From IMG/VR virus record IMGVR_UViG_3300032607_001425, positions 38,120 to 102,119 of that record: a stretch of 64,000 nucleotides of DNA. One strand, 5' to 3'. Every line of letters begins with the position of its first letter. Positions within the stretch are counted from its first letter, which is position 1. The position numbers and the translations under genes were made by a program. The notes under the pieces are model-generated. The model searched no databases and was not told the origin of the DNA. It was given only the letters and a program-made list of their open reading frames with translations. Shown piece by piece: positions 1-64,000 of the stretch. The DNA comes from a virus.

Positions 1-1207
1 TAGTTGCATGAAGAGCATCGTCTACTCTGTCTTTCTTTTCTTTCATTTCAACTTCAGTATGACCTCCAACATGAATCATAGCTACTCCTCCAATAAGTTT
101 TGCTAACCTGTCTTGTAAGATTTCAATCTCATAAGGTGAAACTGTATTCTCAATTTGCTCTTTCAGCTCTTCGATTCTTTTTGTAATAGCTTCTTCAGTT
201 CCTTTACCATCTACAATGGTAGTGTCATCTTTACCTACTGTTACTTTTCTTGAATTACCAAACCATTGTAAATCAAACTTATCCAACTTCATTCCTTTTT
301 CTTCAGACACAACTGTACCTCCTGTTAGGGCTGCAATGTCCTCAAGCATAGCTTTCTTCTTGTCTCCGAACTCAGGAGCCTTAACTGCTACTACTCTAAG
401 AATTCCCCTCATTTTGTTTACAACTAATGTTGAAAGAGCTTCTCCGTCAATATCATCTGCAATGATAAGTAAGTCTTTGTTTTGTTGCGATACTGATTCT
501 AGTAGTGGAAGTAGTTCTTTGATTGCTTGAATTCTCTTATCTGTGATAAGGATTAAAGGATTGTTGAGTACTGAAGTCATTGTATTGTTGTCTGTAACAA
601 AGTATGGAGATTTGTATCCTCTATTGAATTGCATACCCTCTACAGTCTCAAGATAAGTTTCTCCTGTCTTAGATTCTTCAATAGTTACCAATCCATCTCT
701 ACCAACTTTATCCATTGCTGTTGCAATAAGATTTCCTACTTCTGGATCATTGTTCCCTGAGATTGTTGCTACTTGTTTGATTTGCTCTTCTTCAGTAACT
801 TCTTTTGAGTAATCCTCTCTAAGGTATTTGATTACTGCTTTGGTTGCAATATCAATTCCTCTTTTAATTTCTACCGCATTTGAATTTTCTAGTTCAGATA
901 ATCCTTGGCTATAAATTTCTCTTGCAAGTAATGTTGCTGTGGTAGTTCCATCTCCAGCTAACCTGGCTGATTCTATTGCTACTTGCTTTACAGCTTGTGC
1001 TCCAGTATTTTCAATTGGATCTTCCAATTCTACTTCTTTGGCTACTGTTACACCATCCTTTGTTGAGGTTGGGTTACCTCCTTGTTGTTGAATAAAAACA
1101 TTTCGACCTGATGGTCCTAATGTACATACAACTGCATCTGCTAGTTGGTTTACTCCTGATAGTAATTTCTCTCTAGCTTCTTTTGAAAAACTAATTTGTT
1201 TTGACAT
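1..1207 (-). CDS. groEL: Chaperonin GroEL (runs off the window edge)
   Basis: Not in the ORF track. Manual translation from ATG at 1207 gives [37 protein letters not shown]...[13 protein letters not shown]...[12 protein letters not shown], which are canonical GroEL motifs. Confidence 0.97.
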
Positions 1208-1263
1208 ACTCTTTTTTAATTAAAACTTTTTAATAATATAACTAATATTTCTCTAATATACAA

Positions 1264-1899
1264 CTAAATAAATTCCATTGTTGATTTATTTTTATTTCTA
1301 CCTGATAGCCAGGCTTGTAAAGTTGCTGGTAGTACTCCTATTGCTTTTGCTGCTGCTCGAACTGTCTCATAAACCTGTTCTGTCTCTGTATCCCGAACTG
1401 CTCTTGCACTTGGATTATTTGCTCCTTTCCAACTCTCTGCACCAGTCTTTGCCATCCTTATCTCTCGAAACTTCTGCCTTGTTATTTCTGAAGGTTTATT
1501 TCCTTTAAGTGAGTTTGATAGGTTCTTTTTATGCTCTTCTGTTCTTGGAGGCTTCTTCTTACCTCTATTACCATCTCCTATTCTATTTGCTGTTTCTTGT
1601 GAGCAGTGTCCAGTTCTATCGTTTGTTTGAGTCAGTCGAAGATTTAATCCACCCTCTCCCAGTACGTTAAAGAAATCTTGCCAGTGTCTCTCACGGACGT
1701 TCAATTGATCTATCTCACACTCTTCCACTACTTCAAAGATATGCTCAGAGAAACCATATTTTACTAGTGAAACATATAGCTTTTTTTGATTTTTGCAACT
1801 CTGTAGGTGGCTGTATTCTCGTCGTCTCTTTTTTAGGTTGACCGATTGTCCAATATAAACTTTTCCACTTGGACTTGTAATTTTGTAAATTCCTACCAT
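1264..1899 (-). CDS. GIY-YIG homing endonuclease with NUMOD/HTH C-terminus, between groES and groEL
   Basis: N-terminal GIYKIT...VYIGQS motif, then a NUMOD3-like segment and an HTH tail. Confidence 0.9.
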   Translation of the reverse strand: MVGIYKITSPSGKVYIGQSVNLKKRRREYSHLQSCKNQKKLYVSLVKYGFSEHIFEVVEECEIDQLNVRERHWQDFFNVLGEGGLNLRLTQTNDRTGHCSQETANRIGDGNRGKKKPPRTEEHKKNLSNSLKGNKPSEITRQKFREIRMAKTGAESWKGANNPSARAVRDTETEQVYETVRAAAKAIGVLPATLQAWLSGRNKNKSTMEFI

Positions 1900-2001
1900 A
1901 ATAAAAAAAGCTTAGGCTTTCAAGATTGGAGACTCTACTTGCCATAAGCTTTAGTTGATATTTTCTTTAAATATGTAGCTCCAATTCTACGTATATAAAT
2001 A
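1900..2001 (-). ncRNA. Endonuclease leader RNA family A, copy 1 (kissing-loop hairpin pair)
   Basis: Minus strand: short hairpin GTAG/CTAC with loop ATTGGAG; long stem AAAGCTTATGGC...GCCTAAGCTTT with loop CTCCAAT; then a U tract and the ATG. Confidence 0.75.
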
Positions 2002-2027
2002 GCAACTTTTTGTAGAAACCTACCAAA

Positions 2028-2330
2028 CTACTCTGCCTTCCTAATGGTAGCAAGGATTTCTCTGTCTGGTGTAATGAAGTACTCTTGACCTTCAAAGTCA
2101 ATACGAATGGTTCCTATCTTAGGAATCAATACAATGTCTCCTACTTTAGCTTCTACTCTAATAAATTGTCCAAATTCAGACTGGCGTCCTGGACCTACGG
2201 AAACTACTTCACCCATTTCTGGTCTTTCTTTTCCCATGTCTGGAATGATAATACTTCCAAACCTTTCTTCTCCTGACTCTACAGGCTTAACGATAACTCT
2301 ATCGCTGTTTGCTGATAACTGTTGTGACAT
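2028..2330 (-). CDS. groES: Co-chaperonin GroES
   Basis: DRVIVKP...IIIPD..KERPEMGEVVSVGPG...KVGDIV motifs; adjacent to groEL. Confidence 0.95.
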   Translation of the reverse strand: MSQQLSANSDRVIVKPVESGEERFGSIIIPDMGKERPEMGEVVSVGPGRQSEFGQFIRVEAKVGDIVLIPKIGTIRIDFEGQEYFITPDREILATIRKAE

Positions 2331-2394
2331 AAACTGATTTTAATTTAAAACTTATTTCTATTAATATAACAATAAATAGTACGTGAGACAACTT

Positions 2395-4767
2395 CTAATG
2401 TCCTTCAGCAAAGTTATTTGCTAATTGTGGTGGTGCTTTTAATGTTACTCCTGGTAGTTGTGTTGTTAGTTCCATTAACTCTTTTACGTATGGCATAAAC
2501 ATTTCTGCTTGATCTTCTCTTACGTTTATAATTAACTGGTCATGAATTTGAGCTTGCACTCTTGCATCTACTCCTAACTCTTTTGCCTTTCTGTTAATTT
2601 GAATTGCTGCTCTGTTTACAACCGCTGCTGCTAGACTCTGTAATTGAAAATTTAAACAGTTATTGATTCCATTTCGATAATCCATGTACATTTTGTTGAC
2701 TGGATCTTTTCCATATCTACTCTCTAGATCTTTTCTAAATCTCCAATCCAATACCTGATCTCCAAACTTTTCAAAGATCTGTTTTACTTTTGGTAAATGT
2801 CTAATCCTTCCTACTTTATTTGTAACAAATCCATGAGTCTTTGCTTGGTTACGTGAAGCAATCATCCATTCTCTTAGTTGTGGGAATCCACTTAAGTATC
2901 CTTCGACCAATTTATCTCCTTCCTTAGCAGAGATTCCCAATGTCATTGCTAATGCATATCCTGACATTCCATATGCTACTCCTAAAGAGTATGACTTTGC
3001 TTGTTGTCTTTTGACTGGATCTAGTTTTTTTAGAAAGATTGGTGACTTGGTATCTGGTGATACTCCGTTTGGATACCTTAGTGTATTTTGATCTAACTTT
3101 TCTGTCTTGATTGCAATTGTAGAATAAAAGTCCCATCCATTGTTAAAAATATCCTGCAGTCCTTTATCTCCTGATACACTTGCAAAGCAGTGAGGTTCTA
3201 ATGAAGTATAGTCATTATCAATCAACTTTCTACCTTCCCCAGCAATTAGAAATTCTCTTACTACATTTGTGTAATGTACAAGTAGTGCAGTTTCTTCTCC
3301 CTCCTCTTTTGGCTTTGGAAGTTGTTGAGCATCTGAACCGTAACGTCCTGATACTGTTCCATTTTGCTTGTAGTAAAAATAGTATCGTCCATCCTCTTGT
3401 CCGTCTAAGAATCTATCAATGTATGTTGATTTGATCTTAACTAATTTATTGTACGTTCTAAGATTATTGGCCCACTCATACGTCTTAGCAAGCTCCTCTA
3501 ACATATCCATATCAAATTGGTCTTGACCTTTCTTTGTTTGAGTAAGTGGTTTGATTCCCATATACTTAAATGCAATCTCACCTAAGTGTTTCTTTGATTG
3601 GATGTTTAAGTACACTCCCTCATTCTCATCTTTCCACATTGACATAGAAATTCTAACAACTTCCATTTGATCTAATAAACTTAGATCTCCTGTTTGAAGG
3701 AATTGTTTTATGTTATCGTCGTCTAGGTTGTCGATGTCTTTTTTTGCTAAAGAATATTTCTTTGTTTTCTCACTTCTTGGTAATGGTAGTGAGTACATCA
3801 TTGCTAAGTTCTGAGCCCAGTTACCTCTATGTGAAGGTGGATACGTTGCTAGTGCTGTATCTACTACCCATTCTTTTGCTTCTGGAATTGCTAGGATGCT
3901 GTCTATTACAATTTTCTTGTTTGCTTCTAAATCTCTTATGATATCCTCTTTGGTCTTTTCCAATAGTGGAAGATCCAATGCTACTCCTAACTCTTCCATT
4001 GGAACAGTAACTTCTCTGTAAAGAGGCATTACTTCTTCCTCAAAGAAAAAAGTTTCTAGGTTTTCTTGTCTTAAAACTTTTAAGAAATGATTACAAACTC
4101 TAAGAGTCAAATCGGTATCGGCTGCTGCATACTTGGATAAAATCTCCATATCTGCTTTGAAGATCTCGTAGTTGTCTTTTGTAATAGATCCTCCATTCTT
4201 TTTAATAGACTCCTTAAGCTCTACCTGTTCTTTGTTGGCTGCTTGTTGTACATCCAATCCAATCTCTTCTTGAATAGAAATTGCCAGTGCCTTTAGTCCA
4301 AACACTCCCATACCTGCTCCTTCTTCTTGTACTGTATGAACAAGTAGTGCTGTATCAACCCAAAGATCTTCTAATAGAGATACTCCGTAGTAGTTTTTAG
4401 TATAACGGCAGTCAAAAGAAGCATTGTGCATTACCAGCTTCTTGCCCTTGAGCAGCGGGAGTAGCTTCTTAGTAATACCATGTGCTCCTTTGCCGCCAAT
4501 GATACATTCCTCTAATTGATTTGTTTCGTTATTCCATTTCTGAGTTGGGAGGTAAAATCCTATTCCTTCTTCACCTGATACAGACCATCCTACAATAGAT
4601 CCTTTTCTTACATTTAACCCATCTGTTTCTGTATCATAAGCAATAACCTCAGACTGATTGATATGTTCGATAAGAAGGTTGACTGTGTCGATACTGTCAA
4701 CGTGGTAGTATTTTTTTTCTATTTGCATAACCTTTTTATATTTGTAATAAGATACAAAAAGAGTCAC
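2395..4767 (-). CDS. polA: Family A DNA polymerase with 3'-5' exonuclease domain
   Basis: ExoI DTET, HNASFD, YAAADT; polymerase motifs DYTSLE, AKSYSLGVAYG, QIHDQL. The true start may be the later MQIEKK. Confidence 0.93.
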   Translation of the reverse strand: MTLFVSYYKYKKVMQIEKKYYHVDSIDTVNLLIEHINQSEVIAYDTETDGLNVRKGSIVGWSVSGEEGIGFYLPTQKWNNETNQLEECIIGGKGAHGITKKLLPLLKGKKLVMHNASFDCRYTKNYYGVSLLEDLWVDTALLVHTVQEEGAGMGVFGLKALAISIQEEIGLDVQQAANKEQVELKESIKKNGGSITKDNYEIFKADMEILSKYAAADTDLTLRVCNHFLKVLRQENLETFFFEEEVMPLYREVTVPMEELGVALDLPLLEKTKEDIIRDLEANKKIVIDSILAIPEAKEWVVDTALATYPPSHRGNWAQNLAMMYSLPLPRSEKTKKYSLAKKDIDNLDDDNIKQFLQTGDLSLLDQMEVVRISMSMWKDENEGVYLNIQSKKHLGEIAFKYMGIKPLTQTKKGQDQFDMDMLEELAKTYEWANNLRTYNKLVKIKSTYIDRFLDGQEDGRYYFYYKQNGTVSGRYGSDAQQLPKPKEEGEETALLVHYTNVVREFLIAGEGRKLIDNDYTSLEPHCFASVSGDKGLQDIFNNGWDFYSTIAIKTEKLDQNTLRYPNGVSPDTKSPIFLKKLDPVKRQQAKSYSLGVAYGMSGYALAMTLGISAKEGDKLVEGYLSGFPQLREWMIASRNQAKTHGFVTNKVGRIRHLPKVKQIFEKFGDQVLDWRFRKDLESRYGKDPVNKMYMDYRNGINNCLNFQLQSLAAAVVNRAAIQINRKAKELGVDARVQAQIHDQLIINVREDQAEMFMPYVKELMELTTQLPGVTLKAPPQLANNFAEGH

Positions 4768-4794
4768 ATTTCTGCAACTCTTTTTCTATTTATT

Positions 4795-4986
4795 TTACTC
4801 TGGATTGTTCGTTAAATCAGCATCGAGAATGCTGTTATGTAGATCAGACACTATACTATCTAGTGATTCTAACATTTTTACATTACTTGCTGTTTGCATA
4901 GCCTGTAATGCCACTGCTAACGGAACCATCTGCACTCCTTGTACATCCTGTGCACTTGCCTGTAGGTATTGTTCTAACTCTTCCAT
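4795..4986 (-). CDS. Hypothetical protein
   Basis: Small ORF co-oriented with and overlapping the upstream gene. Confidence 0.6.
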   Translation of the reverse strand: MEELEQYLQASAQDVQGVQMVPLAVALQAMQTASNVKMLESLDSIVSDLHNSILDADLTNNPE

Positions 4987-5771
4987 ACTGCTGTCTTATG
5001 TGCTTGGTTGAGTAAAAACTGTACATTACTCTCAATTAGTTCACGATTAACACTTGACATATCAAACGTCTCTAAGAAGTTATGAGGTGTAGGGGTGCGT
5101 GTTGTATGATCTTTTGTAAAATCCTGTCCTAGAGACGCTGCAAACACTGGATATACTGAGTCAGTACTCCTCATCATTGGATGATCATAGTATGCGAACT
5201 CTGTTGGATCTCCTTGTCCTAAACAGTGAATAGGCTTTACTAATAATCCTTTTTCCTTCAAGTAATCATATGCCATGTGACGTGCTTCCTTAATTCCTTG
5301 ATCGTCTGTATAATTTTCTAGGAATACATTTGGTACTGCTATTTTTGAAAATCCTATTATATCAATCCAACTTTGGTTTATTGCCCAGTTGTATGCATTC
5401 AACCATGCTTCTTTAGTCTCTCCTTGTGGACAGAAAAAGATATCAATCGTTCCTAACAATCCTTCTTGCTCCATACGATCTCTAAACATTCTCGCATTAG
5501 CAATTGTATCCTCTTTATTAAATAAAACGTCTGGTGCTATTACTTCGTCAGGCATTAACTCTCTACAGATTTCAATTAAGATATCTTCTGTTACCAATGC
5601 TCTTTCAGCTGCTGAGTTATCTAATGTAATGAACTTTCCTTGCTCTTTTTGATCTAGGATAAATGCTCTGTACTCTGGAAACTGAACCCATAAGTGAGCC
5701 AATGCGAAGATGCGATCTCCCAACTTCATTGGCTCTAAGTCACTTACTGGTGATATTACGTATACGTCCAT
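4974..5771 (-). CDS. TGT-fold DpdA-like (probably DpdA3-type) 7-deazaguanine insertion/nucleotide enzyme
   Basis: LDNSAAE, PDVL, PQG, HCLG and RSTDS motifs typical of TGT/DpdA TIM barrels; lies within the folE/queD/queE cluster next to polA. Confidence 0.65.
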   Translation of the reverse strand: MDVYVISPVSDLEPMKLGDRIFALAHLWVQFPEYRAFILDQKEQGKFITLDNSAAERALVTEDILIEICRELMPDEVIAPDVLFNKEDTIANARMFRDRMEQEGLLGTIDIFFCPQGETKEAWLNAYNWAINQSWIDIIGFSKIAVPNVFLENYTDDQGIKEARHMAYDYLKEKGLLVKPIHCLGQGDPTEFAYYDHPMMRSTDSVYPVFAASLGQDFTKDHTTRTPTPHNFLETFDMSSVNRELIESNVQFLLNQAHKTAVWKS

Positions 5772-5774
5772 TAT

Positions 5775-6530
5775 TTATTTTTTTAATTGTTTATATTCAT
5801 ATATTTGCTTTACCATACTAAAAAAATCCTGTTCTGGCAAATCCATTTTCATTTTATTAATGTGCTTATGAACCCACTGTATATTTCCTAGTACATATCC
5901 CTGCTTTGAGTCTATCCTATCAAGAGAAGCTGTGCTAATCTCCTTTGCTCCAAGAGTTCCTTTACCCTTGTCTGAAAATTCTATCTGCATATTTGATATA
6001 GCACATCGTCTGTTTTGTTGTTCGTACAGCTCATACAAATACTGTGGAGTTACTAGCCATTGCTTCTTTCTTAATCTAGCACCCTGTTCGTAACGTCTTA
6101 TATCTCCCATTGGTATACATCCTACTTTTTCTACTAGATACTTTTGCAATCTACACTTTTCACACTGTGTTGATAAGCCTCTTGTTATGTGAGATGTTCT
6201 AATATGCTTTTCTGTTCCACAGTCGCATCTACAATTGTACTGACGTTCTAGTATATTTCCATTCTTCCTATATAGAAGTGTATAGTCGTTCACGTCTATT
6301 ACAGTCCACTTTCCAAAGCGTTTTCCAGTTACAATTCCTGCTTTTGGCTTTTTTGCATAGCAGGAGGTGCATTGCTTAGTAACTCCTCTTAGTAGGTCTG
6401 TTTGTCGTTGTTGTTTAGTAAATCCACAATCACAGATACAATCAATCTTTTGAGCTGTGTGTGTTTGCGTAACTGTCCAATGCCAGAAGCGATCTCCTGC
6501 TTGCACTTTAATAGTAGAAATATCAGCCAT
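5775..6530 (-). CDS. Putative HNH-type homing endonuclease with repeated CxCxCG domains
   Basis: Two WTV...CxCDCG repeats; C-terminal SLDRIDS..GY..GNIQWVH..IN.MK. Confidence 0.75.
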   Translation of the reverse strand: MADISTIKVQAGDRFWHWTVTQTHTAQKIDCICDCGFTKQQRQTDLLRGVTKQCTSCYAKKPKAGIVTGKRFGKWTVIDVNDYTLLYRKNGNILERQYNCRCDCGTEKHIRTSHITRGLSTQCEKCRLQKYLVEKVGCIPMGDIRRYEQGARLRKKQWLVTPQYLYELYEQQNRRCAISNMQIEFSDKGKGTLGAKEISTASLDRIDSKQGYVLGNIQWVHKHINKMKMDLPEQDFFSMVKQIYEYKQLKK

Positions 6531-6580
6531 AGTTATAGTATTTTATTATAAATATAGCCAATATTCCTAAAGCAAGATTT

Positions 6581-7231
6581 TTACAGTCTTGAGTTTTCAA
6601 TCAAACTAAAAAACTCTTGGCGAGTGCCTATCTCATTGGTGTAGAAGTATTGGGATAGTTGAGATGTTTTCATTACACTTTCGTGATTCAAACCTCTACA
6701 TCTTACACAATTATGCTGACTCTCAATAACTACTGCCACTCCTCTGTTACCAATACACAGCTTATCGACGTGGTCGTGGATCTGCTTTGTAAGCGATTCC
6801 TGAACTTGTGGTCTGCGGCTGTAGAAGTCTACAATACGGTTCAACTTACTTAGTCCAATAACCTGATCTGTCTTTCCAGTTCCTGGGATGTATGCAACAT
6901 GGGCCAATCCCAAAAATTGTAAATTATGGTGTCCACACATACTTATTACAGGAATTCGAGTCTGACAGATAAGTCCTGTGTACCCTTCATCGTTAGGGAA
7001 GCTAGTAATAACTGGCTCGGCACTTACACTACCTGCAATAAGATCATTGATCCAAGCCTTTGCTACTCTCTTTGGAGTATTGGCTGAGTGTGGATCTTTT
7101 TCCCAATCAAATCCCAAAGCATTTAAAAACTGTCCATAGTAGATAGCTGCTTGGTCAATCATTTGGAGTTTCTCTTCTGCTGTACGTGGCATGTTTCCAT
7201 TTGCCTTCTGTAACAATTCTAACTGTTTCAT
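6581..7231 (-). CDS. folE: GTP cyclohydrolase I
   Basis: [39 protein letters not shown]. Confidence 0.95.
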
Positions 7232-7236
7232 ATAAC

Positions 7237-7710
7237 TTATATTTTGTTTTGTTCTTTTAATATACTAAATAATTCTGATAATCCCAACTCATTATCTCTT
7301 TTTTCTGCTTCTTCGAATGTTAAAGTATCTTTTGGATCTTTACGAGCTTCAAACCTTCTTTTACGCTCTGCACTACTAACCTCCAACCATTTGTATTCTA
7401 ACTCTACGTTCTTAAACTGCTCAGTAAGCCATCGTTCAATTGGTTGTAAAACTGTATACTGTCTGATTCCATCTATGATGTAACACTCTGGTGATCCTTC
7501 AGCGTAGGCCATGTAGTTCCAGATAGTCTTAACTATTTCATCTACAATTCTAGTATCAAGATGCTTGGAATTTTGTAACACCTCTCTATCCTCAGATTGC
7601 ATTAATTCCTTAACAAAATCTGAAACTATTAGCTTTACTGAATGCTCGTCGTTGTGGTTGTATGTGCTCTTGCCTGAGCATATCTCTCCAAATAAAAATA
7701 CTACTTTCAT
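7237..7710 (-). CDS. P-loop nucleoside monophosphate kinase-like protein
   Basis: GEICSGKST Walker A, IIDGIR and an ERKRRF lid. Confidence 0.7.
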
Positions 7711-8051
7711 TATTTCTCAACTATTCCAAAGAACTCTCCGTCTTCTGACACTGAGCACTTATCTAGGTTAAACTGTACTAGTAAATCCTCTGCAATATGC
7801 TCACAAGACATGCTTCCAAAGTTACAGCAGCTATATGTAGCATCGTACCACTTCTCTTGTATGTACGATCTAATTTTGTGCTTAAAATCAATAAACTCTG
7901 TTTCTCTATTTGAGTGACCTACTTCCAGCATGCATGCTACTTGGAATGTATGTCTGTGTGGATATTTTAGGTACTGTACATTTGGTAGATTACAATCATC
8001 CCAACAGTGTAGTCCTTCTATATCAATTCTTACTTCTATACTTTTTTTCAT
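7710..8051 (-). CDS. dpdL: QueD-paralog T-fold protein, DpdL-like (predicted CDG decarboxylase)
   Basis: Internal ATG at 8051 (MKKSIEV); LKYPHRHTF fits the LxxxHRHxF signature; also RETEF, SCEHIAE and VSEDGE. Confidence 0.7.
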   Translation of the reverse strand: MKKSIEVRIDIEGLHCWDDCNLPNVQYLKYPHRHTFQVACMLEVGHSNRETEFIDFKHKIRSYIQEKWYDATYSCCNFGSMSCEHIAEDLLVQFNLDKCSVSEDGEFFGIVEK

Positions 8052-8657
8052 AATATTTCCTTTATACTTTCTTATTTTTAAATTTTCTTCCCAACTAATA
8101 AATCGTAGGTTGGTTAAATCTGATACTTGTTCGGGAGTCCATCCTTCGTACCAGCAGTCTATTATTGGTCTTATGTGGTCAATTTGATATGCTCCAGGTA
8201 TTCCTGCCCTACCTCTTTTATCCTCAACATACCCTTCTATCTGCTCCTTTACTCGTTCAGTAAGTACCACTACTCTATTACGAAACTGCTTATAAGTTTG
8301 TTGTGTATTGTGATACTTAAATTTACCATAATTTGGATTACGATCTCCTGCAGTACCTCCACTAAGCTGCTTAGTTTGTTTAATTTTCTCCCTAGTCACT
8401 TCATCCCTAGGCACTCCCCTATTCCATGCAGGCTTACCTTTACTTGGATTATTTTGAAGAAACCTTTGAGACTGTTTAAGTACTGCTTCAGGATCTGACC
8501 ATCGTTTATTATTACTTGCCGTTGTTGCACAGCTTTTGCATACCCGACCTTCTTTTTCAAACCGCTTAGCAGTGTCATCTGCTCTTTTTTGGCTATGTAA
8601 TGATGTATTTTGAATTAAACTCCTACAGTCACTGCATATTCTACTTGATTTGTACAT
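8052..8657 (-). CDS. HNH endonuclease reading in-frame, without a stop, into the DpdL-like gene
   Basis: Probable start MYKSSRICSDC just after a TATTTATA motif; CxxC pairs, PAWNRG NUMOD-like segment, YQIDHIRP...NLRFISWEEN. Confidence 0.7.
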
Positions 8658-8712
8658 ACTATCTTTTAGTATAAATAGTAGGGAATTCACATTAACCGTT
8701 ATATGGAACAGG

Positions 8713-9192
8713 TTACTTGTAGTCCTTTTCTCCCAACCATTGACCGTTGTAGGCCTCTGCATCGTTATTATCAAATACGATAATTTGGGCCACTCTTGCG
8801 CCTTTTTCTATTGTAATTGGTCGAGTTGCAATAAGTACTGCTCCCATTTCATCCACATAGAAAGATGGATCATAAACTCCTGACGTAATGGTTGCTCCAC
8901 ATCTTAGAACACTTGATCTGTGTCTGATGAAAGCTGTCTTGTTACTTGGAAGTTTTACTCCTTGTTCGAATGTTAGGCTGTAGCTTCCTGGACTAAGATT
9001 ATATACTATTTTACCTTCTTTGGTAAAGGTTGGTACTTCTAGGTACGGCAATACTACAGTCTTATCTGAGGATACTGTTCCTCCTACAATCTGCTTAACT
9101 TCTTTCAGAGTTAGATCATAACCTACTTGAGCTTTCGCCCCTTTACCATTTGCCTGTAGAAGCTGTTCTACTTGGTTTGCGTTGTTTAGCAT
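8713..9192 (-). CDS. Trimeric dUTPase/dCTP deaminase family protein
   Basis: GYDLTL, RSSVLRCG, YDPSF and GARVAQI motifs. Confidence 0.85.
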   Translation of the reverse strand: MLNNANQVEQLLQANGKGAKAQVGYDLTLKEVKQIVGGTVSSDKTVVLPYLEVPTFTKEGKIVYNLSPGSYSLTFEQGVKLPSNKTAFIRHRSSVLRCGATITSGVYDPSFYVDEMGAVLIATRPITIEKGARVAQIIVFDNNDAEAYNGQWLGEKDYK

Positions 9193-9243
9193 AACTTTAT
9201 TTTTTTACTAATATACAAAGAAGCCTCCGAAGAGGCAACTTTT

Positions 9244-9444
9244 TTATTCGATTATTTTAATAATTTTTGTCTGAGCTACTCGAATTACTTCGAAGTTGCT
9301 CTCTCCTTCAAACTCTTTATAGATCTTACTTTCTGCTTCTGTTGCTGAAACTGCATCTACTATATACTGCTCGTTTACTCTTTGTACTTTTCCCTTATCA
9401 CTTTCGTGCTGTAACTGTACCGTTACTTGCCAATAATTGTTCAT
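9244..9444 (-). CDS. DUF4494-like protein (Bacteroidota)
   Basis: W.V.V...KG.VQRVNEQYIVDAVSATEAE pattern. Confidence 0.65.
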   Translation of the reverse strand: MNNYWQVTVQLQHESDKGKVQRVNEQYIVDAVSATEAESKIYKEFEGESNFEVIRVAQTKIIKIIE

Positions 9445-9460
9445 GTTTATTTAATTTTAG

Positions 9461-9865
9461 TTATTTTTTTAAGTAATCTTGAATTGCTTCTGAGTCCTTT
9501 CTTTCCCATGGATAAATTATCCACTCATCCCCTTGGTGCACTTCTGCAAACATGCTTGGTGTAAATACTGATGTGTGAGGTTTATAATGGAGAACTGCTG
9601 TTGGAACTCCTTGCACTAGTGCTTTTAACGTTTCTCCTGTATCACAAATATCATCTATGACCAATGTACTTGCATTAATAGATTCTACGTAAGGAATGTT
9701 CAGTCTGTGTGAGATCATTACTGCTGGTACCAATCCTCCTCTTTCAATTCCTGTTACACTTTTTATGTCAGGTCCTACTCTCTGAATTGTAATACATAGT
9801 TTGTTTACTAGTTCATCTACGTCATCCCAACTTAGATAAATTTTATTACCTGCTTTTAATGCCAT
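9461..9865 (-). CDS. Purine phosphoribosyltransferase (Gpt/XGPRT-like)
   Basis: LSWDDV, ERGGLVPA, PRPP-binding loop LVIDDICDTGETL, WIIYPWE. Confidence 0.88.
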   Translation of the reverse strand: MALKAGNKIYLSWDDVDELVNKLCITIQRVGPDIKSVTGIERGGLVPAVMISHRLNIPYVESINASTLVIDDICDTGETLKALVQGVPTAVLHYKPHTSVFTPSMFAEVHQGDEWIIYPWERKDSEAIQDYLKK

Positions 9866-10143
9866 TACACTTTTGCTATTGTAATACCTTCTACTCCTGT
9901 AATAACAATCTCTCCTACTGCTAATTGTATTGTATCGTTTTGAAGTTCTGCTGTAACATACTTTACTAGTTCCTGTACCGATACTTTATCTTTGAATCCA
10001 GCTTTGCTTGAATTGCTTACAATTAGTTCTAAGTTTGTAGCATCTATTAATTTGTAATCCCAGATGTAAAGTCCATCTGCTTTAGGATATGATTTTAAAA
10101 GGTCTCTGTCTTGTGCTAAATTAATTAGGTCTTGTAACGTCAT
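9865..10143 (-). CDS. Hypothetical protein
   Basis: Coupled ORF in operon. Confidence 0.6.
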   Translation of the reverse strand: MTLQDLINLAQDRDLLKSYPKADGLYIWDYKLIDATNLELIVSNSSKAGFKDKVSVQELVKYVTAELQNDTIQLAVGEIVITGVEGITIAKV

Positions 10144-10149
10144 TTTTAT

Positions 10150-10380
10150 TTATTTAATTGTGTATTTGGTTTTACCGTCTTGTGTTTGTGCTTTTATTTC
10201 TCCATTTGCTAGAACTGTTAGTTCTAGTTCAAACTCTTCTTTTAAAAGCCTCTTTACTGTAACAATGTTCATTGCCCTGTGCTTCCACATAGTGTGGAAT
10301 ACTCTTAATGTTTCCTCTGCATTTGCTTTTCTCATTACACTTCTCTTTGGTCCTGAAATGCAATTATGTGAGGTCTCCAA
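10150..10380 (-). CDS. Hypothetical protein (start probably at MRKANAEE)
   Basis: Coupled ORF in operon. Confidence 0.55.
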   Translation of the reverse strand: METSHNCISGPKRSVMRKANAEETLRVFHTMWKHRAMNIVTVKRLLKEEFELELTVLANGEIKAQTQDGKTKYTIK

Positions 10381-11123
10381 GTTAATCTATAACCATTATC
10401 TCTCACCCAATCAAATAATTTTGGATATGATTTGAATAAAGCCTCTCTTGTATCTCCTGCTGGCATGAAATATATCTTGTCTTGAGGAATATCCATCATT
10501 CGAATAAAATCTATTATCTCTCCTAGGGCTACTTGATCTTCTCCATCCCATACTGGTTTTAAATGGTAATCAGAATGATATGTAATCATTTTAGACATTG
10601 CATCATAATTAAGTCTTAGCTTGTTGTGTTGCTTAATCATTTTTTCATCCGTAACATCTCCTTGAGGAGTAAGTACTCCGACTTTAGGTATCGAGTTACT
10701 AAATTTAGGTGATATGGAAAGTAAATTAATAGGATAGTCAGTCTCCAGAAAATGACTTCCTTCAGTTTCAATAGTGATAAATATCTTTCTTTCATGTGCA
10801 AAATGCGTTAGTTCATTTACTAATTTAGGCCACATAGTTGGGCTTCCGCCTGTAAGCATCATCTCTGTGATGTGTGGATTTTCATTATAAATCCTAATTA
10901 TATCATCAAAACTATATTTTGATTTATCAGGATGGATACTCGTGTACCAACTGTCGCACCAACCGCCTTCACCGAAATAGCAGCGGTGAGTGCAGCCTGT
11001 AGTTCGAATTACTACTGTAGGGTATCCAGCTCTACTCCCCTCTGATTGCACCGCTGTATAGAGCTCAGTAATTGCTGAGATTTTATTTTTCTCCGCTTCT
11101 GTCATTCTTGTTATTTGTCCCAT
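10335..11123 (-). CDS. queE: 7-carboxy-7-deazaguanine synthase (radical SAM)
   Basis: QSEG...IRTTGCTHRC........CDS, LTGGSP, IETEG, SISPK. Confidence 0.92.
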   Translation of the reverse strand: MGQITRMTEAEKNKISAITELYTAVQSEGSRAGYPTVVIRTTGCTHRCYFGEGGWCDSWYTSIHPDKSKYSFDDIIRIYNENPHITEMMLTGGSPTMWPKLVNELTHFAHERKIFITIETEGSHFLETDYPINLLSISPKFSNSIPKVGVLTPQGDVTDEKMIKQHNKLRLNYDAMSKMITYHSDYHLKPVWDGEDQVALGEIIDFIRMMDIPQDKIYFMPAGDTREALFKSYPKLFDWVRDNGYRLTWRPHIIAFQDQREV

Positions 11124-11596
11124 CGTAATGTTATGTGTTGATTTAGTAATTTATCTTTATATTTAATGTAGTATTCAATTAAGTAGTCCAACTCTCTTTG
11201 TTTACAATTCTCTTTAGAGGCCTCTTCTATTACTTCAAACTTAATCTTTTCAGGAGCATTATCGTAAGCAGCTTGTAAATACTTATTGAAGTGATTACCT
11301 CTCTTTAAAGAGGCGTAGTGTCCTTGACTTCTCTCTCTCAATAAGCCTCTTCCTATATAGAATTCTTCAGTATCAATATTCCCTATTCTATAAATTCCAT
11401 ACCCACCTCTTAGTATAAAAGCCTTTGAATGTTTGCTAGAATTTCCTTTTTCCCTATTCCAAGACTTTCTACACTCTTTACACCTAGACTCTATTCCGTC
11501 TTTCCTACTTTTACTTTTGTAAAAATACTCGAATTCTAACTCCTTGCTGCAGATACAGCAGACTTTAGTTTTGGTACCTACCGTATTGCTACCCAT
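11111..11596 (-). CDS. GIY-YIG endonuclease with N-terminal Zn-finger
   Basis: CCIC...CKEC followed by GIYRI...FYIG...HFNKYLQAAYD. Confidence 0.75.
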   Translation of the reverse strand: MGSNTVGTKTKVCCICSKELEFEYFYKSKSRKDGIESRCKECRKSWNREKGNSSKHSKAFILRGGYGIYRIGNIDTEEFYIGRGLLRERSQGHYASLKRGNHFNKYLQAAYDNAPEKIKFEVIEEASKENCKQRELDYLIEYYIKYKDKLLNQHITLRWDK

Positions 11597-11880
11597 TCAT
11601 AGGTAATTTTTTCTACTTTTTCTACTCTAGTTAGTTCTGAGAAATTATCTTCAAATCCATAATTATCATCCCAAACTACTTCATTAGTTTGCCATGTTCC
11701 TAAGTACTTATCAAAATCTTCTATATCTGTAAAATGATTTTTATGTTCTGGTAAAAATTCTATAATGTCTGTTCTATAAAAATTGGATCCTCTTCTATGG
11801 TCCATATCGCTATCTATTGAGAATTCATCTATTTCATCAAACAATAATGGCTCTTCTTGGTATGTTACTCTGTTTATCAT
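11578..11880 (-). CDS. Hypothetical acidic protein
   Basis: ORF in operon. Confidence 0.6.
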   Translation of the reverse strand: MINRVTYQEEPLLFDEIDEFSIDSDMDHRRGSNFYRTDIIEFLPEHKNHFTDIEDFDKYLGTWQTNEVVWDDNYGFEDNFSELTRVEKVEKITYEWVAIR

Positions 11881-11881
11881 C

Positions 11882-12421
11882 TTATCTTAGTTTAATTTGT
11901 AATTCAATTTTGTCTCCATTTGGTTTAGAGTATACAGCATGTGTTGGAGTTAATTCAAATTCCTGTCCTTTTAACATCTCAACATATTTTTTACCAGTTC
12001 CTGGTTTTAAATAAGCAATAGTTGCATGAGGGTGATAATCAGGAAAATTTGTTGTATGAGGATATTTAGTCAATTCAGCATTAGTTTCATGTAAGCTAGG
12101 ACCTTTAACATTAAACTTAAATACATCGTATTGAGGATTATTAAATATAGAAGCATTAAATAATTTACAAGTTCCGAATTTAAATTTATCTAGAACATTA
12201 ATTACATCCTCATCTGATACCTCTTCATGTAAACCAAATAATAGTGTAGTATGTGGTTCATCTTCAAAGCCAAATGATCTATCACCTTCCTCGGTGTATG
12301 CATCTTCGGGGTTTATAACATTTTGGACTTTACTCATTTCAGGAAAATCAAAGTATAACATAGCACACCCGAACTCAAATTTCTGTTTTTCTTCCTTAAG
12401 AAGATCCATTAATTTTATCAT
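11882..12421 (-). CDS. 2H phosphoesterase, T4 gp57B/Acb1-like (anti-CBASS nuclease candidate)
   Basis: Two HxT motifs (PHTTLLFG and FPDYHPHATIAY); start reassigned to MIKLMDLLKE. Confidence 0.75.
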   Translation of the reverse strand: MIKLMDLLKEEKQKFEFGCAMLYFDFPEMSKVQNVINPEDAYTEEGDRSFGFEDEPHTTLLFGLHEEVSDEDVINVLDKFKFGTCKLFNASIFNNPQYDVFKFNVKGPSLHETNAELTKYPHTTNFPDYHPHATIAYLKPGTGKKYVEMLKGQEFELTPTHAVYSKPNGDKIELQIKLR

Positions 12422-12422
12422 C

Positions 12423-12887
12423 TTACTCTCCATATATTGCTGAATTTTTATGGTTTTCAAAAAATTGTACTTGAGTAACGTGGACTCTACCCGCTGTTTC
12501 CTCTTGTATGAATGCGTCTAGTTTTTCGTAAATATACTTTGCAAATTGCTCTGCTCCTATTACCGATAAGACTCTTACTTGAGCTACTCCTGCTTCATCC
12601 ATTTTCTTAAACGATTCTAAGAAAGGATCATCCTCAGATACTATAAGAGTGTGGTCAAACATATAGTCCATCCACTCTTTTGCATTCATACCATCAATCT
12701 TTGTTTTTGCTCTTTTTAAAATTCCAAAATCAGCTACCCAGTTTCTATGGTCTAAGTCACCTTGAAAAGTAACATCAAAGTATACGTCATAGCCATGTAG
12801 TTTCGAACAGTGCGTATCATCTGCTTTCCATTGACGAAATACCGTACTAAATCCTTCATACCTTTTTTTACTTCTAAATTTTTCCAT
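12423..12887 (-). CDS. queD: 6-carboxy-5,6,7,8-tetrahydropterin synthase
   Basis: HCSKLHGY, WVADFG, FDHT, GAEQFA, ENHKNSA. Confidence 0.9.
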   Translation of the reverse strand: MEKFRSKKRYEGFSTVFRQWKADDTHCSKLHGYDVYFDVTFQGDLDHRNWVADFGILKRAKTKIDGMNAKEWMDYMFDHTLIVSEDDPFLESFKKMDEAGVAQVRVLSVIGAEQFAKYIYEKLDAFIQEETAGRVHVTQVQFFENHKNSAIYGE

Positions 12888-12888
12888 T

Positions 12889-13611
12889 CTACTTTTTTAT
12901 GTTTAAAGTTTGTAAATCTATTAAATTTGTATCAATTATATCGGATACCGTATAACTGCCGTACCCTGCTTCTCTAAAGGTCTTACCAATGTATATTCTA
13001 TCATGTTCTTTCAGTTTATGATCAGTTGCAGCTACAGCTACTGCTGTTACTACTTTGTCTGGATTAGTGCATCTTCTACTTAGTGTACTCATGTCAATTC
13101 CTATTTCCCTATGTGCAATTTGTAATGAAGAGTAATTACCCAAAGGAGTAGTGTATATGTACTTGGTTTTTGCTCCTACTTTAAAAATATCTTGTTTAAA
13201 TTCTACTAAAGAGCATGATCCTCTAAGTCCTGTTGATAGATGTAAATAACTGACCATTCCTACTAGTGGCTCCCTCTTAGCTCTTTTTTTTAGTTTAACC
13301 CGTAACTCTACCATCTCATTTTGAGATAATCCTGCATAAGTATTACCTCCTTCTCCACCTGTTGCTATATTATAAAATAACTTACTTTGTACAGCATTTA
13401 GCAACTTTATCCATCTTACTTCTCCACTTCGGCAATCTTCTTTGTTGGAATACCTTTCTAGTATAATTCTAGTAAAGTTATCTTTTCCGTACTTCTGTAC
13501 TGCTCTTTTTAATAATTTACCTGACCCTAGGTAATTATCAGACTCCGGTCCTTCGTACTTACCTACATAACTCTTCCCATTAAACAAACATACTGTGAGA
13601 TATACAAACAT
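12889..13611 (-). CDS. Seg-like GIY-YIG homing endonuclease
   Basis: FVYLT..LFNGKSYVG...YLGSGKLLKRAVQKYG...YNIATGGEGG. Confidence 0.88.
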   Translation of the reverse strand: MFVYLTVCLFNGKSYVGKYEGPESDNYLGSGKLLKRAVQKYGKDNFTRIILERYSNKEDCRSGEVRWIKLLNAVQSKLFYNIATGGEGGNTYAGLSQNEMVELRVKLKKRAKREPLVGMVSYLHLSTGLRGSCSLVEFKQDIFKVGAKTKYIYTTPLGNYSSLQIAHREIGIDMSTLSRRCTNPDKVVTAVAVAATDHKLKEHDRIYIGKTFREAGYGSYTVSDIIDTNLIDLQTLNIKK

Positions 13612-13646
13612 ACTTTTTTATAATAAATAGTACCGAAGTCTAAGAA

Positions 13647-13694
13647 CTAGAGTTTGGAGGTACTAAAGATCTTTGTTGATTGAAATTTATTCAT
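13647..13694 (-). pseudogene. Remnant 5' end of an ancestral queD (MNKFQSTKIFSTSKL*)
   Basis: 15-aa stub after a promoter-like motif, aligning with the current QueD N-terminus MEKFRSKKRY. Confidence 0.6.
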
Positions 13695-13722
13695 TTATTT
13701 GTTTTTATATAATGTACGAACT

Positions 13723-14373
13723 TTATTTTAAGATTCCAAACTTTTTATTAGATTTTTTTATATTATCTTGAGCCCACAGTGGTTGAAAATTTGTGTAATG
13801 ATTTAGTTTATAAATTTCTTCTAAGGTTTGTGCAGATGAAATTGGGATAATATGATCAAAATGCCACTCACCATGGTTACTTAATGTCATACCTTCCTGA
13901 AATTTGTGCTCGATGTATATTAAAAATTCCTGCATTGAGCATCCTAAAATCTCTTCAGTAAGTTTGCTCTTTTTATAAAGTCCTTTACAAGCTCTACCAA
14001 AAGAACCTCCTACTAATGCCCTTACGCCACATATGGTTTTAAATAAAGGATCTACTTCTCTTCTACGAGTTGCATATTCTTGAGTACGTTTTTTAACATG
14101 CTCTATATTATTTTTATAATATTCAGAATAGCTATTAGGATTTTTTTCTTCCCACTGTTTCATATAGTTAGGATTTTGCTCCATCCATTCCTTTAGGTAA
14201 TTAGGGTTTTCTAAATACCATTTTTGAAGATAATCAGGATTTTTTTCTCTCCAACTAGTATTCCTTATTTTACAACATTCTTTACATTCCCCAAACCTAC
14301 CATCTAGGTTTCTTACATTCTTATAGTAATCTTCTAATAACTTTTCTTGATTACAAGTTATACATTTTTTCAT
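13723..14373 (-). CDS. HNH endonuclease with Zn-finger and NPxY repeats
   Basis: CITC...CKEC, four W.E.NP.Y repeats, WHFDHIIP...NHYTNFQPLWAQDN..K. Confidence 0.85.
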   Translation of the reverse strand: MKKCITCNQEKLLEDYYKNVRNLDGRFGECKECCKIRNTSWREKNPDYLQKWYLENPNYLKEWMEQNPNYMKQWEEKNPNSYSEYYKNNIEHVKKRTQEYATRRREVDPLFKTICGVRALVGGSFGRACKGLYKKSKLTEEILGCSMQEFLIYIEHKFQEGMTLSNHGEWHFDHIIPISSAQTLEEIYKLNHYTNFQPLWAQDNIKKSNKKFGILK

Positions 14374-14477
14374 AATAAAAAAAAGCTTAGGCTTTCGAGG
14401 TCGGACGCTCTACTTGCCATAAGCTTTAAATTGATGTTTTCGATATAAATATAGGTCCGACGCTATGCATATAAATA
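14374..14477 (-). ncRNA. Endonuclease leader RNA family A, copy 2
   Basis: Same scaffold as 1900-2001; loops GTCGGAC and GTCCGAC. Confidence 0.75.
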
Positions 14478-14508
14478 TCGACTTTTTATGAAAAGTACGG
14501 TTTATTTT

Positions 14509-14850
14509 TTAATTCTTCCAAAATAATTGCACACCCATTATTGCTAATGCCAATCCAAGGCAGATTAAAGTCTTCAAAGATAAGGGCTCTCTAAACCAAG
14601 CCCAAGACATTATAGTAAAAACTATTGCTCCTATAGCAAATCCTAGTAAACGTGAAGGCCAAAGCTGGCCTTCAAAATGTGCTACCATATACTTGACTGA
14701 TGCTAGGTATAGAAGTGATAGAGGAAATCCTAAAAGAGCCATGTAGATTGGATTATCTTTTGCCCATTCAAACTTAAATTGACCTTGTAGTTGTACGAAT
14801 GTAAGTATTTGTGCTAATATTCCTAATATTAATCCTAGTATAAAATTCAT
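14509..14850 (-). CDS. Small four-helix membrane protein (DMT/SMR-like)
   Basis: Four hydrophobic segments; FREPLSLKTLICLGL ending. Confidence 0.6.
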   Translation of the reverse strand: MNFILGLILGILAQILTFVQLQGQFKFEWAKDNPIYMALLGFPLSLLYLASVKYMVAHFEGQLWPSRLLGFAIGAIVFTIMSWAWFREPLSLKTLICLGLALAIMGVQLFWKN

Positions 14851-14851
14851 A

Positions 14852-16063
14852 TTAATTGCTTAAAGGTGCTTTGATTGTTGGGTGTGATTGGTAATCCTTT
14901 ACTATGAAATCATCATTGTTTAAATGGCCTATCAAGCTTATTCTATTAGATAACGATTCGTAATAAGCGTCTGCTTTCAAATGAACTAAGGTTGGTAATG
15001 CATAAGGTTGTCTTGTTCTAATTGGAGTTGGTTCGTAATAATCATTATCAAAATCAGGTAAGTTATTTGGATCAAAATTTCTTTCCATACCTGTTTCATA
15101 GTTATTGGTAAACCAAATATCGTATCTCTCTTCATCACTTAACTGTCTACCAATTTGTTCCTTTGCTTGTTCAATGTGATTTGAGTATAAATGAACATCT
15201 CCTAGATTTCCAATCAACTGGTCAGGAACCATATTAGCTTGTTTTGCAATTATTTCTAGTAACAATCCATAAGAAGCAATGTTGAATGGTAAACCTAAAA
15301 AGGTATCTACTGAACGTTGATTCCACATTAATGAGATTGCTCTATACTTTCCAGGATTGGTAATTTTTTCTTCTCTAGTTGTTGCTCTTGTATAAACTTG
15401 AAATCCATAATGACAAGGAGGTAGAGTCATTTGATCTAATTCTCCAACATTCCAAGCATTGACCATTAATCGTCTTGAGTCTGGATTTGTTTTAAGTTCG
15501 TTGATTAGATTTTGAATTTGGTCTATGTATCCGAAGGTGTCTGTTGCTGAGATGCTACCATTAGAAGTTTTATTTTTTCCTATCCACTTTCTCCATTGTT
15601 TACCATAAATTGGACCTAACTCACCCCACTTGTTAGCAAACTCATCATCTCTTTTGATTGTATAGATGAACTCTTCTTGAGTCAAAAGTCTTATTTCATC
15701 CCCTACAACAAGTAGTAGTCTGTCATAAATCATATCATCCAAATCCCCAACGTCAGATTTCAACCACATTTTATCAACAGTATCAACGTAGTTTTTATAA
15801 GCATCACCATCCCATATATGACAATTATTATCAACCAAATATTTAATATTTGTATCACCTCGAAGGAACCAAAGTAGTTCTGTTACAATTGTTTTGAATG
15901 GCATCTTCTTTGTTGTTAGAAGTGGAAAACCATCTTTCATATTGTGACGTATTTGTCTACCGAATATTGAGGTTGTTCCTGTACCTGTTCTGTCTTGTTT
16001 CTGTACTCCGTTGTCAAGAATGTCTTGGAGTAGGTCTATGTATTGCTTATCTAAAGTTGCCAT
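14852..16063 (-). CDS. thyA: Thymidylate synthase
   Basis: DRTGTGT, FPLLTTKK, ELLWFLRG, LPPCH, QRSVDTFLGLPFNIASY, GDVHLYSNH. Confidence 0.97.
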   Translation of the reverse strand: MATLDKQYIDLLQDILDNGVQKQDRTGTGTTSIFGRQIRHNMKDGFPLLTTKKMPFKTIVTELLWFLRGDTNIKYLVDNNCHIWDGDAYKNYVDTVDKMWLKSDVGDLDDMIYDRLLLVVGDEIRLLTQEEFIYTIKRDDEFANKWGELGPIYGKQWRKWIGKNKTSNGSISATDTFGYIDQIQNLINELKTNPDSRRLMVNAWNVGELDQMTLPPCHYGFQVYTRATTREEKITNPGKYRAISLMWNQRSVDTFLGLPFNIASYGLLLEIIAKQANMVPDQLIGNLGDVHLYSNHIEQAKEQIGRQLSDEERYDIWFTNNYETGMERNFDPNNLPDFDNDYYEPTPIRTRQPYALPTLVHLKADAYYESLSNRISLIGHLNNDDFIVKDYQSHPTIKAPLSN

Positions 16064-16065
16064 AA

Positions 16066-16410
16066 TTATAAATTGTTTATTACTGCTTCCAACATTCTAG
16101 TTTCATTTTTGAAGATTACATCTTCAGATTTTTGCCTATCAATTTCCATTGCCCCTTCTATTAAATCTACAAGCATATTAAATGCTTTAGGATGAATAAT
16201 TTTTGCACAAAAGAATTTAGAATTTGTTATCTGAATTCCATTATCTCTTATCATTATTTCATAATGTTTTGCAGTATTGGATAAATAATACTTGTGAGAG
16301 ATTGGTGCCATCCTTAAAGATGTTTTAGGATGTTCTAATAGCTTTGTAACAATATCAATGAATTGTTGTTCTTGAAGTGTTGGCGTGTACTTGAAAAATT
16401 TATTAAACAT
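16066..16410 (-). CDS. Hypothetical protein
   Basis: ORF downstream of a promoter motif. Confidence 0.6.
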   Translation of the reverse strand: MFNKFFKYTPTLQEQQFIDIVTKLLEHPKTSLRMAPISHKYYLSNTAKHYEIMIRDNGIQITNSKFFCAKIIHPKAFNMLVDLIEGAMEIDRQKSEDVIFKNETRMLEAVINNL

Positions 16411-16435
16411 AACCTTTATTTTTATTTGTTTCTAA

Positions 16436-16476
16436 TACTTAAATATACGAAAAAAGACCTGCGTAAGCAAGCCTTT
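16436..16476 (-). promoter_or_regulatory. Composite terminator hairpin and Bacteroidota-type promoter (recurs near 9212, 20595, 24900, 27118, 31590, 31803, 50685)
   Basis: Minus strand AAAAGGCTTGCTTACGCAGGTCTTTTTTCGTATATTTAAGTAT: hairpin plus U tract overlapping a -33 TTG and a -7 TAnnTTT-like element. Confidence 0.6.
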
Positions 16477-16488
16477 TATTATTTATTT

Positions 16489-17292
16489 TTACATTTCTTC
16501 GATAGGAGTGTACCCTACTATTGCTTGTGGAGGAATGTTTTGATAGGTATAAGCTCCTTGTCCTTTAAAATTTGGATCTTCGTAGAAAGCTCCTTTAAGT
16601 AGGCTAGTATCAATAGTTAGCTCTACTCCTTGATTCTTTCCAAAATGTTGCTTTAAACCTCTAAATAAAAAGTCAGAATCCTTCTTAGAAAGTGAAACAT
16701 ATATTCTTTCAGGATGTGCTGATCTCTTTTCTAATGTTTTTGGTGTGAGTCCTATTTGTTTAATTTTATCTACAAATCTTGTTGTTGTAGTATGGTAAAC
16801 ATACTTTGGAATCTCTACTTCTGGATCATATTTAGCTTCGAAAAAGAATTTAAGGTAAGGAGGCTGTTCATTTAAAACTAACTCCCTAAACTTAGAAGAG
16901 CTATACTTCATTGAATATTGTTGATTATTATCGTTAAGAGAAGGAAATAGGATCGATTTAGGTTTTTGTTGATTGGGGTTGTTAAGTTTATAATATACTA
17001 CGCTAGGAAAATATCCTAAGTTATTTGCTAGTTGAATTACTTTTGATATTTTAGGATCATATAAAGTTCCTGTACTGTACTTACTACTTTGTTCTGTAGC
17101 ATAAGTAGGTTTGAATCCTAGTACAATAGTGTTACCATCATTTAAGAAATCAAGTTCAGGGTAATTTTCAACCTCTCTACCTAGAACTTCCATGGCCTGC
17201 TGTATAGGCACTGTCCTAGTCAGTCCTTCCTGTAAGTCTCCTGTAAACGGATCAAAAACAATCCCCCTTATTAAATCCTTTAATTTAATCAT
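16489..17292 (-). CDS. ADP-ribosyltransferase-fold (Tpt1/KptA-like) domain protein
   Basis: C-terminal YHTT....IKQIGL.P, RIYVS, LTID, Y.DPN...YTYQNIPPQAI; N-terminus MIKLKDLI. Confidence 0.55.
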   Translation of the reverse strand: MIKLKDLIRGIVFDPFTGDLQEGLTRTVPIQQAMEVLGREVENYPELDFLNDGNTIVLGFKPTYATEQSSKYSTGTLYDPKISKVIQLANNLGYFPSVVYYKLNNPNQQKPKSILFPSLNDNNQQYSMKYSSSKFRELVLNEQPPYLKFFFEAKYDPEVEIPKYVYHTTTTRFVDKIKQIGLTPKTLEKRSAHPERIYVSLSKKDSDFLFRGLKQHFGKNQGVELTIDTSLLKGAFYEDPNFKGQGAYTYQNIPPQAIVGYTPIEEM

Positions 17293-17309
17293 ACTTTTTA
17301 TAATAAATA

Positions 17310-18032
17310 TTATATAAATTCTATTGTATTTGTTTCCTTATCCCAATCAAACGTCATTGGCTTTTGAGTGTACTCATAACTCTCATCCAATACAGATGCA
17401 TTGAAGAAGTGAGTACCATCTTTAAACTCATAACCATATCCTGAATGGATATGACCGCAAACGTGAATTTTAGGCCTTATTTGTTCTATTCTTTGTGCCA
17501 ATAACTCACATCCTAAACCATCCCACTCTCTTCCTTTTACTGTATCTAAAGTTCCAAATGCTGGACCATGTGTAACTAGAATGTCTGTGTTGTCAGGAAT
17601 TGCTTCCCACTTACCTGCTAACTGTATTCCATTTTTAGGTAAATTGAATGCCCAAGAATAGAATTCAGGTTGCCAAGGGGATCCATAAATACGAATGTTG
17701 TTCTCAGGCATATCTCCATTTGGACCATCACCATACAATGCTATTTGTTCATCTTGTAGATAGTCAATTAATGGAAAATCTTTTAGATATCCTTTCACAT
17801 CCTCAGGATGATTCTCAAACATTCTATCATGATTACCTGCTATGAATATTTTATCTTCATATTGCTTTAGGGATTGGAACCAATTACAGAAGCTCCAGAT
17901 ATCATTTCTATTGTATCCTGAGTTCATTATGTCTCCTGCATGGATGAGAATATCTCCTCCAGGTAAATCCTCCATTGGGATTAGTCCATGTCTTGTATGT
18001 GTGTCCGATAATACTGTTATACGTGTTTTCAT
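17310..18032 (-). CDS. Calcineurin-like metallophosphoesterase (MPPED-like)
   Basis: SDTH, HAGD, AGNHD, THGP, GHIH. Confidence 0.9.
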   Translation of the reverse strand: MKTRITVLSDTHTRHGLIPMEDLPGGDILIHAGDIMNSGYNRNDIWSFCNWFQSLKQYEDKIFIAGNHDRMFENHPEDVKGYLKDFPLIDYLQDEQIALYGDGPNGDMPENNIRIYGSPWQPEFYSWAFNLPKNGIQLAGKWEAIPDNTDILVTHGPAFGTLDTVKGREWDGLGCELLAQRIEQIRPKIHVCGHIHSGYGYEFKDGTHFFNASVLDESYEYTQKPMTFDWDKETNTIEFI

Positions 18033-18130
18033 TTTATTCTCCTCCTCCTTTTTTAATTAAAAAATACCAAAACCAAATTACTTTGGATCTTATTAGTTCG
18101 TATGCTATCCAAATTAGAATGTACTTCATT

Positions 18131-18373
18131 TTATCTGTTTAAAGATTTTAAATAAATTGCTTGTTGTCTGATTCCAAATTCTCTTGTAAGAATATTTACA
18201 TGCATTTGATTTTTCATAAACATCTCCAGTCCAACTATCATTTCAGTAGCATCAAACTTTTTTGATCTACCTTGAATTTTTAAATCTTCATCAGCAAGTT
18301 TTAGCATTAAATATCCTAATTCGGTTTCACTTTCACATTGATTAACTTCTTGCCATTTTTGTAATTCTGTCAT
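18131..18373 (-). CDS. Hypothetical protein
   Basis: ORF after promoter motif. Confidence 0.55.
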   Translation of the reverse strand: MTELQKWQEVNQCESETELGYLMLKLADEDLKIQGRSKKFDATEMIVGLEMFMKNQMHVNILTREFGIRQQAIYLKSLNR

Positions 18374-18408
18374 AACTTTACCTTTTTATATAACTAAATA
18401 TACGAAAT

Positions 18409-18771
18409 TTATTTCGATAAAACAAATAATTCATAACAAGAATTTTCAGTTGAAAATTTTATGTAATCGTCTCTGTGCTCTACAATTTCAGTTACTATAG
18501 TAGTTTGCCAAATAAAAAACTCATTGAATGGAGACATAATTAAACTTGTATTAACTGCAATGTTTGGTGATTCTCCTTTATACCTTCCTTGCTCATTAAA
18601 CTCTAACCACTTTATGTCTTTAGAGGTTTTTGTTAATTGGTCTCTTTCTCGAACTAGTTTATATTTATGCTCTTCTGGATTCCCAAAAACCATTTCAAAC
18701 ATTTGATCTAAATGTAAAGTATTACCATCTGCTTGAGATAGTAGTACTTTTGGCTGTGCTCCTGCTATCAT
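18409..18771 (-). CDS. Hypothetical protein
   Basis: Coupled ORF. Confidence 0.6.
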   Translation of the reverse strand: MIAGAQPKVLLSQADGNTLHLDQMFEMVFGNPEEHKYKLVRERDQLTKTSKDIKWLEFNEQGRYKGESPNIAVNTSLIMSPFNEFFIWQTTIVTEIVEHRDDYIKFSTENSCYELFVLSK

Positions 18772-18980
18772 AATTCTTTTTCTTTTTTGTAGATTGCTAA
18801 TAGTTCTTCGTATGTCTTAAGTGCTTTATCATTACGCCATTCACACCAATAAGCAAATCCAATAGCAAATTCATCAGCTACTTTTTCGTGTTCAATAGAT
18901 ACAAGTTCTACCATTCCTTCATAATGTTCATCTTCTTCATCATTGATAAACCATTGTTGAAATTTTTCTTTTAGTGTCAT
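18768..18980 (-). CDS. Hypothetical protein
   Basis: Coupled ORF. Confidence 0.55.
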   Translation of the reverse strand: MTLKEKFQQWFINDEEDEHYEGMVELVSIEHEKVADEFAIGFAYWCEWRNDKALKTYEELLAIYKKEKEL

Positions 18981-18983
18981 AAC

Positions 18984-19391
18984 TTATACTGTATGTTGAA
19001 TTTGTACTCTTACACAATTTTGAGGTAAACGATGTATGTGTCTGTAGTTGTTAATGTACCCCATCATGTTACCACTTCCAACTGCATTTGCAGAATGTAC
19101 TACAACATCAACAACACAACCTCCATCAAGCCATTGATTGACCAACCATTTAGTACAATCCATTCCAGTTTTCTCTTTAATATTGTCATAATTCAATTCA
19201 TAATTGTAGTAAACATTTTTATGCCATTCAGCCATTGCTGTATCTCCTAAATCGTGATCTAGAGAAATTACATCTATGTTTTCTAATCCAATGTAAGTAA
19301 CTGTATCGACAAATTGCTCGTAGTTTCTTACTACAGTCCAAGATGTATCAACTGGTGTTCTTACATCATCTAGGTATATTTTCTTTTTCAT
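18984..19391 (-). CDS. Cyclic-phosphate-processing receiver-like domain protein
   Basis: IYLDDVR, ISLDHDLG, TGMD, VHSAN.VG motifs. Confidence 0.8.
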   Translation of the reverse strand: MKKKIYLDDVRTPVDTSWTVVRNYEQFVDTVTYIGLENIDVISLDHDLGDTAMAEWHKNVYYNYELNYDNIKEKTGMDCTKWLVNQWLDGGCVVDVVVHSANAVGSGNMMGYINNYRHIHRLPQNCVRVQIQHTV

Positions 19392-19401
19392 TTTATTTGT
19401 T

Positions 19402-20025
19402 TTAATCCCACCACCCTTGAATCTGACTTTCCATTATTTTAAATAATAGTTTGTGTGCTCTTTGGTGGTTAATGTGAGCAATATTCATTGCAATTCTCTG
19501 TTTTCTATCAGTACTAACGTTATCGTGATCTCCTAAAGAAAAGACACCTTCACCATTCATAACTCTTTTATAAATTAAAGGGTATTTTTTGAAGTAGTCA
19601 TCAAACTTTTCCCATACTAATTCACTATTCATTAGAGACGAATCTGGTCTGTCTTCGCAAGGTGTAAACCATACCCTGTCTTTATGGTAATCCATATACT
19701 CCATTACATACTCCTCTTCTTGCACTTTTTGCATTAACTTAACACATATTCTCATATTACGAGCATCTTGCTGGGCACGAGTATGTCTATCCTTTGCTCC
19801 AATATAATCGGCTTGAGCTTTTAATTTATGTTTTAGTATTTCGTAGATGTAGTGCGAATCCCAATTTCTATCTTTCCAAATGATTGGAAACCAATACCAA
19901 ACGTTTTTTACTCCTTGTTTAAAGTATTTGTGATAATACTTTCCATCATGATTCCACCAAAGCTGTACCTTTCTAAGTATGTTTGGTCTAGGTCTGTTTT
20001 CTAATTCTTCGAAAAAATCTTCCAT
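19402..20025 (-). CDS. Hypothetical phage protein
   Basis: Trp-rich ORF (WFPIIWKDRNWD...GWWD). Confidence 0.65.
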   Translation of the reverse strand: MEDFFEELENRPRPNILRKVQLWWNHDGKYYHKYFKQGVKNVWYWFPIIWKDRNWDSHYIYEILKHKLKAQADYIGAKDRHTRAQQDARNMRICVKLMQKVQEEEYVMEYMDYHKDRVWFTPCEDRPDSSLMNSELVWEKFDDYFKKYPLIYKRVMNGEGVFSLGDHDNVSTDRKQRIAMNIAHINHQRAHKLLFKIMESQIQGWWD

Positions 20026-20215
20026 TGTTATCTGTTTTTATAATGTTATGCTTTTTGAATGCGTGAAGTCTTTACACAATACAACATATCATTTCCTATA
20101 TGTTCGTACTGTAAACCGTTGATCTCTATTGTTTCTCCGTGTTTCTTAGACGCTCTAATACTTTTTAGTATTAGAGATATGTCTTCACAATAAACTCTCT
20201 TTCCTCTCATAACTT

Positions 20216-20404
20216 TTATTTTGTAAGTTTAATTGGGAAGGTTGAAATCATTATTATAAGTATTGCTTCTACAATAGATATACTACCACGTTGATCAATG
20301 GTCCACTCAGTTGCGTCGAGGTTACCTATTGCGAACGCCATTAGTAAATACCCTAATAAAAATCCGATTGCTGCTAGTAAGCTTCTTGCTATTATTTCTT
20401 TCAT
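20216..20404 (-). CDS. Small membrane protein
   Basis: Two hydrophobic helices. Confidence 0.5.
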   Translation of the reverse strand: MKEIIARSLLAAIGFLLGYLLMAFAIGNLDATEWTIDQRGSISIVEAILIIMISTFPIKLTK

Positions 20405-20418
20405 AACCTTTATTTATT

Positions 20419-20565
20419 TTAAATTAGTATTTTCTTTTTAAAAAGGTAAAGTAGGCTGTTGGTCTTATCTATAACAACGGATACTAATTCCCAACCATGT
20501 TGACCAGCATTATTAAGTTGTTCTCTTGTTACATCCCATTGCTTTAGGTATTCCCATTTTTCCAT
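20419..20565 (-). CDS. DUF4177-like small protein (48 aa, not in ORF track)
   Basis: MEKWEYLK...LNNAGQHGWELVSV...YLFKR. Confidence 0.6.
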   Translation of the reverse strand: MEKWEYLKQWDVTREQLNNAGQHGWELVSVVIDKTNSLLYLFKKKILI

Positions 20566-20638
20566 AACTTTTATTTGTTTTAAATTTCTAATAATTAAAT
20601 ATACGAAAAAAAGCTTGCCGAAGCAAGCCTTTTGCCAA

Positions 20639-21337
20639 TTATTTTTTAGAATATTTCCAGATAAATCCTCCTGCAGTTTTTACCTTACCTTTTATACAGG
20701 TCGAGATGTTCCCTTTATCTATTCCTAGATCTTCACTGGCTTCTCTTCCTGAAGACCATTCTCTGATGAATCTTCCATCTCTATTGTATTGATTGATAGC
20801 TTTTTTGTTTTTCTCTGCTATTAGCTTATAATCTGTATTTTCTACCTTTATTATAAAGTTGGTATTTTTAATCCTTGCTGCTTCATCTCTACTAGCTGCT
20901 GATTTATTTCTGTTTCCTTTTCCTTCCTCGGTCATATTATAGACCCTTAGAGTCTCTGCTATTTGGGACTTTACCTCAACCCCCTTGGAAGTACTGTAGA
21001 GAAGCTTCTTAGCTGCTTTTATTTTATCCACTGTATTTTGGGAATGTACAGTCTTAGCTTCCTGCGTACTCTGTAACTTACAGTTTAATCCATTTTCAGA
21101 TAGAACATCGTAATATTCTTGCCAGTGTCTCTCACGAATGTTTAGTTCCTCTACCTTACACTGTTCTACTATTTCAAAGATATGCTCAGGGAAACCGTAT
21201 TTTACTAGTGAGGCATAAAGTCTTATCTGATTCTTGCATCCTTTTCTAGCGTAAATTTTCTGCCTTGTTTCCAAGTCAGTACTCTGCCCAATATATACTC
21301 TTCCCGTTGGACTTATAATTTTATAAATTCCTATCAT
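20639..21337 (-). CDS. GIY-YIG homing endonuclease with NUMOD1 C-terminus
   Basis: GIYKI...VYIGQS; C-terminal INQY..DG.FIREW...AGGFIWKY. Confidence 0.9.
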   Translation of the reverse strand: MIGIYKIISPTGRVYIGQSTDLETRQKIYARKGCKNQIRLYASLVKYGFPEHIFEIVEQCKVEELNIRERHWQEYYDVLSENGLNCKLQSTQEAKTVHSQNTVDKIKAAKKLLYSTSKGVEVKSQIAETLRVYNMTEEGKGNRNKSAASRDEAARIKNTNFIIKVENTDYKLIAEKNKKAINQYNRDGRFIREWSSGREASEDLGIDKGNISTCIKGKVKTAGGFIWKYSKK

Positions 21338-21447
21338 ATTAAATAAAAAAAGGAGAAATTAAAAATATAGTACCTGACCGTACTAAATCTTTAAAATCTC
21401 CATATGCTCTTGTAGGTCGGTCAGTACCCTTTATTTAATATAAATAG
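21338..21447 (-). ncRNA. Endonuclease leader RNA family B, copy 1
   Basis: GGAGA...TCTCC-closed stem with apical TAGTAC/GTACTA; complementary CTGACCG/CGGTCAG; U tract before the ATG. Confidence 0.72.
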
Positions 21448-21476
21448 CAACTTTTTATAAAAACCGCTAGTTTTTA

Positions 21477-22622
21477 CTAGTGGCTGTCGCCATAATCGTG
21501 CTTCTCCGATGCAATTAAATATTCAGGGTTTATTACTTTTGCTACCTTTTTACGATCTCCAGATATGTGCTTTATGACTATTCCCTCGTGAGGAGTTTTT
21601 GTCCTTTCAATGAAGTTGTTGAATACAAAACTGTCTTGGATTTCTTGGTTCCATTTACCTGCATATAGAACTTCTACATGAGGTAATCCTAATAGCTCAT
21701 CTATTTCATATTGAGCAGAATCTGTTGGAAAGTATTCATTATCCATTTTTAAATCAAATCCTGTAAATCTAATATCCTCTAACCCATAGGTGTAGTTCTT
21801 TTGAATTCCTGCTCCATAAATTTCTCCATAAAGAATTAGTCCATCACCAACATAGTCACTTCCATAGATGTAGCATAGGTTCCAAAGCCTTGCTTTGATT
21901 TGATACTTTCCAGCAATTGTTCTCCAAACATCAGTTGAGTAGAATCCTTGAGAATCACTCCCTTTTTCTACATTATGAGATCCGTAGACATACTCGTAAT
22001 CAATCCACTCATCAGTAATTCTTAGGAATTTTTTTACTTTATCCCAAAATGATAATTTAGATTTTTTAACTATTCCGTATCGTGCGTTAGTCCCATGAAT
22101 CTTTCTAGTGATTTGAACTTCATCTTCTTGCGTAAACATTCCGTCAACGTTTTTAAGGTTTGGGAATCTGTAGTAGATGTGGAAGTTTTGATTATCTTGG
22201 TACTTAATCTTTCTACCTGAGGCAAGTTGAATTTGTTTAACTGGTGGTTCGTATTTGGTAATGTTTAGGTGAGACATACAATCTCTCCCCTCAATTACTA
22301 AATCATAGTCACCCATTGATACTTTACCTTTAAGATAGCTTATTGGAATGATTAAGCATTCAGAATAAACTCCTCTTAATTTTACAGTCCTTACTCTATT
22401 GCCTTTTCTTAGGTAAGAAGTAACTCCCATCTGTTCAGATAATTTTTCTGGTATAACTGCATCGGTAGTTGCAATAACTGCTAACCCATCTACTTGAAAT
22501 TCTCCTTTTTTAGTAATAGCATTCCATCCACCTGCAATCACAAGTTCGATGTTATCTGCTCCTTCAATGGCTCTTACTTCGTTTATTTTTGCTATAAAAC
22601 AGCAGCTGTTATTATTTTCCAT
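21477..22622 (-). CDS. RNA ligase (Rnl2/DRB0094 family)
   Basis: N-terminal OB domain (IEGADNIE...LRGVYSE), motif I KIHGTN, YGEIYG..IQ, FDL, EGIV, K.INPEYL. Confidence 0.9.
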   Translation of the reverse strand: MENNNSCCFIAKINEVRAIEGADNIELVIAGGWNAITKKGEFQVDGLAVIATTDAVIPEKLSEQMGVTSYLRKGNRVRTVKLRGVYSECLIIPISYLKGKVSMGDYDLVIEGRDCMSHLNITKYEPPVKQIQLASGRKIKYQDNQNFHIYYRFPNLKNVDGMFTQEDEVQITRKIHGTNARYGIVKKSKLSFWDKVKKFLRITDEWIDYEYVYGSHNVEKGSDSQGFYSTDVWRTIAGKYQIKARLWNLCYIYGSDYVGDGLILYGEIYGAGIQKNYTYGLEDIRFTGFDLKMDNEYFPTDSAQYEIDELLGLPHVEVLYAGKWNQEIQDSFVFNNFIERTKTPHEGIVIKHISGDRKKVAKVINPEYLIASEKHDYGDSH

Positions 22623-22866
22623 TTTTATGTTCTTGTATTAAATTTTTTATTCCTTCTTTTTTCTCATCATTGAAAACATCTTCGAGTTTAATTTCTTTTT
22701 CTGCAAAATACATAAACTCTAAACATTTGTAAACACTCATTCCACTTTTACAACAATCTTCAATATAGTCTTTATACTTTTCAAAATCCTCATCAGTGTA
22801 CTTGTAATTATCTTCTGTACGTCTGTCTTTTAGTCTTTGTAAATAATTTTCAAATGTTTCTTTCAT
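22612..22866 (-). CDS. Hypothetical protein
   Basis: Coupled ORF. Confidence 0.55.
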   Translation of the reverse strand: MKETFENYLQRLKDRRTEDNYKYTDEDFEKYKDYIEDCCKSGMSVYKCLEFMYFAEKEIKLEDVFNDEKKEGIKNLIQEHKNGK

Positions 22867-23264
22867 AACAATATTCCGAATCTTTTTTTCATAGTTTCTA
22901 ATTTATCTTGTGGTACTCCATGCTCGTTTACTCCTCCGTGTCTATTTTCTACAATTAACGAGTAGACTCTATATCCGTATTTTTCTGCTAGATCATAGTA
23001 TGGTTGCATTTCCCATTCTTGAGTGAATGTGTTTGACACTGTTATTCTTTCGTATTGTGCTTTAATTAAAGATGAAACTTCTTCTTGACACCAAGCATGT
23101 GCTTCTTTTAATTGGGAAGGATCAAACTTATAGTCTCCATTCTTATCTATAAAGTACATATCAGCTTCTCTATAATAATGTTCTTTGTAATTTGTCATTA
23201 ATGACTTTGCTAATGTTGATTTACCTGATCCAGGTAATCCTCGTAAAAGAAACAATTCCTTCAT
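22863..23264 (-). CDS. Polynucleotide kinase-like P-loop protein (AAA_33)
   Basis: LLRGLPGSGKST, EADMYF, AHAWCQ, VSNTF, HGVP. Confidence 0.85.
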   Translation of the reverse strand: MKELFLLRGLPGSGKSTLAKSLMTNYKEHYYREADMYFIDKNGDYKFDPSQLKEAHAWCQEEVSSLIKAQYERITVSNTFTQEWEMQPYYDLAEKYGYRVYSLIVENRHGGVNEHGVPQDKLETMKKRFGILL

Positions 23265-23464
23265 AACCTTATTTGTTTTTAAGTTCTTTTTCTTTTAAAG
23301 TATTCATATATTTTAATTCAATTGCTACTCTATCTATTGCAAAATAAATAAGTAAACCTACAGTTAGTATTGTAAAAATTAATAGTACCATCATAATCTT
23401 ATTTGTTTTTAAATTTATACTTAAATATACGAATAATATCTCAGTCTACCAAATTATTTTTAAT

Positions 23465-24106
23465 TTATTTTACATATTTCCAAATAAATCCTCCTGCCGT
23501 CTTATTACGACCAGTCAGACAATTAGATATACTATTCCTAGATATTCCTAATGATCTCTCAATATCTCCCAGTGAAGGCCAAACTTGTACAACCACGTTG
23601 TCAAGCGTTAGTTGTTTAACTGAAACCATTCGCTTTATTGATCGCTTTTTAATGCTCTCTGGGTTTTGCATGTGATCTGTGGAAGGTTTAAATCCAATTG
23701 CTTTTCTTGTGGCTACAATTTTTGCAGCATGCTCTTTTGTTTTGGGGACATTTTTAAATTGAATAGATACGGCTAAGGCGTGCCTCTCTTTTACCTCCTG
23801 GTACATCCTTGCTGTTACTTTATGCTTAGGTTTGCTTATATCTCCCATTGTTACAAAAAACCACAGTGCCTGTGATAATTTTAGTTCGGTTGGGAAAATC
23901 CTACATAAAAGTAAATGTGCTACAAAATGTTCTCGAGCTGTAAGTAGTACAACATTTGGATGAGTTTTCCACTAACGTTCCAAACCTTCTCCTCCCATAC
24001 ATTTTGGAATAATGTGATGAGCTTCAAAATAAAACTCTCTACTCTTAACTCTGTTTTCACTTTGAGCTCTCTCAATTAGTTGATTGTAAATTCTTTGGTA
24101 ATTCAT
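23465..24106 (-). pseudogene. HNH homing endonuclease interrupted by one in-frame TAG (23972-23974)
   Basis: MNYQRIYNQLIERA...EAHHIIPKCMGGEGLER*WKTHPNVVLLTAREHFVAH continues in frame to AGGFIWKY; paralog of 44009-44674. Confidence 0.85.
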
Positions 24107-24210
24107 AATAAAAAAAGCTATGGCTTTCGAGGTAGGAGACTCTACTTGCCTATAGCTTTAGTTGATATTTTATTTAGTATTTGTAGCTCCTACACTACAT
24201 ATATAAATAG
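24107..24210 (-). ncRNA. Endonuclease leader RNA family A, copy 3
   Basis: Same scaffold; loops GTAGGAG and CTCCTAC. Confidence 0.75.
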
Positions 24211-24237
24211 CAACTTTTTATGGAAAACACCGTTTAT

Positions 24238-24888
24238 TTACACTCTAGCCTCATGATGATCCCTAGGAAGTGATGATTTTCTAACAGGCCTATCTTTGAG
24301 AATTTTAAGTACTTCATCCATCGAAATTGGTTCCAGACCATTTCCATCACATCCTACATCCATTGCTCTTCCCTCCATAACTCTTAGGTGTGGTGGTAAG
24401 TGGACATGTCCAAACAGATGTATATTTTCATTGTTCATTCCGTCCCAACTAATGATAGGAAAATGCATGCAAACAAATGTAAAGCTCTCTGTTGTTGCTT
24501 TGTTGATTGGCCTTCTTACTTCAAGTCTTACGTATTGACTTACTGAAGAGAATAGTTTTTGTACTCCCTCTTTGTTCCTTTCGATATGGTGATCGTGATT
24601 TCCAAGTACCAGGTGAATGTTTTTACAAAGTATTCTATCTCTAAATTCTTGTATCTTTTCAAATCCTCCGAATGAAAAATCTCCTAAGTGGATTAAGATG
24701 TCATCTTCACCAACCATGCAGTTAATGTTGTTCACTAAAGTATCGTTCATATGATCAAGTGACTTAAACTCTCTTGTGAAGTTTGAAGCACCTTCCCATT
24801 TCGTAGTAGCACTACAAATGTTTGAGTGAGCGTAATGTGTGTCTGATGTGAAGAACAATTGTTGTCCTTTTTGTAATGTAATTCTCAT
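24238..24888 (-). CDS. Calcineurin-like phosphoesterase
   Basis: TSDTHY.H, HLGDF, GNHD, HFP, GHVH, DVGCDG. Confidence 0.9.
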   Translation of the reverse strand: MRITLQKGQQLFFTSDTHYAHSNICSATTKWEGASNFTREFKSLDHMNDTLVNNINCMVGEDDILIHLGDFSFGGFEKIQEFRDRILCKNIHLVLGNHDHHIERNKEGVQKLFSSVSQYVRLEVRRPINKATTESFTFVCMHFPIISWDGMNNENIHLFGHVHLPPHLRVMEGRAMDVGCDGNGLEPISMDEVLKILKDRPVRKSSLPRDHHEARV

Positions 24889-24954
24889 AACTTATTTTCT
24901 TATACTTAAATATACAAAAAAAGACTTGAATAGACAAGCCTTTTTGCAATTATT

Positions 24955-25920
24955 TTAAATAAATTTTGATATATGAAACTCAATTAATTGTTGAGCTTTA
25001 GAAACATCCTCAACCCTAAGTTGTAAATTATTATCAGCGACTTTAGATAAAGTATCTAAATCTACCAATGTTACTGTGGAGAGTTGTGTTACATCGTGAT
25101 CTACGTTAGCAGGTACTGATAGATCGAGTATTAATTTTGGGTTGTTATCGATATTGTTTTTGTTTAGTATAGGTGTTTCAGCATTTGTAGCTACTATTAC
25201 TATGTCAGATACAAATATGTTTGCTTTTAGAGTATTGTAATGTGCTTTACCAACATGAAGTTCTTTTGAAAGTAAATCACTTACCTCCTCTGTCCTATTC
25301 ATTAATGTAATTTTAGTACAGTGGAGATAGTCGATTAAATTTTTACAAGTGCTTCTTCCCATCTTGCCCATACCTACTATTAGTATATTTTTAGTACTTG
25401 CATCTGGAATATTCTTTTTTATGTATTCAATGGCTACTGATGATACTGAGACTATTCCTTTACTTAGGTTAGTATTATTTTTAACTTGTCTTGAGATGTG
25501 GATGACTTTGTTAGTTATTTTTTCTAACTTTCCTCCTAATTTTTGTGCTGTTTTAGATTTATTAATAGCACTTTTTAGTTGACCTATTATTTCATAGTCA
25601 CCAAGTATTTGTGAATCTAATCCACATGCTACTTGTGAAAGATGTCTCAAAGCATCTTCCCTACTTTTTATATAACATTGATCGATAAAGTCATCCTTTG
25701 TTCCTTCTGTCTCAGAACATAGTAGTTCAATTAAACTATCAATACTAGGTCCATACCCATATATCTCAGTCCTATTACAAGTTGATAGAATAAAGAAGTT
25801 TGATAAGTTATTTGTAAGAAGTTTTTTGTACTTACTATCTGAGATAGAATATTTACCTCTTGTTAGTACATTTGATTTTTTATAATTAATTCCGCAAACA
25901 TGAAAATTACTTAACTCCAT
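24955..25920 (-). CDS. hemA: Glutamyl-tRNA reductase (C-terminally shortened)
   Basis: LSTCNRTEIY catalytic motif, GLDSQILGDYEIIGQLK, Rossmann GMGKMG, LDLSVPANVD. Confidence 0.93.
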   Translation of the reverse strand: MELSNFHVCGINYKKSNVLTRGKYSISDSKYKKLLTNNLSNFFILSTCNRTEIYGYGPSIDSLIELLCSETEGTKDDFIDQCYIKSREDALRHLSQVACGLDSQILGDYEIIGQLKSAINKSKTAQKLGGKLEKITNKVIHISRQVKNNTNLSKGIVSVSSVAIEYIKKNIPDASTKNILIVGMGKMGRSTCKNLIDYLHCTKITLMNRTEEVSDLLSKELHVGKAHYNTLKANIFVSDIVIVATNAETPILNKNNIDNNPKLILDLSVPANVDHDVTQLSTVTLVDLDTLSKVADNNLQLRVEDVSKAQQLIEFHISKFI

Positions 25921-25938
25921 TTATGTTAATTTATAACT

Positions 25939-26583
25939 CTAGATCATAAGTTTGGGAAATAATACGTTAGTCATAAAATGTCTTGCTCGATCTTCCCCTA
26001 TCTTAGCTTTTAGCGCACTAAAAGTTCTTTCGTTTTTTGATTGATATTCACAATACTCGTTCTGCTTTATAAATATCTGTTGGAGTTGTTCTTGATCGGT
26101 TGTTTTATGTGCTTGACTATTTAGCTGGTCAAGGTATGTTTCAAATATATCAAATGCTAATTCAAATAACTTATCATGCTCTTCTGGTGTAGGTTTAACT
26201 GCTATAAATTGTTTTGAAAATATAGTAGCCCATACTGGAAGTTTTCTATCTGAATTCCATGTAGTAGTATGAAAATCTTGTTCAAATCCAATTGGAGATA
26301 GATCTAAAAATGCTCCACTTATTTGTTGACTCTTTTCAGAACATACTACATCAAATCCGAAAACTGGGGAGGCATCATTGCTATATGGGAAGCATGTTAT
26401 GTGGAGTACGAGTAAATTATCTTGAAAATACCTTTCAACATGAGCTAATCTAAAGTTTTTAGACTCGTACCTATAGTTTTCCCATCCAAACTCTTCTGTT
26501 TCCAGAAGAGCAGATTGGGGTTGATTTTCAATTAATTGTTTGAATTTTTCACTATGGTGAATAAGTTTACTGCGTAAGTCCAT
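25939..26583 (-). CDS. Ferredoxin-dependent bilin reductase (PcyA/PcyX-like)
   Basis: FRLAHVE, VLHITCFP, PVFGFDVV, LDLSP, LPVWATIFS, Q..YC..Q.KNERT, VLFP. Confidence 0.85.
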   Translation of the reverse strand: MDLRSKLIHHSEKFKQLIENQPQSALLETEEFGWENYRYESKNFRLAHVERYFQDNLLVLHITCFPYSNDASPVFGFDVVCSEKSQQISGAFLDLSPIGFEQDFHTTTWNSDRKLPVWATIFSKQFIAVKPTPEEHDKLFELAFDIFETYLDQLNSQAHKTTDQEQLQQIFIKQNEYCEYQSKNERTFSALKAKIGEDRARHFMTNVLFPKLMI

Positions 26584-27097
26584 CTTCTAATTGTGCTAGG
26601 ATTGCCATATTAAAATCTAAAGCTTTATTTGCTTCATCAGCCCATTCATCTTTTTGTACCGCTCTAACTGCACCCATTGCTTCTCTCATATCTTCAAAAT
26701 CATACATCTTTCCACTTCCTGGTACTCTTTCTTTCATGATCTGTCCTCCGAACATTATAGCTAAATAATTTAGATAAACATGTGGTAGACGTTCAATTTG
26801 GTTTAATGTGTTTAAATACGTTGTGTACTGCTCAGTTGCTGGAAGTATTGCTAGTGGTCCTTCATATGCACCCTGTATATCTGATATTTCACTAATATCT
26901 GCAAATACTGCTTCTGTACGTTGTAAAGAAGGGTGTGGTAATGGAAGTGATTCTATTGTTTGAAAAATTGGAAGTAATTGGTATAGGTACGTTAAGTACT
27001 CTTGGTTGGTAAGTTCTCCTTTAGCCATTTTTTGATTGAAAGGCATTTTTTCTGCTTGAGAATGTTTTTGTTGAATTGCTTCTTTTAATGGTAACAT
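26567..27097 (-). CDS. hemO: Heme oxygenase
   Basis: Start reassigned to MLPLKEAIQQKHSQAE (proximal His); HVYLNYLAIMFGGQ distal helix; EANKALDFN. Confidence 0.88.
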   Translation of the reverse strand: MLPLKEAIQQKHSQAEKMPFNQKMAKGELTNQEYLTYLYQLLPIFQTIESLPLPHPSLQRTEAVFADISEISDIQGAYEGPLAILPATEQYTTYLNTLNQIERLPHVYLNYLAIMFGGQIMKERVPGSGKMYDFEDMREAMGAVRAVQKDEWADEANKALDFNMAILAQLEDGLTQ

Positions 27098-27171
27098 ATT
27101 TGTGTTTTTAAAATTTATACTTATAATATACAAAAAAAGACTTGAATAAACAAGTCTTTCTGTAATTATTT

Positions 27172-27969
27172 TTAAAAAAATTTCCAAATAAATCCTCCTG
27201 CAGATTTTTTCTTCTCTAAAGCACACTGTGATATGTTACTTCCATCTACTTTTAAAGTGCTACTTGCTAATGATATTGAAGTCCATTTTTTAATAAACTC
27301 CCCCTCTAAAGAGTGTTGAAGTATTATTTTTGTATTGTAACCTCTTTCCCTTCTAGTAGCAGTCCGTTTTTGAAGGGATTCCTTAGAGTGTACTACTCCT
27401 TTTTTAGCTTTAGAGATATTACTTCTGTGTTCCTGGGTTATTGTTTTTCCTTTTTTAGCTTTTGATAGCTTGCTTCTGTGATCTTGAGTATGCTTCTTTC
27501 CTTTATTTGCTTTAGATATCTTAGTTGCATGTTCTTGTGTATGTTTTTTTCCACTATTAGCTTTAGACAATTTATCTTTAGTTTTTTGAGAGACTACTCT
27601 TCCTTTGCTAGATTTGGATATCTTCTCCTTTGTCTCATCTGAGTGTGTGTGGGGTATGCCCTCTGTACTAAAGCCTGTACTAGTTGCTTTACACTTATTA
27701 TAGAAATTGGCATTAACCCCTACATTAAACTTATTGTGTAGTTTAATTTCAAGTAGCATAGCCTCCTCTCTTGTATCAAATACGGAGACTATTTTTAATT
27801 TATAATTCTCAGGGTTATTCTTAAATAATTCTTTAAATTTTAAATTAGTAGAACTAGTAAAGTATTTTACTCCTAAATCATTCTCAGGACTGTCAGTAGA
27901 GCTTCTATACCCATAGTAGTGCTTGTTTTCTTGTATAGAGGTGACTCTGTATACGTAGTAGTATTTCAT
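27172..27969 (-). CDS. GIY-YIG endonuclease with tandem NUMOD3 repeats
   Basis: Start reassigned to MKYYYVY; YYG.R, repeated H(T/S).E...K(I/L)S.A.KG units, AGGFIWK. Confidence 0.88.
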   Translation of the reverse strand: MKYYYVYRVTSIQENKHYYGYRSSTDSPENDLGVKYFTSSTNLKFKELFKNNPENYKLKIVSVFDTREEAMLLEIKLHNKFNVGVNANFYNKCKATSTGFSTEGIPHTHSDETKEKISKSSKGRVVSQKTKDKLSKANSGKKHTQEHATKISKANKGKKHTQDHRSKLSKAKKGKTITQEHRSNISKAKKGVVHSKESLQKRTATRRERGYNTKIILQHSLEGEFIKKWTSISLASSTLKVDGSNISQCALEKKKSAGGFIWKFF

Positions 27970-28081
27970 AATAAATAAAAAAGGAGAAATTAAAATACAC
28001 CACATGCAACATGGTATTATTTTAAAATCTCCGTAATATTTTTATCGAGTAGTTGCATTACCCTTTCTTTATTATAAATAG
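27970..28081 (-). ncRNA. Endonuclease leader RNA family B, copy 2
   Basis: Same scaffold; complementary ATGCAAC/GTTGCAT. Confidence 0.72.
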
Positions 28082-28119
28082 CAACTTTTTATGGAAACAT
28101 GTACCTTTTTAGTAAAAAT

Positions 28120-28437
28120 GTTATCGGGAATAATAGTCATATAGACTAAATCAAAACCAAAATCAAAATCAAAGACCTTCTTCTTTTTAAAGACAAAGAC
28201 ACAGTCTAAGGCTCATTTTAATAGCTAGTTATCTTCCTCCATGAGGTTTAAGTAATCTATCTATACGTGAGTTCTATCTCAGTTTGTGATTTTTTAAGAA
28301 GAAGCGAGTTTACAAAGACCCGGAGGTCATTATGTCTGTAGTTGATTAGATATCAATTTATCATATATGTTTTTTAAAAACTACTCTTCCCGATACAAAG
28401 CTCTGAAGGATCAGCTTGTGCCTACCCCCTTAGCACC
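28120..28437 (-). ncRNA. Putative ~310-nt structured RNA downstream of the coiled-coil gene
   Basis: Long-range helices TATCGGGAA/TTCCCGATA, CATATA/TATATG and CTTCTTCTT/AAGAAGAAG; hexamer repeats GTCTTT/GATTTT; no ORF of 60 aa or more. Confidence 0.6.
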
Positions 28438-28440
28438 AAA

Positions 28441-29352
28441 TTATTTTAATTGATTCAAGAATTCATTCACTACATCCTGGAATCTCTCTGCTACTTCAAT
28501 TTTTAAATTGACAGCTTCTTGAATTCTACCTTGACGTGCTTCTTCAAACTCGTGTTGAGCTTTACGTTCTTCTCCAACCCACTTATCATACGCTAGTTTG
28601 TAAGTATTTGCAGCTTCCGAGTTTCTCTCATTCACGCTTGCTTGAATAGTACCTCTCTCTTTCTGAATTTTAGCATTCTCAGTAGTGACAGCATTTTTTA
28701 CTTTGGATTTAAAGTAATTTACTTTTTGCTCATACCCCCTATGCAAAGCTGCTAACTCTTCGTGAATTGTAAGTAAATAGGCAGGTGTGTGGTGAATTTC
28801 CACCTTAAGAGGTGTTTTTTTACCTACTTCAATCTCCATAAACTCTAAAGTTTTGATGGTAGGGAGTTCTGCTCTCAATCTATCCAATTTACCTCCCTTA
28901 TGGATAAACTGCCCAATATGAGATGCATAAGCCTCTGCTTCTAGGTATTCGTTATATTCAGCTGTAGATAAGGTATCCCAACCAAATTCTTCTCCTATTT
29001 CTGTAGGAATTGTTTCTGAAATAAGTTTTGGTCTCTCGGGAGATTCAATTTCATAATTGAATGATTCACGTTTGATTTTATTAATCAATTCGTCCTTAGC
29101 CTTGATGTTCTCCATCAAGAAGGCTTGAGTGGCAGATAATCTTGCTTTTGCTTGTAGCAACTGTACTACGTTTGCAGGGATTGGGTTCCCTTGAGTTTCA
29201 ATATAAGTCTCAGTTCCAATAGTTAATTCTTTTGAAACGTTGTTGATATCAGCCAATTGTGCTGTAATATCTTTTGAACGTTGATTACAAAGGTTTGAGA
29301 TTGATTGTGCTTGGGACATTGATAATCCTTTTGATGCTAATGAATTTTTCAT
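28441..29352 (-). CDS. Coiled-coil protein of unknown function
   Basis: 303-aa helical ORF with its own promoter motif. Confidence 0.75.
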   Translation of the reverse strand: MKNSLASKGLSMSQAQSISNLCNQRSKDITAQLADINNVSKELTIGTETYIETQGNPIPANVVQLLQAKARLSATQAFLMENIKAKDELINKIKRESFNYEIESPERPKLISETIPTEIGEEFGWDTLSTAEYNEYLEAEAYASHIGQFIHKGGKLDRLRAELPTIKTLEFMEIEVGKKTPLKVEIHHTPAYLLTIHEELAALHRGYEQKVNYFKSKVKNAVTTENAKIQKERGTIQASVNERNSEAANTYKLAYDKWVGEERKAQHEFEEARQGRIQEAVNLKIEVAERFQDVVNEFLNQLK

Positions 29353-29420
29353 AACTATGATTTTTATTATTTATTTCTTACTTAAATATACGAACAATAT
29401 TTTAGATATCCAACTTTTTT

Positions 29421-29876
29421 TTAATTTATTTTTAAAGTAAGTATGATATAATCTGCCCAACCCATTGCATGTCCTACTCTGTAGAAGTCATCTTCTGGGA
29501 AGTAATGTGATAAATCTGTATCCCATAACTGATCGTACAATCCTTCTTTAAATGTATCCATATCTGTTGGATAGACTTTAGGTACTAAACATTCTAATTT
29601 TTGTGAGAGGTACTTTGTGGCAAGTTCTTCATTTAGTGCTTTAAAGATTTCAAATGCTTCTGTGCTATTACCATCACCACCATAGTATTTGTAGGTTTTT
29701 GTTAAAGCTTCCTCAACTAGTCTATGCCTTTCTGCATCTTCTTCGGATACTGGTACTTCAGTATGGGTTTTTAGTGAATCTGTAGAAAGTACTGGGAGAT
29801 ATCTTCTAGTAATATACTCTCCAACATACATTCCTAATTGGTAATTTAAGTCTTTTACATCAGGATCTCTTCTCAT
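29421..29876 (-). CDS. Hypothetical protein
   Basis: ORF. Confidence 0.6.
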   Translation of the reverse strand: MRRDPDVKDLNYQLGMYVGEYITRRYLPVLSTDSLKTHTEVPVSEEDAERHRLVEEALTKTYKYYGGDGNSTEAFEIFKALNEELATKYLSQKLECLVPKVYPTDMDTFKEGLYDQLWDTDLSHYFPEDDFYRVGHAMGWADYIILTLKIN

Positions 29877-29881
29877 AACTT

Positions 29882-30415
29882 TTATTTTTTATACACTATT
29901 AAATTTTCTGAATCTATGTTGAAATCTTCTTTAGGTGTAAGTTTGTTGATTAGCATTCTAGAAAATATAAATCTAGAGGTTGATATAGGTTTGATTACCA
30001 TTTTATCACTTAGTTCTTGTTGCTTAAAGAAAGGTAGTATTTCATCTCTATAAATCTTAGCCAATGTGTTTGATCTTTTATCTAAATCAATCGCAGATGA
30101 CTCTGGTGATATTGGTGGAGTTGAAGGCTCATATTGAGGTTTTCCTTGTTTATTTATCCATCCGGTTTTTAATTCAAAGTATGGATCAGATAAAGGTTGG
30201 TATGTTAATCGTACAAAGAACTTAACATTGTTTGCGTCTTTATAGTAATATAGCCCTTTACTTCCTTCATACTCATATGAATCCTCAGGATTTAATAATT
30301 CACTCAGTATTATTTCATTCTCCAAAATTAACTCATCCTCTAAAGAATACTTATTAGTTTTAAAAAATTCTTTAATTTCACTTTTAATTAATTCCTGTAA
30401 GGTTTTTACTTTCAT
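29882..30415 (-). CDS. Hypothetical protein, possible internal virion protein
   Basis: N-terminus LQELIKSEIKE...ILENEIILSE. Confidence 0.55.
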   Translation of the reverse strand: MKVKTLQELIKSEIKEFFKTNKYSLEDELILENEIILSELLNPEDSYEYEGSKGLYYYKDANNVKFFVRLTYQPLSDPYFELKTGWINKQGKPQYEPSTPPISPESSAIDLDKRSNTLAKIYRDEILPFFKQQELSDKMVIKPISTSRFIFSRMLINKLTPKEDFNIDSENLIVYKK

Positions 30416-30430
30416 AATGGATAAAATTTT

Positions 30431-30506
30431 GTGTCCTATACAGGATTCGAACCTGTGACCTTCTCGTTATGAGCGAGCTGCTCTAGCCAACTGAGCTAAA
30501 AGGACA
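30431..30506 (-). tRNA. tRNA-Met or Ile2 (CAT)
   Basis: Cloverleaf; anticodon loop CTCATAA. Confidence 0.85.
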
Positions 30507-30512
30507 TTCTAG

Positions 30513-30582
30513 TTGCGACCGGAAGATTCGAACTTCTCCTCAAGGTTATGAGCCTCGTATGCTACCTTTACACTACGTCGCG
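30513..30582 (-). tRNA. tRNA-fMet-like (CAT)
   Basis: C1:A72 mismatch; loop CTCATAA. Confidence 0.8.
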
Positions 30583-30589
30583 ATGTTAG

Positions 30590-30667
30590 CTGACTAATAA
30601 GGATTTGAACCTTACTCCCCTACCTCCTTTAGATTCAGAGGTGGTGTGCACCATTACACCATAATCA
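30590..30667 (-). tRNA. Atypical Gln-like tRNA with possible CTA (amber) anticodon
   Basis: D arm GGTGTAATGG, T arm GGTTCAAATCC; anticodon arm ACCTC-TGAATCTAAAG-GAGGT with an enlarged loop. Confidence 0.45.
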
Positions 30668-30717
30668 ATCGAGGTTTTCGAACACCTCAGTCATAGGTTA
30701 ATTACTCCTATGGTTTG

Positions 30718-30789
30718 CGGTCTATGAGGGAATCGAACCCTCGCCTCTGACGTGACAAGCCAGTACTGCTACCATTACACAAATAGACC
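30718..30789 (-). tRNA. tRNA-Asp (GTC)
   Basis: Loop TTGTCAC. Confidence 0.88.
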
Positions 30790-30865
30790 AAATTACCTGT
30801 CTGTTCCAGGTTGTCAACTACTTACCAATTAGCCTCATTGGTCAATCCTCTTATAGTCGATTTTG

Positions 30866-30937
30866 TGGAGATATAGGGAATTGAACCCTAATTTATGATT
30901 TGCAAAACCATCGTAATAGCCATTATACGATATCCCC
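30866..30937 (-). tRNA. tRNA-Ala (TGC)
   Basis: Loop TTTGCAA; G3:U70. Confidence 0.88.
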
Positions 30938-30942
30938 AATTG

Positions 30943-31014
30943 TAGCCCTGCTGGGAGTCGAACCCAACTTTTATGGATGAAAACCATATGTCCTAACCGA
31001 TAGACGACAGGGCC
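30943..31014 (-). tRNA. tRNA-Glu (TTC)
   Basis: Loop TTTTCAT. Confidence 0.88.
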
Positions 31015-31020
31015 ATTTTG

Positions 31021-31094
31021 AGCAACATGCCGGTCTCGAACCGGCCTTATTCCACATTGGAAGTGTGGTGCCATACCTACTAGGCGAATGTTGC
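31021..31094 (-). tRNA. tRNA-Gly (TCC)
   Basis: Loop CTTCCAA. Confidence 0.88.
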
Positions 31095-31186
31095 AATTTG
31101 AGGTGGAGTTCCTCAGTGTTGCTAAGTTTACTTTTACTTAGTTATAATTACTAACATAATTCCTTTCTCAAGGGAACAACACTTTG

Positions 31187-31259
31187 AGCTTCCTACCGGT
31201 CACGATCCGATAACCTCTTGTTTACAAAACAAGTGCTCTACCAATTGAGCTAAGGAAGC
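31187..31259 (-). tRNA. tRNA-Thr (TGT)
   Basis: Loop TTTGTAA; T-loop ATCGTGA. Confidence 0.85.
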
Positions 31260-31410
31260 AATTAATTAGAATGGGTGTTCAAATCCCTTCTGCAGGTAGA
31301 ACCTGATGCTTTGCTATAAGCTAATTCTAATATTTTTTGTAGGCGACCAGTACTCCGATCCTTCTGCCCATTTAAGGAACTCATATCCACTTTAAGTGGT
31401 CCTACTATCG

Positions 31411-31486
31411 TACACCTGGTGGGAGTCGAACCCACAAAATCTTCTGATCCTAAGTCAGACGGCTTTACCAGTTTACCCACAGGTGC
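31411..31486 (-). tRNA. tRNA-Leu (TAG), short variable arm
   Basis: Loop CTTAGGA. Confidence 0.83.
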
Positions 31487-31647
31487 AATTTTACCGCATG
31501 TGCGGTCACTTATCAATCGGTAGCTCCCTCTCGATATCCATCTGTGGGTGTAACACATTTGGTAGAGGGTCGACTCTTCAATGCTTTCTTATACTTAAAT
31601 ATACGAACTATATTTGTAATATCCAAGCTTTTTTAATTTATTTTTTG

Positions 31648-31719
31648 AGGGCCTCCAGAGAATCGAACTCTGAATCTCACATTTTGCAGACATGAAGCTT
31701 AACCATCAGCCTGAGGCCC
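31648..31719 (-). tRNA. tRNA-Cys (GCA)
   Basis: Loop CTGCAAA. Confidence 0.8.
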
Positions 31720-31848
31720 ATATTCACCTAGCCTGACCTTCCAGACAGTACAAGTCGAGATTAATTTGGCGCCTCGTTTTGTAGTAGGTGATTTATCTTT
31801 CTTATACTTAAATATACGACCTTTATTTGTAGTATCCAACTTTTTTTA

Positions 31849-32355
31849 CTAGAAAAATAAAAATGTTTCCCATTCTTTTGGAATGTATGTTAACTGTTTT
31901 AGAAGCATCAAATAGTGTGGCCTTTTTGGTTCTACTATCTCTTTACCATATTCCTCAAGTGTTAAATCTGCTTTTTGTGAATTACAAGTTCTACAAGCTG
32001 TTACTAAATTATCCCAAGCATTTTCTCCACCTTTTGATTGTGGAATAACGTGGTCAAGTGTTAGTGACTTTACATAATTTGATCCACAATACACACATTC
32101 ATAGTTGTCTCTTTTATAAACATTTTCTCTTGTTAGAGGAACTTTCTGAATGTTTTGTTTTACATATTTGTAAACCCTAATAATTGAAGGTTTAAAAATT
32201 TCTAGTTTTGGATTTACTAATCCGAATGTTTCTGGATGTTCAGCTATTATTTCTGCATTACCCTTATACGAAATCACGAAAGCTCTTTCTGTGGAGATAA
32301 TGCTTCTTGCCATAAAGCTTGAATCAATTACCAGTGTTCTTTGGTGCTTACTCAT
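31849..32355 (-). CDS. HNH endonuclease (McrA-like) within the tRNA array
   Basis: RENVYKRDNYECVYCG...TLDHVIPQSKGG..WDNLVTACRTCN..K. Confidence 0.92.
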   Translation of the reverse strand: MSKHQRTLVIDSSFMARSIISTERAFVISYKGNAEIIAEHPETFGLVNPKLEIFKPSIIRVYKYVKQNIQKVPLTRENVYKRDNYECVYCGSNYVKSLTLDHVIPQSKGGENAWDNLVTACRTCNSQKADLTLEEYGKEIVEPKRPHYLMLLKQLTYIPKEWETFLFF

Positions 32356-32386
32356 GATTTTAATTTTTAATGAAACAATTTACTAG

Positions 32387-32458
32387 CACGCCTGGAAGGT
32401 TACGATCCCTCGATTTTGGGTTTGGAAGCCAATGTGTTACCAATTACACTACAGACGC
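32387..32458 (-). tRNA. tRNA-Trp (CCA)
   Basis: Loop TTCCAAA; T-loop ATCGTAA. Confidence 0.75.
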
Positions 32459-32556
32459 ATTTGTAGGATATCGTTTAACCTACTGTGAATGGCCTATTCA
32501 CCTTAATACTCTAAAGTTGCATCCTAAACGGGAAACTTTGGTATACGATTTTTTTG

Positions 32557-32628
32557 AACCCCTACCTGGACTCGAACCAGGACCAAAACGTTAGAAGCGT
32601 TTTATTCTTCCGATTAAACTATAAGGGC
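32557..32628 (-). tRNA. tRNA-Arg (TCT)
   Basis: Loop CTTCTAA. Confidence 0.87.
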
Positions 32629-32788
32629 AAGTAAAATATAATTAGTAAGTTTTATCAGGAATCTGGGGTCTGATTTCTCAGTGCTTCACACACCCTTAGA
32701 GAGTTGAGTATAAATACTTGTCCTTAGTGTGTACCCTTGCGTAACGTCTCTCCACGTCTTCTTACCTACGATTTGTAATTATATTTTG

Positions 32789-32860
32789 AGGTCCTACCAG
32801 AACTCGAATCTGGATTCTATCGTTCGTAGCGATAAGTTTTTCCAATTAAACTATAAGACC
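32789..32860 (-). tRNA. tRNA-Arg (ACG)
   Basis: Loop CTACGAA. Confidence 0.85.
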
Positions 32861-32865
32861 ATTTG

Positions 32866-32944
32866 TATCCCTGACTGGAGTCGAACCAGCAAGCCTAGGC
32901 ATTTGGGCTTAAACCAAACGTGTTTACCATTTCACCACAGGGAT
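32866..32944 (-). tRNA. tRNA-Leu (TAA)
   Basis: Loop TTTAAGC; variable arm present. Confidence 0.85.
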
Positions 32945-33040
32945 GTAAAGCCAATCCCGTAGATTGGCAGCTCAACTTACGGTATTGAGTTTGAGGAAAC
33001 AAGTTCCTTACCACGTCCTTTACCCTTTGGGCACCGACAG

Positions 33041-33114
33041 TGTGAAGGGTGGGACTCGAACCCACAATCGCCTGAACCACAATCAGGTGCTTTACCAATT
33101 CAGCTACAATCACC
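33041..33114 (-). tRNA. tRNA-His (GTG)
   Basis: Loop TTGTGGT; G-1 present. Confidence 0.87.
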
Positions 33115-33121
33115 ATGTTAG

Positions 33122-33189
33122 TACCGAATACTAGTAACGATCTAGTCTAAGAGCGGATATGAGCCATTCTCGGTCCCTGACCATTCGAT
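33122..33189 (-). tRNA. Miniature atypical tRNA (CAT) with a 3-nt D loop
   Basis: ATCGAAT-GGTC AGG GACC-GA-GAATGG CTCATAT CCGCTC-TTAG-ACTAG ATCGTTA CTAGT-ATTCGGT. Confidence 0.55.
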
Positions 33190-33194
33190 AATTG

Positions 33195-33279
33195 AGGAAA
33201 GAATGAGAATCGAACTCAATCCGGTTACCCGAACATCTCGCTTAGCAGGCGGACTCAACACCATGTTGACTTACTTTCC
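33195..33279 (-). tRNA. tRNA-Ser (GCT)
   Basis: Loop CTGCTAA; long variable arm. Confidence 0.8.
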
Positions 33280-33285
33280 ATTTTG

Positions 33286-33357
33286 TACTTCTAGGAAGAA
33301 TTGAACTTCCATTTCATCCTTATCAGAGATGTGTGCTAACCATTCTACTATAGAAGC
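33286..33357 (-). tRNA. tRNA-Ile (GAT)
   Basis: Loop CTGATAA. Confidence 0.87.
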
Positions 33358-33364
33358 AGTTTTG

Positions 33365-33436
33365 CTGGCCTGGAAGGAATCGAACCTTCATAAGATGATT
33401 AACAGTCATCCGTAATAGCCGTTATACGACAAGCCA
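33365..33436 (-). tRNA. tRNA-Asn (GTT)
   Basis: Loop CTGTTAA. Confidence 0.88.
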
Positions 33437-33441
33437 ATTTG

Positions 33442-33514
33442 TGGGGATTACAGGTTACGCTCCTGTCTCTCATGGGCTTCAACCATGCGCTTTCACTAGA
33501 TTAGCTTAATCCCC
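33442..33514 (-). tRNA. tRNA-Phe (GAA)
   Basis: Loop TTGAAGC; T-loop AGCGTAA. Confidence 0.8.
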
Positions 33515-33526
33515 AATTTAATAAAG

Positions 33527-33597
33527 TGGGGCCGGTAGGAATCGAACCTACCCAGTGAGCTTTTACAGAGCTGCTCGGCACCTTGCCTGTCGTCCCC
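33527..33597 (-). tRNA. tRNA-Tyr (GTA), short variable arm
   Basis: Loop CTGTAAA. Confidence 0.72.
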
Positions 33598-33602
33598 TTT
33601 TG

Positions 33603-33673
33603 TACCTCGTGATGGTTATGCTCCACCGCCTATTGCATGTAAAACAATTACGCTTCTATTACGCCAACGAGGC
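33603..33673 (-). tRNA. tRNA-Val (TAC)
   Basis: Loop TTTACAT; T-loop AGCATAA. Confidence 0.78.
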
Positions 33674-33732
33674 AAATTTAATTCTATGCTCGCAATATGT
33701 AGCTCTATGAATTAATAACAATCTCATCTGTG

Positions 33733-33803
33733 TACCCCTCTCAGGTAATGATCCTGATTCCCGATATTAAAAGTATCGTGCTTCACCTTAAAGCTTGAAG
33801 GGC
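33733..33803 (-). tRNA. tRNA-Lys (TTT)
   Basis: Loop CTTTTAA; T-loop ATCATTA. Confidence 0.8.
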
Positions 33804-33809
33804 AGTTTG

Positions 33810-33882
33810 TCTAAGTGGGAGGGCTCAAACCTCCGGCCTCATGCTCCCAAAGCATGCCATCTACCAACTGATCTACACCTAG
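33810..33882 (-). tRNA. tRNA-Pro (TGG)
   Basis: Loop TTTGGGA. Confidence 0.87.
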
Positions 33883-33896
33883 AAATCTAATTTTTG

Positions 33897-33968
33897 TTAC
33901 CCCTAATGGAATCGAACCACTACCGCATGGACCAAAACCATGTGTACTAACCGTTATACGAAGGGGCA
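33897..33968 (-). tRNA. tRNA-Gln (TTG)
   Basis: Loop TTTTGGT; U1:A72. Confidence 0.88.
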
Positions 33969-33973
33969 AATTG

Positions 33974-34633
33974 TTACTTTATTTTTCTTCCTAATCTCCA
34001 TCCTTCCGGAATTAGATCTCCTTTGTATATTTTTTTATTTTCAACTTCATCTGTTATCCAACAAGTCCCGTATTGGGAATTATTAATTCCTTTTCCTAAA
34101 TCTCTTTCTTTTCTAGTATTTCTTATTTTTTGAAGAGTTTCAGGTTTATGTTTCTTGCCTTTCCAGGAATAGCATTCTGATATGTTGTTAAATTTCACTC
34201 CTCTTTCTTTTGCCTTTTTCTGACCTTTCCTAATTGCTTTGCAGTATTTTTCTCTAAATTCAGGATCTGTCTGTAAAAGTAGTGCTTTTGCTATATTTGC
34301 TGCTGCTCTTCCCTTTATTTTATTTTCTTCTGTGAAGCCTCCTGAACTTCCTTGTTTTAAATTTAAACAGTTTGAATTTTTTAAATCCTGTTCTGTTATT
34401 AAATTAATCTCAGCTTGAACTAATTCTTCTCTTGATTGAAATTGCTCCAGTATTTCTAAGTTAAAACTGTCTCTACCATACTTATTTAATTCGTAATACA
34501 ATCTTTTACCACTTCCCAAGTAACCGTCATCTATACGGTTAGTTGAATGCATTCCCAGGTAGTACCTGTTGTTTATAAGATTTGTAGTCCTATAGGTGAA
34601 ATGATACCTTTTATTCTCTTTGATGTTAGCCAT
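33974..34633 (-). CDS. SegB-like GIY-YIG endonuclease in the tRNA array
   Basis: FTYRTTNLINNRYYLGMHST...YLGSG...KYG; C-terminal GTCWITD...IPEGWRLGR. Confidence 0.88.
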   Translation of the reverse strand: MANIKENKRYHFTYRTTNLINNRYYLGMHSTNRIDDGYLGSGKRLYYELNKYGRDSFNLEILEQFQSREELVQAEINLITEQDLKNSNCLNLKQGSSGGFTEENKIKGRAAANIAKALLLQTDPEFREKYCKAIRKGQKKAKERGVKFNNISECYSWKGKKHKPETLQKIRNTRKERDLGKGINNSQYGTCWITDEVENKKIYKGDLIPEGWRLGRKIK

Positions 34634-34676
34634 ATCTATTGTTTATTATAAATAGGCTAACTTTTCAAAAAGTCTA

Positions 34677-34763
34677 CAGAAGAAGGCGTGAGACTCGAAC
34701 TCACAACGGTTTAACCCGCTACCACTTTTCAAGAGTGGCTCTTGATCCAGCCAGATCTTCTCC
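34677..34763 (-). tRNA. tRNA-Ser (TGA)
   Basis: Loop CTTGAAA; long variable arm. Confidence 0.8.
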
Positions 34764-34774
34764 ATTTAATTTTA

Positions 34775-34846
34775 TCCAATACGTCAATGAACTTTTGTTC
34801 TTTATTACTTTGTAAAGATACTACCTTTTTTCGTTTGTAGCAACTT
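34775..34846 (-). promoter_or_regulatory. Host-type promoter followed by a boxA-like element at the head of the tRNA array
   Basis: Minus strand GTTGCTACAAACGAAAAAAGGTAGTATCTTTACA, then AAAGTTCATTGACG. Confidence 0.5.
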
Positions 34847-34862
34847 TTTTTTAATTTATTTT

Positions 34863-34899
34863 AAAAAAAAACCCGAATCTTTTTTTTTGATCCGGGTTT
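34863..34899 (-). terminator. Intrinsic terminator of a putative attenuator
   Basis: AAACCCGGATC-A-run-GATTCGGGTTT followed by a U run. Confidence 0.8.
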
Positions 34900-34931
34900 C
34901 TTATTAGAAGTTATATGTATAATTTCTTATA

Positions 34932-35066
34932 TCATATCCCGGTTTTTGTTGTTTTCGGTTCGTTATTATACGTAAAGCCAAACACAATATCACTCCATAA
35001 CGAACTCGCTGACATTGTCAGTGCTCTCGATGGTTGATGTTGTTGTATGTTTTGTTGTGCTTTCAT
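34932..35066 (-). CDS. Putative 44-aa attenuator leader peptide (not in ORF track)
   Basis: MKAQQNIQQHQPSRALTMSASSLWSDIVFGFTYNNEPKTTKTGI*; its last codons overlap the antiterminator strand CCGGG. Confidence 0.65.
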   Translation of the reverse strand: MKAQQNIQQHQPSRALTMSASSLWSDIVFGFTYNNEPKTTKTGI

Positions 35067-35158
35067 TTTACTTTTGTTCTATATATAAATATACGCCTTT
35101 TTTGTTTCCGTTGCAACTATTTGTTGATTTATTTTTAAGATACCGTTCTTTTATTAAT

Positions 35159-35440
35159 TTATCCTTTTATTACTTGTTTTTCTTTTGTTATTCTTGTTTC
35201 GAACTTATCAAATCTGGAGTCTATAAATGAATATACATCTCCTACTAATCTGTCTGTTCTGTCAATTTCTTGATCAACTCTTCGGTTAATCATTTGTTCG
35301 TTATTGTTTATAACGATTTCAATGTCTGTTACTTGTTTTTCTAACTGTTCTACTTTTTTTGTTGTCTTAAACGCTGACACAACTACCAATATAAAGGTAC
35401 CTATACCTAGACCTAAAACGAATGCTAAAATTTGTTCCAT
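35159..35440 (-). CDS. Membrane-anchored coiled-coil protein flanked by ~19-bp inverted repeats
   Basis: MEQILAFVLGLGIG... transmembrane helix plus coiled coil. Confidence 0.65.
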   Translation of the reverse strand: MEQILAFVLGLGIGTFILVVVSAFKTTKKVEQLEKQVTDIEIVINNNEQMINRRVDQEIDRTDRLVGDVYSFIDSRFDKFETRITKEKQVIKG

Positions 35441-35483
35441 AGTTTTTGTTTTTAAATTCAAAGAACGGTAATCTTAAAATTTG

Positions 35484-35561
35484 TAGTCAGGGAGGACTCG
35501 AACCTTATAGCGACCTATATTTCAAGGGTTCGGCAACCTCGCCTCATTACGCCACCTGACT
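35484..35561 (-). ncRNA. tRNA-like element with a non-canonical anticodon arm
   Basis: Acceptor AGTCAGG/CCTGACT, TGGCGTAAT D start, GGTTCGAGTCC T arm. Confidence 0.5.
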
Positions 35562-35822
35562 TCCTTACCAACCTTGGTCTTTCTTGTAGCCTTCCGAGTT
35601 ATCAGTTACGGGGCTTGTACAAGAGCAGGGTTTCTGATTGAGTGCAATAAGTGACGCCTTCCTACTATAAACCCTTGTTCGGAAATTAATACACTCTACT
35701 TCTCAATTAACAGCGAGCATTGGTAATTTTTAATAAAACATTCCAGCCACATTGGGAGAGCCGCAGTTCCCACGTTGTTTAAAGACTTTCTTGGCGGACC
35801 TATCTACTGGGGTAGTTTTATT

Positions 35823-35987
35823 TTACAGTGTACATTCTGTAGTGTCTACCGCTGTGATATCTACACTTACTGAATCAACTTGTACTTTTGTTGAATCTAC
35901 TGTTGTTAGTCTTGCTGGTGCTTCAACTTTTTTACAACTTACTGCCACTAAAGCCATTACGGCTAATATTAAAAATACTTTTTTCAT
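35823..35987 (-). CDS. Small lipoprotein (54 aa, not in ORF track)
   Basis: MKKVFLILAVMALVAVSCKK lipobox, then VDS/T repeats typical of Bacteroidota lipoproteins. Confidence 0.75.
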   Translation of the reverse strand: MKKVFLILAVMALVAVSCKKVEAPARLTTVDSTKVQVDSVSVDITAVDTTECTL

Positions 35988-36004
35988 TTTTGTTTTACTG
36001 TTTA

Positions 36005-36358
36005 TTATGTTTGTGTGTTAGTCCACCTATTTACTACTACTTTAGCTTTGAAGTATTCGTCTAAAAAAACTTTTCTATAGACCATAACTTTTCCTTTATA
36101 CAACTTAGTTTCTATTATTCTAGTTTGTACTTCCTCCCTAGTTCGTCTAGCAACTTCATAGACATCTGCTCCTAACCGTGCTCCAGCTGGATACCCTAAA
36201 TAATCAAATAAAGATACTGTTGGCTCTTCTTTTACTTCTTTTTGGTATATTTTAATTGGAGTTTCGTCAATACTATCAATTAATTTAATTACATCTTTTT
36301 TGCTAAAAATTGAACTTGGTGAAGTTACTACTTCATTCAATACCAATTTCTTTTCCAT
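36005..36358 (-). CDS. Hypothetical protein
   Basis: ORF with SLFDYLG..AG..LG motif. Confidence 0.65.
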   Translation of the reverse strand: MEKKLVLNEVVTSPSSIFSKKDVIKLIDSIDETPIKIYQKEVKEEPTVSLFDYLGYPAGARLGADVYEVARRTREEVQTRIIETKLYKGKVMVYRKVFLDEYFKAKVVVNRWTNTQT

Positions 36359-36486
36359 AATGATTTTATTTTACATTTAATATACGCAAAATATCCTGCA
36401 AATGCAACTATTGTAGCAGAAATATTTAATAAATGTGGATGATTTTCTCCGCATGCCCCACAAACGTGGCTGATTACTTCTCCCAT
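36337..36486 (-). CDS. Small membrane protein with HxCGxCGExHPH motif (49 aa, not in ORF track)
   Basis: MGEVISHVCGACGENHPHLLNISATIVAFAGYFAYIKCKIKSLWKRNWY. Confidence 0.55.
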   Translation of the reverse strand: MGEVISHVCGACGENHPHLLNISATIVAFAGYFAYIKCKIKSLWKRNWY

Positions 36487-36488
36487 GC

Positions 36489-36797
36489 TTAGTCGATTGT
36501 AGTCATTGTGTTCATCTTATTTTGTATATCATTCCAACTACCTATGTATTCTTGAATTGATTTGTAGTGGCTGTTGCCTGTAGTATGTAATAATTCTCTT
36601 GATACAACTTTAAGTGCATGATTGAATGTGGCTGGGTAGCATATTGTTTTAAAATAAGCTCTGTCTGTTTGTCCTCTAGTAACTCTTTCGAATACTGTGT
36701 ATCCTCCTGTTGTTGATTTTACGATGAAGAAAGGTTCCATGATTGGATCTTCAATAAGTGTGTCCCCTTCTGGGATAGTATTTGGATTACGTAACAT
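36489..36797 (-). CDS. Hypothetical protein
   Basis: ORF. Confidence 0.65.
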   Translation of the reverse strand: MLRNPNTIPEGDTLIEDPIMEPFFIVKSTTGGYTVFERVTRGQTDRAYFKTICYPATFNHALKVVSRELLHTTGNSHYKSIQEYIGSWNDIQNKMNTMTTID

Positions 36798-36809
36798 TTG
36801 TTTTTGTTT

Positions 36810-37076
36810 TTAATTTAAAATAAAATCTTTCAACTCGTCTTCTGATATTCTTCCGGATCTAGATTTTGAATTACCATCTTTGTATGCTACGACTGTATGA
36901 GGAATTCCTCTCACTCCATACTGTCCTGCTAAGTTATCAGAATCATTCTCTACATTAATTTCTACAAATTCAATTTGCTCACTTTGTAGTTCCTGTTTTA
37001 CTTTTTCAAAAGTAGGTGCATATTGATTACAAGGTCCACAATACCCAGCCCAAAATTTAATTACTGTTTTTTTCAT
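36810..37076 (-). CDS. trxA: Thioredoxin
   Basis: Start MKKTVIKFWAGYCGPC; cis-Pro motif GVRGIP. Confidence 0.9.
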   Translation of the reverse strand: MKKTVIKFWAGYCGPCNQYAPTFEKVKQELQSEQIEFVEINVENDSDNLAGQYGVRGIPHTVVAYKDGNSKSRSGRISEDELKDFILN

Positions 37077-37505
37077 TACGCTCCTTGTTTTTTGTAATAA
37101 TCTGCTTTTGAGAATTTTCCTGATGGTTGTTCTTTTAGTTCTACGGATGGTTGTTTTTTTAAAGTAACAATCCAAGCCATTAACTGTTCGTAGTTTGCTT
37201 TTGCTGAATTCTTTGACATAAATTTGATTTTTGTTTATTATATAATATACTACTTTTGTTTTAAATATCCTAATTTTATTTGGTTTATTATTCTATTTTG
37301 TAGTGTAGTGTAGTCTTTTATTTTTAGTAAATACGTAAACTGTTCCATTTGAAAGTTCTTGGCCTGTTCAATAGTATCAAACTGGTAGTGGTCAGTCACT
37401 CCCCAAAAGTCAGTAATTTTGTAGATTTTATTCTTAAATTTAAAACAGTATTTATCCATACTTAAAGATAACAAAAAAGAGTTGAATTACCAACTCTTTT
37501 CCTAA

Positions 37506-37961
37506 TTATTCTTCTACTATTTCTGCTCGATTTCCATCTACTGCAATCTCATGCCAGTGAACTCTTCCTTCTTGAATTGCTGTTTTAATATTCCTTTGTT
37601 TGCCCATTAGAATTGATTTACCTGATTTTACTTCGATAAAATGTACTTCACATTTTGTCTTGCTATCTGTGTGTGTAAATCCTACATAATCAATTGGCAT
37701 TCCTAAAAAAACTACATCTTCTGGTGGTACAGGAAACTTTGACATAAATGGTACAAAGTGTTCGATTGTCTTTCCCCAATTTACTGCTGATGATCTGAAT
37801 GTTGAATCTTTCTTTACTTTTGCTTTCTCTATAATGTGGGCAGCATCTTTTTCTTGTAGTTCTAGTTTTAGTTTGGTTATTTGACCTTTAAGCTTATTTC
37901 CTTGTTCAACTATTACAAATCCTAGTGCAATGCATGTTACTGCCAGTATTAATGTTATCAT
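37506..37961 (-). CDS. Holliday-junction-resolvase-like PD-(D/E)xK nuclease with N-terminal transmembrane helix
   Basis: EHFVPF...FLGMPIDYVGF...FIEVKSG...Q..IK..I.EGRV. Confidence 0.8.
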   Translation of the reverse strand: MITLILAVTCIALGFVIVEQGNKLKGQITKLKLELQEKDAAHIIEKAKVKKDSTFRSSAVNWGKTIEHFVPFMSKFPVPPEDVVFLGMPIDYVGFTHTDSKTKCEVHFIEVKSGKSILMGKQRNIKTAIQEGRVHWHEIAVDGNRAEIVEE

Positions 37962-37975
37962 ATTTTTTTATTTGT

Positions 37976-39685
37976 CTATCCGTCGCATGCACCACAATCG
38001 GTACTAACCCTACTTCCCAAATCCCCATTAATTACCGAATCAGTCCTTAAGTAATACAGTGTTTTTAGTCCCAATTTCCAGGCTGTCTGGTGAACAAGGT
38101 TTATAAACTTAGGACTATCTCCTGGATCGAATGCTAGATTTAGGGACTGTGCTTGGTCTATGTACTTACCTCGAACTGCAGCTTGCTCCACTAGGTTTAG
38201 CATATTAATCTCAGCAAATGTTAAGAAAACTTCTTTATCCTCAAATGGCATAATGTCTTCTGGTAAGTTTGCAATTGATCCTCTATCTTTGAGAATTTGT
38301 TGCCATACTTCTTCTGTATTATGTCCTTTGTCTTCTAAATACTTTTCTAATACTGGATTCTTTCTAATGAAAGTTCCTTTTGAAGAATTAAAAGTATACA
38401 CGTTTGCTGGAATTGGTTCAATACCTGCTGATACTCCACCTGAGATTGTTGAATTAGAAACTGTAGGAGCAATTGCAATTAAATGCGTATTTCTCATTCC
38501 TGTTCCCTTACACCAAACTGGTTCTCCGTATTCCTCTGCTAGTTTTCTTGAAGCTGCTTCAGCTTGTGTTTTAATTTGAGAGAAGATTCTATTTGTCCAA
38601 GAAGTTGATGCAATTGAATTAAATGGTAATCCTTTTGCTTGTAGGAATGAGTGCCATCCTAAAACTCCTAATCCTAATGCTCTTCCTTTTTTAGCAGAAC
38701 GGTGAGATCTAATCATAGAATCTTTTCCGTTTGTCTTAATTAAGAATTCCTCTAATACCCCATCTAGGAAGTATATTGCTGTCTCAACTAAGTCAGTATC
38801 TTTCCACTCTTCGTATCTTGTAATGTTTAGAGAAGATAAACAGCAAACAAATGAATGCTCTTCATCAGTATGTAATGCAATCTCTGAGCAGATATTGGTC
38901 ATTGTTACATCCAAGTTATTCTTAACATATGCAGCAGGATTTGCGTTGTTTACATTGTCTTTAAACATGATATACGGTTCTCCTGTCTCTACTCTTGATT
39001 TGAGAATTTCAACCCATAGTTCCATTGCTTCTGGATCTCTATGCTCCAATCTTTGCATGAATTTATCGTCAATGGAAATACATTGGTGTAAGTTTAAACA
39101 TTGACGGTTTGCATCTCCTTGAGGTCTTCTAATACGTAAAAATTCTTTTATATCAACATGGTTAATATCTAAATTTACAGAAGCTGCTCCTCTACGAACT
39201 GATCCTTGATTTGTAGCAATGATAGTTGAATCAAATATTTTAGCCCAAGGCACAATACCTTCTGACTGTCCTGTCTCTCCATTTCCTATCTTTACTCCTC
39301 TTCCTCTTACTCTTCCAAGTCCAATTCCAACTCCACCTCCTAAAGAAGTAAGTCTCATTAGTTCTGCATTGGTTAATCCTATACCTCTAATTGAATCAGG
39401 AGTATCTATACCAAAACATGAGATTGGCAATCCTTTGTCTGTTCCCGTGTTTGATAGTACTGGTGAGGCTAAATTTAACCAACCTTTCCACATATACTTG
39501 AAAAACTTATTTGCTAGATCAGGACGATCTAATCTTTTGGCTACTGCATCAGCAACTCTTCTATATGCTTTCTTTGGATTCTCATCAGGTAACAAATACC
39601 CGTTTGAAACTGTAGCCAAAGATACCTCATTCATCCATTCCGGATAATCTACGCCTGGTTTCCAGGCACTGTAATCTATATTCAT
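37976..39685 (-). CDS. nrdA: Ribonucleotide reductase class I alpha subunit
   Basis: LASPVLSN, ISCF, TNICSEI, IAPTVS, IDQAQSLN, LKTLYY, C-terminal CGACDG. Confidence 0.96.
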   Translation of the reverse strand: MNIDYSAWKPGVDYPEWMNEVSLATVSNGYLLPDENPKKAYRRVADAVAKRLDRPDLANKFFKYMWKGWLNLASPVLSNTGTDKGLPISCFGIDTPDSIRGIGLTNAELMRLTSLGGGVGIGLGRVRGRGVKIGNGETGQSEGIVPWAKIFDSTIIATNQGSVRRGAASVNLDINHVDIKEFLRIRRPQGDANRQCLNLHQCISIDDKFMQRLEHRDPEAMELWVEILKSRVETGEPYIMFKDNVNNANPAAYVKNNLDVTMTNICSEIALHTDEEHSFVCCLSSLNITRYEEWKDTDLVETAIYFLDGVLEEFLIKTNGKDSMIRSHRSAKKGRALGLGVLGWHSFLQAKGLPFNSIASTSWTNRIFSQIKTQAEAASRKLAEEYGEPVWCKGTGMRNTHLIAIAPTVSNSTISGGVSAGIEPIPANVYTFNSSKGTFIRKNPVLEKYLEDKGHNTEEVWQQILKDRGSIANLPEDIMPFEDKEVFLTFAEINMLNLVEQAAVRGKYIDQAQSLNLAFDPGDSPKFINLVHQTAWKLGLKTLYYLRTDSVINGDLGSRVSTDCGACDG

Positions 39686-40488
39686 TTATTTTGGTTTTTG
39701 TTGTTTCCGTAATTTATATTTTCTTCGTACGTAATTAAACATCCTTTTAATTTTCCTCCCTTTACTGAGACTCCTGTGTTCCTATGCTTCTTTAATGTTC
39801 CTTCATCGTACACTTTTAGTGCTTCCTTTAAATTATCGAATACTTCTCGACTTGTGTCTGGATGTATGATTATATATTTTCCTTTTGATTTACCATAGTT
39901 ACCTGCCAACTCTCCTGGCCTTTTCGTTCCAAAATTACCATTTGATTCACCTACTCTTGCATATTTTTCCCTTCTTCCTTCTTTTCCTAACGCATCTATG
40001 GTACGTTTGTGTGATTGTTTACGTTTTTCAATGGCTTGTGGTGTATGCTGTCCTCCTGTATTATTTAATGTTCTCATGTTTTCAAGCCCTTGTTCTGAGT
40101 GGTATTTTCCCTCGTACTTCTGTCTTTTAGTTTCTAAGGATTTTTCCATGTTTTTAGAAATACTCATTGGATTTCTAGTTTTCATAATATGCCTTCTATC
40201 CTCAATGGTATACTTTTCAAATGCAAGTTGTACCCTAAGCCTCTCTCCTTTTTCTGTCTTACCCGATAGCATTAGCCATGCGACTTTGTCTTGCAACTTC
40301 CCAAGCCACTTGTATCGCAACCAATGTGCTGTAGCGTGATCTTTCACGGACAGTCTTACTAAGTTATCTTCCCTATCACTTCCCTGTTCATACCTTGGAA
40401 CAATATGATGTCGATGCGTGATTTCTTCTAGCTTAGTAGTTTTTCTTTCTTGTAAGAACTTATTGTAAATTTCTTGCCAGTTTATCAT
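39682..40488 (-). CDS. MobE-like HNH homing endonuclease between nrdB and nrdA
   Basis: HRHHIVPRY..GSD..DNLVRLS..DHATAH. Confidence 0.88.
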   Translation of the reverse strand: MINWQEIYNKFLQERKTTKLEEITHRHHIVPRYEQGSDREDNLVRLSVKDHATAHWLRYKWLGKLQDKVAWLMLSGKTEKGERLRVQLAFEKYTIEDRRHIMKTRNPMSISKNMEKSLETKRQKYEGKYHSEQGLENMRTLNNTGGQHTPQAIEKRKQSHKRTIDALGKEGRREKYARVGESNGNFGTKRPGELAGNYGKSKGKYIIIHPDTSREVFDNLKEALKVYDEGTLKKHRNTGVSVKGGKLKGCLITYEENINYGNNKNQNK

Positions 40489-40544
40489 AGTATTTGTTTA
40501 TAATAAATAGGCAAGAAAAAGATTTTTTTACTATTCGAGCAACA

Positions 40545-41528
40545 TTAAAAAACATTAGCTGTATCCCAATCCATATGCCCTTTGCTGTACGAAGTAACTC
40601 TGACAGCGAAGAAGTCGGAATGCATCTTACCTCCCGTTAAACTATCAAACCATAACATTTGTTTCAAAGCACCTTTATCAATGTCTTCTGAAGGTATTAA
40701 TGGTTTCAATCCTAAATCTCCCATCTTAGTGTTTACTCTGTGTTTGATAAAGTTCTTTAACTCATCTTTAGTTAAGTTTTCCAAATCCCCCATTTCAAAT
40801 ATCTTATCGATAAAATTGAATTCTAGCTCAAGAGCAAGGGTTGCTGCTTGTCTAATATCGCTGATAAGTTTTTCTGTTTTTAATTCTGGGTGTTCTTGCA
40901 TTAAAGTTCTAAACAACCAGCATCCTGCTTCTGAGTGAAGTGATTCATCTCTTACAGACCACTCAACTATTTGTCCTACTCCTTTTAGTTTGTTTCTCAT
41001 TTTAAATGATAACAATACTGCAAAAGAGGAGAATAGGTTTACTCCTTCAGTAAATGCTGAGAATATTGCTAGAGATCTAGCTGCTTCATGCCAGTCTGTT
41101 TCTCCATTATGTCCATCTCTAACATCCATTAAAGATTGAATTTTAGCTGCAGTTGATTCATCTTCTAGGAATTCTGCAAAATTATCCAGTCCTAACTGCT
41201 CATTTAGTAGAGCATATGCCTCAGCATGGATAGTTTCAAACGCTCCAAACGTAACTGCCATCATAATAACCTCAGGTTTTCTAAACCATTTGGTAACAAG
41301 GTTTGTCCAGTAATCATTTACAACTGTTTCTGTTTGTGCAAATCCTTTTAGGATTCCTCCTATAACATTTTTTTCGTGTGGTTTAAGATTAGAATTCCAA
41401 TCTGATACGTCTTGTGACATTGGAACTTCTGTATGTAACCAGTGAGCCTGGTGCGCTTTGAGCCAATATTCATGTGCTTGTGGGTATTCAAAGGGCTTGT
41501 AAACTATGCGTTCGTCTTTTAGACTCAT
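40545..41528 (-). CDS. nrdB: Ribonucleotide reductase class I beta subunit
   Basis: ETIHAEAY, EGVNLFSSF, RDESLH, DFFAVR. Confidence 0.96.
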   Translation of the reverse strand: MSLKDERIVYKPFEYPQAHEYWLKAHQAHWLHTEVPMSQDVSDWNSNLKPHEKNVIGGILKGFAQTETVVNDYWTNLVTKWFRKPEVIMMAVTFGAFETIHAEAYALLNEQLGLDNFAEFLEDESTAAKIQSLMDVRDGHNGETDWHEAARSLAIFSAFTEGVNLFSSFAVLLSFKMRNKLKGVGQIVEWSVRDESLHSEAGCWLFRTLMQEHPELKTEKLISDIRQAATLALELEFNFIDKIFEMGDLENLTKDELKNFIKHRVNTKMGDLGLKPLIPSEDIDKGALKQMLWFDSLTGGKMHSDFFAVRVTSYSKGHMDWDTANVF

Positions 41529-41582
41529 ATTTAATTTTTTTAATATTGTTTTGTAATTAAGACTGTAAGAATAAATAGCATT

Positions 41583-42935
41583 TTAGAATGGAACTTGATT
41601 CTCCAATGCAAAGAACTTATTGGCCAATTCTTTAAAGTTTCCCGGTGGTTGGTTGGTTAAAATATCCTCAGACATACTTCCAAGGATTTCGATATGGCCA
41701 TTATTTGTATTTACTTTTGCGTCAAACGTCATTCCATCCATACCATACCTATTTTTCATCATATGAAAACGTCCTGTTCCTAATACCTTATCCTCTTTCA
41801 TTCTTGATAAAGATATTGCAATATCGCATACCATCATCTTGTCATAAGACCCTGCTGCCTTATCTCCTTCAATAACTGAATCCTTTGCTCCCATTCTATT
41901 AACTTGAGACGGTGTTAGGATAGGAATTTGAAGTTCCTTAGCCAATCCTTTTGTTGCAATGAATACATCATCGATTTCGTCTTTTCTTTCTGTGAAACGA
42001 GATTTTGAAGGTGCTTTCAAGTAATCGACATAATCAATAATAATCATATCTGGTTTGTGATCCATGTCAATACATTTCTGGATATGTGCTTTGATTGTAT
42101 TTATTGAGGCTCCTTTTGGTGGATATTCTTTTACAATCAACTTTCCTTTAAGTTTACCTACAATTTTCTCCACTTCTGCTCTATGTTTGTTTACTTCTTC
42201 AATTCCATAACCTGTTAGGTAACAGTCAAATCGCTTCCCTACATAATCTTCTCCAAGTTCTAGAGTATAGAAGTTTACATTGTATCCCATTACCACTGCA
42301 TGTGCTGCTGCAGCAACCATTGTCCATGACTTTCCTCCTCCAGGATTACCAAACATGATAATTAAATCACCAGGTCCAAATCCTCCTCCGATTGTTTCAT
42401 TAAGTATTGGCCAAGGTGTTGGAATAGTTGGTCTGTAGTTTTCTCTATAACGACTCTCTACATCCTTATTGTATTCATGACCCATGTTCTTATCCATACC
42501 AGCTCTCATGGCTTTTTCAATTACTCCTCTGATTCCATCAAAGTCTCCTTGATTTAGAAGATCTGCTGAATTTAGTAATGCTGCTTTAAGTTCTTGATTC
42601 TTAGCGAACGTTGTAAACTCTTCTACTACGTATGCTAAATCATCTTGAGTTGCTTCATAACAGTTTCTTAATTCTGCCTTAACTGCTACTTGTAAGATAT
42701 CATTTTCTACTTTTTGTAGTTCAATCTTTAGTGCTTCTAAAGAAATTGTAGTATGATACTTATCGTAATACTTGATTGTAGTTTCTAGAATCCATTTATG
42801 GGCATCTGAATCGAAGTAATCTGGTTGTAATAGCTCTCTTGTGTTAAGTAGAAACTTCTTGTCTGTTAGGAGTGCTCCTAATACTTTTAGTTGAAATCCT
42901 TTCCCGTAGGAGCTGAGTTTTGCTAGTGAGGTCAT
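41583..42935 (-). CDS. DnaB/gp41-like replicative helicase
   Basis: GNPGGGKS Walker A, IIIDYVD, SQVNR, KNRYG. Confidence 0.93.
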   Translation of the reverse strand: MTSLAKLSSYGKGFQLKVLGALLTDKKFLLNTRELLQPDYFDSDAHKWILETTIKYYDKYHTTISLEALKIELQKVENDILQVAVKAELRNCYEATQDDLAYVVEEFTTFAKNQELKAALLNSADLLNQGDFDGIRGVIEKAMRAGMDKNMGHEYNKDVESRYRENYRPTIPTPWPILNETIGGGFGPGDLIIMFGNPGGGKSWTMVAAAAHAVVMGYNVNFYTLELGEDYVGKRFDCYLTGYGIEEVNKHRAEVEKIVGKLKGKLIVKEYPPKGASINTIKAHIQKCIDMDHKPDMIIIDYVDYLKAPSKSRFTERKDEIDDVFIATKGLAKELQIPILTPSQVNRMGAKDSVIEGDKAAGSYDKMMVCDIAISLSRMKEDKVLGTGRFHMMKNRYGMDGMTFDAKVNTNNGHIEILGSMSEDILTNQPPGNFKELANKFFALENQVPF

Positions 42936-42955
42936 GTAACTTGTTTTATTATAAC

Positions 42956-43990
42956 TTATTTTTTATATGTTGAAAGCGGTCTGAATAATTCTAACCATCC
43001 TTCAACGTTTTTGTTTAGAGCTTCAATTTGATCTGACTCTAACATGCTTAAAAAAGTAACAACCTGTAAATTTGGTGTTGGCTCTTTTATCTTCTCTAAT
43101 ATATGAAAAATTTCGTAATCTCCCAAGCGAGGCTCCAATAAATTCATTAAATCGTAGTTAGTTTTTACTTTGTCCCAATCATAAACAATACTTGCAAAAA
43201 TCTTCTTTGGTTTGCTTTCTTGTAACTTTTGTTCACAAATATCATAAATATCTTTTAATAAAACTCCAGGCTTGCTTACTAGTTGTGGAAATTCTTTAAG
43301 AAGTGTTTTAGGACCTAATCCTTTTACACCTGAAAGGTTATCTGAGTTATCACCCAGTAGTGCTTTCATTATTAAATAATTCTCGGGAATCAGCCCTATT
43401 TCTTCTTGGATATCTTTTTTTTGATAGGTTTTTTTCTTAATAGGAGAATAAACTTCTATATTTTCGTCTACTATCTGTAAAAAATCTTTGTCGGAAGACG
43501 TAATTGTTACTTTCTTTCCATTAGCTGCAAACTTCTGTGCTAGATACGAAATTGTATCATCTGCTTCTACTTTATCAATAGAAATTAAAGTAACTGGTAA
43601 GCATTGTAAGTACTCTACCAATCTATGCATTTGCATTGTCATTGAAGCAAACTCATCATCTTTATCATCAAACAATTCCCAATTTGTAATCCTCTTTATG
43701 TTTCTTGTTGCTTTGTATTCTGGATTAATGCTCTTTCTACTTGAGGAAGATGCTTGCCCATCAAATACGCAAATGATTCTAGTTGGATCAATTGTTCTAG
43801 TTAAGAACCCCAAGGACCTTAGAAAACCAACAAGACCCCCTGTGTGGTGGCCTTGTGGATTCATTGACTGTAGCATTGCGAACGACCTTATAAATGTGTT
43901 CATGCTATCAACTATAAGTATGTGATCATTCAATTTCCGATCAGGCTTTTTTTGTATTCCGTTTAGGATTTCACTATAACTCTTTTCCAT
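42956..43990 (-). CDS. 5'-3' exonuclease/flap endonuclease (T4 RNase H-like)
   Basis: VDSMN, VFDG, YKATR, EADD, SSDKDFLQ, GDNSDNLSGVKGLGPKT. Confidence 0.93.
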   Translation of the reverse strand: MEKSYSEILNGIQKKPDRKLNDHILIVDSMNTFIRSFAMLQSMNPQGHHTGGLVGFLRSLGFLTRTIDPTRIICVFDGQASSSSRKSINPEYKATRNIKRITNWELFDDKDDEFASMTMQMHRLVEYLQCLPVTLISIDKVEADDTISYLAQKFAANGKKVTITSSDKDFLQIVDENIEVYSPIKKKTYQKKDIQEEIGLIPENYLIMKALLGDNSDNLSGVKGLGPKTLLKEFPQLVSKPGVLLKDIYDICEQKLQESKPKKIFASIVYDWDKVKTNYDLMNLLEPRLGDYEIFHILEKIKEPTPNLQVVTFLSMLESDQIEALNKNVEGWLELFRPLSTYKK

Positions 43991-44008
43991 TCTTTAATAT
44001 AAGATTAT

Positions 44009-44674
44009 TTATGCGTATTTCCAAATAAATCCTTTGTAATTTAATACTTTTTCTGTCAGGGCTCTTGAAATTCCTGAGATATTTATCCCTAAGGTGTTTG
44101 CCGCTGATGTAGTAGATATGTGGACTTCTAATAGTTGTTCATTGAGGTCAAATCTTAAAATAGCTCTTCTTTTTTTCATCGATAGCTTTTCCTTATGCTC
44201 TTGGCTAAAAGACCTCCCTACATAGCTGTCTCTTTCTTTCCTTGTCTGTATGCCTTTTTGTACAGACTCTTTTGTTCTTTTATAATTTCCCCTATCCCTT
44301 CTCGTAGCTGTCCTCTTTTCTATAGCTATATTACTTGGTGAAATTCCTTTTCTAGCTTTATTGTTTAGTTCTTTCGCTTCTGAGATTACTCTGCTGGATG
44401 GGGTGTATCTTTGTTGGTAGCTTTTTTTTAAAGTGCACATTGCATCAAACGCTTTTGCAAGCCCTTTACTACTTGGATATGCTCTAGCCAATAGCCAATG
44501 AGCTAGAAAATGCTCCCTTGCAGTCAATAAAATTAAGTTTTCTTTTCTATTCGAACCGCCCATACACCTAGGGACTATGTGGTGTCTTTCGTAGTAGGCT
44601 CCGCCTTCTTCTTTAATCCTGTTTTGCTTTTTTGCTCGATCAATTATTTGATCATAAATTCTTTGATAATTCAT
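44009..44674 (-). CDS. HNH homing endonuclease with NUMOD C-terminus
   Basis: YYERHHIVPRCMGGSN..ENLILLTAREHFLAH. Confidence 0.9.
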   Translation of the reverse strand: MNYQRIYDQIIDRAKKQNRIKEEGGAYYERHHIVPRCMGGSNRKENLILLTAREHFLAHWLLARAYPSSKGLAKAFDAMCTLKKSYQQRYTPSSRVISEAKELNNKARKGISPSNIAIEKRTATRRDRGNYKRTKESVQKGIQTRKERDSYVGRSFSQEHKEKLSMKKRRAILRFDLNEQLLEVHISTTSAANTLGINISGISRALTEKVLNYKGFIWKYA

Positions 44675-44778
44675 AATAAAAAAAAGCTTAGGCTTTCGAG
44701 GTCGTAGTCTCTACTTGCCATAAGCTTTAGTTGATATTTTATTTAAGTATGTAGCTACGACTCTACTTATATAAATAG
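44675..44778 (-). ncRNA. Endonuclease leader RNA family A, copy 4
   Basis: Same scaffold; loops GTCGTAG and CTACGAC. Confidence 0.75.
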
Positions 44779-44797
44779 CAACTTTTTAAGTAAAAAC

Positions 44798-45874
44798 TTA
44801 GTCTAATAGCTCCATATCAGGTCTCTTTTCTTCCTCTACATCTGCTTCTACGGTAATCTGAAAGTCATCTGATCCTAGTACTTTTACCCATTCATGTTTA
44901 TACTGATCCTTATACGTATCGATTGCCTTTTTATCGTCTGCAATAAATCCGTGACTAGTCATGATAATTGCTCCTCTAGATTGAATACCATCAATATGGT
45001 TTTTTTCTATTTGAACTTTGGTTCTTTTAGCAAACTCAAATTCCTTACCTTTTGTTGTAGCTTTTATTTTACTTGTTCCAGAATTCGTAATATTTCCAAA
45101 GGTAATAATAACTGTTGAGTCATACCACATGCTTTTCCCACCCTTATTCTCAAGGCGTGGTTGTCCCATTGGATGTTCAGGTTTCGCAGTCCAAACTTTG
45201 TTTACAGCCACTAGTGTGTTTGTATACTTACTTGCTTCTTTCCTTGATAGCATAATCTTTTGATTTACATTATTTGCAAACTGTTGACTCATTGCTCCAG
45301 CATTCCATTCTGCATTATTCTTCGAAGATCTTACAGATAAGTCACATGGCACTGATCCAACTGAATCCCAGAAGAAACATAAATCGTAAGGAAGGTTTCC
45401 TTTCTTTTGTTCGTCAATTAAGTCTAAGATGTAAACTGCTACGTCTTCTATGGTGTTTAGAGTTCCTCTATCTGCATATAAGAAAAATCCTTTGTAATCA
45501 GTTATCTCTCCTGTATCCTCATCAACTACTTCTTGAACTTCAAGACCCATCATTTGAGCATGTGGCCAAGACCATTTCATCTCAGTAATAATGAATACTG
45601 GGAGGATTTGTCTTTTCTGTGCTTGAACTGCAGCTTCTAGTAGCAAAGTTGTCTTTCCTGTATCGGAATGTCCTCTTAGTAGTGTAATATGTCCCATAGG
45701 AATTCCTTTGAGAGATGTTACTTCTGAGAATGCATCTGATACTTTAATCCAATCTTGGCTCTTAAACTTTACTGAAGTATTTGAGAATCCTTTGTTTTTC
45801 TTAAAGTTGTCCAAACTAAAACCGCCTTTGATTATATCGCTAGCGGTTTTTGTTGTTGTTTTTTTGATTGCCAT
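44798..45874 (-). CDS. RecA/UvsX-like recombinase
   Basis: GIPMGHIT..GHSDTGKTT, WDSVG, KGGKSM, IEKNH. Confidence 0.88.
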   Translation of the reverse strand: MAIKKTTTKTASDIIKGGFSLDNFKKNKGFSNTSVKFKSQDWIKVSDAFSEVTSLKGIPMGHITLLRGHSDTGKTTLLLEAAVQAQKRQILPVFIITEMKWSWPHAQMMGLEVQEVVDEDTGEITDYKGFFLYADRGTLNTIEDVAVYILDLIDEQKKGNLPYDLCFFWDSVGSVPCDLSVRSSKNNAEWNAGAMSQQFANNVNQKIMLSRKEASKYTNTLVAVNKVWTAKPEHPMGQPRLENKGGKSMWYDSTVIITFGNITNSGTSKIKATTKGKEFEFAKRTKVQIEKNHIDGIQSRGAIIMTSHGFIADDKKAIDTYKDQYKHEWVKVLGSDDFQITVEADVEEEKRPDMELLD

Positions 45875-45876
45875 TC

Positions 45877-46707
45877 TTAATTGAATAAATCGTCAAATTT
45901 GTTAACTGTACTTTTGTTTCCTGCTGTTGCAGTCTCTAGGGTGAAGTCTGTTTTGTTACTTCCTAAAGCTGCTGGTAATGGTGGTTCAACTGCAGGTGCA
46001 ATCGCTTCCGTTGGAGTTGCAGGTGCTTCAGCAACTTCTTCTCCTGGATTCAAGTACTCTTGTAACTTTTTCTTAATAAATTCATAGTCGTACTGAGTTT
46101 GTACTTCTAATGCGTTTGGTTGATCCTTTAACCAAGAGTTTACTTTACTGTCATCATCTGACAATACTGTTTGCTTTGGTTTGATACGAACCGTAGTACT
46201 TGGGAACTGACCTGGTCCTGCAGCTGGTGTATTCTCTACAACCATATCCCATCCACTCATTACGTCTGTAAAATCTCCAATGTCTTCATCTTCTGCTAAA
46301 GCAAGTAACGCTTTGTAGATGTTTACACCAAATGACCAAAGACGAACTCCTTTTTCTTCTTCTCCTCTTACAACAACAGGAGCAAAGAATCTTGACTTAG
46401 GAGATAACTTTCCAGACAAAGACCAATTATCTTTATCGGATGTTTTTCTCAATTCTTTTACGAATTCTTCGATTGGATCAATTTTACCATAATTAGAAAG
46501 AGCTGTCATGGGAAACTTTGCTATATTGTAGTGCAGTTTAATCTCCGTAAAGGGGTCTGCAGCATTAAATGCCGAAGGGACAATGCGTATAGTGCTTTTG
46601 CCGTTTGCTGGCCTCCAGTAAATCTTCTCAAAATCTACCTTTTCGCGATCTTGATTACCGCTGCTGTTTAGACTTTCTAATTTTTGTTTAATCGCTTTTA
46701 AATCCAT
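45877..46707 (-). CDS. Single-stranded DNA-binding protein (gp32-like)
   Basis: YWRP..GK..IRIVP, LWSFG...Y, acidic C-terminus ending FDDLFN. Confidence 0.85.
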   Translation of the reverse strand: MDLKAIKQKLESLNSSGNQDREKVDFEKIYWRPANGKSTIRIVPSAFNAADPFTEIKLHYNIAKFPMTALSNYGKIDPIEEFVKELRKTSDKDNWSLSGKLSPKSRFFAPVVVRGEEEKGVRLWSFGVNIYKALLALAEDEDIGDFTDVMSGWDMVVENTPAAGPGQFPSTTVRIKPKQTVLSDDDSKVNSWLKDQPNALEVQTQYDYEFIKKKLQEYLNPGEEVAEAPATPTEAIAPAVEPPLPAALGSNKTDFTLETATAGNKSTVNKFDDLFN

Positions 46708-46771
46708 AGTGTAACTTTTTTTAATTTAACTTTATTTTACTTTATTATAATATACGAAACCTTTTTTAATT

Positions 46772-47542
46772 TTACAACTCTTTCTGTTCATATTTCCAAA
46801 TAAATCCTCCAGCTGATTTATATCTTCCTTTCAGACAGGATGAGATATCTCCTCTACAAATTCCTAAAGTAGTACTAGCCTCTTTTCCTGAGGTCCATTC
46901 TCTTATTAGATTTCCTGCTTTATCATACTGGTTGATAGCTTTTTTGTTCTTTTCAGCTATAGTGTAGTAGTCTGTATTGGCTACCTGTCTGGCTTTATTT
47001 TCAATTCCCTCTTTTGTTTGGTAAAAGGCTCTGAAATTCTTTGCTTGGTTTTGCACTTTTAGTAGCCCTTCATCTGTTTGATTGAATAGTATTAGATTTG
47101 CTGTTATAGCATGCCTACTTCTCACCCCTTCTTGTGTTGCTTCAAAAGCTTTCCTGCTTTCTGCTTGTTTAGTAAGCATCTCTAGACCTTCTGGTGTTTT
47201 ATTAAAGGCTATTCTAGTTGCTGATATTTTATCAAGTGTATCTTGTGAGTACTTATGCTTTAGCGTATCTGTTGGGGTTAGTTTACAGTTTAGTCCTTCC
47301 TCACCTATTACTTTGTAAAAATCCTGCCAATACCTCTCCCTTATGTTTAATTCTTCAAAAAGACACTCCTCTACTATCTCATAAGTATGTGCAGTAAAGC
47401 TATATTTTATAATAGAGTTGTAAAGTCTTGGCTGTCCTTTGCACTCTAATCTAATATATTCTGCTCTTCTTTTTTCTAATACTTTACTCTGTCCAATATA
47501 AATTTTTCCACTTGGACTTGTTATTTTATAAATCCCTATCAT
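46772..47542 (-). CDS. GIY-YIG homing endonuclease with helical repeats and NUMOD1
   Basis: GIYKITSPSGKIYIGQS; (F/Y).T.EG repeats; AGGFIWKY. Confidence 0.9.
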   Translation of the reverse strand: MIGIYKITSPSGKIYIGQSKVLEKRRAEYIRLECKGQPRLYNSIIKYSFTAHTYEIVEECLFEELNIRERYWQDFYKVIGEEGLNCKLTPTDTLKHKYSQDTLDKISATRIAFNKTPEGLEMLTKQAESRKAFEATQEGVRSRHAITANLILFNQTDEGLLKVQNQAKNFRAFYQTKEGIENKARQVANTDYYTIAEKNKKAINQYDKAGNLIREWTSGKEASTTLGICRGDISSCLKGRYKSAGGFIWKYEQKEL

Positions 47543-47654
47543 ATTAAATAAAAAAAGGAGAAATTATAAATAACTACCTGGTCCGTAGTGTCATTATAAA
47601 ATCTCCGTAATGTTTTTATTGGTAGGACCAGTACCTTCTTATTTAATATAAATA
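47543..47654 (-). ncRNA. Endonuclease leader RNA family B, copy 3
   Basis: Same scaffold; complementary CTGGTCC/GGACCAG. Confidence 0.72.
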
Positions 47655-47666
47655 GCAATTTTTTTT

Positions 47667-47945
47667 CTAAACCGCTACTTTTTTTATATGATATCCAAAT
47701 TCTGATTCATTTTGTTGTGGATTATAGTACCGAGGTCTTGTACTATACTTTCCTTCCCAATCCTGTACATCCTCTTCCCATTCATTGGCTATTACAAAAT
47801 CCTCAGCATCACTTTCACTGTCAAAAAATTGCTCGGTGTATGGTTCATCCTGTCCACTATAATCGTGAAATACTACTTGGTACTTTTCTTGTGTATTTTC
47901 AGTTAGGAAGCTCTTCTTCCATTTTGCTATATCGAATGATTCCAT
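47667..47945 (-). CDS. Hypothetical acidic protein, possible internal virion protein
   Basis: MESFDIAKWKKSFLTEN N-terminus. Confidence 0.55.
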   Translation of the reverse strand: MESFDIAKWKKSFLTENTQEKYQVVFHDYSGQDEPYTEQFFDSESDAEDFVIANEWEEDVQDWEGKYSTRPRYYNPQQNESEFGYHIKKVAV

Positions 47946-47950
47946 TTTAC

Positions 47951-48406
47951 TTACAACTCTATGATGCGAAAAAGTTTAGTGTTAATTCGTTTTAATTCAT
48001 TTCCTTTTGTTAGTAATATACAATTTTGGTAATCCATCCAGTTTATCTTATATGTTACATCTAGGACTCCTCCGTTTAGGGACTCAATCAATCTGTTAAG
48101 TGAATTAATTGTATATAAAGAATTGCTTTCTTTTTTGCGGTGGACAAGGATTGTATTTTCTAAGAAATTAGAAACGTTTCCAAATTCAATATTATAAGTC
48201 ACGATGTATTCGTCTTGACTCTTTGAATAAAGAACGAAAATTTTGTTATAAATGATCTTGTATTTAGTTTGTATTGTACTTAATAGGGTATCCAGATTTT
48301 CCTCTGAGGAGAATGTACAGAAAAGTTTATTGCTCATGTCGGCTATGTTGTAATCGTATTCGACATCGTAGTCAAATTTTGAGGTATGTATTATGCTTTG
48401 GGTCAT
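47951..48406 (-). CDS. Hypothetical phage protein
   Basis: LFCTF...HRKKESNSLYTINSLN motif. Confidence 0.7.
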   Translation of the reverse strand: MTQSIIHTSKFDYDVEYDYNIADMSNKLFCTFSSEENLDTLLSTIQTKYKIIYNKIFVLYSKSQDEYIVTYNIEFGNVSNFLENTILVHRKKESNSLYTINSLNRLIESLNGGVLDVTYKINWMDYQNCILLTKGNELKRINTKLFRIIEL

Positions 48407-48425
48407 TAATAAATAGGATTTTGTT

Positions 48426-49754
48426 TTACAAAACTAAATTGTTACTATATTTGAATTTTACTGGGTACTTTCCTCCTTGATTCATTATTTTTTCTAAAGA
48501 TTCTAGTGTTTCTTTGCCATCTGACTTATCGAAATCGAAGACAAACGCATCGTACGTATAAAGTGCTAACTTACTTTTCTTATCTTGAAGAAACATTAAC
48601 ACATCCTTTAATATAAGGATATTTCTTGACGTTTCCAAGCTCTGCATCATATAGTTCATTAACTTTTGTGGATGCATATCTGGAAGTTCTTGGGTAAACC
48701 TTTTACCTGATATTGGATCTTCTATATATCCTTGTTCTTTGAATTGCTTCCAAAGCATTGCAATGTACTTTTCTATCTTATCAAACACCTCAAGGAAAGC
48801 ATACTCTGGTGGAATCTTTCCATAAATGGCATGAAAGTTTATTTGCTTTGCTTTTGCATACTCCTCTTCAGCTATTTCATCTTTTCCAAAGTACAATCTT
48901 GCTAATTGAACGTGTGCAGATTCATCTGTCAGTTGATATCCAATTTGTTCACATAGAAGGCGAAGGTGGTAGCCGTCAAAATCTAATTCACAAAAGAAGT
49001 CGTTCTGGGGTATGATTGTTTTTCTAAACTCAGGAGCTTTAGGAATTGCTGCAAAGTTTATGGAATTAAAAGCATTTGTCGGACGAGATGTAGTATTATA
49101 TAAGTTATACGATGTGTATGCAATATTATCTTCAATATTATACGCTTCATTGTTTGGTTTAAAAAGTTGTAAAAATTGTGTATAAATTATTTTTAATCCA
49201 GCTCTCTCAATCATAAAGAAAACTGAGGTGGCTGTTTTATTATAGAAATCAAATCCATTTGGTATTGCATATTGCAATATGCGATGTACCGTATTATAAT
49301 TATCTTCACATTTCTCAAACAACTTTGATATTGGAATAATTGTATTTATGTGTTTAAATTCGTGAAAACGATTGTAATACCAATTACATGTTGAGTTTGA
49401 TCTCGCAAGTTCTAACCTATTATAGTGAGTCATGCAATATAATAGTGACAGATCTGTTACGCACGGTAATATAAAGTGGTACATTAACTGTTTCTTATCA
49501 AACGTATAAAGTGTAGTGTACTGTTTTAAAATGTCGTAGACACAGTTTTTATCTAAATTTAATCCCTCATCATGACTTATTGGAATAATATACCCTTCGT
49601 GGTGATCTAATGGTCTTAAGTAAACTGCTACTGTATGTGTAAGAAGTGGATGATAGTTATCATTTGAAGAAATAACCTCTACATACCCCCCTTTCCTACC
49701 TAAATTTTTTAGCAATTGTATTTGCTCTTGTGTTTCTATGATATAGAACGCCAT
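48426..49754 (-). CDS. Second, compact family A polymerase-like protein
   Basis: Motif A ELDFDGYHLR, motif B AKQINFHAIYG, motif C LYTYDAF. Confidence 0.8.
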   Translation of the reverse strand: MAFYIIETQEQIQLLKNLGRKGGYVEVISSNDNYHPLLTHTVAVYLRPLDHHEGYIIPISHDEGLNLDKNCVYDILKQYTTLYTFDKKQLMYHFILPCVTDLSLLYCMTHYNRLELARSNSTCNWYYNRFHEFKHINTIIPISKLFEKCEDNYNTVHRILQYAIPNGFDFYNKTATSVFFMIERAGLKIIYTQFLQLFKPNNEAYNIEDNIAYTSYNLYNTTSRPTNAFNSINFAAIPKAPEFRKTIIPQNDFFCELDFDGYHLRLLCEQIGYQLTDESAHVQLARLYFGKDEIAEEEYAKAKQINFHAIYGKIPPEYAFLEVFDKIEKYIAMLWKQFKEQGYIEDPISGKRFTQELPDMHPQKLMNYMMQSLETSRNILILKDVLMFLQDKKSKLALYTYDAFVFDFDKSDGKETLESLEKIMNQGGKYPVKFKYSNNLVL

Positions 49755-49781
49755 AACCTTTTTTCTTTAATATAGTAAACT

Positions 49782-50498
49782 TTATTTATATTTCCAAATA
49801 AATCCTCTTGAAGTTACATTTCTTTCTTTACAGCAGTTTATAATACCTGTCTCTCTTATTTTTAAAGCTTCTGCTGCTTCCCTTATAGATGACCACTCCC
49901 TAACATAGATCCCCTCTTCTGTGAACTGTAAGACCAATCTCCTACTTCTACCTGACCATACTCTATTTTTTGGTTTTTGTAACTGCAGTACCTGTTCTAC
50001 AACTCCTACCTTGTACCTCCATAGAAACCCTCCTGCTGATTTACTTTCTTTTCTACAGCAAGCAGGAATATTACCTCTCTGTATGCCCAAAGCTTCTCCT
50101 GCTTCTTTTATTGAGTTCCATTCCCCAATGAAGACTCCTTCTAGTGAGTACTGTATAATTGTTTTCCTGTGTTTTTCTACTCTCTTCCTGTCTGAGTCTG
50201 CTGATACTTTCCCTGACCTGTCCTCCGTACCTGTCAGTTTACAGTTTAATCCACTCTCTCCTAATACGTCATAAAAATCTTGCCAATGTCTCTCACGAAC
50301 GTTTAATTCCTCAATACTACATTTTTCTACAACTTCGAAGAGGTGTGCAGAGAAACCGTATTTCAGTAGTGAGTTGTATAGCTTTGTTTGCCCTTTACAT
50401 TGCAGTCTCTTATATGCCCCTAACCTCGTTGCTGTATTTACACTTTGTCCAATATAAATTCTTCCTTTAGGATTTGTTATTTTATAAATTCCTATCAT
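49782..50498 (-). CDS. GIY-YIG homing endonuclease with two NUMOD1 domains
   Basis: GIYKIT...IYIGQS; duplicated QY/F..EG...EW.SI.EA..AL...GF.W.Y. Confidence 0.9.
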   Translation of the reverse strand: MIGIYKITNPKGRIYIGQSVNTATRLGAYKRLQCKGQTKLYNSLLKYGFSAHLFEVVEKCSIEELNVRERHWQDFYDVLGESGLNCKLTGTEDRSGKVSADSDRKRVEKHRKTIIQYSLEGVFIGEWNSIKEAGEALGIQRGNIPACCRKESKSAGGFLWRYKVGVVEQVLQLQKPKNRVWSGRSRRLVLQFTEEGIYVREWSSIREAAEALKIRETGIINCCKERNVTSRGFIWKYK

Positions 50499-50608
50499 AT
50501 TAAATAAAAAAGGAGAAATTAAAACAAACCCTCTGCAACAAGGTGTTATCTTAAAATCTCCGTAATGCTTTTATAGAGTGGTTGCAGTACTCTTCTCTAA
50601 TATAAATA
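50499..50608 (-). ncRNA. Endonuclease leader RNA family B, copy 4
   Basis: Same scaffold; complementary CTGCAAC/GTTGCAG. Confidence 0.72.
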
Positions 50609-50727
50609 GGCTAAGAAAATACTTTTAATAAGGTTCTAGCACTATCTGCTTTAATAATTCCCAACTAAATGGTCCTTTTTTTATAATATACGAAAAAAGA
50701 CCTGCGTGTGCAAGCCTTGTTGTCTTT

Positions 50728-51384
50728 TTATTTTCTTAAGTCGAAGTTTGCCTTTCTATCATTTTGCAATTGAGTGTCTGCATCTTGTTCAGTAAAACTT
50801 TGTGATGTTAGCTGCTGTTGCTGTGCTAGTACTGGCTCTTCTACTAGGTATTTATAATCTGTTATAAAAGTTGATATTCCTTTCATTTGTAATTCTAGTG
50901 CTTGTATTGCTTTTTTGTTTTTGGATTCAGCTCCTTCAAATGAATAGTTTCCAAACATTTTATCTTCGGCTGGTCCTTTTATTATCCAGTCTACTTCTAA
51001 GAAGTTTGTATTTACTAACTGCTTTTGAGCTTGCAGATATGCTTGCTTTTCTATTTCTGTTATTTTTTTGTTGTTTCTATCTTGTATAAAGTATCTTTTT
51101 GCTACTCCATTTTGTATTTCCCCTTTAGTTAGTTTCTTTGCAAAAAATCCTGTAATACTTGTTAGCAAAATGTTTGTACCTATTCTAGCTGCATCCTCTA
51201 CAAGTATATTTATTACTTTTTGCAATTCGATCCCTGTATCCATAGGAGTTTTTCCACTATAGTACTTTTTGTCAAAAGTTTCTACATAAAATCCCTTATA
51301 CGGTTGTTGCGAGATTTTTTCTATAAAACCTCCTAAGCCTGCACTTTTAGGTTTTGAGAACTTTGTTTCTGGATAGTATGGCAT
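50728..51384 (-). CDS. Hypothetical virion-module protein
   Basis: Last gene of the baseplate operon. Confidence 0.6.
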   Translation of the reverse strand: MPYYPETKFSKPKSAGLGGFIEKISQQPYKGFYVETFDKKYYSGKTPMDTGIELQKVINILVEDAARIGTNILLTSITGFFAKKLTKGEIQNGVAKRYFIQDRNNKKITEIEKQAYLQAQKQLVNTNFLEVDWIIKGPAEDKMFGNYSFEGAESKNKKAIQALELQMKGISTFITDYKYLVEEPVLAQQQQLTSQSFTEQDADTQLQNDRKANFDLRK

Positions 51385-51397
51385 GTTATTTTATATT

Positions 51398-54172
51398 TTA
51401 AGCGTAAAGTCCCTTATCTTTTTCAATTTTACCCCAGTAGCTGTCAAACTTTTGCTGTCTGTCTGCTAATCCGTTTGTCCCCCCATTTACTCTCTTGGTC
51501 ACTGCTTGTACGTTTGAATTAGAACTTCCTGCTTTTGCTAAGCTCGATATTCCTCTTGAAAGAAATTTCCACCAGTAGCATGCTGAATCTGCTGCAAAGT
51601 AGTTGCTCTCTAATAGTTTTGAATCAGTCATTATATCTGCTTTGGATCCTATAGATTTTAAATAGTTTTGGTATTGTTGGTAATTAGCTCTACCAGTAAT
51701 TTGAATATACCCTCTTCCTTTAAATTTAACTCCATCACCTCTTTGCGTATTACCTAAGGCTTTTCTTCCTTCATAAGCTTCTCCTGATGCAAATTCTTTT
51801 TTCCATGCAAACCCTCCTGATTCGTGGGCACACTGTGCAAGAAAGTGAGCTCTCTCTAATGGAGACGTAATGCCATATCGTCTCATAGCTTCTACAAGTT
51901 CGGTTGGTGGAACTTTAGTTGGTCTTGATGTGCTTGAACGTCTTTCTATATTAAGCTGCCTATTTGCAACATCCCTTGCTGTTATACCAGGTAATTGTCC
52001 TGCTGCCTGCACTTCAGCATCGCTAGGAAGCTCCGTTGAGTAGAATTGTGTTGTAACAGAAGTTTCCCAAGTATTTTTAGAATCTATACTATGTTCAAGA
52101 CCAGTTATTATATATCCAAATTTATCTTGGTACTTACTTGGAAGTATTCCTGCTCCTATTTTAAATGCCTGTCCTATTATAAATCCACCTATTCCATCTA
52201 ACTTAAATGAAAGTTCTACAGGAACCAGTCCTGGCATTGCTGCTTTGTTTTGGGTTCTGTACTTTTTTACTACATTTTGAATAGTCCATTCAGCATGCAT
52301 AGTTTTAATGGATTCCATGTCTTCTTTTTTGTATCCACTATTTGAGTTAAATTTACCAAATACCTCTACCACATCTACTAGCCATGTAGCTGCTCTCTCC
52401 TCTTGTTCTTTTTTTGCATCAGCGGCTGTCTTTGCTGCCTCACTATCTACTGTAGTTTTTGTTACTTTTAGCCTATCTATTATTCCCGTATTCCATCTTA
52501 GTATGTTTTCTATATACTCATTTGTACCAGAAGCACTTCCTTGTGCTGCAATAGATATTTGGGATGCTATCTCGTTACTAATTTTACTACTAATTCCTAC
52601 ATCAGTAAATACGCTTCCTATTCCCGCTAAAGTAAAAACTGGATGTGATGCTGAGTTTTCTGGTGTGTTGTTTCTGTCTATTACCGACCAAGTGCCTCCT
52701 TGATCTTCTTCGTCGTAAGCTAGTCCTAAATCATTAATTCCTCCAAGAGCTGTATTAACTCCATCAAGAATGTTTTCCGTAATATCAAACATACTCTTAT
52801 TAAGCTTTCCATTTTCATCTAAAGCTCCATCTAATATAGTTTTTAAGTATGGAAGTGTTATATAAATATTAAGAACATCATCTACGTCTCCTACAGGCGG
52901 AGTTCCAGTATGTGGAGATGTTACTGTAATGACATCTTCTGTTGTAAGTTTACCTGGTTTGGCAAGTACGCAAACTGTCGGATCTACTGAAAAGTGTTCA
53001 GGGCTTGTGAGAAAGGTGCTTGATTTTAAGTAGTCCGTATTAAACTTGGCAAGTATCCTATCTGGAGTTCCTTTGGGCTTGGTTATATCTATTGGTGAAA
53101 TTACTGTGTTAAATAAGTCAAATAGCAGTCTTAGCGATATCCAATGCATTGGAGTGTCTGTATCAAGAGAAAACCAACCATTCTCTAACTCTACGCTTTG
53201 AAAGTATCCTACGTGGTCTGGAAGAAGATCGTTACCGGGAGTTCCCAGTACCTCTTTTATTTTAGTGCTATCAAAGCTAATATCTGTAATAGTAGACATT
53301 TTACTTATAAAAAAATGGTACATACTCTTACGCTGCTCTTTTCCTGTTTCTGTGTCTTTTGAATCAAGTACAGCCCCTCTTTGAGCTGGGTCAAATCTCA
53401 ATTGTATTGATTCTAAAATCTCTCCTTGAGATATTATTGAAACACTGCAGTCGTACCCTCCATCAGGTGTATAACTCCATGAGAAGTTTTTTATATACCC
53501 AATCATTCCCTCGTAGTTATTATCAGCTGATGTTCTTATCTCCTTAATTGAAGCTGCTACATTTGACATCTTTACTCCATTGGAAAAAAAGCCATTAGGG
53601 ACTGTTTCAACCCTTTTTTGAAGGGCTCCGTTATTATTAATGTACATTGAATGTCCCCATTCTAAAAGAACTGTGTATCCTGGTCGAAGATACAACTCCT
53701 CCATTAATTCAAAATCCTCTAAAGTCCAGCACATAAACCTTACTTCTGCTTCTCTTAAAGTACCGTATGTATTTTTAGATTTAACATTCATAGAAGTTAT
53801 TCCAGGCATTGGCCTTATCCCTGTACTATCTTTTCTATTATTATATGCTGCTTGTTGATTATATCCTCCTGTAGTATCAATTCCTTGTCTTAGTCCCCTA
53901 AGTGGTGTTTGCACTCCTCCAAGAAGTACGTTATATCCTGCTTTTTTATTATCTCCTAAAATGGTAGTAGGATCCATCCCACCTCTTAATTGTAAAATTT
54001 GTCCTGGGGATAGTGTGTTTACTGATGAGGATAGTTTTATCCATCCAGTTTTTGAATTTAAGTAAAGTAGGTCTTCGTTTGTTCTTCCAACTTTTTTTTC
54101 TATAACTGCTTTCCTAGCTGCAATTTGATTAGCAACTGATTGCGAAACTGACTTGCCATTTCCTCCTGCCAT
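51398..54172 (-). CDS. Baseplate hub protein with C-terminal GH19 (chitinase/lysozyme-like) domain
   Basis: AHFLAQCAHESGGF, GRGYIQITGRANY, VTKRVNGGTNGLADR; located in the baseplate module. Confidence 0.85.
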   Translation of the reverse strand: MAGGNGKSVSQSVANQIAARKAVIEKKVGRTNEDLLYLNSKTGWIKLSSSVNTLSPGQILQLRGGMDPTTILGDNKKAGYNVLLGGVQTPLRGLRQGIDTTGGYNQQAAYNNRKDSTGIRPMPGITSMNVKSKNTYGTLREAEVRFMCWTLEDFELMEELYLRPGYTVLLEWGHSMYINNNGALQKRVETVPNGFFSNGVKMSNVAASIKEIRTSADNNYEGMIGYIKNFSWSYTPDGGYDCSVSIISQGEILESIQLRFDPAQRGAVLDSKDTETGKEQRKSMYHFFISKMSTITDISFDSTKIKEVLGTPGNDLLPDHVGYFQSVELENGWFSLDTDTPMHWISLRLLFDLFNTVISPIDITKPKGTPDRILAKFNTDYLKSSTFLTSPEHFSVDPTVCVLAKPGKLTTEDVITVTSPHTGTPPVGDVDDVLNIYITLPYLKTILDGALDENGKLNKSMFDITENILDGVNTALGGINDLGLAYDEEDQGGTWSVIDRNNTPENSASHPVFTLAGIGSVFTDVGISSKISNEIASQISIAAQGSASGTNEYIENILRWNTGIIDRLKVTKTTVDSEAAKTAADAKKEQEERAATWLVDVVEVFGKFNSNSGYKKEDMESIKTMHAEWTIQNVVKKYRTQNKAAMPGLVPVELSFKLDGIGGFIIGQAFKIGAGILPSKYQDKFGYIITGLEHSIDSKNTWETSVTTQFYSTELPSDAEVQAAGQLPGITARDVANRQLNIERRSSTSRPTKVPPTELVEAMRRYGITSPLERAHFLAQCAHESGGFAWKKEFASGEAYEGRKALGNTQRGDGVKFKGRGYIQITGRANYQQYQNYLKSIGSKADIMTDSKLLESNYFAADSACYWWKFLSRGISSLAKAGSSNSNVQAVTKRVNGGTNGLADRQQKFDSYWGKIEKDKGLYA

Positions 54173-54477
54173 TACCTTGTTCTATTAACCTGTCTGAATA
54201 ATTCTAGAGCTCCTTGTATGTTTGTTGGTATTCTTAATTGTACTCCTGGCTCTACGATTAGTGATGCTCTTTCTGAATTGTTGGCTGCTGCTATAATCCA
54301 CCATAAGGTGTGGTCACTGTAGAACTGTTGTGCTAAGTTATCGTATCTATCCCCTCCTGTAGAGATTACGTAGTAGTCCTGGTCAGATAAAGGGATTTCC
54401 GGATAGATAGTATTTGTTACATACTCTATCCCGTCTGTAGTTCTTAATCTTGCTATATCTCTATATCTGTTTGCCAT
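54172..54477 (-). CDS. LysM/gp53-like baseplate wedge protein
   Basis: GDRYDNLAQQFYSD.TLWWIIA.AN...PGVQLRIP. Confidence 0.8.
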   Translation of the reverse strand: MANRYRDIARLRTTDGIEYVTNTIYPEIPLSDQDYYVISTGGDRYDNLAQQFYSDHTLWWIIAAANNSERASLIVEPGVQLRIPTNIQGALELFRQVNRTR

Positions 54478-54478
54478 T

Positions 54479-56818
54479 TTATGTTATAGTTTCTCCGTTT
54501 GTAAAAAACGGTTTAGATCCATTTAGTGGTTTTTCGCTTGTAAAAAAATGATGCAATCCTGTCTGTGGTGCAAAGTTGTGTATTGGTTTAAACGATATAC
54601 TACACTTCAGCATCATTGGTAATTCTTGAACATCATCGTCTGTACTATTTCCTCCTCCTCCATCTGGATTGCCCATTGCTATTTCCCAAGGTGTGTTATT
54701 GTCTAGTGAAAATTTTACTGATGTTAGTACACCTGGTATTTGAGCAAGATACGACCCTATTGTTAATTTAGCAAGCGTCCCCCTCATTAATCCTGATGGT
54801 CCATAAGTTGGTGCTGTTGCAGATGCTAAGTACACCATTTTTCTATAAAGTGGCTTCATTTCGGACCTACTTGCTGCTGCTATGTTAAATGATACTGATA
54901 TATCTCTGTCAAATCCTCCGTAGGTATAAAAATTTTCTGCTCTTCCATTATACTTACGTCCTTGCCAATCTGCATTGTAGCTATCGTCTATTGAGTCAAT
55001 AAATGCTCTAAAGTGTAAAAACTTTGATCCGTCAGGTGTTATTATTTCAAAATAAAATTTAGCAAAGTCTCTACCAGGACCCACTCCTTCAACAAGCGTA
55101 GTACTTATGTCTTGGGCATTTAGTTTATCTACTGCAAGAGGATCTACTGTCATATAGCTACTCTTACTTGTAGACTTTCCTTGATTTCCTAAACTAATTC
55201 TTTGTTCTTTATTAACGGTCTTAGCATTGTAATCGTAGCTATAGGTTGTTTTACTTCCTAATCTAAAATCTTGTATCTGCGTTGTTTTAAAATCCTCAAA
55301 AACTATTTCTGCAGAACCTAAGTTTACATCTTCTCTAAGTTTTTTTAATGAAGTTTCTTTGGGAATACTTTGCTTACCCAATGAAGTTTCTTCGCCAATA
55401 TTTCCTGGTTCTGTATCTCCTACAAGGACTGCTTCTCCGTACGAAGTTTCGTTATGAAACGTGTAGTCCTGTCCTTCTACTGAAGAGAATATACTCTTAC
55501 CTGCTAAAGCACTTGATATATTTTTTGTAGTACTTCTTCCTGTATAAGGAGTACTATCGGAATAGTTTTGATTACCATCGTTGAGCCTATCTACATTTCC
55601 TGCAGATTTGTTTACGTCTTTTATATCAATAGGCTTTCCTCCTACATCATTTGCTGTACGAGTTTTTAATTTTTTTTCACCTTCAGCATATGATTTATTA
55701 CGTGAAAAGATGCTTGATTCTACAAACTCACTTCCTGGAGGTGCTAGTATAGTTGCTGACTCTGATGCGTTGATTGCAATGCTTCCTAAATAGTTTTTTG
55801 CTACAGTTGTTTCTCTTGGTACTTGCTGTGACGGAGTGGGTGCATTTAACGGGCGTACCGGAATGGGTGCTCCGGCTTGTGCATTATTTATTGAGGTTTT
55901 TGCTGATCTCTCTGCATAGGACTTGTCGTATGAGTATGGTACACTTAGTATATTGTTTGATGAGTCAGGATTAACATCTCCAGCTATAGAACCTGTATTT
56001 GATATGCTGTTTATCAAATTTTGCTTAGTAGGTACTCCTGGTGTTGCAGTTGTTTCTAAAGATGTTCCTGAAGGTGGATTGTATGTAGAATCATCCCCTA
56101 GTGGAATTTCTGCTTGCTTTTTATCAACAATAAAGTTTCCTACATTTATGGGGCTTCCATTTTTTGCTGAGGCTTTGTTGCTCCCATCTCTTGAAACAGC
56201 TTTATTTAGCTTTTCGTCGTATCTTTTATCTACTCTACCCCCATATCCTAAAGGTAGTGCTACATCTGGTGTAAACTCTCCAGAGACGGAATTAACATAT
56301 CCAAAATTTGATGCTGTTTTTCCCTCTATTGGTTTTCCTTCTAAAGCTAGAGGTGCTCCTTCGACGCCACCTGCTCCAAAGAATTGTGCAAATTTAGATC
56401 TAGTATTTCCTCCTGAGGGTTGTAGATATGTATTAGTTCTAAATCCTTTTAGAAAATGAGTACCAGTTCCATTTACAGGAACTTGTGCTAGAGTTGATCC
56501 TACAATTTTAACTGTATTTACAAATGTACCTCCTACTTGAGAAAGTACTGCTCCTGCAATAGATTTATTTCCTCTGTTTTTTATTTTATTTGCTACATCT
56601 ATTTGTTGAAGTAGTGCTTCATTTGCTAGATACTTAAAACCAGGTTTGCTTACAAGCATTTGGGCAATACGTGATGTGTCATCTATTCGTTTAGCTACTT
56701 GCATACCTATTTGATTACTTGAAGGAGCATTATTTATGTCCTTAGTAATGTATGGTGTTTCGCTTCCATAACGAAGACTTTTAAGGTCTGTTTGGAGATT
56801 AATTAATCCGTTTGCCAT
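54479..56818 (-). CDS. Baseplate/tail-tube initiator-like protein
   Basis: C-terminal FRAFID...W....Y.GR.E.FY.Y.GF.R domain; follows the tape measure gene. Confidence 0.65.
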   Translation of the reverse strand: MANGLINLQTDLKSLRYGSETPYITKDINNAPSSNQIGMQVAKRIDDTSRIAQMLVSKPGFKYLANEALLQQIDVANKIKNRGNKSIAGAVLSQVGGTFVNTVKIVGSTLAQVPVNGTGTHFLKGFRTNTYLQPSGGNTRSKFAQFFGAGGVEGAPLALEGKPIEGKTASNFGYVNSVSGEFTPDVALPLGYGGRVDKRYDEKLNKAVSRDGSNKASAKNGSPINVGNFIVDKKQAEIPLGDDSTYNPPSGTSLETTATPGVPTKQNLINSISNTGSIAGDVNPDSSNNILSVPYSYDKSYAERSAKTSINNAQAGAPIPVRPLNAPTPSQQVPRETTVAKNYLGSIAINASESATILAPPGSEFVESSIFSRNKSYAEGEKKLKTRTANDVGGKPIDIKDVNKSAGNVDRLNDGNQNYSDSTPYTGRSTTKNISSALAGKSIFSSVEGQDYTFHNETSYGEAVLVGDTEPGNIGEETSLGKQSIPKETSLKKLREDVNLGSAEIVFEDFKTTQIQDFRLGSKTTYSYDYNAKTVNKEQRISLGNQGKSTSKSSYMTVDPLAVDKLNAQDISTTLVEGVGPGRDFAKFYFEIITPDGSKFLHFRAFIDSIDDSYNADWQGRKYNGRAENFYTYGGFDRDISVSFNIAAASRSEMKPLYRKMVYLASATAPTYGPSGLMRGTLAKLTIGSYLAQIPGVLTSVKFSLDNNTPWEIAMGNPDGGGGNSTDDDVQELPMMLKCSISFKPIHNFAPQTGLHHFFTSEKPLNGSKPFFTNGETIT

Positions 56819-56829
56819 TTAATGGTGTA

Positions 56830-57030
56830 TTATTTTGGTGGATTGCTTAAGTACTTAGTTGGAGTTGCTCCGTCTAAATCTAATTTAGATGGGCTCTGCT
56901 CAATATCCGGACTATCATTTAGTGATGATTGAAAATGTAAAGTTGACGTATTTTTAGAACTTGGTATGTTGTTTGGTGTTGATCCTTTTAATCCTAGATC
57001 TGATTTTGGTAATGAATCTAATAATCCCAT
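56830..57030 (-). CDS. Small virion-module protein
   Basis: ORF after a TATTTATA motif. Confidence 0.55.
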   Translation of the reverse strand: MGLLDSLPKSDLGLKGSTPNNIPSSKNTSTLHFQSSLNDSPDIEQSPSKLDLDGATPTKYLSNPPK

Positions 57031-57066
57031 ATTATATATTTTTTTAGTTTATTATAAATAGTTTGT

Positions 57067-59934
57067 TTATGCTGATTTGTAGCTTCCTAGTACTTGAGCT
57101 TTTCCTACTTTGTTTGAATCCATGTAAACATCTCCTCCTGCTTTTACTACTGCTATTAAAGCATCTAGTTTTGCTGCTACAGCTGCAAGAGATCCTTCAT
57201 CTGATTTTCCTTTAGCTTCACCAGCACTTTTACTTCCTCCTAGAGTGTTTAGTTTTTCAAGTACTGGTATTGCGCCGGTTCCTGCATCTGCTATTTCTCG
57301 TAATCCGTCTGCTATTCCCATTAAAGATCCTTTAACCGTTGCTAAAGCATCTGCCTTGCTTCCTAAATTATCTAGAACAGTTAGTGCGGGAGTCATCATG
57401 TTCATTGCTTTTCCAACTTCTTGTAGTGCTTTTCCTAAAATATATACTGCTCCTGCTGCAACAATTAATGCTCCTGCTCCTAGTAGTACTGCTGGTCCTA
57501 CTGCTGCTAGTCCTACTAATGCTAAAGTAAGTCCTAGTAATGCGGCTCCTGCACCAAGATATGTTTCTAGTCCTATATCTTTGAATTCCTGCATTGCTTT
57601 TCCTAAAACCCACATTGCTCCTGCTGCAACTACTAAGGCTGCTGCGCCTACCACTAAATCCTTTGCTTTTATTTTCTCAACAGCTTTTATTATACCTTTT
57701 AGCTTACTTCCACTGTCCTCTGGGACTTGCTCTTCAACTCCTAGTACCTTATCTACTAGACCTCCTACTTTATCTTCAATAGCGCCTCCAACCTTATCCT
57801 TTGCCTTATCCGCAAGAGTCTCGGTAACTCCTCCACCTTTTGCACCAGTATAGGCCTCCCCTAGACTATCTTTAAATGTTTTTAATTTTTCAATAACACC
57901 TCCTGAAAATAGTTCTTTTGTTGAGGCAAGTAAATCTTTGGTGCCTTTTATGGCTGTACCGAAGAAAGATGCTACTGCTTTTCCTGCAAAAGCCCCTACC
58001 ATTACAACAATTAACGGTGCTAGTAGGTTCATTTTTGATAAAAATTGTGTAATATACCCTAATATGCCTCCAACAACTGCAAGCATTTTGGCTAGTATAT
58101 CAACAACTGGCTCTATTACATCTAATAGAGGAGAAAATGCTTGGAAGATTTTATCCATTACCTTTGCCATTTTTTCTTGAACAGCCATTCTTCTCATATC
58201 TGAAGCTTCTACTCCTGCTGCTGCTGCTGCCTGTTCTTCAGTCATATTTAAGTCAAGAGCCTTTTTATATGCTATCTTTGCTAGTTGGTCCTTTGTTAGT
58301 CCCAATGCTTTTGCATATGCATCTTGTTGAATCCTATTCATCTTACCAAACTCAGCTATAGATGATGAGTTTTTAAAAATTTCATCACCTACTCCTGCTA
58401 GCTTATTACTTAAAGCAAGTTCTCTAGCTTTTTCTAAGTTAAGATCCTTTCCTATTAATAGTTCTGCTTCTAGTTCATTTGAGATTGATGATTGAAAATC
58501 TACTAATGAATCTGAAATATTATCTAAATCTTTTAGCGTTAATCCAAGTCTTGCAGCTGAAGCAGCTGCTTTAACCAATGCTGTTCCACTGTTACCTAGT
58601 GATAGCTTCATACTATCTGATGCGCTTGCTGCGTCTCTAAGAGCTACACCCTGGCTTACTGCTGATCTGTTTGTTTTGTTGAACGAACTAACCACAGAGA
58701 CCATATCTGTAGACATATCCTTAATATCCTTACCTCCAGTTTGTGCCATTATTGCCAATCCTCCAGCCTCTTCAGCTGAAAGTCCCATGGTATTTTTTAA
58801 TTCAGCAGCACCTGCTAGTGTGCTTGCACTAAATACATTTTGAGCATTGGTTCCTAATGCTTTAGTAAGCTCTCCTGCTACTTTTAATACATCAACTGTA
58901 TCTGCTAAGGCAAAGTTTGCTCCTGCCATTGCATCGCCATTTTGACCTGAAAGTCTTGAAAGTTCAACACTTTCTTTATTTACATCTAGGAATGCACTGT
59001 AAATTTTACCCATTAAGTAAAGAGGATCTAACATTCCTTTTCCTATGGCTTTTCCTGTTAGCATTGCTCCCTTAGCTGCAAACATAAATCTTTGGCCAAA
59101 TCCTAATGCTTTATCACTATTTAATTTAATAGCTTCTCGCATTTCATATCGAAGCTTATTGTTTATATCTTCTAGTTGATCTGAGATATGTCCCATTGAC
59201 ATTTTAGAAGCTATTGTAGATGCTGCTGATAGAGCTACTCCTGTTAGTCCAAAAGTTTTAGTTACTTCTTTTTCTAACCTATACCTTTTTTCCACTTCTC
59301 TAACAATCTCTTGATATGGTTTGAGCGAGTCTGTGTAGGCTTTTAATATATCTAATTCATTTTCTAGTAGCTGATGTTGCTTTTTTTCAGCTTTATCTAA
59401 GTTTTCGAGTCCTTTTGCTTCTAAATTATTAAATTCTTTTTCTTTTTGAACTATCTTATTTAGTATGCCAGCCCTACTTGTCGTTTGTGCTATTGTTTCT
59501 ACTTGATCTTTTAGCTGCTTTCGACGAAGATTTGCTTCTTTCGCCATCTTTTCTAACTGCCTTTCGCTTAGTGCATCTAGCTTTTGATCTTCATAAACTA
59601 ACTGCTGTCCTAAACTAACAATACTCGACATAGCTTTTGTAGCTCTCTTAATAGCTGCCTCTTGCTTTTGCAATGCATCAACTATACCTTGTGCTAAATC
59701 TAAACTGTCAGTTAAGCTTGTATTAAACTGCTTTGTTGCGTTATTTAAGCCATTAACATAGCCCTCCATAGCGTTCAATTCCTGAGCTATCCTAGTAGTG
59801 TTACTACCAGCCTTATTTAGGAGGTCAGCAAATACATCTGCGTTCTTATTGACTTGTAGTAGTTGTGTCTCAAGTTTTTTGAATTGTGCTATCTGCTGTG
59901 GAGTAAGGTTAGATGTATTTAATGGTACTGCCAT
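57067..59934 (-). CDS. Tape measure protein
   Basis: 955-aa Ala/Leu-rich helical protein with hydrophobic repeats, downstream of tube and chaperone genes. Confidence 0.88.
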   Translation of the reverse strand: MAVPLNTSNLTPQQIAQFKKLETQLLQVNKNADVFADLLNKAGSNTTRIAQELNAMEGYVNGLNNATKQFNTSLTDSLDLAQGIVDALQKQEAAIKRATKAMSSIVSLGQQLVYEDQKLDALSERQLEKMAKEANLRRKQLKDQVETIAQTTSRAGILNKIVQKEKEFNNLEAKGLENLDKAEKKQHQLLENELDILKAYTDSLKPYQEIVREVEKRYRLEKEVTKTFGLTGVALSAASTIASKMSMGHISDQLEDINNKLRYEMREAIKLNSDKALGFGQRFMFAAKGAMLTGKAIGKGMLDPLYLMGKIYSAFLDVNKESVELSRLSGQNGDAMAGANFALADTVDVLKVAGELTKALGTNAQNVFSASTLAGAAELKNTMGLSAEEAGGLAIMAQTGGKDIKDMSTDMVSVVSSFNKTNRSAVSQGVALRDAASASDSMKLSLGNSGTALVKAAASAARLGLTLKDLDNISDSLVDFQSSISNELEAELLIGKDLNLEKARELALSNKLAGVGDEIFKNSSSIAEFGKMNRIQQDAYAKALGLTKDQLAKIAYKKALDLNMTEEQAAAAAGVEASDMRRMAVQEKMAKVMDKIFQAFSPLLDVIEPVVDILAKMLAVVGGILGYITQFLSKMNLLAPLIVVMVGAFAGKAVASFFGTAIKGTKDLLASTKELFSGGVIEKLKTFKDSLGEAYTGAKGGGVTETLADKAKDKVGGAIEDKVGGLVDKVLGVEEQVPEDSGSKLKGIIKAVEKIKAKDLVVGAAALVVAAGAMWVLGKAMQEFKDIGLETYLGAGAALLGLTLALVGLAAVGPAVLLGAGALIVAAGAVYILGKALQEVGKAMNMMTPALTVLDNLGSKADALATVKGSLMGIADGLREIADAGTGAIPVLEKLNTLGGSKSAGEAKGKSDEGSLAAVAAKLDALIAVVKAGGDVYMDSNKVGKAQVLGSYKSA

Positions 59935-59972
59935 TGTATTTAATAGTTTATTATAAATAGGTAAAGCTTCTA

Positions 59973-60239
59973 TTATCTAGAAGCCTTTGTGCTATAGTCA
60001 GGTGCTTTAATATGTCCATTTTGCAATAGAGATTGCTGTCCTGATTGTTGTTGTTGTGCTTTATTTTGTTTTTCGAAATAGTCTATTAAGCTTCTATGGG
60101 TAAATTTTCTTAGCCATATAGGAAATTCATATAATGTTTCAAATGAATATCCTCCATTACCATGAAATACTATATCATGAAGTTGAGCAAAAAGCGCTGC
60201 TCTATACTCCGGCGTCAGGCCAAAGAAATGTAACCCCAA
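59973..60239 (-). CDS. Tail assembly chaperone C-terminal frame (probable frameshift product)
   Basis: Only a TTG start; overlaps the upstream gene in the +1 frame; H..GGY....Y..P...R motif. Confidence 0.6.
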   Translation of the reverse strand: MGLHFFGLTPEYRAALFAQLHDIVFHGNGGYSFETLYEFPIWLRKFTHRSLIDYFEKQNKAQQQQSGQQSLLQNGHIKAPDYSTKASR

Positions 60240-60942
60240 TAGGAATATCTACCCCTCCTTCTGGTCCGTCTTCTGGAAAAAATCTTAGATCAACATCTGG
60301 TTGTATTGTTTTTATATACTCTCTTAGAGCTCTAGAATCTCTTGCAAGTAAGAAGTTGTCTACAAAATCTCTAATAGTTTTAGGTTCTGAATTACCTTCT
60401 ACTGAAGTTATCATCCTCTTTAATCTAGTAGACAGTTCGGCTGAGGAGTCTTTGTTTAGTTTTTTTAATCCTTTTACTTCTTGATTTATAAGAGTTTCAT
60501 CTCCGTGAGTAAGTATTTTAAAAGTAATATTTGTACCTGTAGATGGTGTTACAAAAGAAAATTCGTTTTTACCACCCTCTAGTAAAGTGTAGTCAATGTT
60601 TTTATTTTGTATCTGGGAAAGATCTACTGTCTCTACTTCCCCCTTATAGTCAAATTCATAATCCTTTCCATATCCCAATACTCGAGAAGCAATTAGGATT
60701 GCATTCTTATCTCCTACTAAAAGATCTCCATAATTAATTGGAGTTACAATAAGTGATTGTAGTAGTTTATCAATAACTACTCCTTGTTGAATATAATTCT
60801 GATTGGTTAGAATATCTTCTTCACGAGCAGTCATATATTTCATTTCAATTGTACCTGATGCTAGTGCAGAATCTTTTGGATATAATAATCCTTTTGATGG
60901 TAATTCTACCATTTCGGTAGGAAATTTTTGCTTTTGTTCCAT
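60202..60942 (-). CDS. Tail/baseplate hub assembly chaperone (T4 gp26-like)
   Basis: VELPSKG..Y...MTAREEDIL...GDKNAILIASR..GYG. Confidence 0.75.
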   Translation of the reverse strand: MEQKQKFPTEMVELPSKGLLYPKDSALASGTIEMKYMTAREEDILTNQNYIQQGVVIDKLLQSLIVTPINYGDLLVGDKNAILIASRVLGYGKDYEFDYKGEVETVDLSQIQNKNIDYTLLEGGKNEFSFVTPSTGTNITFKILTHGDETLINQEVKGLKKLNKDSSAELSTRLKRMITSVEGNSEPKTIRDFVDNFLLARDSRALREYIKTIQPDVDLRFFPEDGPEGGVDIPIGVTFLWPDAGV

Positions 60943-61027
60943 AAATTTTATTTGTTAGTAACTTTTTCTATATATAAATATACATATAAAACTTTTATAA
61001 AACAACAAAGCCTGGACTTGCCAGGTC

Positions 61028-61654
61028 TTATTCTATTTTCCATCCTTTCCTAAATACTCCTGGATTGTTTCTATGTCTGTGTTGGAGGGTAGCGTATGCT
61101 ATTCCTACTTCTTTAGCTAAATCCGGGTAGGATTGCTTACTTATTGTTTTTCCATTTTCAAAAGTTACTGTATACGGACCTTTTGTCCACTGCTTCTTCC
61201 CTAATTGCCTTTCTGTTGTTTTTTTTGACAAAGAAGCTTTACCTGCTTCAGTCATATCGGATTTCATTCCTTTAAATACTCTTGTAGCATTATTTGTATT
61301 GCCTTTTAGTGCAATTGCTATTTTTTCTTTATGAGAAATAGATTTATCACTTTGCCACAACTCTTGTAAAATTCTCCTTGCTTCTCCATACTCCTCTTTT
61401 GTAATTTTCCTCTTACCATCAAAAGAAATTCTATGAAAAGCCCATAGCATTTTTCTACTATAGATTGAATGCCCTTTCCAATACTCTGCTAGTATTTTAT
61501 GAACTATGTAATGTTCTTCGGGTGTTAGTAGTACTGTTGTTGACTCCTTATTAAAACTTTTAGGAATAATATGATGTGCTTCATAGTAAGTCCCTTGTCC
61601 TTTTTTCCTACCCTCTTGTAATGCTTGTCTAATAATCTTAAAATACTGTTCCAT
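61028..61654 (-). CDS. HNH homing endonuclease in the tail module
   Basis: YYEAHHIIPKS.....VLLTPEEHYIVH. Confidence 0.88.
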   Translation of the reverse strand: MEQYFKIIRQALQEGRKKGQGTYYEAHHIIPKSFNKESTTVLLTPEEHYIVHKILAEYWKGHSIYSRKMLWAFHRISFDGKRKITKEEYGEARRILQELWQSDKSISHKEKIAIALKGNTNNATRVFKGMKSDMTEAGKASLSKKTTERQLGKKQWTKGPYTVTFENGKTISKQSYPDLAKEVGIAYATLQHRHRNNPGVFRKGWKIE

Positions 61655-61690
61655 AAAAAATGCCTATTTACTTTATTATAAATAGGCATA
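61655..61690 (-). promoter_or_regulatory. Hairpin/terminator overlapping a TATTTATA promoter motif upstream of the HNH gene
   Basis: ATGCCTATTTA/TAAATAGGCAT inverted repeat followed by TTTTT and the ATG. Confidence 0.55.
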
Positions 61691-61722
61691 AGTTTTGTAA
61701 ACCAGTAGTTCAGTATACGACT

Positions 61723-62211
61723 CTAATAATTTAAGACACAATAATCCATTGCTACTGTAATTGCAATCTCTACTACTCCATCAGCAGAAGTCCAGTCAAA
61801 TTGTCCAAAATCTCCTTTTGTCAAGAAAGCTCCTTTAATAATCCATTCCCCTACGATATCTCCTACAGGACCTAGAATGTTTAAAGTTAAATCTTTCTTA
61901 TAGAAATCTGAATATCCAGCTCTACCTGTTACTGATTCGTATCCTAAACGAGCCCATTCCATTACTGCTTGTGCTCCTGAAGGTGTGATTGGAGAATATA
62001 AAGTCATATCCATGTTTTCCCAATTTCTCTTTCCTCTTATTTTTCTGTAGGAGTTGATATGATCAAGTTTGATCTCTGTGTCTGAGAAGTTAGGTGCTTT
62101 CACGTTTTTAATCATGAATGCTGGGATGTTATCTATATACATTACGAACCTGTGTTGAACCATTGGTTCGAAGGCTCTGAACATAATTTCGTTTGGATCT
62201 AATACTGCCAT
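61723..62211 (-). CDS. Tail tube protein (gp19-like)
   Basis: FEP...RF, W..M..TLY.PI.PSGAQAVMEW, YKKDL...GPVGD; downstream of the sheath gene. Confidence 0.88.
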   Translation of the reverse strand: MAVLDPNEIMFRAFEPMVQHRFVMYIDNIPAFMIKNVKAPNFSDTEIKLDHINSYRKIRGKRNWENMDMTLYSPITPSGAQAVMEWARLGYESVTGRAGYSDFYKKDLTLNILGPVGDIVGEWIIKGAFLTKGDFGQFDWTSADGVVEIAITVAMDYCVLNY

Positions 62212-62230
62212 TTTATTTTATTTATTTTAT

Positions 62231-62238
62231 TATAAATA
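62231..62238 (-). promoter_or_regulatory. Putative phage late promoter TATTTATA (recurs near 6547, 8670, 34647, 57053, 59952, 60974, 61677 and at the 5' end of every leader RNA)
   Basis: Conserved motif 10-30 nt upstream of structural and endonuclease start codons. Confidence 0.6.
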
Positions 62239-62252
62239 TCTTTGTTTATAAA

Positions 62253-63998
62253 TTATGAGAAAGTAGCTCCAGTTGGTTCGATTGTGAAATCAAGTACTAC
62301 AAATTCAATTGTTTTAGCTGGTTGAATAAATATTTGACCTACTAATTGATTTCTATCTACAACATCTGCTGTGTTGTTGGTATCGTCCATTACAACTCTG
62401 TAAGCATATAGTCCTTGACGTTGTACTACTGATTCTAAGTAAGGATTTACCGTTGCTAAGAACTTGTTTCTAGTTGCTATAGTATTCTGCTCAAATACTA
62501 ACGTTCTTGCTTGATCACCAATAAATTTCTTAAGTTCAATTAACAATCTTCTTACGTTTACTCTATCCAATGCTGATGCTTTAGTTTGTAAAGTTTTTTG
62601 TCCAAATACTGCTATACCTGAACCTGGGAATGTTGCAATTGGATTAACTTTTGCTGAGTAGAGGGTATCTCTATCACCTTTAGTTAGTTTTCTCTCTGCT
62701 TGGATTACTCCTCCGATTCCTCCTCTTACAAGTCCTGCTGGTGCAAACCATGGTGCTGATGAAGCGTCGGTGAAAGCATATACTCCTGGAATTACTGTTC
62801 CTGCTGGAACCCATTCGTTTCTTCCTGTGGCTGATTGAATTTGTAACCAAGGCCAGTAAGTTGCTGCGTAAGAGCTGTTTAAAGAAGCTGCTTGAGTTGT
62901 TATAGCTGATACTATTGATCCTGTCTTTACTAGGTCTACTACTGCAATACAATCTCCTCTTTCTTCTGCTAAAGATATAAACGAGTTTACTGTAGAAGTG
63001 AAGCTTCCGTTGTGAATTAATCCTGGTGTTGATATAATATTAAATTGGTACTCGTCCTTATTTGCAAGCAAAGAACGTGCAATTGTATAATCTCCTGTAC
63101 CCAATCCCTGTGCATCTGCTCCTCCAGCTATTGATGAAAAGAAGGTTGCTGTTGATGGAACTGCTCCTGTTGCTCCGTGGAATGAACCTGATCCAGAGTT
63201 TGGAAGCGATCCTGAGTATGATATGCTGTTGCTGTCTATGTTTACTGTTACTCCGTCATTTGCTAAGTATTGGTTTGTTGGTAAGTTAACTGACCCTACT
63301 CTAACGTAGTTAGATTTATTTGGATATTCTCCTGCTGGATAGTTATAGTATACTCCGCTATCTGAGTCTACTGTAATTTCTTGGTTACCTATTACTCTCT
63401 CAATGTAGCTATCTGAGGCTGGATCAAGGTTTACATTAAATGTTTCTAGGATAGCTTTGTTATTTGTACTATCATTTCCTTGTCTAATAATTACTGAGAA
63501 TGTTCCTAGTGGCTTATTTACGTTTGCAATTTCCCATCGCAAATCATCAGCAGATCCAGATTTTAACGATCCGTCCGAGTTTTGTGCTCCTGGATCGCCT
63601 ACTGCAGTTGAGCTGTTGTATACAACACCCTTTCCTAAAGTTTTTAAAGTAAAAGGTTGAAGATATCCTACTTGTGAGGCTGATATATTGGTACTTGTTG
63701 CTGCTGTGTACGTTCCATTAGCTACTCTAGTTACTAATGCTGTTTGTCCACCATTTTGAAAATAGTTTTTAACTGCTACTGAAGTAAGGAATTCGTAGTT
63801 CTTGTTAGAAGCTGATACATAAACTTCACCAAATTTTCTTACATAATCACTATAGGATGTAACAGTGAGAGGTTGGTTTTGAGGTCCTTTAACTGTTGGT
63901 CCAACAAATGCTGCTCCTGCTTGGATTGGTGCTGGTTGTATAAAAGAAATGTCATTTTCTCTTGTAAATACTCCTGGAGAGATAATTGATTCTGCCAT
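62253..63998 (-). CDS. Contractile tail sheath protein (gp18-like)
   Basis: SPGVFTREND, PWFAPAG..RG, VNPIATFPG.G..VFGQKTL, DRVNVRRLL. Confidence 0.96.
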   Translation of the reverse strand: MAESIISPGVFTRENDISFIQPAPIQAGAAFVGPTVKGPQNQPLTVTSYSDYVRKFGEVYVSASNKNYEFLTSVAVKNYFQNGGQTALVTRVANGTYTAATSTNISASQVGYLQPFTLKTLGKGVVYNSSTAVGDPGAQNSDGSLKSGSADDLRWEIANVNKPLGTFSVIIRQGNDSTNNKAILETFNVNLDPASDSYIERVIGNQEITVDSDSGVYYNYPAGEYPNKSNYVRVGSVNLPTNQYLANDGVTVNIDSNSISYSGSLPNSGSGSFHGATGAVPSTATFFSSIAGGADAQGLGTGDYTIARSLLANKDEYQFNIISTPGLIHNGSFTSTVNSFISLAEERGDCIAVVDLVKTGSIVSAITTQAASLNSSYAATYWPWLQIQSATGRNEWVPAGTVIPGVYAFTDASSAPWFAPAGLVRGGIGGVIQAERKLTKGDRDTLYSAKVNPIATFPGSGIAVFGQKTLQTKASALDRVNVRRLLIELKKFIGDQARTLVFEQNTIATRNKFLATVNPYLESVVQRQGLYAYRVVMDDTNNTADVVDRNQLVGQIFIQPAKTIEFVVLDFTIEPTGATFS

Positions 63999-64000
63999 GT

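Follow-up and report, generated by a model that had tools for sequence, protein, structure and literature searches.

Here we describe a leader RNA, family A, which stands directly in front of endonuclease genes and which, judged from its sequence, is a previously undescribed folded RNA of about 95 nt in an uncultured freshwater Flavobacterium-type phage. Its role is most likely cis-regulatory, and the explanation that we favor, to which we assign an about even probability, is that the leader would act as a portable attenuator and insulator in cis, producing a short terminated RNA with low read-through into the nuclease gene. The RNA had been taken as undescribed from its first inspection and the database searches agree: Rfam 15 matched only tRNAs across the whole window (the entire 64,000-nucleotide stretch of viral DNA that was analysed), and with E allowed up to 10 the best score of one leader, copy A4, was 15.7 bits against gathering scores of 40-78. 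Likewise, the family A leader found no match in deposited phage or bacterial genomes.

Four copies with a common layout, read from the sequence, occur in the window, all of them on the minus strand. The first-pass annotation had reported four copies of ~100 nt at these same coordinates and strand, and the four 7-nt loop pairs that it listed are exact, each being now located to the base on the minus strand. A 29-nt core of the family occurs 4 times in the window, versus 0.00 expected from shuffles. The order is that of a late promoter, a 4-bp hairpin with an 8-nt loop (H1), an A-rich linker, a long hairpin with an AGUA/GAA internal loop and an 8-nt loop (H2), a run of seven or eight U, AUU, and the ATG of the gene that follows. 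The features of each copy are listed below.

44770..44787, minus strand: copy A4 late promoter (AAAAAGTTGCTATTTATA), with the strand-biased core CTATTTATA that also stands before tail genes
44751..44766, minus strand: copy A4 H1 (GTAG/CTAC, 8-nt loop; 7-mer GTCGTAG 44755-44761), whose stem covaries across homologues
44729..44750, minus strand: copy A4 A-rich, predicted single-stranded linker of 22 nt with the conserved AAAAUAUCAAC motif; length kept at ~20-24 nt
44683..44728, minus strand: copy A4 H2 (7-mer CTACGAC 44701-44707 in the 8-nt loop), from covariation and folding; its parts are a basal 8 bp, a bulge, GGC/GCC, AAGUA/GAAA (44712-44716 / 44694-44697) and GAG/CUC
44675..44685, minus strand: copy A4 U8 run and AUU, abutting the ATG (44672-44674), from the sequence
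44009..44674, minus strand: copy A4 gene, HNH-like homing endonuclease of 221 aa (weak Pfam HNH match, E 0.0038)
43995..44024, minus strand: copy A4 host-type restart promoter TTG-N20-TATATTA at the cassette 3′ end (motif scan)
24202..24219, minus strand: copy A3 late promoter
24183..24198, minus strand: copy A3 H1 (7-mer GTAGGAG 24187-24193)
24114..24159, minus strand: copy A3 H2 (7-mer CTCCTAC 24132-24138), whose basal stem AAAGCTAT/ATAGCTTT covaries with the other copies
24107..24116, minus strand: copy A3 U7 run and AUU, then ATG (24104-24106)
23465..24106, minus strand: copy A3 gene, HNH-like endonuclease (tblastn against the A4 protein, E 2e-38)
23423..23452, minus strand: copy A3 host-type restart promoter (motif scan)
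14470..14487, minus strand: copy A2 late promoter, variant AAAAAGTCGATATTTATA
14451..14466, minus strand: copy A2 H1 (ATAG/CTAT; 7-mer GTCGGAC 14455-14461)
14382..14427, minus strand: copy A2 H2 (7-mer GTCCGAC 14400-14406)
14374..14384, minus strand: copy A2 U8 run and AUU, then ATG (14371-14373)
13723..14373, minus strand: copy A2 gene, endonuclease-VII-like (HNH superfamily), 216 aa (phrog_1035, E 2.7e-22)
13709..13738, minus strand: copy A2 weaker restart-promoter-like site (TTG-N19-TACATTAT), found by reading and outside the strict scan
1994..2011, minus strand: copy A1 late promoter
1975..1990, minus strand: copy A1 H1 (7-mer ATTGGAG 1979-1985)
1907..1952, minus strand: copy A1 H2 (7-mer CTCCAAT 1925-1931; apical stem GAG/CUU including a G-U pair)
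1900..1909, minus strand: copy A1 U7 run and AUU, then ATG (1897-1899)
1264..1899, minus strand: copy A1 gene, GIY-YIG homing endonuclease of 211 aa (PF01541, 23.7 bits, above cut-off)
1234..1263, minus strand: copy A1 host-type restart promoter (motif scan)

The downstream genes had been described as one GIY-YIG and three HNH genes. The former assignment holds, whereas the HNH trio resolves into two HNH-like paralogs and one endonuclease-VII-like gene of the HNH superfamily, whose protein found no match in a Pfam search. The A4 protein ends in GFIWKY, a C-terminus common to other endonuclease genes, and the A3 gene is full length in one frame but contains an in-frame TAG at codon 45 (23972-23974). 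Altogether the leader precedes GIY-YIG, HNH-like, endonuclease-VII-like, NUMOD4-HNH and DUF723/PD-(D/E)XK-like nucleases, i.e., at least five types, in keeping with the early proposal that it is modular with respect to the nuclease; one distant copy stands before a replication-initiation-like gene. Phage immuto, whose recombinase and exonuclease genes overlap at the A4 site, lacks the A4 cassette together with its leader and restart promoter, as do related metagenome contigs of two other studies, while the number of leader copies varies from 0 to 4 across genomes of 160-175 kb. It is a free-standing homing endonuclease cassette, with presence/absence polymorphism at a fixed site.

Comparison of the homologues shows that the two 8-nt loops are expected to form a 7-bp intramolecular kissing helix, each loop leaving a single base unpaired on its 5′ side. 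Indeed, the H1 and H2 loops are perfectly complementary over 7 nt in all of the ~45 unique members from viral and metagenome contigs, among which 17 distinct 7-mer pairs exist, every one perfect. Across the 40 unique sequences aligned, 99.3% of the cells of the kissing helix are paired, its 7 pairs all change on both sides, and there are 0 G-U among roughly 280 cells; the only two unpaired cells probably come from L001, which MAFFT placed one column off at this helix. Pairing falls to 28-45% when the 3′ partner is slid by 1-3 columns and, for the 26 pairs of the whole structure taken jointly, the observed covariation was reached by none of 500 shuffles. Moreover, in the unfiltered set from IMG/VR and JGI metagenomes each AT-rich family member has 0 mismatches, versus 1-3 at the best upstream site of GC-rich chance matches to the same core, and more divergent members found later also have 0 loop mismatches. 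The selected loop-loop pseudoknot that had been proposed from the four copies is thus supported in the wider family by covariation at 7 of 7 pairs.

Changes on both sides extend to the stems (3/5 H1 pairs and 5/11 H2 basal pairs), the H1 stem occurring across homologues as GTAG/CTAC, ATAG/CTAT, GCAG/CTGC, AGTG/CACT and GCAAT/ATTGC. G-U pairs are present in the stems of wA1 (GAG/CUU), L006, L076, L082 and L104, and they fit the coding strand only, which argues for an RNA with an intramolecular kissing loop. The kissing sites diverge as fast as the linker (0.350 vs 0.363 differences per site) although each change takes two substitutions, and one pair of leaders differs at 5/7 kissing pairs but at 0/23 linker columns. 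Such a pace hints at selection for change, something that would not be expected if the role were purely structural.

The AAGUA/GAAA internal loop is invariant in the family alignment. As most homologues were gathered with an exact loop-E/apical-stem pattern, this conservation of the core is partly by construction; L102 was retrieved by the covariance model, not by the pattern, and it retains AGUA/GAA despite a GGU/ACC middle stem and a GGG/CCC apical stem. The motif, which had been assigned to the loop-E/sarcin-ricin type, keeps that assignment, being fixed while the flanking stems covary (L102, L104, L105).

H2 and the U run together are, as far as can be read, an intrinsic-terminator signature. 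The leader with H2 has a predicted folding energy of about -17 to -21 kcal/mol, and the U7-8 begins inside the stem. The hairpin with its immediate U7-8 is kept in four divergent lineages (L001, L082, L104, L105) with differing stems, the U tract being degenerate in a few members (L083, L115, L021). Other terminators of the phage genome present the same hairpin-plus-T7 form and are compact and GC-rich. H2 has an AU-rich basal stem and an apex of only 3 bp with an 8-nt loop, and it was not flagged by a simple terminator scan, which missed it because of its internal loops. By folding, an alternative leader structure, consisting of a helix between the 5′ region and loop 2 plus a 5-bp mini-hairpin, is weak, and its extra pairs are not kept in L001 or L082.

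The CTATTTATA core has 29 sites on the minus and 2 on the plus strand, also ahead of tail genes, and (C/A)TATTTATA is found 10-30 nt upstream of the ATG of tail tube, baseplate and other genes; CTATTTATA is, by this distribution, the putative general late promoter of the phage. The TATTTATA motif that opened the layout as first drawn is therefore present in the leaders, but it is not private to the element. In the main family, 3 nt invariably separate it from the H1 stem. At the opposite end, the restart motif TTG-N19/20-TATATT(T/A), with 22 minus-strand sites versus 0.9 expected, lies within 50 nt after 7/8 leader-bearing endonuclease genes.

In the attenuator and insulator model, the leader RNA of ~95 nt would be part of a mobile cassette that carries a homing endonuclease gene in a Flavobacterium-type myophage. 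The kissing helix would lock the weak 3-bp apex of H2 and compact the RNA to a rod, and H2 with the U tract would halt most transcripts, both those of upstream read-through and those of the late promoter, just 5′ of the AUG. The outcome would be a short stable RNA and a small translated read-through fraction, nuclease expression being kept low by the leader, while the 3′ restart promoter would transcribe the next phage gene and spare the neighbouring essential genes from polarity. The kissing sequence would be free to vary provided that both loops match. Nevertheless, a plain GC-rich hairpin would be enough for attenuation, so that the loop-E, the linker motif and the kissing helix are unexplained by the attenuator model alone.

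A second leader family, B, unrelated in sequence but of the same architecture, exists on this genome.

Window 21338-21455, 27967-28089, 47543-47663 and 50499-50609: family B leaders

As in family A, there is the same late promoter, a 5′ hairpin whose 7-nt loop has its complement in the apex loop of a long, terminator-like hairpin, a similar linker motif AAAA(C/U)AU(C/U)A, and a U7 run that leads to the ATG of an endonuclease gene; the matched 7-mers come in 11 different versions. Unlike A, it has no loop-E motif and has an extra helix of 12-17 bp between the promoter-proximal segment and the U tract plus AUG. The promoter-start pairing of family B has a mean z of -2.75, with 71% at p<0.05, whereas in family A the pairing of promoter and start regions has a mean z of 0.11 and reaches p<0.05 in 0/24 cases. 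Family B would thus present the T4-type feature of a promoter located in the 5′ strand of a start-sequestering structure, and family A would not. Furthermore, the endonuclease gene 61028-61654 has a late promoter in the 5′ arm of a hairpin (61650-61690), then U6 and ATG. A third element (G000:C1:about 1990-2176), outside the window, carries the same promoter, a kissing pair and a terminator.

The -10 element of family A is just 3 nt from H1 and, given this distance, late transcripts may lack the 5′ arm of H1. An unlikely alternative builds on this point by applying the T4 logic to the kissing loop, the terminator being conditional and bypassed by the late promoter. Full H1 would exist only in upstream early/middle read-through, where the kiss would nucleate the H2 apex and cause efficient termination before the AUG; late transcripts would begin within H1, form no kiss and terminate poorly, allowing late expression of the nuclease. 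The constant 3-nt promoter-H1 spacing would imply such a start inside H1, 5-7 nt past a -10-type element corresponding to its 5′ arm or loop, although, if the -10 hexamer is TATTTA, the start would be the first G of H1 and the 5′ end of H1 would be intact. The 3-bp apex with its 8-nt loop, unlike the compact terminators elsewhere in the genome, also fits a bypass, but the basal 11 bp of H2 could fold without the apex. The sister elements with promoter-embedded structure (the hairpin 61650-61690 and the 12-17-bp helix of family B) and the T4 precedent (PMC2988022) point in the same direction, yet family A has no promoter-start pairing and its promoter-to-linker pairing is weak (mean z -1.3). 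Moreover, H1 of family B is 6-11 nt farther from the promoter and would be retained in late transcripts, so that the two families would work differently.

A post-transcriptional role on the full-length mRNA, with termination as a minor event, appears improbable. The kissing structure and the 5′ hairpin would shield the message from 5′-end-dependent decay, and the hairpin 10-11 nt before the AUG with its U-rich spacer would give low Shine-Dalgarno-independent initiation. To our knowledge, initiation in the host group is not led by Shine-Dalgarno sites, which would suit this role, as would the AUG always being 3-5 nt past the U run, with an unvarying distance to the base of H2, and the U-rich spacer of family A where ordinary late genes have short A-rich leaders. 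In addition, an endonuclease gene of an Aeromonas phage has a stable hairpin just 5′ of its ribosome binding site (PMC2988022). However, a hairpin with seven or eight U immediately behind it, kept across lineages with different stems, reads as an intrinsic terminator, and the restart promoters at the cassette 3′ ends make sense chiefly if transcription stops in the cassette.

It is decidedly improbable that the terminated RNA of ~90 nt is a functional stable phage small RNA, acting either in trans on the cassette that encodes it, where the loop 7-mers would serve as an address specific to each copy, comparable to that of plasmid incompatibility RNAs, or by antitoxin-like binding of the nuclease. 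Promoter, structured RNA and terminator would constitute a complete small-RNA gene, the third element has no endonuclease gene directly behind it, and the family B leader 47543-47663 is kept in related contigs where the endonuclease gene is down to a 15-codon remnant; nevertheless, the family A leader is gained and lost together with the endonuclease cassette. The linker-like pace of the kissing sites, including the leader pair with an unchanged linker, would agree with an address, and so would the loops of co-resident copies, which always differ, although this distinctness is not significant (chance under random assortment 0.39 for A and 0.23 for B). Besides, each molecule carries both complementary loops, which would engage each other in cis during transcription, so that no loop would be left for a trans target, the unrelated folds of the downstream nucleases make a common RNA-protein inhibitor unlikely, and the defining features of type III toxin-antitoxin systems are absent. 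Copy-specific loops may, as the first-pass annotation proposed, keep paralogs from cross-pairing, although the differences among co-resident copies of family A are within chance (0.39).

Finally, a DNA-level or catalytic role (recombination or protein-binding inverted repeat, self-cleaving ribozyme or ligand riboswitch) is highly improbable: loop-E motifs and loop-loop contacts are known in hairpin, Varkud satellite and hammerhead ribozymes and in purine and lysine riboswitches, and the kissing helix has no G-U, but the stem G-U pairs suit one strand only, Rfam gave no match even at the most permissive E, family A has neither a closing P1 helix nor a purine-riboswitch-like three-way junction, the AAGUA/GAAA internal loop is not a hammerhead core, and an inverted repeat that is bound by a protein could not accommodate 17 different sequences.

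Homing endonuclease genes must be nearly silent to persist in a phage genome, and the known silencing solutions are those of T4-like coliphages, by Shine-Dalgarno sequestration. For phages whose hosts make no use of Shine-Dalgarno sites, family A would offer a different solution, and a portable one: a terminator leader locked by a kissing loop, placed between late and restart promoters and common to at least five nuclease families. With its 17 matched 7-mers, it is among the cleanest natural cases of intramolecular kissing-loop covariation and a sound candidate for a new Rfam family, and its natural orthogonal kissing pairs could be of use in RNA engineering. The pace of its kissing sites, equal to that of an unconstrained linker, raises the question of whether the pairing sequence is selected to differ. 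More tentatively, and on balance doubtfully, families A and B and the third element could form a new class of phage RNA switches with the hypervariable matched 7-nt kissing pair as an orthogonal address, the terminator being conditional on the originating promoter or the terminated leader RNA controlling only its own cassette in trans. If true, every selfish nuclease gene in one genome would have a private control channel.

In the T4 family, control of endonuclease genes involves late promoters and RNA hairpins, together with terminators located at the gene or within it and restart promoters downstream (PMC2988022). Their leaders (I-TevI/II/III, segB, mobE, seg43(25); PMC2988022) resemble family A in belonging to free-standing cassettes in early/middle operons, with their own late promoter and an RNA hairpin beside the start codon, and in having intrinsic terminators that limit nuclease transcripts and promoters at or in the 3′ end from which transcription of the essential gene downstream is restarted. 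In T4, the Shine-Dalgarno site is sequestered by one hairpin that has the late promoter inside it, whereas family A, in a host type without this site, has the promoter upstream of the whole structure, which is a two-hairpin kissing complex with a loop-E motif and ends in a terminator. The two are unrelated both in sequence and by Rfam.

Natural kissing complexes (ColE1 RNA I/RNA II, HIV-1 DIS, TAR/TAR*, L2-L3 of purine and lysine riboswitches) also have 7-8-nt loops almost wholly paired, with one base per loop left unpaired on its 5′ side and a sequence that is free if the loops match; the lysine riboswitch even has a loop-E motif together with the loop-loop contact. Family A differs from them in that the contact is intramolecular, from a 5′ hairpin loop to the loop of a terminator hairpin, with no three-way junction, P1 helix, evident ligand or antisense partner.

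Type III toxin-antitoxin loci (ToxIN, AbiEi-unrelated, with the ToxI RNA pseudoknot), of which the first-pass annotation had been reminded, share with family A the succession of promoter, pseudoknotted RNA, terminator and potentially harmful nuclease gene, and in both the terminator would set the RNA:protein ratio. Membership is rejected: each gene has one leader and no tandem RNA repeats, the encoded proteins are DNA homing endonucleases with several unrelated folds rather than RNA-processing RNases of the ToxN/AbiQ/CptN type, and one downstream gene is not a nuclease.

In the lambda PR'-tR' 6S RNA module and the HK022 put RNAs, as in family A, a short structured RNA and then a terminator come immediately after a late promoter, upstream of the genes served. 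The put RNAs act on the polymerase as nascent RNAs with two hairpins. In family A, by contrast with both, the terminator hairpin is itself part of the conserved structure.

The family A leader, an RNA of about 95 nt, is found four times on the minus strand (1900-2001, 14374-14477, 24107-24210 and 44675-44778), and both the positions of these copies and the sequences of their eight loop heptamers are exactly those reported in the first-pass annotation. A 29-nt core, GGCAAGTAGAG-N8-CTYGAAAGCC, occurs four times in the window against 0.00 expected, and each copy carries the same elements.

Layout of each family A copy
Element 1: promoter, AAAAAGT(T/C)G(C/A)TATTTATA, then 3 nt before H1
Element 2: H1, the 5' hairpin, of 4 bp with an 8-nt loop (one unpaired base, then a 7-mer)
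Element 3: A-rich linker of 22-23 nt
Element 4: stem of H2, the long terminator-like hairpin: 8 bp, a one-base bulge, GGC/GCC, an AAGUA/GAAA internal loop and GAG/CU(C/U)
Element 5: 8-nt loop of H2 (one unpaired base, then the complementary 7-mer)
Element 6: U7-8 run beginning inside the H2 stem, then AUU and ATG

Folded as nested structures, the four leaders reach only modest z-scores (-0.9 to -2.3), and a simple terminator scan left them unflagged because it permits no internal loops; the case for the structure comes from covariation, not from folding energy. Scans for the exact pattern in IMG/VR and JGI metagenomes yielded 22 and then about 30 further copies. In the unfiltered set, every AT-rich member with the hairpin, U run and ATG layout has 7-mers with no mismatch, whereas GC-rich chance matches to the core carry 1-3 mismatches at their best site. 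A looser pattern and a covariance model of the family (R1) added four more divergent lineages, with perfect 7-mers in all of them, and the distinct matched pairs now total 17.

Stems and 7-mers of individual homologous leaders from viral and metagenome contigs
L104 type: 7-mer GTTACGG; stems below the loop-E motif CCUUAG-CGU / GCG-UUAAGG
L105: H1 stem AGTG/CACT; 7-mer GTGGTGG
L115: basal stem ACCUAU/GUAGGU
L102: apical stem GGG/CCC, middle stem GGU/ACC; 7-mer GTAACGG

In an alignment of 40 unique sequences (alignment A2), assembled by requiring the upstream complement, the kissing helix formed by the two 7-mers is 99.3% paired, with two-sided changes at all seven pairs and a one-sided (G-U) state at none; independent evidence for the kissing pair is therefore that of the sets not filtered on the complement, i.e., the unfiltered homologues and the looser-pattern and R1 finds. 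In the same alignment, covarying pairs amount to 3/5 in H1 and 5/11 in the basal stem of H2, the covariation of the whole structure is matched by none of 500 shuffles, and sliding the partner columns lowers pairing to 28-45%. The proposal that the loop-loop pairing is under selection is thus borne out. Moreover, the stems contain G-U pairs (GAG/CUU in the first copy, A1; also in L006, L076, L082 and L104) that would be C-A mismatches on the opposite strand, so that pairing takes place on the coding strand; with the promoter in front and the U run behind, this identifies family A as an RNA. Covariation supports its secondary structure and kissing helix as strongly as comparative analysis allows.

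Several additional features were considered and discarded. An extended H1, in which the promoter region of read-through transcripts would pair with the linker, pairs poorly (mean z -1.3, 28% at p<0.05), and the linker does not compensate for variants of the promoter. The 3' arm of H1 (CUAC) could also pair with GUAG in the strand that carries loop E, but L001, L082 and L105 do not conserve this pairing, which was treated as coincidence; a minimal AUG-UAG reading frame in H1 is likewise unconserved, with ACG, AAG and AUA variants. A hammerhead core is ruled out by the AAGUA/GAAA internal loop, which sits in a two-way loop.

All genes of the window (GC about 35%) have the minus strand as coding strand, and the promoter motif (C/A)TATTTATA occurs 29 times on this strand against 2 on the other. 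Found 10-30 nt upstream of the ATG of tail tube, baseplate-hub and other genes, usually in the form CTATTTATAATAAA, TATTTATA is the general late promoter of the phage, the label "late" being suggested by gene class and by analogy with TATAAATA of T4. A second motif, TTG-N19/20-(C)GTATATT(T/A), has 22 sites on the coding strand against 0.9 expected, often directly 3' of a compact GC-rich terminator; it resembles the TTG...TAnnTTTG promoter of Bacteroidota and we take it to be a host-type promoter.

Examples of host-type promoter sites
1234-1263, minus strand
20597-20626, minus strand
23423-23452, minus strand
27124-27153, minus strand
43995-44024, minus strand
46748-46777, minus strand
49768-49797, minus strand

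Such a promoter lies at most 50 nt downstream of seven of the eight endonuclease genes with a family A leader or one of family B, the second leader family of the phage (restart promoters), and in several of these genes its TTG falls within the codons of the conserved GFIWKY C-terminus.

Judged from these sequence features, the family A leader is most likely a leaky attenuator and insulator. H2 and the U7-8 run would constitute an intrinsic terminator, the terminated RNA ending just before the AUG. The kiss would lock the marginal apex of H2 (3 bp, 8-nt loop) and would stack H1 and H2 on the loop-loop helix to give a single rod; the linker, conserved in length at about 22 nt, would span it. The outcome would be a short RNA and little nuclease mRNA, and the 3' host-type promoter would relieve the next essential gene of polarity. 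This model agrees with the control of T4-family endonuclease genes, for which late promoters, hairpins, terminators and restart promoters have been documented (PMC2988022).

The attenuator and insulator model leaves unexplained the conservation of the loop-E motif and of a linker motif, the latter common in outline to family B, as well as the fast divergence of the kissing sites. Indeed, divergence per site reaches 0.350 at kissing positions and 0.363 in the linker, against 0.098 in the stems, and one pair of leaders differs at 5/7 kissing pairs and at no linker position. Such a pattern hints that change is selected for, or that loop identity plays a role; a direct test of whether co-resident copies avoid identical loops within one genome was not significant.

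Family B follows the same plan with unrelated sequence. Its four copies in the window and 38 unique homologues have 11 different matched 7-mers.

Family B leaders
21338-21455, minus strand, with its own covarying kissing pair
27967-28089, minus strand, with its own covarying kissing pair
47543-47663, minus strand, with its own covarying kissing pair
50499-50609, minus strand, with its own covarying kissing pair

Here a 12-17-bp helix pairs the stretch that immediately follows the late -10 element with the U tract and AUG (fold z-scores -4.5 and -5.7; mean duplex z -2.75; some U-A / U-G / C-G series), which is the T4 arrangement, where the start codon is hidden only on read-through transcripts. 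In family A, by contrast, a closing helix from promoter region to start region is absent (mean z 0.11). A 12-bp hairpin (61650-61700, minus strand; z -4.4) before the endonuclease gene at 61028-61654 holds the late promoter CTATTTATA in its 5' arm and is followed by U6 and ATG; read-through transcripts would terminate there and late transcripts would lack the 5' arm. Families A and B and this hairpin indicate that the phage repeatedly places a hairpin and U run before an endonuclease start, in combination with a late promoter. A third element lies 36 kb before the window (G000:C1:about 1990-2176, minus strand) and has the same late promoter, a hairpin with an 8-nt loop (AGUGACAU) complementary to a downstream AUGUCACU, and then a GC-rich terminator, with no endonuclease gene directly behind.

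In family A, 3 nt always separate the -10 element from H1, so the late start may lie inside H1; the kiss, and with it efficient termination, would then form only on read-through transcripts. This reading agrees with the logic of family B and of the 61650-61700 hairpin but hangs on where the late start falls, and we consider it unlikely, if worth keeping in view. A mainly post-transcriptional role is improbable, since it would leave both the restart promoters and the conserved hairpin-U7-8 signature unaccounted for. A stable or trans-acting small RNA, including the analogy drawn earlier with type III toxin-antitoxin loci, is very improbable: the loops are complementary in cis, the nuclease folds are diverse and the defining features of type III systems fail. 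Action as DNA, ribozyme or riboswitch is scarcely credible, given that the G-U pairs are strand-specific and that there is neither a junction nor an Rfam match.

The leader belongs to a mobile unit. The window comes from a virus assembly of 102 kb, a record from freshwater metagenomes, and contains tail sheath, tail tube and baseplate genes, 21 tRNA genes and a replication-gene block that is 83% identical to the 160-kb Flavobacterium myovirus vB_FspM_immuto. Between the recombinase and 5'-3' exonuclease genes, which have an 8-nt overlap in immuto, the window carries the whole of the promoter, leader, nuclease gene and restart promoter of the fourth copy (A4). The A4 cassette is also absent from related contigs of two other studies, and complete genomes of 160-175 kb hold 0-4 cassettes. 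The cassette is one insertion, and it is mobile. Relatives of about 95% identity (runs X5, X7), in which the A4 cassette is wholly absent, keep the family B leader, but of its endonuclease gene (46808-47539) only a remnant of 15 codons is left, which joins an MNYQ start to the GFIWKY...end.

As had been proposed, the leader is modular with respect to the nuclease: GIY-YIG, HNH-like, endonuclease-VII-like, NUMOD4-HNH and DUF723/PD-(D/E)XK-like types stand behind it, and different types are found behind identical loops. Furthermore, the gene behind the distant member L105 is replication-initiation-like, and the tie of the module to nucleases is thus not a strict one.

Rfam 15 returned only tRNAs at gathering score and, for family A, nothing meaningful at E up to 10, in keeping with the suggestion that the module is undescribed. 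The leader is absent from all 50,697 deposited phage genomes searched; neither family A nor family B was found in immuto, and representative bacterial and archaeal genomes gave only chance matches in GC-rich Acidobacteria coding sequence. A 2023 catalogue of 10,006 unnamed IMG/VR candidate RNAs may include the motif without a name (PMC10690425). Family A is a new RNA family, so far only in uncultured freshwater phages, and its function looks like a variant of a known theme, that of tightly controlled homing-endonuclease cassettes.

A common C-terminal module with GFIWKY at its end (I-HmuI NUMOD-like) is found in GIY-YIG and HNH-like endonucleases alike, which suggests that nuclease domains were exchanged on a shared DNA-binding tail.

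Genes with the GFIWKY module
1264-1899
20639-21337
23465-24106
44009-44674
46772-47542
49782-50498

The otherwise full-length HNH-like gene at 23465-24106 has a lone in-frame TAG at codon 45 (23972-23974, minus strand), which reflects either a nonsense mutation of recent date or read-through at this codon; the 21 tRNAs of the window include no suppressor. At least four more endonuclease genes (5775-6530, 31849-32355, 33974-34633 and 61028-61654) have neither an A nor a B leader, which brings the window total to at least 12; all but 31849-32355 (3/4) have a late promoter with a short leader. Finally, the 21 tRNA genes form an array (30431-34761, minus strand) that also encloses an HNH endonuclease gene and includes an odd 79-nt tRNA-Phe(AAA) call at 30589-30667.

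Follow-up and report, generated by a model that had tools for sequence, protein, structure and literature searches.

Kissing contacts between RNA loops are well described in plasmid antisense systems, including ColE1 RNA I/RNA II, R1 CopA/CopT and the attenuation systems of pT181 and pIP501. Loop–loop contacts within a single RNA occur in the purine riboswitch (L2–L3) and in the hammerhead (stems I/II), and phi29 pRNA has a covarying inter-loop pairing. The lambda pR′-6S RNA-tR′ unit is a promoter-proximal terminator/attenuator. Among free-standing homing endonuclease genes, those for I-TevI, I-TevII, I-TevIII and segB of phage T4 and for mobE of Aeh1 have their late promoter within a hairpin, which keeps early and middle transcripts from being translated (PMC2988022).

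The window analysed here is a 64,000-nt stretch of a 102-kb viral contig. An earlier note on this DNA described a second type of structured leader at four sites (family B). All four were found at the positions given there, on the minus strand and with one common scaffold of about 105 nt: TATTTATA, a short hairpin (P2), an A-rich linker, a 50-nt hairpin (P3, GGAGA...UCUCC), a run of six to seven U residues and, 7 nt past this run, the AUG. The core GGAGATTTTA...TAATTTCTCC occurs four times in the window, the same four times in the whole contig, and 0 times in 100 shuffles. The leaders are arranged as follows.

21338..21447, minus strand: leader B1, with TATTTATA at 21439–21446, P2 at 21414–21429 (loop CUGACCG), linker at 21402–21413, P3 at 21352–21401 (apical loop CGGUCAG), and U7 plus AUUUAAU at 21338–21351
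27970..28081, minus strand: leader B2, with TATTTATA at 28073–28080, P2 at 28047–28063 (loop AUGCAAC), linker at 28033–28046, P3 at 27983–28032 (loop GUUGCAU), and U6 plus AUUUAUU at 27970–27982
47543..47654, minus strand: leader B3, with TATTTATA at 47647–47654, P2 at 47621–47635 (loop CUGGUCC), linker at 47607–47620, P3 at 47557–47606 (loop GGACCAG), and U7 plus AUUUAAU at 47543–47556
50499..50608, minus strand: leader B4, with TATTTATA at 50601–50608, P2 at 50576–50592 (loop CUGCAAC), linker at 50562–50575, P3 at 50512–50561 (loop GUUGCAG), and U6 plus AUUUAAU at 50499–50511

The 7-nt loop pairs reported previously (CTGACCG/CGGTCAG, ATGCAAC/GTTGCAT, CTGGTCC/GGACCAG and CTGCAAC/GTTGCAG) are all correct. 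A 92-aa ORF upstream of B3 ends just 12 nt before the promoter motif.

Each of the four leaders has a far better folding energy than its shuffles (z = −3.8 to −5.7), and RNAalifold recovers P2, P3 and a further helix, P1. In an alignment of 40 leader sequences (A2), the kissing helix formed by the P2 loop and the P3 apical loop is 97% paired, with both-side changes in five of its seven pairs and up to four pair types per position; none of 500 shuffles reached the observed level of covariation, and slid controls were only 40–54% paired. The P2 stem and the apical P3 stem each covary as well. Retention of loop complementarity in homologues had been named beforehand as a test, and a perfect loop–loop complement of 6–9 nt is kept in 41 of 41 distinct elements from viral contigs, which together carry at least 14 loop alleles; a 42nd element (L087) adds the pair CUGCAAU/AUUGCAG. 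The flanks of the kissing loops are non-complementary, so that the pairing is not one long alternative helix, and G–U pairs in P3, the kissing helix and P1 fit a sense-strand RNA rather than DNA or an antisense transcript. Covariation therefore provides very strong support for a kissing-loop pseudoknot built from two supported hairpins with Watson–Crick paired loops.

P1 pairs the promoter region with UUAUUUAAUAUGA, AUG included, in both the MFE and the RNAalifold folds, such that TATTTATA doubles as the 5′ arm of a helix occluding the start codon. It is 91% paired in A2, with three pairs doubly changed; compensatory changes include C–G in L025 versus U–A in its near-twin L037, A–U in B2, and C–G in L009 and L008b. 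Four sequences contain uncompensated C–A mismatches, and both arms are partly constrained, one by the promoter and the other by the AUG. Support for P1 is modest to moderate, weaker than for P2, P3 and the kissing helix. No purine-rich Shine–Dalgarno sequence is present in the 14 nt before the AUG (UUUUUUUAUUUAAU); a GGAGA lies 60 nt upstream, within the P3 stem.

P3 alone has a predicted energy of −16 to −21 kcal/mol and a GC-containing base (GGAGA/UCUCC), with U6–7 directly after it; leaders of the zinc-finger subgroup have U4–5 followed by more U. Together, P3 and the U run look like an intrinsic terminator module, and a simple terminator scanner did not flag P3 owing to its internal loops. 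No conserved alternative pairing with the 5′ strand of P3, as expected of an antiterminator, was seen in folds or alignments.

The motif TATTTATA, which is the reverse complement of the T4 TATAAATA, is invariant in 40 of 40 leaders. The earlier note had counted it as part of the leader scaffold; its distribution points instead to a general late-promoter-like motif of this phage, with 29 copies on the gene strand versus 2 on the other; many genes, among them those for the tail tube and the baseplate hub, have a copy 6–25 nt ahead of their ATG. Promoter activity at these sites is probable from the sequence. Other late genes of the phage have leaders of 0–20 nt and no terminator, and so do not point to a general late antitermination system.

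About 42 distinct family B homologues were found in IMG/VR viral contigs, carried by Flavobacterium-type freshwater phages, and cultured phages yielded no match. A search of the window with Rfam 15 returned only tRNAs at gathering score, and the four leader loci gave no match at E ≤ 1 to any family, riboswitches, ribozymes, pRNA, group I introns, Flavo-1 and HEARO included. The window also contains a second leader type, family A, previously described as unrelated in sequence and alike in topology. Both statements hold: the family B leader model (R1) does not match family A elements, and both families combine a late promoter, a small hairpin, a linker, a long hairpin with a U run (U7–8 before the AUG in family A) and 7-bp loop–loop pairing. 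Family A lacks an AUG-occluding P1, and P1 therefore cannot be the core mechanism common to both families.

Turning to the downstream genes, an endonuclease ORF begins 9–14 nt past P3 at about 46 of 48 leader loci. In the window, the genes behind the family B leaders are as follows.

20639..21337, minus strand: gene behind B1, GIY-YIG plus NUMOD1/I-HmuI-like, 232 aa
27172..27969, minus strand: gene behind B2, phrog_314, NUMOD3, divergent GIY-type N-terminus, 265 aa
46772..47542, minus strand: gene behind B3, GIY-YIG with N-terminus MIGIYKI, NUMOD1, phrog_314/5123, 256 aa
49782..50498, minus strand: gene behind B4, GIY-YIG plus NUMOD1, 238 aa

In the ORF listing, the frame of the B2 gene extends upstream to an in-frame ATG at 28005, inside P3. 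All four genes had been assigned to the GIY-YIG class, an assignment that stands for B1, B3 and B4; for B2, Pfam makes no GIY-YIG call, and the gene encodes a divergent homing endonuclease. The eight leader-bearing endonuclease genes counted previously are likewise present, out of about 12–13 endonuclease-like genes in the window rather than about 16. Leaders of both families are near-exclusive to endonuclease genes, and the homologue survey did not place them mostly before non-nuclease genes. Across the homologues, family B precedes homing endonucleases of three unrelated types, GIY-YIG(/NUMOD1), HNH-NUMOD3 and zinc-finger/EndoVII-like, and the single loop allele CTGGTCC is found with all three. 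The RNA is thus not tuned to its cognate nuclease, contrary to the earlier proposal that it pairs with the cognate GIY-YIG/NUMOD protein.

Two endonuclease genes (61028–61654 and 33974–34633) have a late promoter and no leader, which is therefore optional. The endonuclease genes that bear leaders are located within modules for replication and nucleotide metabolism (RNA ligase, SSB, DNA polymerase), and an HNH gene that has this promoter but no leader is found among tail genes. The presence of a leader may thus depend on genomic context, a contrast between early and late modules that involves very few genes.

The B4 and B3 loci show how these leaders are arranged relative to other promoters.

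49757..50673, minus strand: whole B4 cassette, missing from the syntenic site of the relative G002; comprises a spacer of about 63 nt, the late promoter, the leader, the endonuclease gene and a 3′ early-type promoter copy
50681..50718, minus strand: resident terminator hairpin and early-type promoter TTG-N20-TATATTATAA
49765..49797, minus strand: copy of an early-type promoter, TTG-N20-TATATTAAAG, 3′-terminal in the B4 cassette
46745..46777, minus strand: early-type promoter TTG-N20-TATATTATAA, 3′-terminal in the B3 cassette

Comparison with the empty site in G002 reveals joint insertion of leader and gene, downstream of an early-type promoter and ahead of the DNA polymerase ATG. The leader thus belongs to the mobile cassette, the ends of which are ambiguous by about 17 nt owing to the near-duplicate tatatta(t/a)a(a/g)aaaaaagg. 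Insertion displaced the resident early-type promoter from the DNA polymerase gene, and transcripts from this promoter are consequently predicted to run into the leader. The copy at the 3′ end overlaps the last endonuclease codons and precedes the DNA polymerase ATG (49754); judging by its sequence, it is a replacement promoter. Similarly, the early-type promoter ending the B3 cassette lies ahead of the gene for a ssDNA-binding protein (45877–46707). A group I intron holding the endonuclease ORF was considered and rejected: there is no Rfam intron match, the empty site indicates an intergenic insertion, and the gap from the endonuclease stop codon to the next ATG is just 27 nt.

We propose, with a probability of about one half, that family B is a cis-acting structured 5′ leader within free-standing homing-endonuclease cassettes that limits the timing and amount of nuclease. 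Transcription of the nuclease gene would start at the cassette's own late promoter, TATTTATA. Read-in transcripts from upstream early or middle genes would contain the promoter sequence, which would pair with the AUG region as P1 and render these RNAs translationally silent; P1 is expected in such read-through transcripts only. By analogy, this control would resemble that of T4 I-TevI in logic, with a new architecture, and would transfer that logic to a host that does not use Shine–Dalgarno sequences. In addition, P3, locked to P2 by the 7-bp kissing helix, may together with the U run act as an attenuator or insulator, with only a fraction of polymerases reaching the nuclease ORF. If so, DNA-cutting selfish genes would be kept weakly and late expressed. 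A terminator between a gene's own promoter and its ORF would be odd unless read-through is regulated. A plain GC-rich hairpin would also suffice for termination or occlusion, and the control model therefore leaves unexplained why a hypervariable 7-bp kissing contact exists in two scaffolds.

Possibly, though we consider it doubtful, the locus mainly yields a discrete small RNA, about 90–95 nt long, that runs from the late promoter to the P3/U-run terminator and acts by itself, for example as a structure-specific protein ligand or through loop–loop dimerisation in trans, with nuclease made only from rare read-through. The promoter-to-terminator unit is complete without the ORF. A solo leader lacking an endonuclease ORF persists in L051/L052, and intact leaders stand beside broken genes in L015, L016 and the family A copy at 24209. 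The loops are hypervariable on a conserved linker and stems, as are the specificity determinants of plasmid antisense RNAs, and by our estimate a 7-bp kissing helix with a 13–18-nt linker is sterically tight across a P3 of about 20 bp in coaxial geometry, which would favour pairing in trans. However, solo copies are rare (1 of about 42), the element otherwise always lies 9–14 nt from an endonuclease AUG, and this AUG is included in P1. The loop alleles within one genome all differ, yet within chance expectation (P = 0.26), and there is no known trans target.

Less probable still is an RNA processing or stability element, in which the quasi-continuous P2–kissing–P3 helices would serve as a substrate of the RNase III type or as a fold protecting the 5′ end, and the leader would set the half-life of the nuclease mRNA. 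T7 RNase III sites and 5′ stabiliser hairpins are models for such a role. This reading would fit a hairpin that is long (about 20 bp), irregular, broken by internal loops and situated where the late transcript begins, and also a geometry that is conserved although the loop sequence is free. It explains neither P1 nor why both families have a U run right behind P3, and there is no evidence of cleavage sites.

We regard as very improbable an autoregulatory operator RNA bound by its own downstream nuclease. I-TevI does repress its own expression, by way of a DNA operator located at the late promoter (PMC2988022), and the leader is near-exclusive to nuclease genes, but the unrelated binding modules behind one leader and loop allele, and the burial of the variable positions in the kissing helix, argue against it. 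Finally, a hitch-hiking repeat that has no function as RNA, or an inverted repeat or recombination module acting at the DNA level, could account for the P1 arms as a DNA inverted repeat and for leader homology that stops exactly at the ATG where the nuclease type changes, suggesting recombinational shuffling, but it is essentially refuted by covariation, since the many compensated loop alleles, covarying stems and G–U pairs demand selection on a folded sense-strand RNA and a second, unrelated scaffold converged on the same topology.

Compared with known systems, family B resembles lambda pR′-6S RNA-tR′ in having a stable hairpin and U run within about 100 nt of a late promoter, ahead of the gene to be expressed, and differs in that the other late genes of this phage have short, terminator-free leaders. 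Like the riboswitch, hammerhead and pRNA examples, it carries two hairpins on a conserved single strand whose loop–loop pairing is kept by covariation, and its read-through RNA is predicted to fold as a P1/P2/P3 three-way junction. In contrast to those junction RNAs, its two hairpins differ greatly in length (4–5 bp for P2, about 20 bp for P3), the loops meet in a complete Watson–Crick helix of 7 bp, and there is no evident conserved junction resembling a ligand pocket. With plasmid antisense RNAs it shares fully pairing 7-nt loops and a conserved scaffold with a variable, specificity-determining loop, and its terminator-like module recalls pT181-type systems, where kissing is linked to a terminator immediately ahead of a start codon. 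Unlike in these systems, no preemptor or alternative helix was found in leader B, there is no antisense transcript, and both loops lie on one strand of one RNA, so that complementarity must be kept by true co-evolution.

The differences from T4-type control are that leader B has no Shine–Dalgarno sequence and the AUG itself is paired, fitting a Bacteroidota-type host; that about 90 nt of extra structure (P2, linker, P3, kissing helix and U run) lie between the P1 arms; and that family A does without an occluding helix altogether. The two share a late-promoter-like motif, 8 nt long, AT-rich and lacking a −35 element, that lies immediately before a free-standing nuclease gene. In both, that gene is sited among early or middle genes, and its end holds promoters for the phage gene that follows. 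As in T4, the promoter sequence is also the 5′ arm of the helix that buries the translation start, and only transcripts begun at this promoter should therefore be translatable.

All four family B leaders are on the minus strand, which also encodes almost every gene of the window:

21338-21447, minus: leader B1
27970-28081, minus: leader B2
47543-47654, minus: leader B3
50499-50608, minus: leader B4

Each reads, from 5′ to 3′, (C)TATTTATA, 8–11 nt resembling TTAAATAAG, a short hairpin (P2), a linker, a 50-nt hairpin (P3), U6–7, AUUUAAU and the AUG. In these four copies P2 spans 15–17 nt, with a stem of 4–5 bp and a loop of 7–9 nt, and the A-rich linker of 12–14 nt has the consensus AUAAAAACAUUAC; P3 comprises a GGAGA/UCUCC base, a UU/UU internal loop, an A-U-rich mid-stem, a small internal loop and an apical stem of 4–5 bp closed by a loop of 6–7 nt. 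The exact core GGAGATTTTA...TAATTTCTCC occurs four times in the window, the same four copies being all those in the 102-kb contig, and never in 100 dinucleotide-preserving shuffles; each leader also folds far more stably than its own shuffles (z = −3.8 to −5.7). The four sites and the shared scaffold proposed in the earlier note are thus borne out. B2 has a loop allele that introduces an ATG into P3 (28003-28005, minus), in frame with the endonuclease ORF and 12 codons upstream, and ORF calling therefore begins this gene at 28005; aligned with the other copies, it starts at 27969. A search for leader peptides gave only a chance six-codon ORF in B1. Shine-Dalgarno/anti-Shine-Dalgarno mimicry by GGAGA/UCUCC was considered and dropped, family A (the other kissing-loop scaffold in the window) having nothing similar.

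Scanning IMG/VR for the exact motif gave 53 loci; some 48 are true homologues, of which 40–41 are distinct. When the criteria were relaxed in a second scan of viral contigs, one further true member (L087) emerged alongside 16 new loci that were chance matches, and the family B search model found no extra diverged copies in five whole phage records. The loops, described earlier as complementary and co-varying, prove so throughout: in every distinct element the P2 loop carries a perfect 6–9-nt complement to the P3 apical loop, with at least 14 loop alleles (including CUGGUCC, CUGCAAC, CUGCGAC, CUCGUCC, CUAGUCC, CUGGUAC, CUGGAAC, CUCGUAC, CUUGCCC, AUGGUAC, CUGACCG and CUGCAAU). On an alignment of 40 sequences this kissing helix is 97% paired, with changes on both sides in five of seven pairs and all four Watson–Crick types at one position; its four central positions are hypervariable, the linker is conserved, and covariation extends to the stem of P2 and the apical stem of P3. 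None of 500 shuffles reached the observed covariation, and sliding the loop partners, as a control, lowered pairing to 40–54%. The loop flanks have no mutual complementarity, so the 7-bp pairing coexists with both hairpins, and the contact is a kissing-loop pseudoknot rather than a single long helix formed as an alternative. G-U pairs in P3, in the kissing helix and in the promoter–AUG helix P1 point to a structure formed by the sense-strand RNA. Copies within one genome all differ in loop allele, though not significantly so (P = 0.26), and no correspondence between loop allele and nuclease type was found.

Nearly all of the ~48 family B loci carry a homing-endonuclease ORF 9–14 nt after P3, so that the association with endonucleases stands when downstream genes are surveyed across loci. 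These are of the following types:

GIY-YIG with NUMOD1: majority type
phrog_314 with NUMOD3: B2 type
HNH with NUMOD3: phrog_655
zinc-finger, EndoVII/HNH-like: phrog_1035

GIY-YIG genes had been placed behind all four window leaders; GIY-YIG/NUMOD1 is the majority type, but that of B2 is phrog_314/NUMOD3. The loop allele CUGGUCC is present with all three unrelated nuclease types (GIY-YIG, HNH-NUMOD3 and zinc-finger/EndoVII-like) and leader homology stops at the ATG where the type changes, which argues that the leader is a portable module and not the partner of one particular protein.

The exceptions to an intact ORF are decayed copies. At L015:3631-3770 the leader is kept and the nuclease gene has a stop at codon 3 (intact in its relative L053); at L016:5241-5382 the leader is kept, the ATG is gone and the AUUUAAUAUG stretch is replaced by a T run. 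At L051:2367-2508 (minus; identical to L052) an intact solo leader with loops CUGCGAC/GUCGCAG stands before a 19-codon stub, behind which come an early-type promoter and an SSB-like gene; this site is orthologous to that of B3 and has apparently lost its endonuclease ORF by deletion. Similarly, the family A leader at 24209 (24094-24211, minus) is intact before a broken HNH-type ORF (MNYQRIYNQ...), of which a 127-aa, NUMOD-region-like C-terminal fragment (23465-23848) is left. Eight endonuclease genes with leaders (four A, four B) were confirmed in the window, out of a total of about 12–13 endonuclease-like genes, not about 16. At least two endonuclease genes, 61028-61654 (among tail genes) and 33974-34633, have the late motif without a leader.

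The family B search model does not detect family A, so the two are unrelated in sequence, yet the element order is the same, as the earlier note had it: late promoter, small hairpin, A-rich linker, long hairpin, U7–8 and AUUAUG. Of 24 distinct family A copies, 23 have a 7-nt complement between the two loops (a contig end cuts the remaining one), and there are at least 12 loop alleles. The family lacks an AUG-occluding P1, its promoter sequence joining an extended 5′ hairpin instead; what the scaffolds have in common is therefore a hairpin-plus-U-run module 11–14 nt before the AUG, with the kissing contact made at the apex of its hairpin. In family B, the folding energy of P3 by itself is −16 to −21 kcal/mol, and U6–7 comes directly after it (U4–5 within a U-rich stretch in the diverged zinc-finger subgroup); P3 escaped a simple terminator scanner owing to the scanner's loop limit of 3–8 nt. 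The genes behind family A widen the range of nuclease types served by kissing-loop leaders:

L096:5504-6442: DUF723/treble-clef protein
L092:3170-3739: NUMOD4 and HNH_3 protein
L037:1453-2088: GIY-like protein (METGIVYKW...)

Turning to the promoter, TATTTATA occurs 29 times on the gene strand of the contig versus twice on the other, usually with an ATG 6–25 nt downstream; the genes so preceded include those for the tail tube and the baseplate hub, and window positions of the motif include 62238, 60980, 59959 and 57060. It is thus not private to the leaders but common to many other gene starts, and no -35-like partner was found for it. The T4 late promoter motif is TATAAATA, the reverse complement of TATTTATA, which we treat as the predicted late-promoter class of this phage. 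An extended form, AAAAAGTTGC-TATTTATA, is present in seven of eight cassette promoters (window positions 2001, 14477, 24209, 44777 and the four B sites; all except B4) and absent from most ordinary late promoters of the contig. The motif lies only 6–20 nt from the ATG in many late genes, implying near-leaderless late mRNAs, against which the ~105-nt endonuclease leaders stand out.

In minimum free energy folds and RNAalifold, the promoter region (UUAUAUUAAAUAA) pairs with UUAUUUAAUAUGA, start codon included, to give P1. This helix is 91% paired and shows compensatory changes (C-G in L025 against U-A in its near-twin L037; A-U in B2; C-G in L009 and L008b), but four sequences carry uncompensated C-A mismatches, and its support is accordingly moderate. 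If, in the manner of T4 late promoters, transcription began a few nucleotides beyond TATTTATA, late transcripts would lack the 5′ arm of P1 and leave the AUG free; in transcripts entering from upstream, P1 would form and bury it.

Such entry is expected at the B4 cassette (49757-50673, minus). A relative syntenic with the window lacks this cassette; there the DNA polymerase ATG comes straight after an early-type promoter (TTG-N20-TATATTATAA) and its accompanying terminator hairpin. Between that promoter and that ATG the window holds an insert of ~917 bp. It consists of a 63-nt spacer, a late promoter with the leader and endonuclease gene behind it, and another early-type promoter, the TTG of which falls within the last endonuclease codons. 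Promoter-like sequences of this second class (TTG-N19-21-TATATTA(T/A)A) often come right after a terminator hairpin. Those concerned here are:

50681-50718, minus: resident early-type promoter, displaced by the B4 insert
49765-49797, minus: early-type promoter, 3′ end of the B4 cassette
46745-46777, minus: early-type promoter, B3, before the SSB gene
43992-44030, minus: early-type promoter, family A cassette at 44001
27121-27165, minus: early-type promoter, B2, after the stop codon

B3 and the family A cassette at 44001 repeat the promoter placement of the B4 3′ end. The promoters at cassette 3′ ends would restart transcription of the downstream phage gene, the same arrangement as in T4 seg/mob genes. 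Since the displaced resident promoter lies upstream of the insert, its transcripts must enter the leader, which would give a concrete role both to P1 and to the terminator-like P3.

We propose, with a probability of roughly 0.5, that the leader is a cis-acting device limiting endonuclease expression, combining late-promoter-dependent relief of AUG occlusion with a kissing-reinforced attenuator or insulator. Occlusion by P1 would operate in family B, and the kissing-reinforced hairpin and U-run would attenuate or insulate in both families; the analysis establishes the fold and how well it is kept, the link with endonuclease genes and the leader's place in the cassette, while start site, termination, occlusion and the contribution of the kissing contact are all predicted. 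Endonuclease genes with leaders lie in replication and nucleotide-metabolism modules and the leaderless HNH gene in the late tail module, a small sample that fits an expression-limiting role. The model leaves unexplained why both scaffolds keep a 7-bp loop-loop helix with a hypervariable centre and a conserved linker, because a plain hairpin would terminate or occlude equally. Intramolecular kissing is geometrically tight by our own estimate (a 13–18-nt linker against ~20 bp of P3), and the contact might affect how the base of P3 closes, or might even form in trans.

Among the alternatives, a discrete ~95-nt RNA as the main product is an unlikely reading, though the best placed of them. A processing or stability element is a somewhat weaker candidate. 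Equally doubtful is that the two convergent families form a new nuclease-associated RNA class whose 7-nt loops are selected specificity determinants, a programmable RNA-RNA "address" and more than a structural brace on an attenuator; the loops could then keep co-resident or co-infecting endonuclease cassettes from cross-talk, or, where mobile nucleases compete, act in trans, either through dimerisation or in the form of a separate late RNA of ~95 nt. Protein-specific autoregulation is disfavoured for a leader shared among nuclease types, and a functionless repeat, given such covariation, more strongly still.

Rfam searches, at gathering score and at E ≤ 1, matched no family to the leaders (tRNAs only), and a group I intron, known ribozyme, riboswitch or HEARO element was rejected on that basis; blastn of the leaders against 50,697 cultured-phage records gave no match. 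The contig is from a freshwater metagenomic phage with a DNA polymerase region ~80% identical to that of Flavobacterium "immuto" myophages, the nearest isolates, in which the cassettes are absent. In contigs from four freshwater DNA runs, the repeated leaders were marked by nothing more than assembly breaks and peaks of depth, and no usable presence/absence joints were obtained. No RNA run was listed among the sequencing runs carrying the phage. No kissing-loop leader of homing endonuclease genes was found in the literature searched; the main text of a 2023 survey (PMC10690425), which catalogues over 10,000 candidates for structured viral RNAs, is silent on endonuclease leaders. A covarying kissing-loop leader in two convergent scaffolds, serving many nuclease types in a non-Shine-Dalgarno host lineage, was thus not found in Rfam or the searchable literature.

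The leaders constitute an undescribed RNA family with unusually clean covariation, and two scaffolds of the same topology go with five or more endonuclease types in phages whose Bacteroidota-type host does not use Shine-Dalgarno initiation. Free-standing homing endonucleases are abundant selfish genes of phages, and, to our knowledge, nearly all that has been established on how carriers tolerate them comes from T4-like coliphages. If the proposed role is correct, the leaders, as compact natural parts in which 7-nt loop pairs can be swapped, would also serve studies of co-transcriptional loop-loop RNA folding. Control of phage homing endonuclease genes by RNA structure from a late promoter is already known from T4, where a translation-blocking fold is relieved in late-promoter transcripts of I-TevI/II/III, segB and mobE (PMC2988022). 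P1 of family B would follow the same logic, although the leaders here involve no Shine-Dalgarno sequence; the T4 principle, in which an inhibitory RNA fold takes in the late promoter, would then be found again in a phage group far removed from T4, extended by a kissing-loop/terminator module.

What the first reader, a model, noticed from the sequence alone, without database searches (positions are those of the whole stretch)
28120..29352. Coiled-coil gene followed by a ~310-nt structured RNA with hexamer repeats
Seen: one of the longest non-coding gaps outside the tRNA region follows the 303-aa helical gene. It has a 5' hairpin region, a ~16-bp closing helix (28122-28137 with 28380-28395), CATATA/TATATG and CTTCTTCTT/AAGAAGAAG helices, and internal hairpins (GACCTCCGGGTC, CCTCATGGAGG). 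It also has a 6-nt periodic tract: GTCTTT GTCTTT ... GTCTTT GATTTT GATTTT GGTTTT GATTTA GTCTAT. In one frame this tract reads VFVFKKKKVFDFDFGFDLVY with no upstream start codon. Inference: a protein-ncRNA pair of unknown function. The repeats could be binding sites for an oligomer, a decoy, or a template or resume frame.
Basis: partly seen in the sequence, partly recalled or inferred. Interest (0 to 1): 0.7.

Follow-up and report, generated by a model that had tools for sequence, protein, structure and literature searches.

The report
New phage RNA with partner protein
Right after an unknown 303-aa phage gene lies a real, abundantly made, intricately folded RNA of about 320 bases that carries two rows of evenly spaced six-base units; RNA and gene travel together in every related phage examined, match no described family, and probably form a protein-docking RNA whose job is still unknown.

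Summary
Window 28112-28440 (minus strand) encodes a ~320-nt structured RNA directly after the 303-aa gene (28441-29352). It is not in Rfam 15.

- Conservation: it follows the gene's homologue in about 76 of 80 related phage loci. In a second set, 98 of 102 loci with the element have the gene upstream; the other four lack room.
- Structure: 38 of 41 consensus pairs show compensatory changes. 93% of cells pair, against 78% when shuffled and 36-53% when slid.
- Strand: G-U outnumbers A-C 175 to 26, which fixes the RNA on the gene strand.
- Hexamer tract: G recurs every sixth column in 13 columns (units G-W-Y-N-U-U). The tracts show no covarying partner and carry 1-nt indels, so they are neither coding nor helix.
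- Expression: lake metatranscriptomes hold whole contigs of 267-291 nt that lie inside the element, with no cover of its flanks.
- Distant relatives: two (31% protein identity in one) keep the same architecture and UUG phasing.
- Protein: unknown fold, predicted homodimer, usually at the end of a same-strand tRNA array.

Best reading: an undescribed RNA-protein pair whose phased units dock protein. A rival is a sponge for host cold-shock proteins, because GUCUUUG is the CspB consensus. This scan found the same family before on other DNA.

The parts
28441..29352 (-). p303: 303-aa partner protein gene of unknown family
   Evidence: ORF. No Pfam or PHROG family. AF2 model has pLDDT 85 and pTM 0.75, with two helix/beta-hairpin/helix modules. 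No convincing fold match. 792 clusters at 50% identity match at E<=1e-3.
28112..28440 (-). The whole structured RNA (~320 nt), from just after the p303 stop codon to the U-run behind the closing helix
   Evidence: Conserved block, gap positions 1-335. Covariation. RNA contigs cover 28125-28415, 28126-28392, 28125-28401 and 28397-28443.
28397..28437 (-). H1: 5' hairpin with conserved loop UAAGCACAAGCYGAU
   Evidence: All 8 outer pairs have compensatory changes. Inner pair GC<->AU. Cognate duplex -11.2 against non-cognate -4.7 kcal/mol.
28380..28395 (-). H2 closing helix, 5' arm
   Evidence: All 13 pairs have compensatory changes. Cognate -21.6 against -9.9 kcal/mol.
28122..28137 (-). H2 closing helix, 3' arm, followed by conserved AAC
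   Evidence: RNA contigs of four runs end at 28124-28126.
28342..28356 (-). H3: variable hairpin ending in the UAAUCA motif
   Evidence: A hairpin at this place in relatives, with different stems.
28317..28328 (-). H4: GC-rich hairpin
   Evidence: Present in the relatives sampled, with unrelated sequences.
28296..28305 (-). HX long-range helix, 5' strand (GCUUCUUCUU)
   Evidence: All 7 pairs have compensatory changes. Cognate -12.1 against -7.8 kcal/mol. The rival local hairpin scores weaker.
28176..28185 (-). HX long-range helix, 3' strand (AAGAAGAAGG)
28268..28281 (-). H7: hairpin UGAG-AUAGAA-CUCA, nearly invariant
   Evidence: Replaced by other hairpins in the most distant aligned members.
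28221..28265 (-). H5 helix (28252-28265 with 28221-28233) capped by the variable hairpin H6 (28236-28246)
   Evidence: 7 of 8 H5 pairs have compensatory changes. H6 is present with different sequences, and with an insertion in some lineages.
28188..28214 (-). Tract A: about 4 phased hexamers (GACUUA GUUUUU GUCYUU GCCUUU in the consensus), apparently single-stranded
   Evidence: Column frequencies. No covarying partner.
28138..28176 (-). Tract B: 6 phased hexamers (GUCUUU GAUUUU GAUUUU GGUUUU GAUUUA GUCUAU), apparently single-stranded
   Evidence: The same place and phasing in distant relatives L300 and L301.
24238..24888 (-). Calcineurin-like metallophosphoesterase. It is the usual gene directly after the RNA in relatives; here a homing-endonuclease and pigment-gene insertion separates it.
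   Evidence: phrog_547 E 3e-41 and PF00149. A homologue lies downstream of the element in 29 loci, starting 60-300 nt after it in the few checked (L005, L007, L009-L011) and 500 to ~2900 nt in others such as L001/L002, L004, L017.

Best explanation
Shown:
- Window 28112-28440(-) encodes a discrete, abundant, structured non-coding RNA of about 320 nt. It belongs to an undescribed and widespread family of phage RNAs.
- It is read from the same strand as the 303-aa gene and lies behind it: directly behind in most loci, and behind a small inserted gene in some. In most lineages that gene sits at the end of a tRNA array.
- Five covarying helices and three variable hairpins form two nested multiloops. 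These present two conserved, apparently unpaired tracts of about ten phased hexamers (G-W-Y-N-U-U).

Inferred:
- RNA and p303 work as one ribonucleoprotein.
- The folded part is a scaffold, and the phased units are docking sites, one protein module per six bases. The docking protein is either p303, a predicted symmetric dimer of two helix/hairpin/helix modules, or a protein that p303 helps to load.
- The RNA is probably released from the tRNA-p303 transcript by processing after the stop codon and ends at the U-run behind the closing helix.
- What the particle does in infection is not known. Its place between the tRNA array and RNA-end-healing-type genes (phosphoesterase, RNA ligase) points to RNA or translation biology.
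For: Linkage:
- The element follows the p303 homologue in about 76 of 80 loci, down to 47% protein identity.
- In an independent sample found by a 16-mer of the RNA, 98 of 102 loci with the element have p303 upstream, and the other 4 lack room.
- Small genes have been inserted between the two in some loci. The RNA's 5' edge is unchanged.

Structure and strand:
- 41 pairs, 93.4% of cells paired, against 78.4% shuffled and 36-53% slid. 38 pairs have compensatory changes, and 0 of 500 shuffles reach the observed values.
- 175 G-U cells against 26 A-C cells.

Tracts:
- Strictly phased G columns, with no covarying partner.
- They are the best-conserved part in the most distant aligned loci.
- They are kept in L300 (31% protein identity, a rodent-gut phage) and in L301.

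Expression:
- 22 RNA runs of 21 studies hold part of the element.
- Whole contigs of 267-291 nt, 95-99% identical, lie inside it. In X1, X2 and X4 there is no cover of 27600-28111 and none of p303 beyond a few bases at its stop codon (X4 contig to 28443).

Protein:
- p303 homodimer score 0.42 against best control 0.00. That mark was reached by 20 of 30 solved homo-pairs and 1 of 23 single chains. The runs agree in at least 95% of contacts, and partner pLDDT is at least 79. The interface includes invariant residues such as E81, E138, E140, H145 and H187/188.
Against: - No binding of any protein to the RNA was tested or could be tested here.
- p303 is not basic (pI 5.9) and has no recognisable RNA-binding fold.
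- Obligate linkage could reflect shared transcription or a shared pathway rather than a physical complex.
- RNA evidence comes from assembled contigs, which cannot give strand, exact ends or true levels.
- The phased tracts are fairly constant in sequence, so their reader could equally be a conserved host protein.
Confidence: 0.45

Rival explanations
1. Sponge or recruiter for host single-strand RNA chaperones. The phased units are tandem sites for cold-shock-domain proteins, or for their RRM-1 counterparts in Bacteroidota. One small protein would bind per six bases, so each RNA would titrate or recruit about ten of them. p303 would have a separate role.
For: - The best-conserved unit, GGUCUUUGA, contains GUCUUUG, and the window also has GUCUUUA.
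- B. subtilis CspB prefers GTCTTTG/T, with C at position 3 and T at positions 2, 4 and 6 (PMC1904285).
- CSPs have six base-binding subsites, and GUCUUUA was crystallised on CspB (PMC7825780).
- Position 3 of the units here is C in most columns.
- Exact GUCUUU[GUA] occurs 1.07 times per element against 0.10 when shuffled. The relaxed unit occurs 5.4 times against 1.5.
- The phage record has no CSD gene of its own.
- I found no paper describing a CSP sponge RNA.
Against: - CSPs bind pyrimidine-rich RNA with low specificity (PMC7825780), so the match is weak evidence.
- 16 of 54 elements have no exact consensus site.
- The idea does not explain the obligate p303 linkage.
- The host is unknown. 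The lack of Shine-Dalgarno sequences suggests Bacteroidota, where RRM-1 proteins may take this role (abstract of PMC13370968), and the RbpB motif reported there (GUAGGAUA) is different.
Confidence: 0.2
2. An RNA that acts without bound protein. It could be a self-assembling or catalytic RNA like other tRNA-island RNAs of phages. It could also be a cis-acting 3' end structure that terminates and stabilises the tRNA-p303 transcript.
For: - It lies at the 3' end of same-strand tRNA arrays in 31 of 40 loci.
- ROOL and GOLLD are likewise phage RNAs 'often near tRNA islands' and need no protein to assemble (PMC12286853).
- The closing helix is followed by a U-run.
Against: - A mere terminator or stabiliser would not keep about 70 nt of unpaired phased sequence down to 31% protein identity.
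- There is no Rfam match to ROOL, GOLLD or any ribozyme.
- It does not explain why p303 is always present.
Confidence: 0.15
3. A gapped-code guide RNA in the manner of VIPR. Protein protomers would polymerise along the repeats, hold the conserved UUG, and present the other bases to read a nucleic-acid target.
For: VIPR shows that phages use short-period repeat RNAs in this way: YNNGG units, a protein filament and a gapped code (bioRxiv 10.64898/2026.04.26.720920 and .720927). The units here have conserved (G, U5, U6) and less conserved positions.
Against: - The period is 6, not 5, and there is no GGY.
- The less conserved positions are not hypervariable and differ from unit to unit.
- The p303 model has no RRM/RAMP core.
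- No complementary target stands out in the window. The best hit is -27.6 kcal/mol, against -26.6 to -28.9 for shuffled tracts.
Confidence: 0.07
4. Not an RNA gene at all: a small protein-coding region or a DNA-level site such as an origin, iterons or a packaging site.
For: The VFVF frame is open in the window. Short direct repeats can be protein-binding sites on DNA.
Against: - There is no start codon. 1-nt indels occur inside the tract (columns 407 and 410).
- The compensatory changes preserve pairing with many G-U and few A-C pairs, which is strand-specific.
- RNA-library contigs cover just the element.
Confidence: 0.03

Closest known systems
ROOL and GOLLD RNAs (large ornate phage and prophage RNAs; PMC12286853)
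   Same: Phage-encoded, elaborately folded, of unknown function, and typically beside tRNA islands on the same strand.
   Different: - No Rfam match.
- Much smaller: ~320 nt, against GOLLD members that often exceed 800 nt (PMC12286853).
- Has an obligate protein-gene partner and long unpaired phased-hexamer tracts. ROOL and GOLLD have no known protein partner and form RNA-only cages.
VIPR systems (Vipr protein + vrRNA; bioRxiv 10.64898/2026.04.26.720920, 10.64898/2026.04.26.720927)
   Same: A phage-encoded protein gene beside an RNA made of short-period tandem units with conserved anchor bases, joined to a structured part.
   Different: - vrRNAs are ~100 nt with 9-16 YNNGG units (period 5) and hypervariable NN.
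- Vipr is a RAMP/RRM protein.
- Here the period is 6, the anchor is UUG, the units are largely conserved, the RNA is 320 nt, and the protein is helical.
Protein-sponge RNAs (CsrB/RsmZ for CsrA, CrcZ for Hfq/Crc, 6S RNA for RNA polymerase); from my own knowledge
   Same: An abundant RNA that displays many copies of a short motif, or a mimic, on a folded scaffold to bind many copies of one protein.
   Different: - Those motifs (GGA in hairpin loops, A-rich) are not phased at a fixed 6-nt period.
- None is phage-encoded with an obligate partner gene.
- No sponge for cold-shock proteins turned up in my search.
TRAP on its (G/U)AG repeat array in Bacillus trp leader RNA; from my own knowledge
   Same: A run of about 11 short units at 5-6 nt spacing, read by one subunit each of an oligomer.
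   Different: - The units here are G-W-Y-N-U-U, not GAG/UAG triplets.
- They lie in a stable trans RNA, not a leader.
- p303 has no TRAP-like beta-sandwich in its model.
T4 stable RNAs 'species 1 and 2' (rnaC, rnaD) at the end of the T4 tRNA cluster; from my own knowledge
   Same: Stable non-tRNA RNAs of unknown function, co-transcribed with a phage tRNA cluster.
   Different: I recall them as much smaller and without a linked protein gene or phased repeats. No sequences were compared here.

Membership tests
Any Rfam 15 family (including ROOL, GOLLD, tmRNA, RNase P, 6S, group I introns, riboswitches) | Match to the family covariance model | tested here: not met
   At gathering thresholds cmscan finds only tRNAs in the window. 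At E<=10 on 26500-29500 it finds only two chance-level hits outside the element.
tmRNA | tRNA-like domain plus a resume codon and tag reading frame | tested here: not met
   ARAGORN finds no tmRNA. The open frame of the tract has no conserved register, because of 1-nt indels.
VIPR vrRNA | 9-16 tandem YNNGG units (period 5) with conserved GGY and hypervariable NN | tested here: not met
   The period is 6. The conserved bases are G1, U5 and U6. The variable positions are few and irregular.
VIPR Vipr protein | RAMP fold: RRM core, G-loop and thumb | tested here: inconclusive
   The AF2 model has long helices and only two beta-hairpins. No RAMP appears among fold-search rows, but absence from those lists does not exclude it.
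Cold-shock-protein binding site array | Single-stranded, pyrimidine-rich heptamer close to GUCUUUG/U, one per six-subsite CSD | tested here: inconclusive
   The sequence feature is present and enriched, measured against the published consensus. 16 of 54 members lack an exact site.
Cold-shock-protein binding site array | Actual binding of CSPs | not testable with these tools
   No RNA-protein prediction or assay is available, and the host is unknown.
TRAP-type attenuator array | About 11 GAG/UAG triplets separated by 2-3 nt | tested here: not met
   The units are G-W-Y-N-U-U, and GAG/UAG are not the repeated triplets. The defining feature is from my own knowledge.
Group I intron carrying the adjacent GIY-YIG endonuclease | Intron core model match and constant association with the endonuclease gene | tested here: not met
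   There is no Rfam intron hit. None of 80 related loci has the endonuclease. The endonuclease brings its own leader.
Type III toxin-antitoxin RNA (ToxI-like) | Tandem ~36-nt repeats upstream of an endoribonuclease toxin gene | tested here: not met
   The units are 6 nt and are embedded in a unique fold downstream of the gene. PADLOC was not searched. The defining feature is from my own knowledge.

The most novel reading that the evidence does not exclude
p303 dimers polymerise along the phased hexamers. They would hold the conserved UUG of each unit and display the other three bases, so that the particle reads a DNA or RNA target through a gapped code. That would be a second, independently evolved repeat-decoded guide system, with a non-RAMP protein and a 6-nt period, alongside VIPR.
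Probability: 0.07. Interest if true: 0.95.

Novelty: categorically new. Interest (0 to 1): 0.8.

Why it matters
This is a widespread RNA-protein pair with no described relative. The protein family has 792 clusters at 50% identity, and I found over 170 phage loci with both parts. Relatives come from lakes and from a rodent-gut phage. The RNA appears in many lake metatranscriptomes, so it seems to be among the more abundant phage transcripts there.

It would be a third kind of ornate RNA attached to phage tRNA islands, and the first with an obligate protein partner. That gives an experimental handle that ROOL and GOLLD lack.

The strictly phased six-base units are a rare and readable feature. 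They predict one protein module per six bases, which gel shifts, CLIP and cryo-EM can test directly.

Tried and rejected
- Single-sequence folding of either strand of the gap is not significant (z -1.6 and -1.5).
- The phages collection gave no match to the DNA or to p303.
- Fold searches with the whole p303 model (Foldseek on PDB and BFVD, VIA wide) and with residues 118-245 alone gave only generic helical matches, Z <= 7.5. Prefoldin and ESCRT-III-like helix/hairpin/helix rows sit at Z ~7, which is noise level. The one real hit is an uncharacterised homologue.
- The PDB sequence profile search and the ESM Atlas gave nothing. Pfam on ten distant family members gave nothing.
- The local hairpin proposed by RNAalifold (tract A with GAAGG) was rejected in favour of the long-range helix HX, which has better cognate-versus-non-cognate contrast and more compensatory pairs.
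- Pairing of tracts A or B with the A-rich 5' regions shows no covariation.
- An antisense target search with tracts A and B across the window found nothing. The best sense-strand hit for tract B equals those of shuffled tracts; no shuffled control was run for tract A.
- The 16-mer scan of 185,579 species genomes gave 99 hits, about chance level. Only one hit holds the element: a 3.7-kb contig in an 'Omnitrophota' bin, probably a phage contig. So there is no host or prophage clue.
- Scans of viral and metagenome contigs with distant family members P0146, P0133, P0100 and P0126 found nothing. A distant-member alignment was too divergent to scan with.
- No covariance model was built. The alignment exceeds 400 columns, and only loci already fetched could have been searched.
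- The units resemble the tRNA-Gln (UUG) anticodon loop (YUUUGAY). I considered this and dropped it, because the A after G is not kept in most units.
- The RbpB motif from Bacteroides papers does not resemble the units.
- Fremin et al. 2023 list candidate structured RNAs of only 29-151 nt, so the whole RNA is not among them. I did not check whether pieces of it are.
Full report
**Setting**

The window is part of a 102-kb IMG/VR virus record, estimated 63% complete. It is a myovirus-type phage with a tail sheath, a family-A DNA polymerase, ribonucleotide reductase, thymidylate synthase and an RNA ligase. It also has an array of 21 tRNA genes at 30431-34761.

All genes around the finding are on the minus strand. 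The order along that strand is:
- the tRNA array;
- two small ORFs;
- the 303-aa ORF 'p303' (28441-29352);
- a 435-nt ORF-free gap (28006-28440);
- a GIY-YIG/NUMOD3 homing endonuclease (27172-28005, probably starting at the ATG at 27971-27969);
- heme oxygenase, a bilin reductase and glutamyl-tRNA reductase;
- a calcineurin-like phosphoesterase.

**The observation**

A fold of the single sequence is not better than shuffles (z -1.6), so the case rests on comparison with relatives. Rfam 15 has nothing here even at E<=10, and ARAGORN finds no tmRNA.

**Conservation and linkage**

A protein-guided scan of IMG/VR returned 80 loci with a p303 homologue at 47-86% identity.
- The first 335 nt of the gap align at about 70% identity directly after the stop codon in most of these loci.
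- A profile finds the element in about 76 of them. Most of the rest end too early; in L069 the profile found none in the ~200 nt held after the gene.
- In several loci one small gene of 196-742 nt has been inserted between p303 and the element. The element's 5' edge is unchanged and again abuts a stop codon in an AAAAUAA context.

An independent sample came from an exact 16-mer of the RNA and gave at least 119 viral loci. Of these, 102 hold the element and 98 have p303 just upstream. The other four have no room for it.

The same 16-mer in one genome for each of 185,579 prokaryote species hits at about chance level. Only one small, probably mis-binned, contig there holds the element. So the pair is a phage feature, and the two parts are never seen apart where that can be judged.

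**Structure**

I aligned 54 distinct elements (A1). RNAalifold and a curated set of 41 pairs give five helices:
- H1, a 5' hairpin whose loop UAAGCACAAGCYGAU is conserved;
- H7, the hairpin UGAG-AUAGAA-CUCA;
- H5, a helix capped by a variable hairpin.

The counts on these 41 pairs:

| Measure | Observed | Control |
|---|---|---|
| Cells forming standard pairs | 93.4% | 78.4% shuffled; 36-53% with partners slid 1-3 columns |
| Pairs with changes on both sides | 38 of 41 | 23.8 shuffled mean |
| Cells with changes on both sides | 406 | 110 shuffled mean |
| Shuffles reaching the observed value | 0 of 500 on every measure | |

A test free of alignment register asks whether each 5' arm pairs better with its own 3' arm than with those of other members. 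It agrees for three helices:
- H1: -11.2 against -4.7 kcal/mol.
- H2: -21.6 against -9.9 kcal/mol.
- HX: -12.1 against -7.8 kcal/mol.

Three further hairpins (H3, H4, H6) recur at fixed places with unrelated sequences. G-U cells outnumber A-C cells 175 to 26, so the folded strand is the gene strand.

**The phased tracts**

Between H5 and HX (tract A) and between HX and the 3' arm of H2 (tract B) lie the best-conserved bases of the RNA.
- G is the majority base at columns 379, 385, 391, 397, 403, 409 and 415, and again at 416, 422, 428, 434, 440 and 446.
- This gives thirteen columns at an exact period of six, with one 1-nt phase shift. Two of the units form the 3' strand of HX.
- The unit is G-[U/A]-[C/U]-N-U-U, with C favoured at position 3.
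- The tracts show no covariation with the A-rich stretches they could pair with: cognate and non-cognate energies are equal.
- They contain 1-nt indels, so they are neither a helix nor a reading frame.
- In the most distant aligned loci, only this 3' half still matches the profile.

**Expression**

The run index lists 22 RNA libraries from 21 lake, river and freshwater studies that hold 26-48% of the element's sampled words. Several of these libraries hold only 22-67 million letters.

I laid four of them on 27600-29500:
- Three give whole contigs of 291, 267 and 277 nt. They cover 28125-28415, 28126-28392 and 28125-28401 at 95-99% identity.
- The fourth gives pieces from 28124 to 28443.
- None of the four covers 27600-28111.
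- Three of them (X1, X2, X4) do not cover p303 beyond a few bases at its stop codon (one X4 contig reaches 28443). The near-identical strain that supplied the element contigs should carry a near-identical p303 gene.

These are contigs. Strand, exact ends and levels are not shown, and the common stop at 28124-28126 is only a hint. Still, the pattern is what a discrete RNA far more abundant than its neighbouring mRNA would give.

**Breadth**

A profile of p303 finds 792 clusters (50% identity) at E<=1e-3 among 1.84 billion representatives. Full-length matches are about 290-370 aa (shorter rows look like fragments), and none of ten distant members scanned has a Pfam domain.

DNA could be fetched for only two distant members, and both have a ~290-nt non-coding stretch right after the gene with the same plan. 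They are bajarodcaudo virus 1 from rodent faeces (31% identity to family member P0146) and a JGI metagenome contig. The shared plan is:
- a small 5' hairpin;
- a 14-16-bp closing helix;
- an inner long-range helix with a purine-rich 3' strand;
- then phased units. In L300 these read UUCUUG CUGUUG AUAUUG GCUUCG UAUUAG. In L301 they read UCUUUG UCCUUA UCUUUG AUAAUG UAUUUG, preceded by three more GUCUUU[GU]-type sites;
- then the closing arm and a U-run.

In the virus record a 58-aa ORF is annotated over this stretch and is probably spurious.

**The protein**

- The AF2 model is confident (pLDDT 85, pTM 0.75). It shows two modules of helix, beta-hairpin and long helix, plus C-terminal helices.
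- Nothing in the PDB or BFVD matches beyond generic helical arrangements. Prefoldin-like and ESCRT-III-like rows sit at Z ~7, within noise.
- The invariant residues are rich in His and Glu: E138, E140, H145, H151, H187, H188, H197, H204, R205 and E208. Some of them fall in the interface of a predicted symmetric homodimer.
- The dimer score is 0.42 against a best control of 0.00. That mark was reached by 20 of 30 solved homo-pairs and 1 of 23 single chains. The runs agree in at least 95% of contacts, and partner pLDDT is at least 79. The model supports pairing but does not show it.
- p303 is not basic (pI 5.9).

**Context**

- In 31 of 40 loci examined, a same-strand tRNA array lies upstream of p303. 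In six of them the last tRNA ends about 30 nt before its ATG. The pair is therefore probably transcribed with the tRNAs.
- In 29 loci a homologue of the phosphoesterase lies downstream of the RNA. It starts 60-300 nt after the RNA in the few loci checked and much further (up to ~2900 nt) in others.
- In this window an endonuclease and a three-gene pigment cassette sit between them. They are absent from all 80 relatives.
- The last ~100 nt of the gap travels with the endonuclease. The same 25-nt motif precedes another GIY-YIG-type start in L003.

**How it most likely works**

Shown: a real, folded, transcribed RNA that is obligately linked to p303 and presents about ten phased, unpaired six-base units.

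Inferred: the units are docking sites read at one protein module per six bases, and the helices are a scaffold that holds the two tracts.

Who docks is open. Linkage favours p303 or a p303-dependent complex, and I put this at 0.45.

A specific rival comes from the literature.
- The heptamer GUCUUUG, the core of the best-conserved unit, is the preferred site of B. subtilis CspB, with the same preference for C at position 3 (PMC1904285).
- Cold-shock proteins have six base subsites and were crystallised on GUCUUUA, a sequence that occurs in this window (PMC7825780).
- Exact sites are eleven-fold enriched over shuffles.

That makes a sponge or recruiter for host single-strand RNA chaperones plausible, at 0.2. 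Three things weigh against it: CSPs are not very sequence-specific, a third of members lack an exact site, and the idea leaves p303 unexplained.

The remaining readings are less likely:
- An RNA-only role or a 3'-end stabiliser: 0.15.
- A VIPR-like gapped guide: 0.07.
- A coding or DNA-level element: 0.03.

**Comparison with what is known**

- The RNA is not a member of any Rfam family.
- It shares the tRNA-island habitat of ROOL and GOLLD (PMC12286853). It is smaller, and it has a protein partner and phased tracts.
- It shares with VIPR the logic of a phage RNA built of short-period units beside its protein gene. It fails VIPR's defining features of period, motif and hypervariable dinucleotides, and its protein model does not look like a RAMP.

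Earlier follow-ups in this scan reached the same family from other genomes and likewise called it an undescribed RNA-protein pair. That is not independent evidence.

What I add here:
- the metatranscriptome contigs;
- the strand test;
- the two distant relatives;
- the tRNA-array and phosphoesterase context;
- the dimer prediction;
- the cold-shock-protein lead.

Noticed in passing
window 24955-28105: The GIY-YIG/NUMOD3 homing endonuclease sits between the RNA and the phosphoesterase, together with heme oxygenase, a bilin reductase and glutamyl-tRNA reductase. In 29 relatives a phosphoesterase homologue lies downstream of the RNA, right behind it in a few. None of the four inserted genes has a homologue in any of the 80 related loci, so they look like a recent insertion, perhaps moved by the endonuclease.
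   Followed up: partly
window 28073-28097; L003:6712-6736: A 25-nt motif (TTTCCATAAAAAGTTGCTATTTATA) upstream of the endonuclease recurs 100% identical in L003. There it lies about 120 nt before another ORF starting MKYILY..., a start of the same MKY... type as this window's GIY-YIG endonuclease (not scanned against Pfam). It is probably the endonuclease's own promoter or leader and not part of the RNA.
   Followed up: partly
L049:4439-4441: The p303 homologue of L049 has an in-frame TAA exactly where all others have the invariant Gln148 (HIG*YIH against HIGQFIH). ARAGORN calls tRNAs with anticodon UUA in the related loci L050, L063 and L065. This suggests TAA is read as Gln in some of these phages.
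   Followed up: no
L300:4418-4594 (PQ006092.1 88046-88222): The 58-aa 'hypothetical protein' annotated right after the p303 homologue of bajarodcaudo virus 1 lies on the RNA-like stretch (5' hairpin, 14-bp closing helix, UUG hexamers). It is probably not a gene.
   Followed up: partly
window 21477-22622 and 24238-24888: An RNA ligase (phrog_968) and a calcineurin-like phosphoesterase lie a few kb downstream of the tRNA array and the RNA. Together they resemble an RNA end-healing and sealing set.
   Followed up: no
window 29353-29380, 27972-27995: Gene starts here lack Shine-Dalgarno sequences and have A/T-rich leaders instead. The nearest ESM Atlas cluster of p303 is mostly Bacteroidota where the phylum is known. 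The host may be a freshwater member of Bacteroidota.
   Followed up: no
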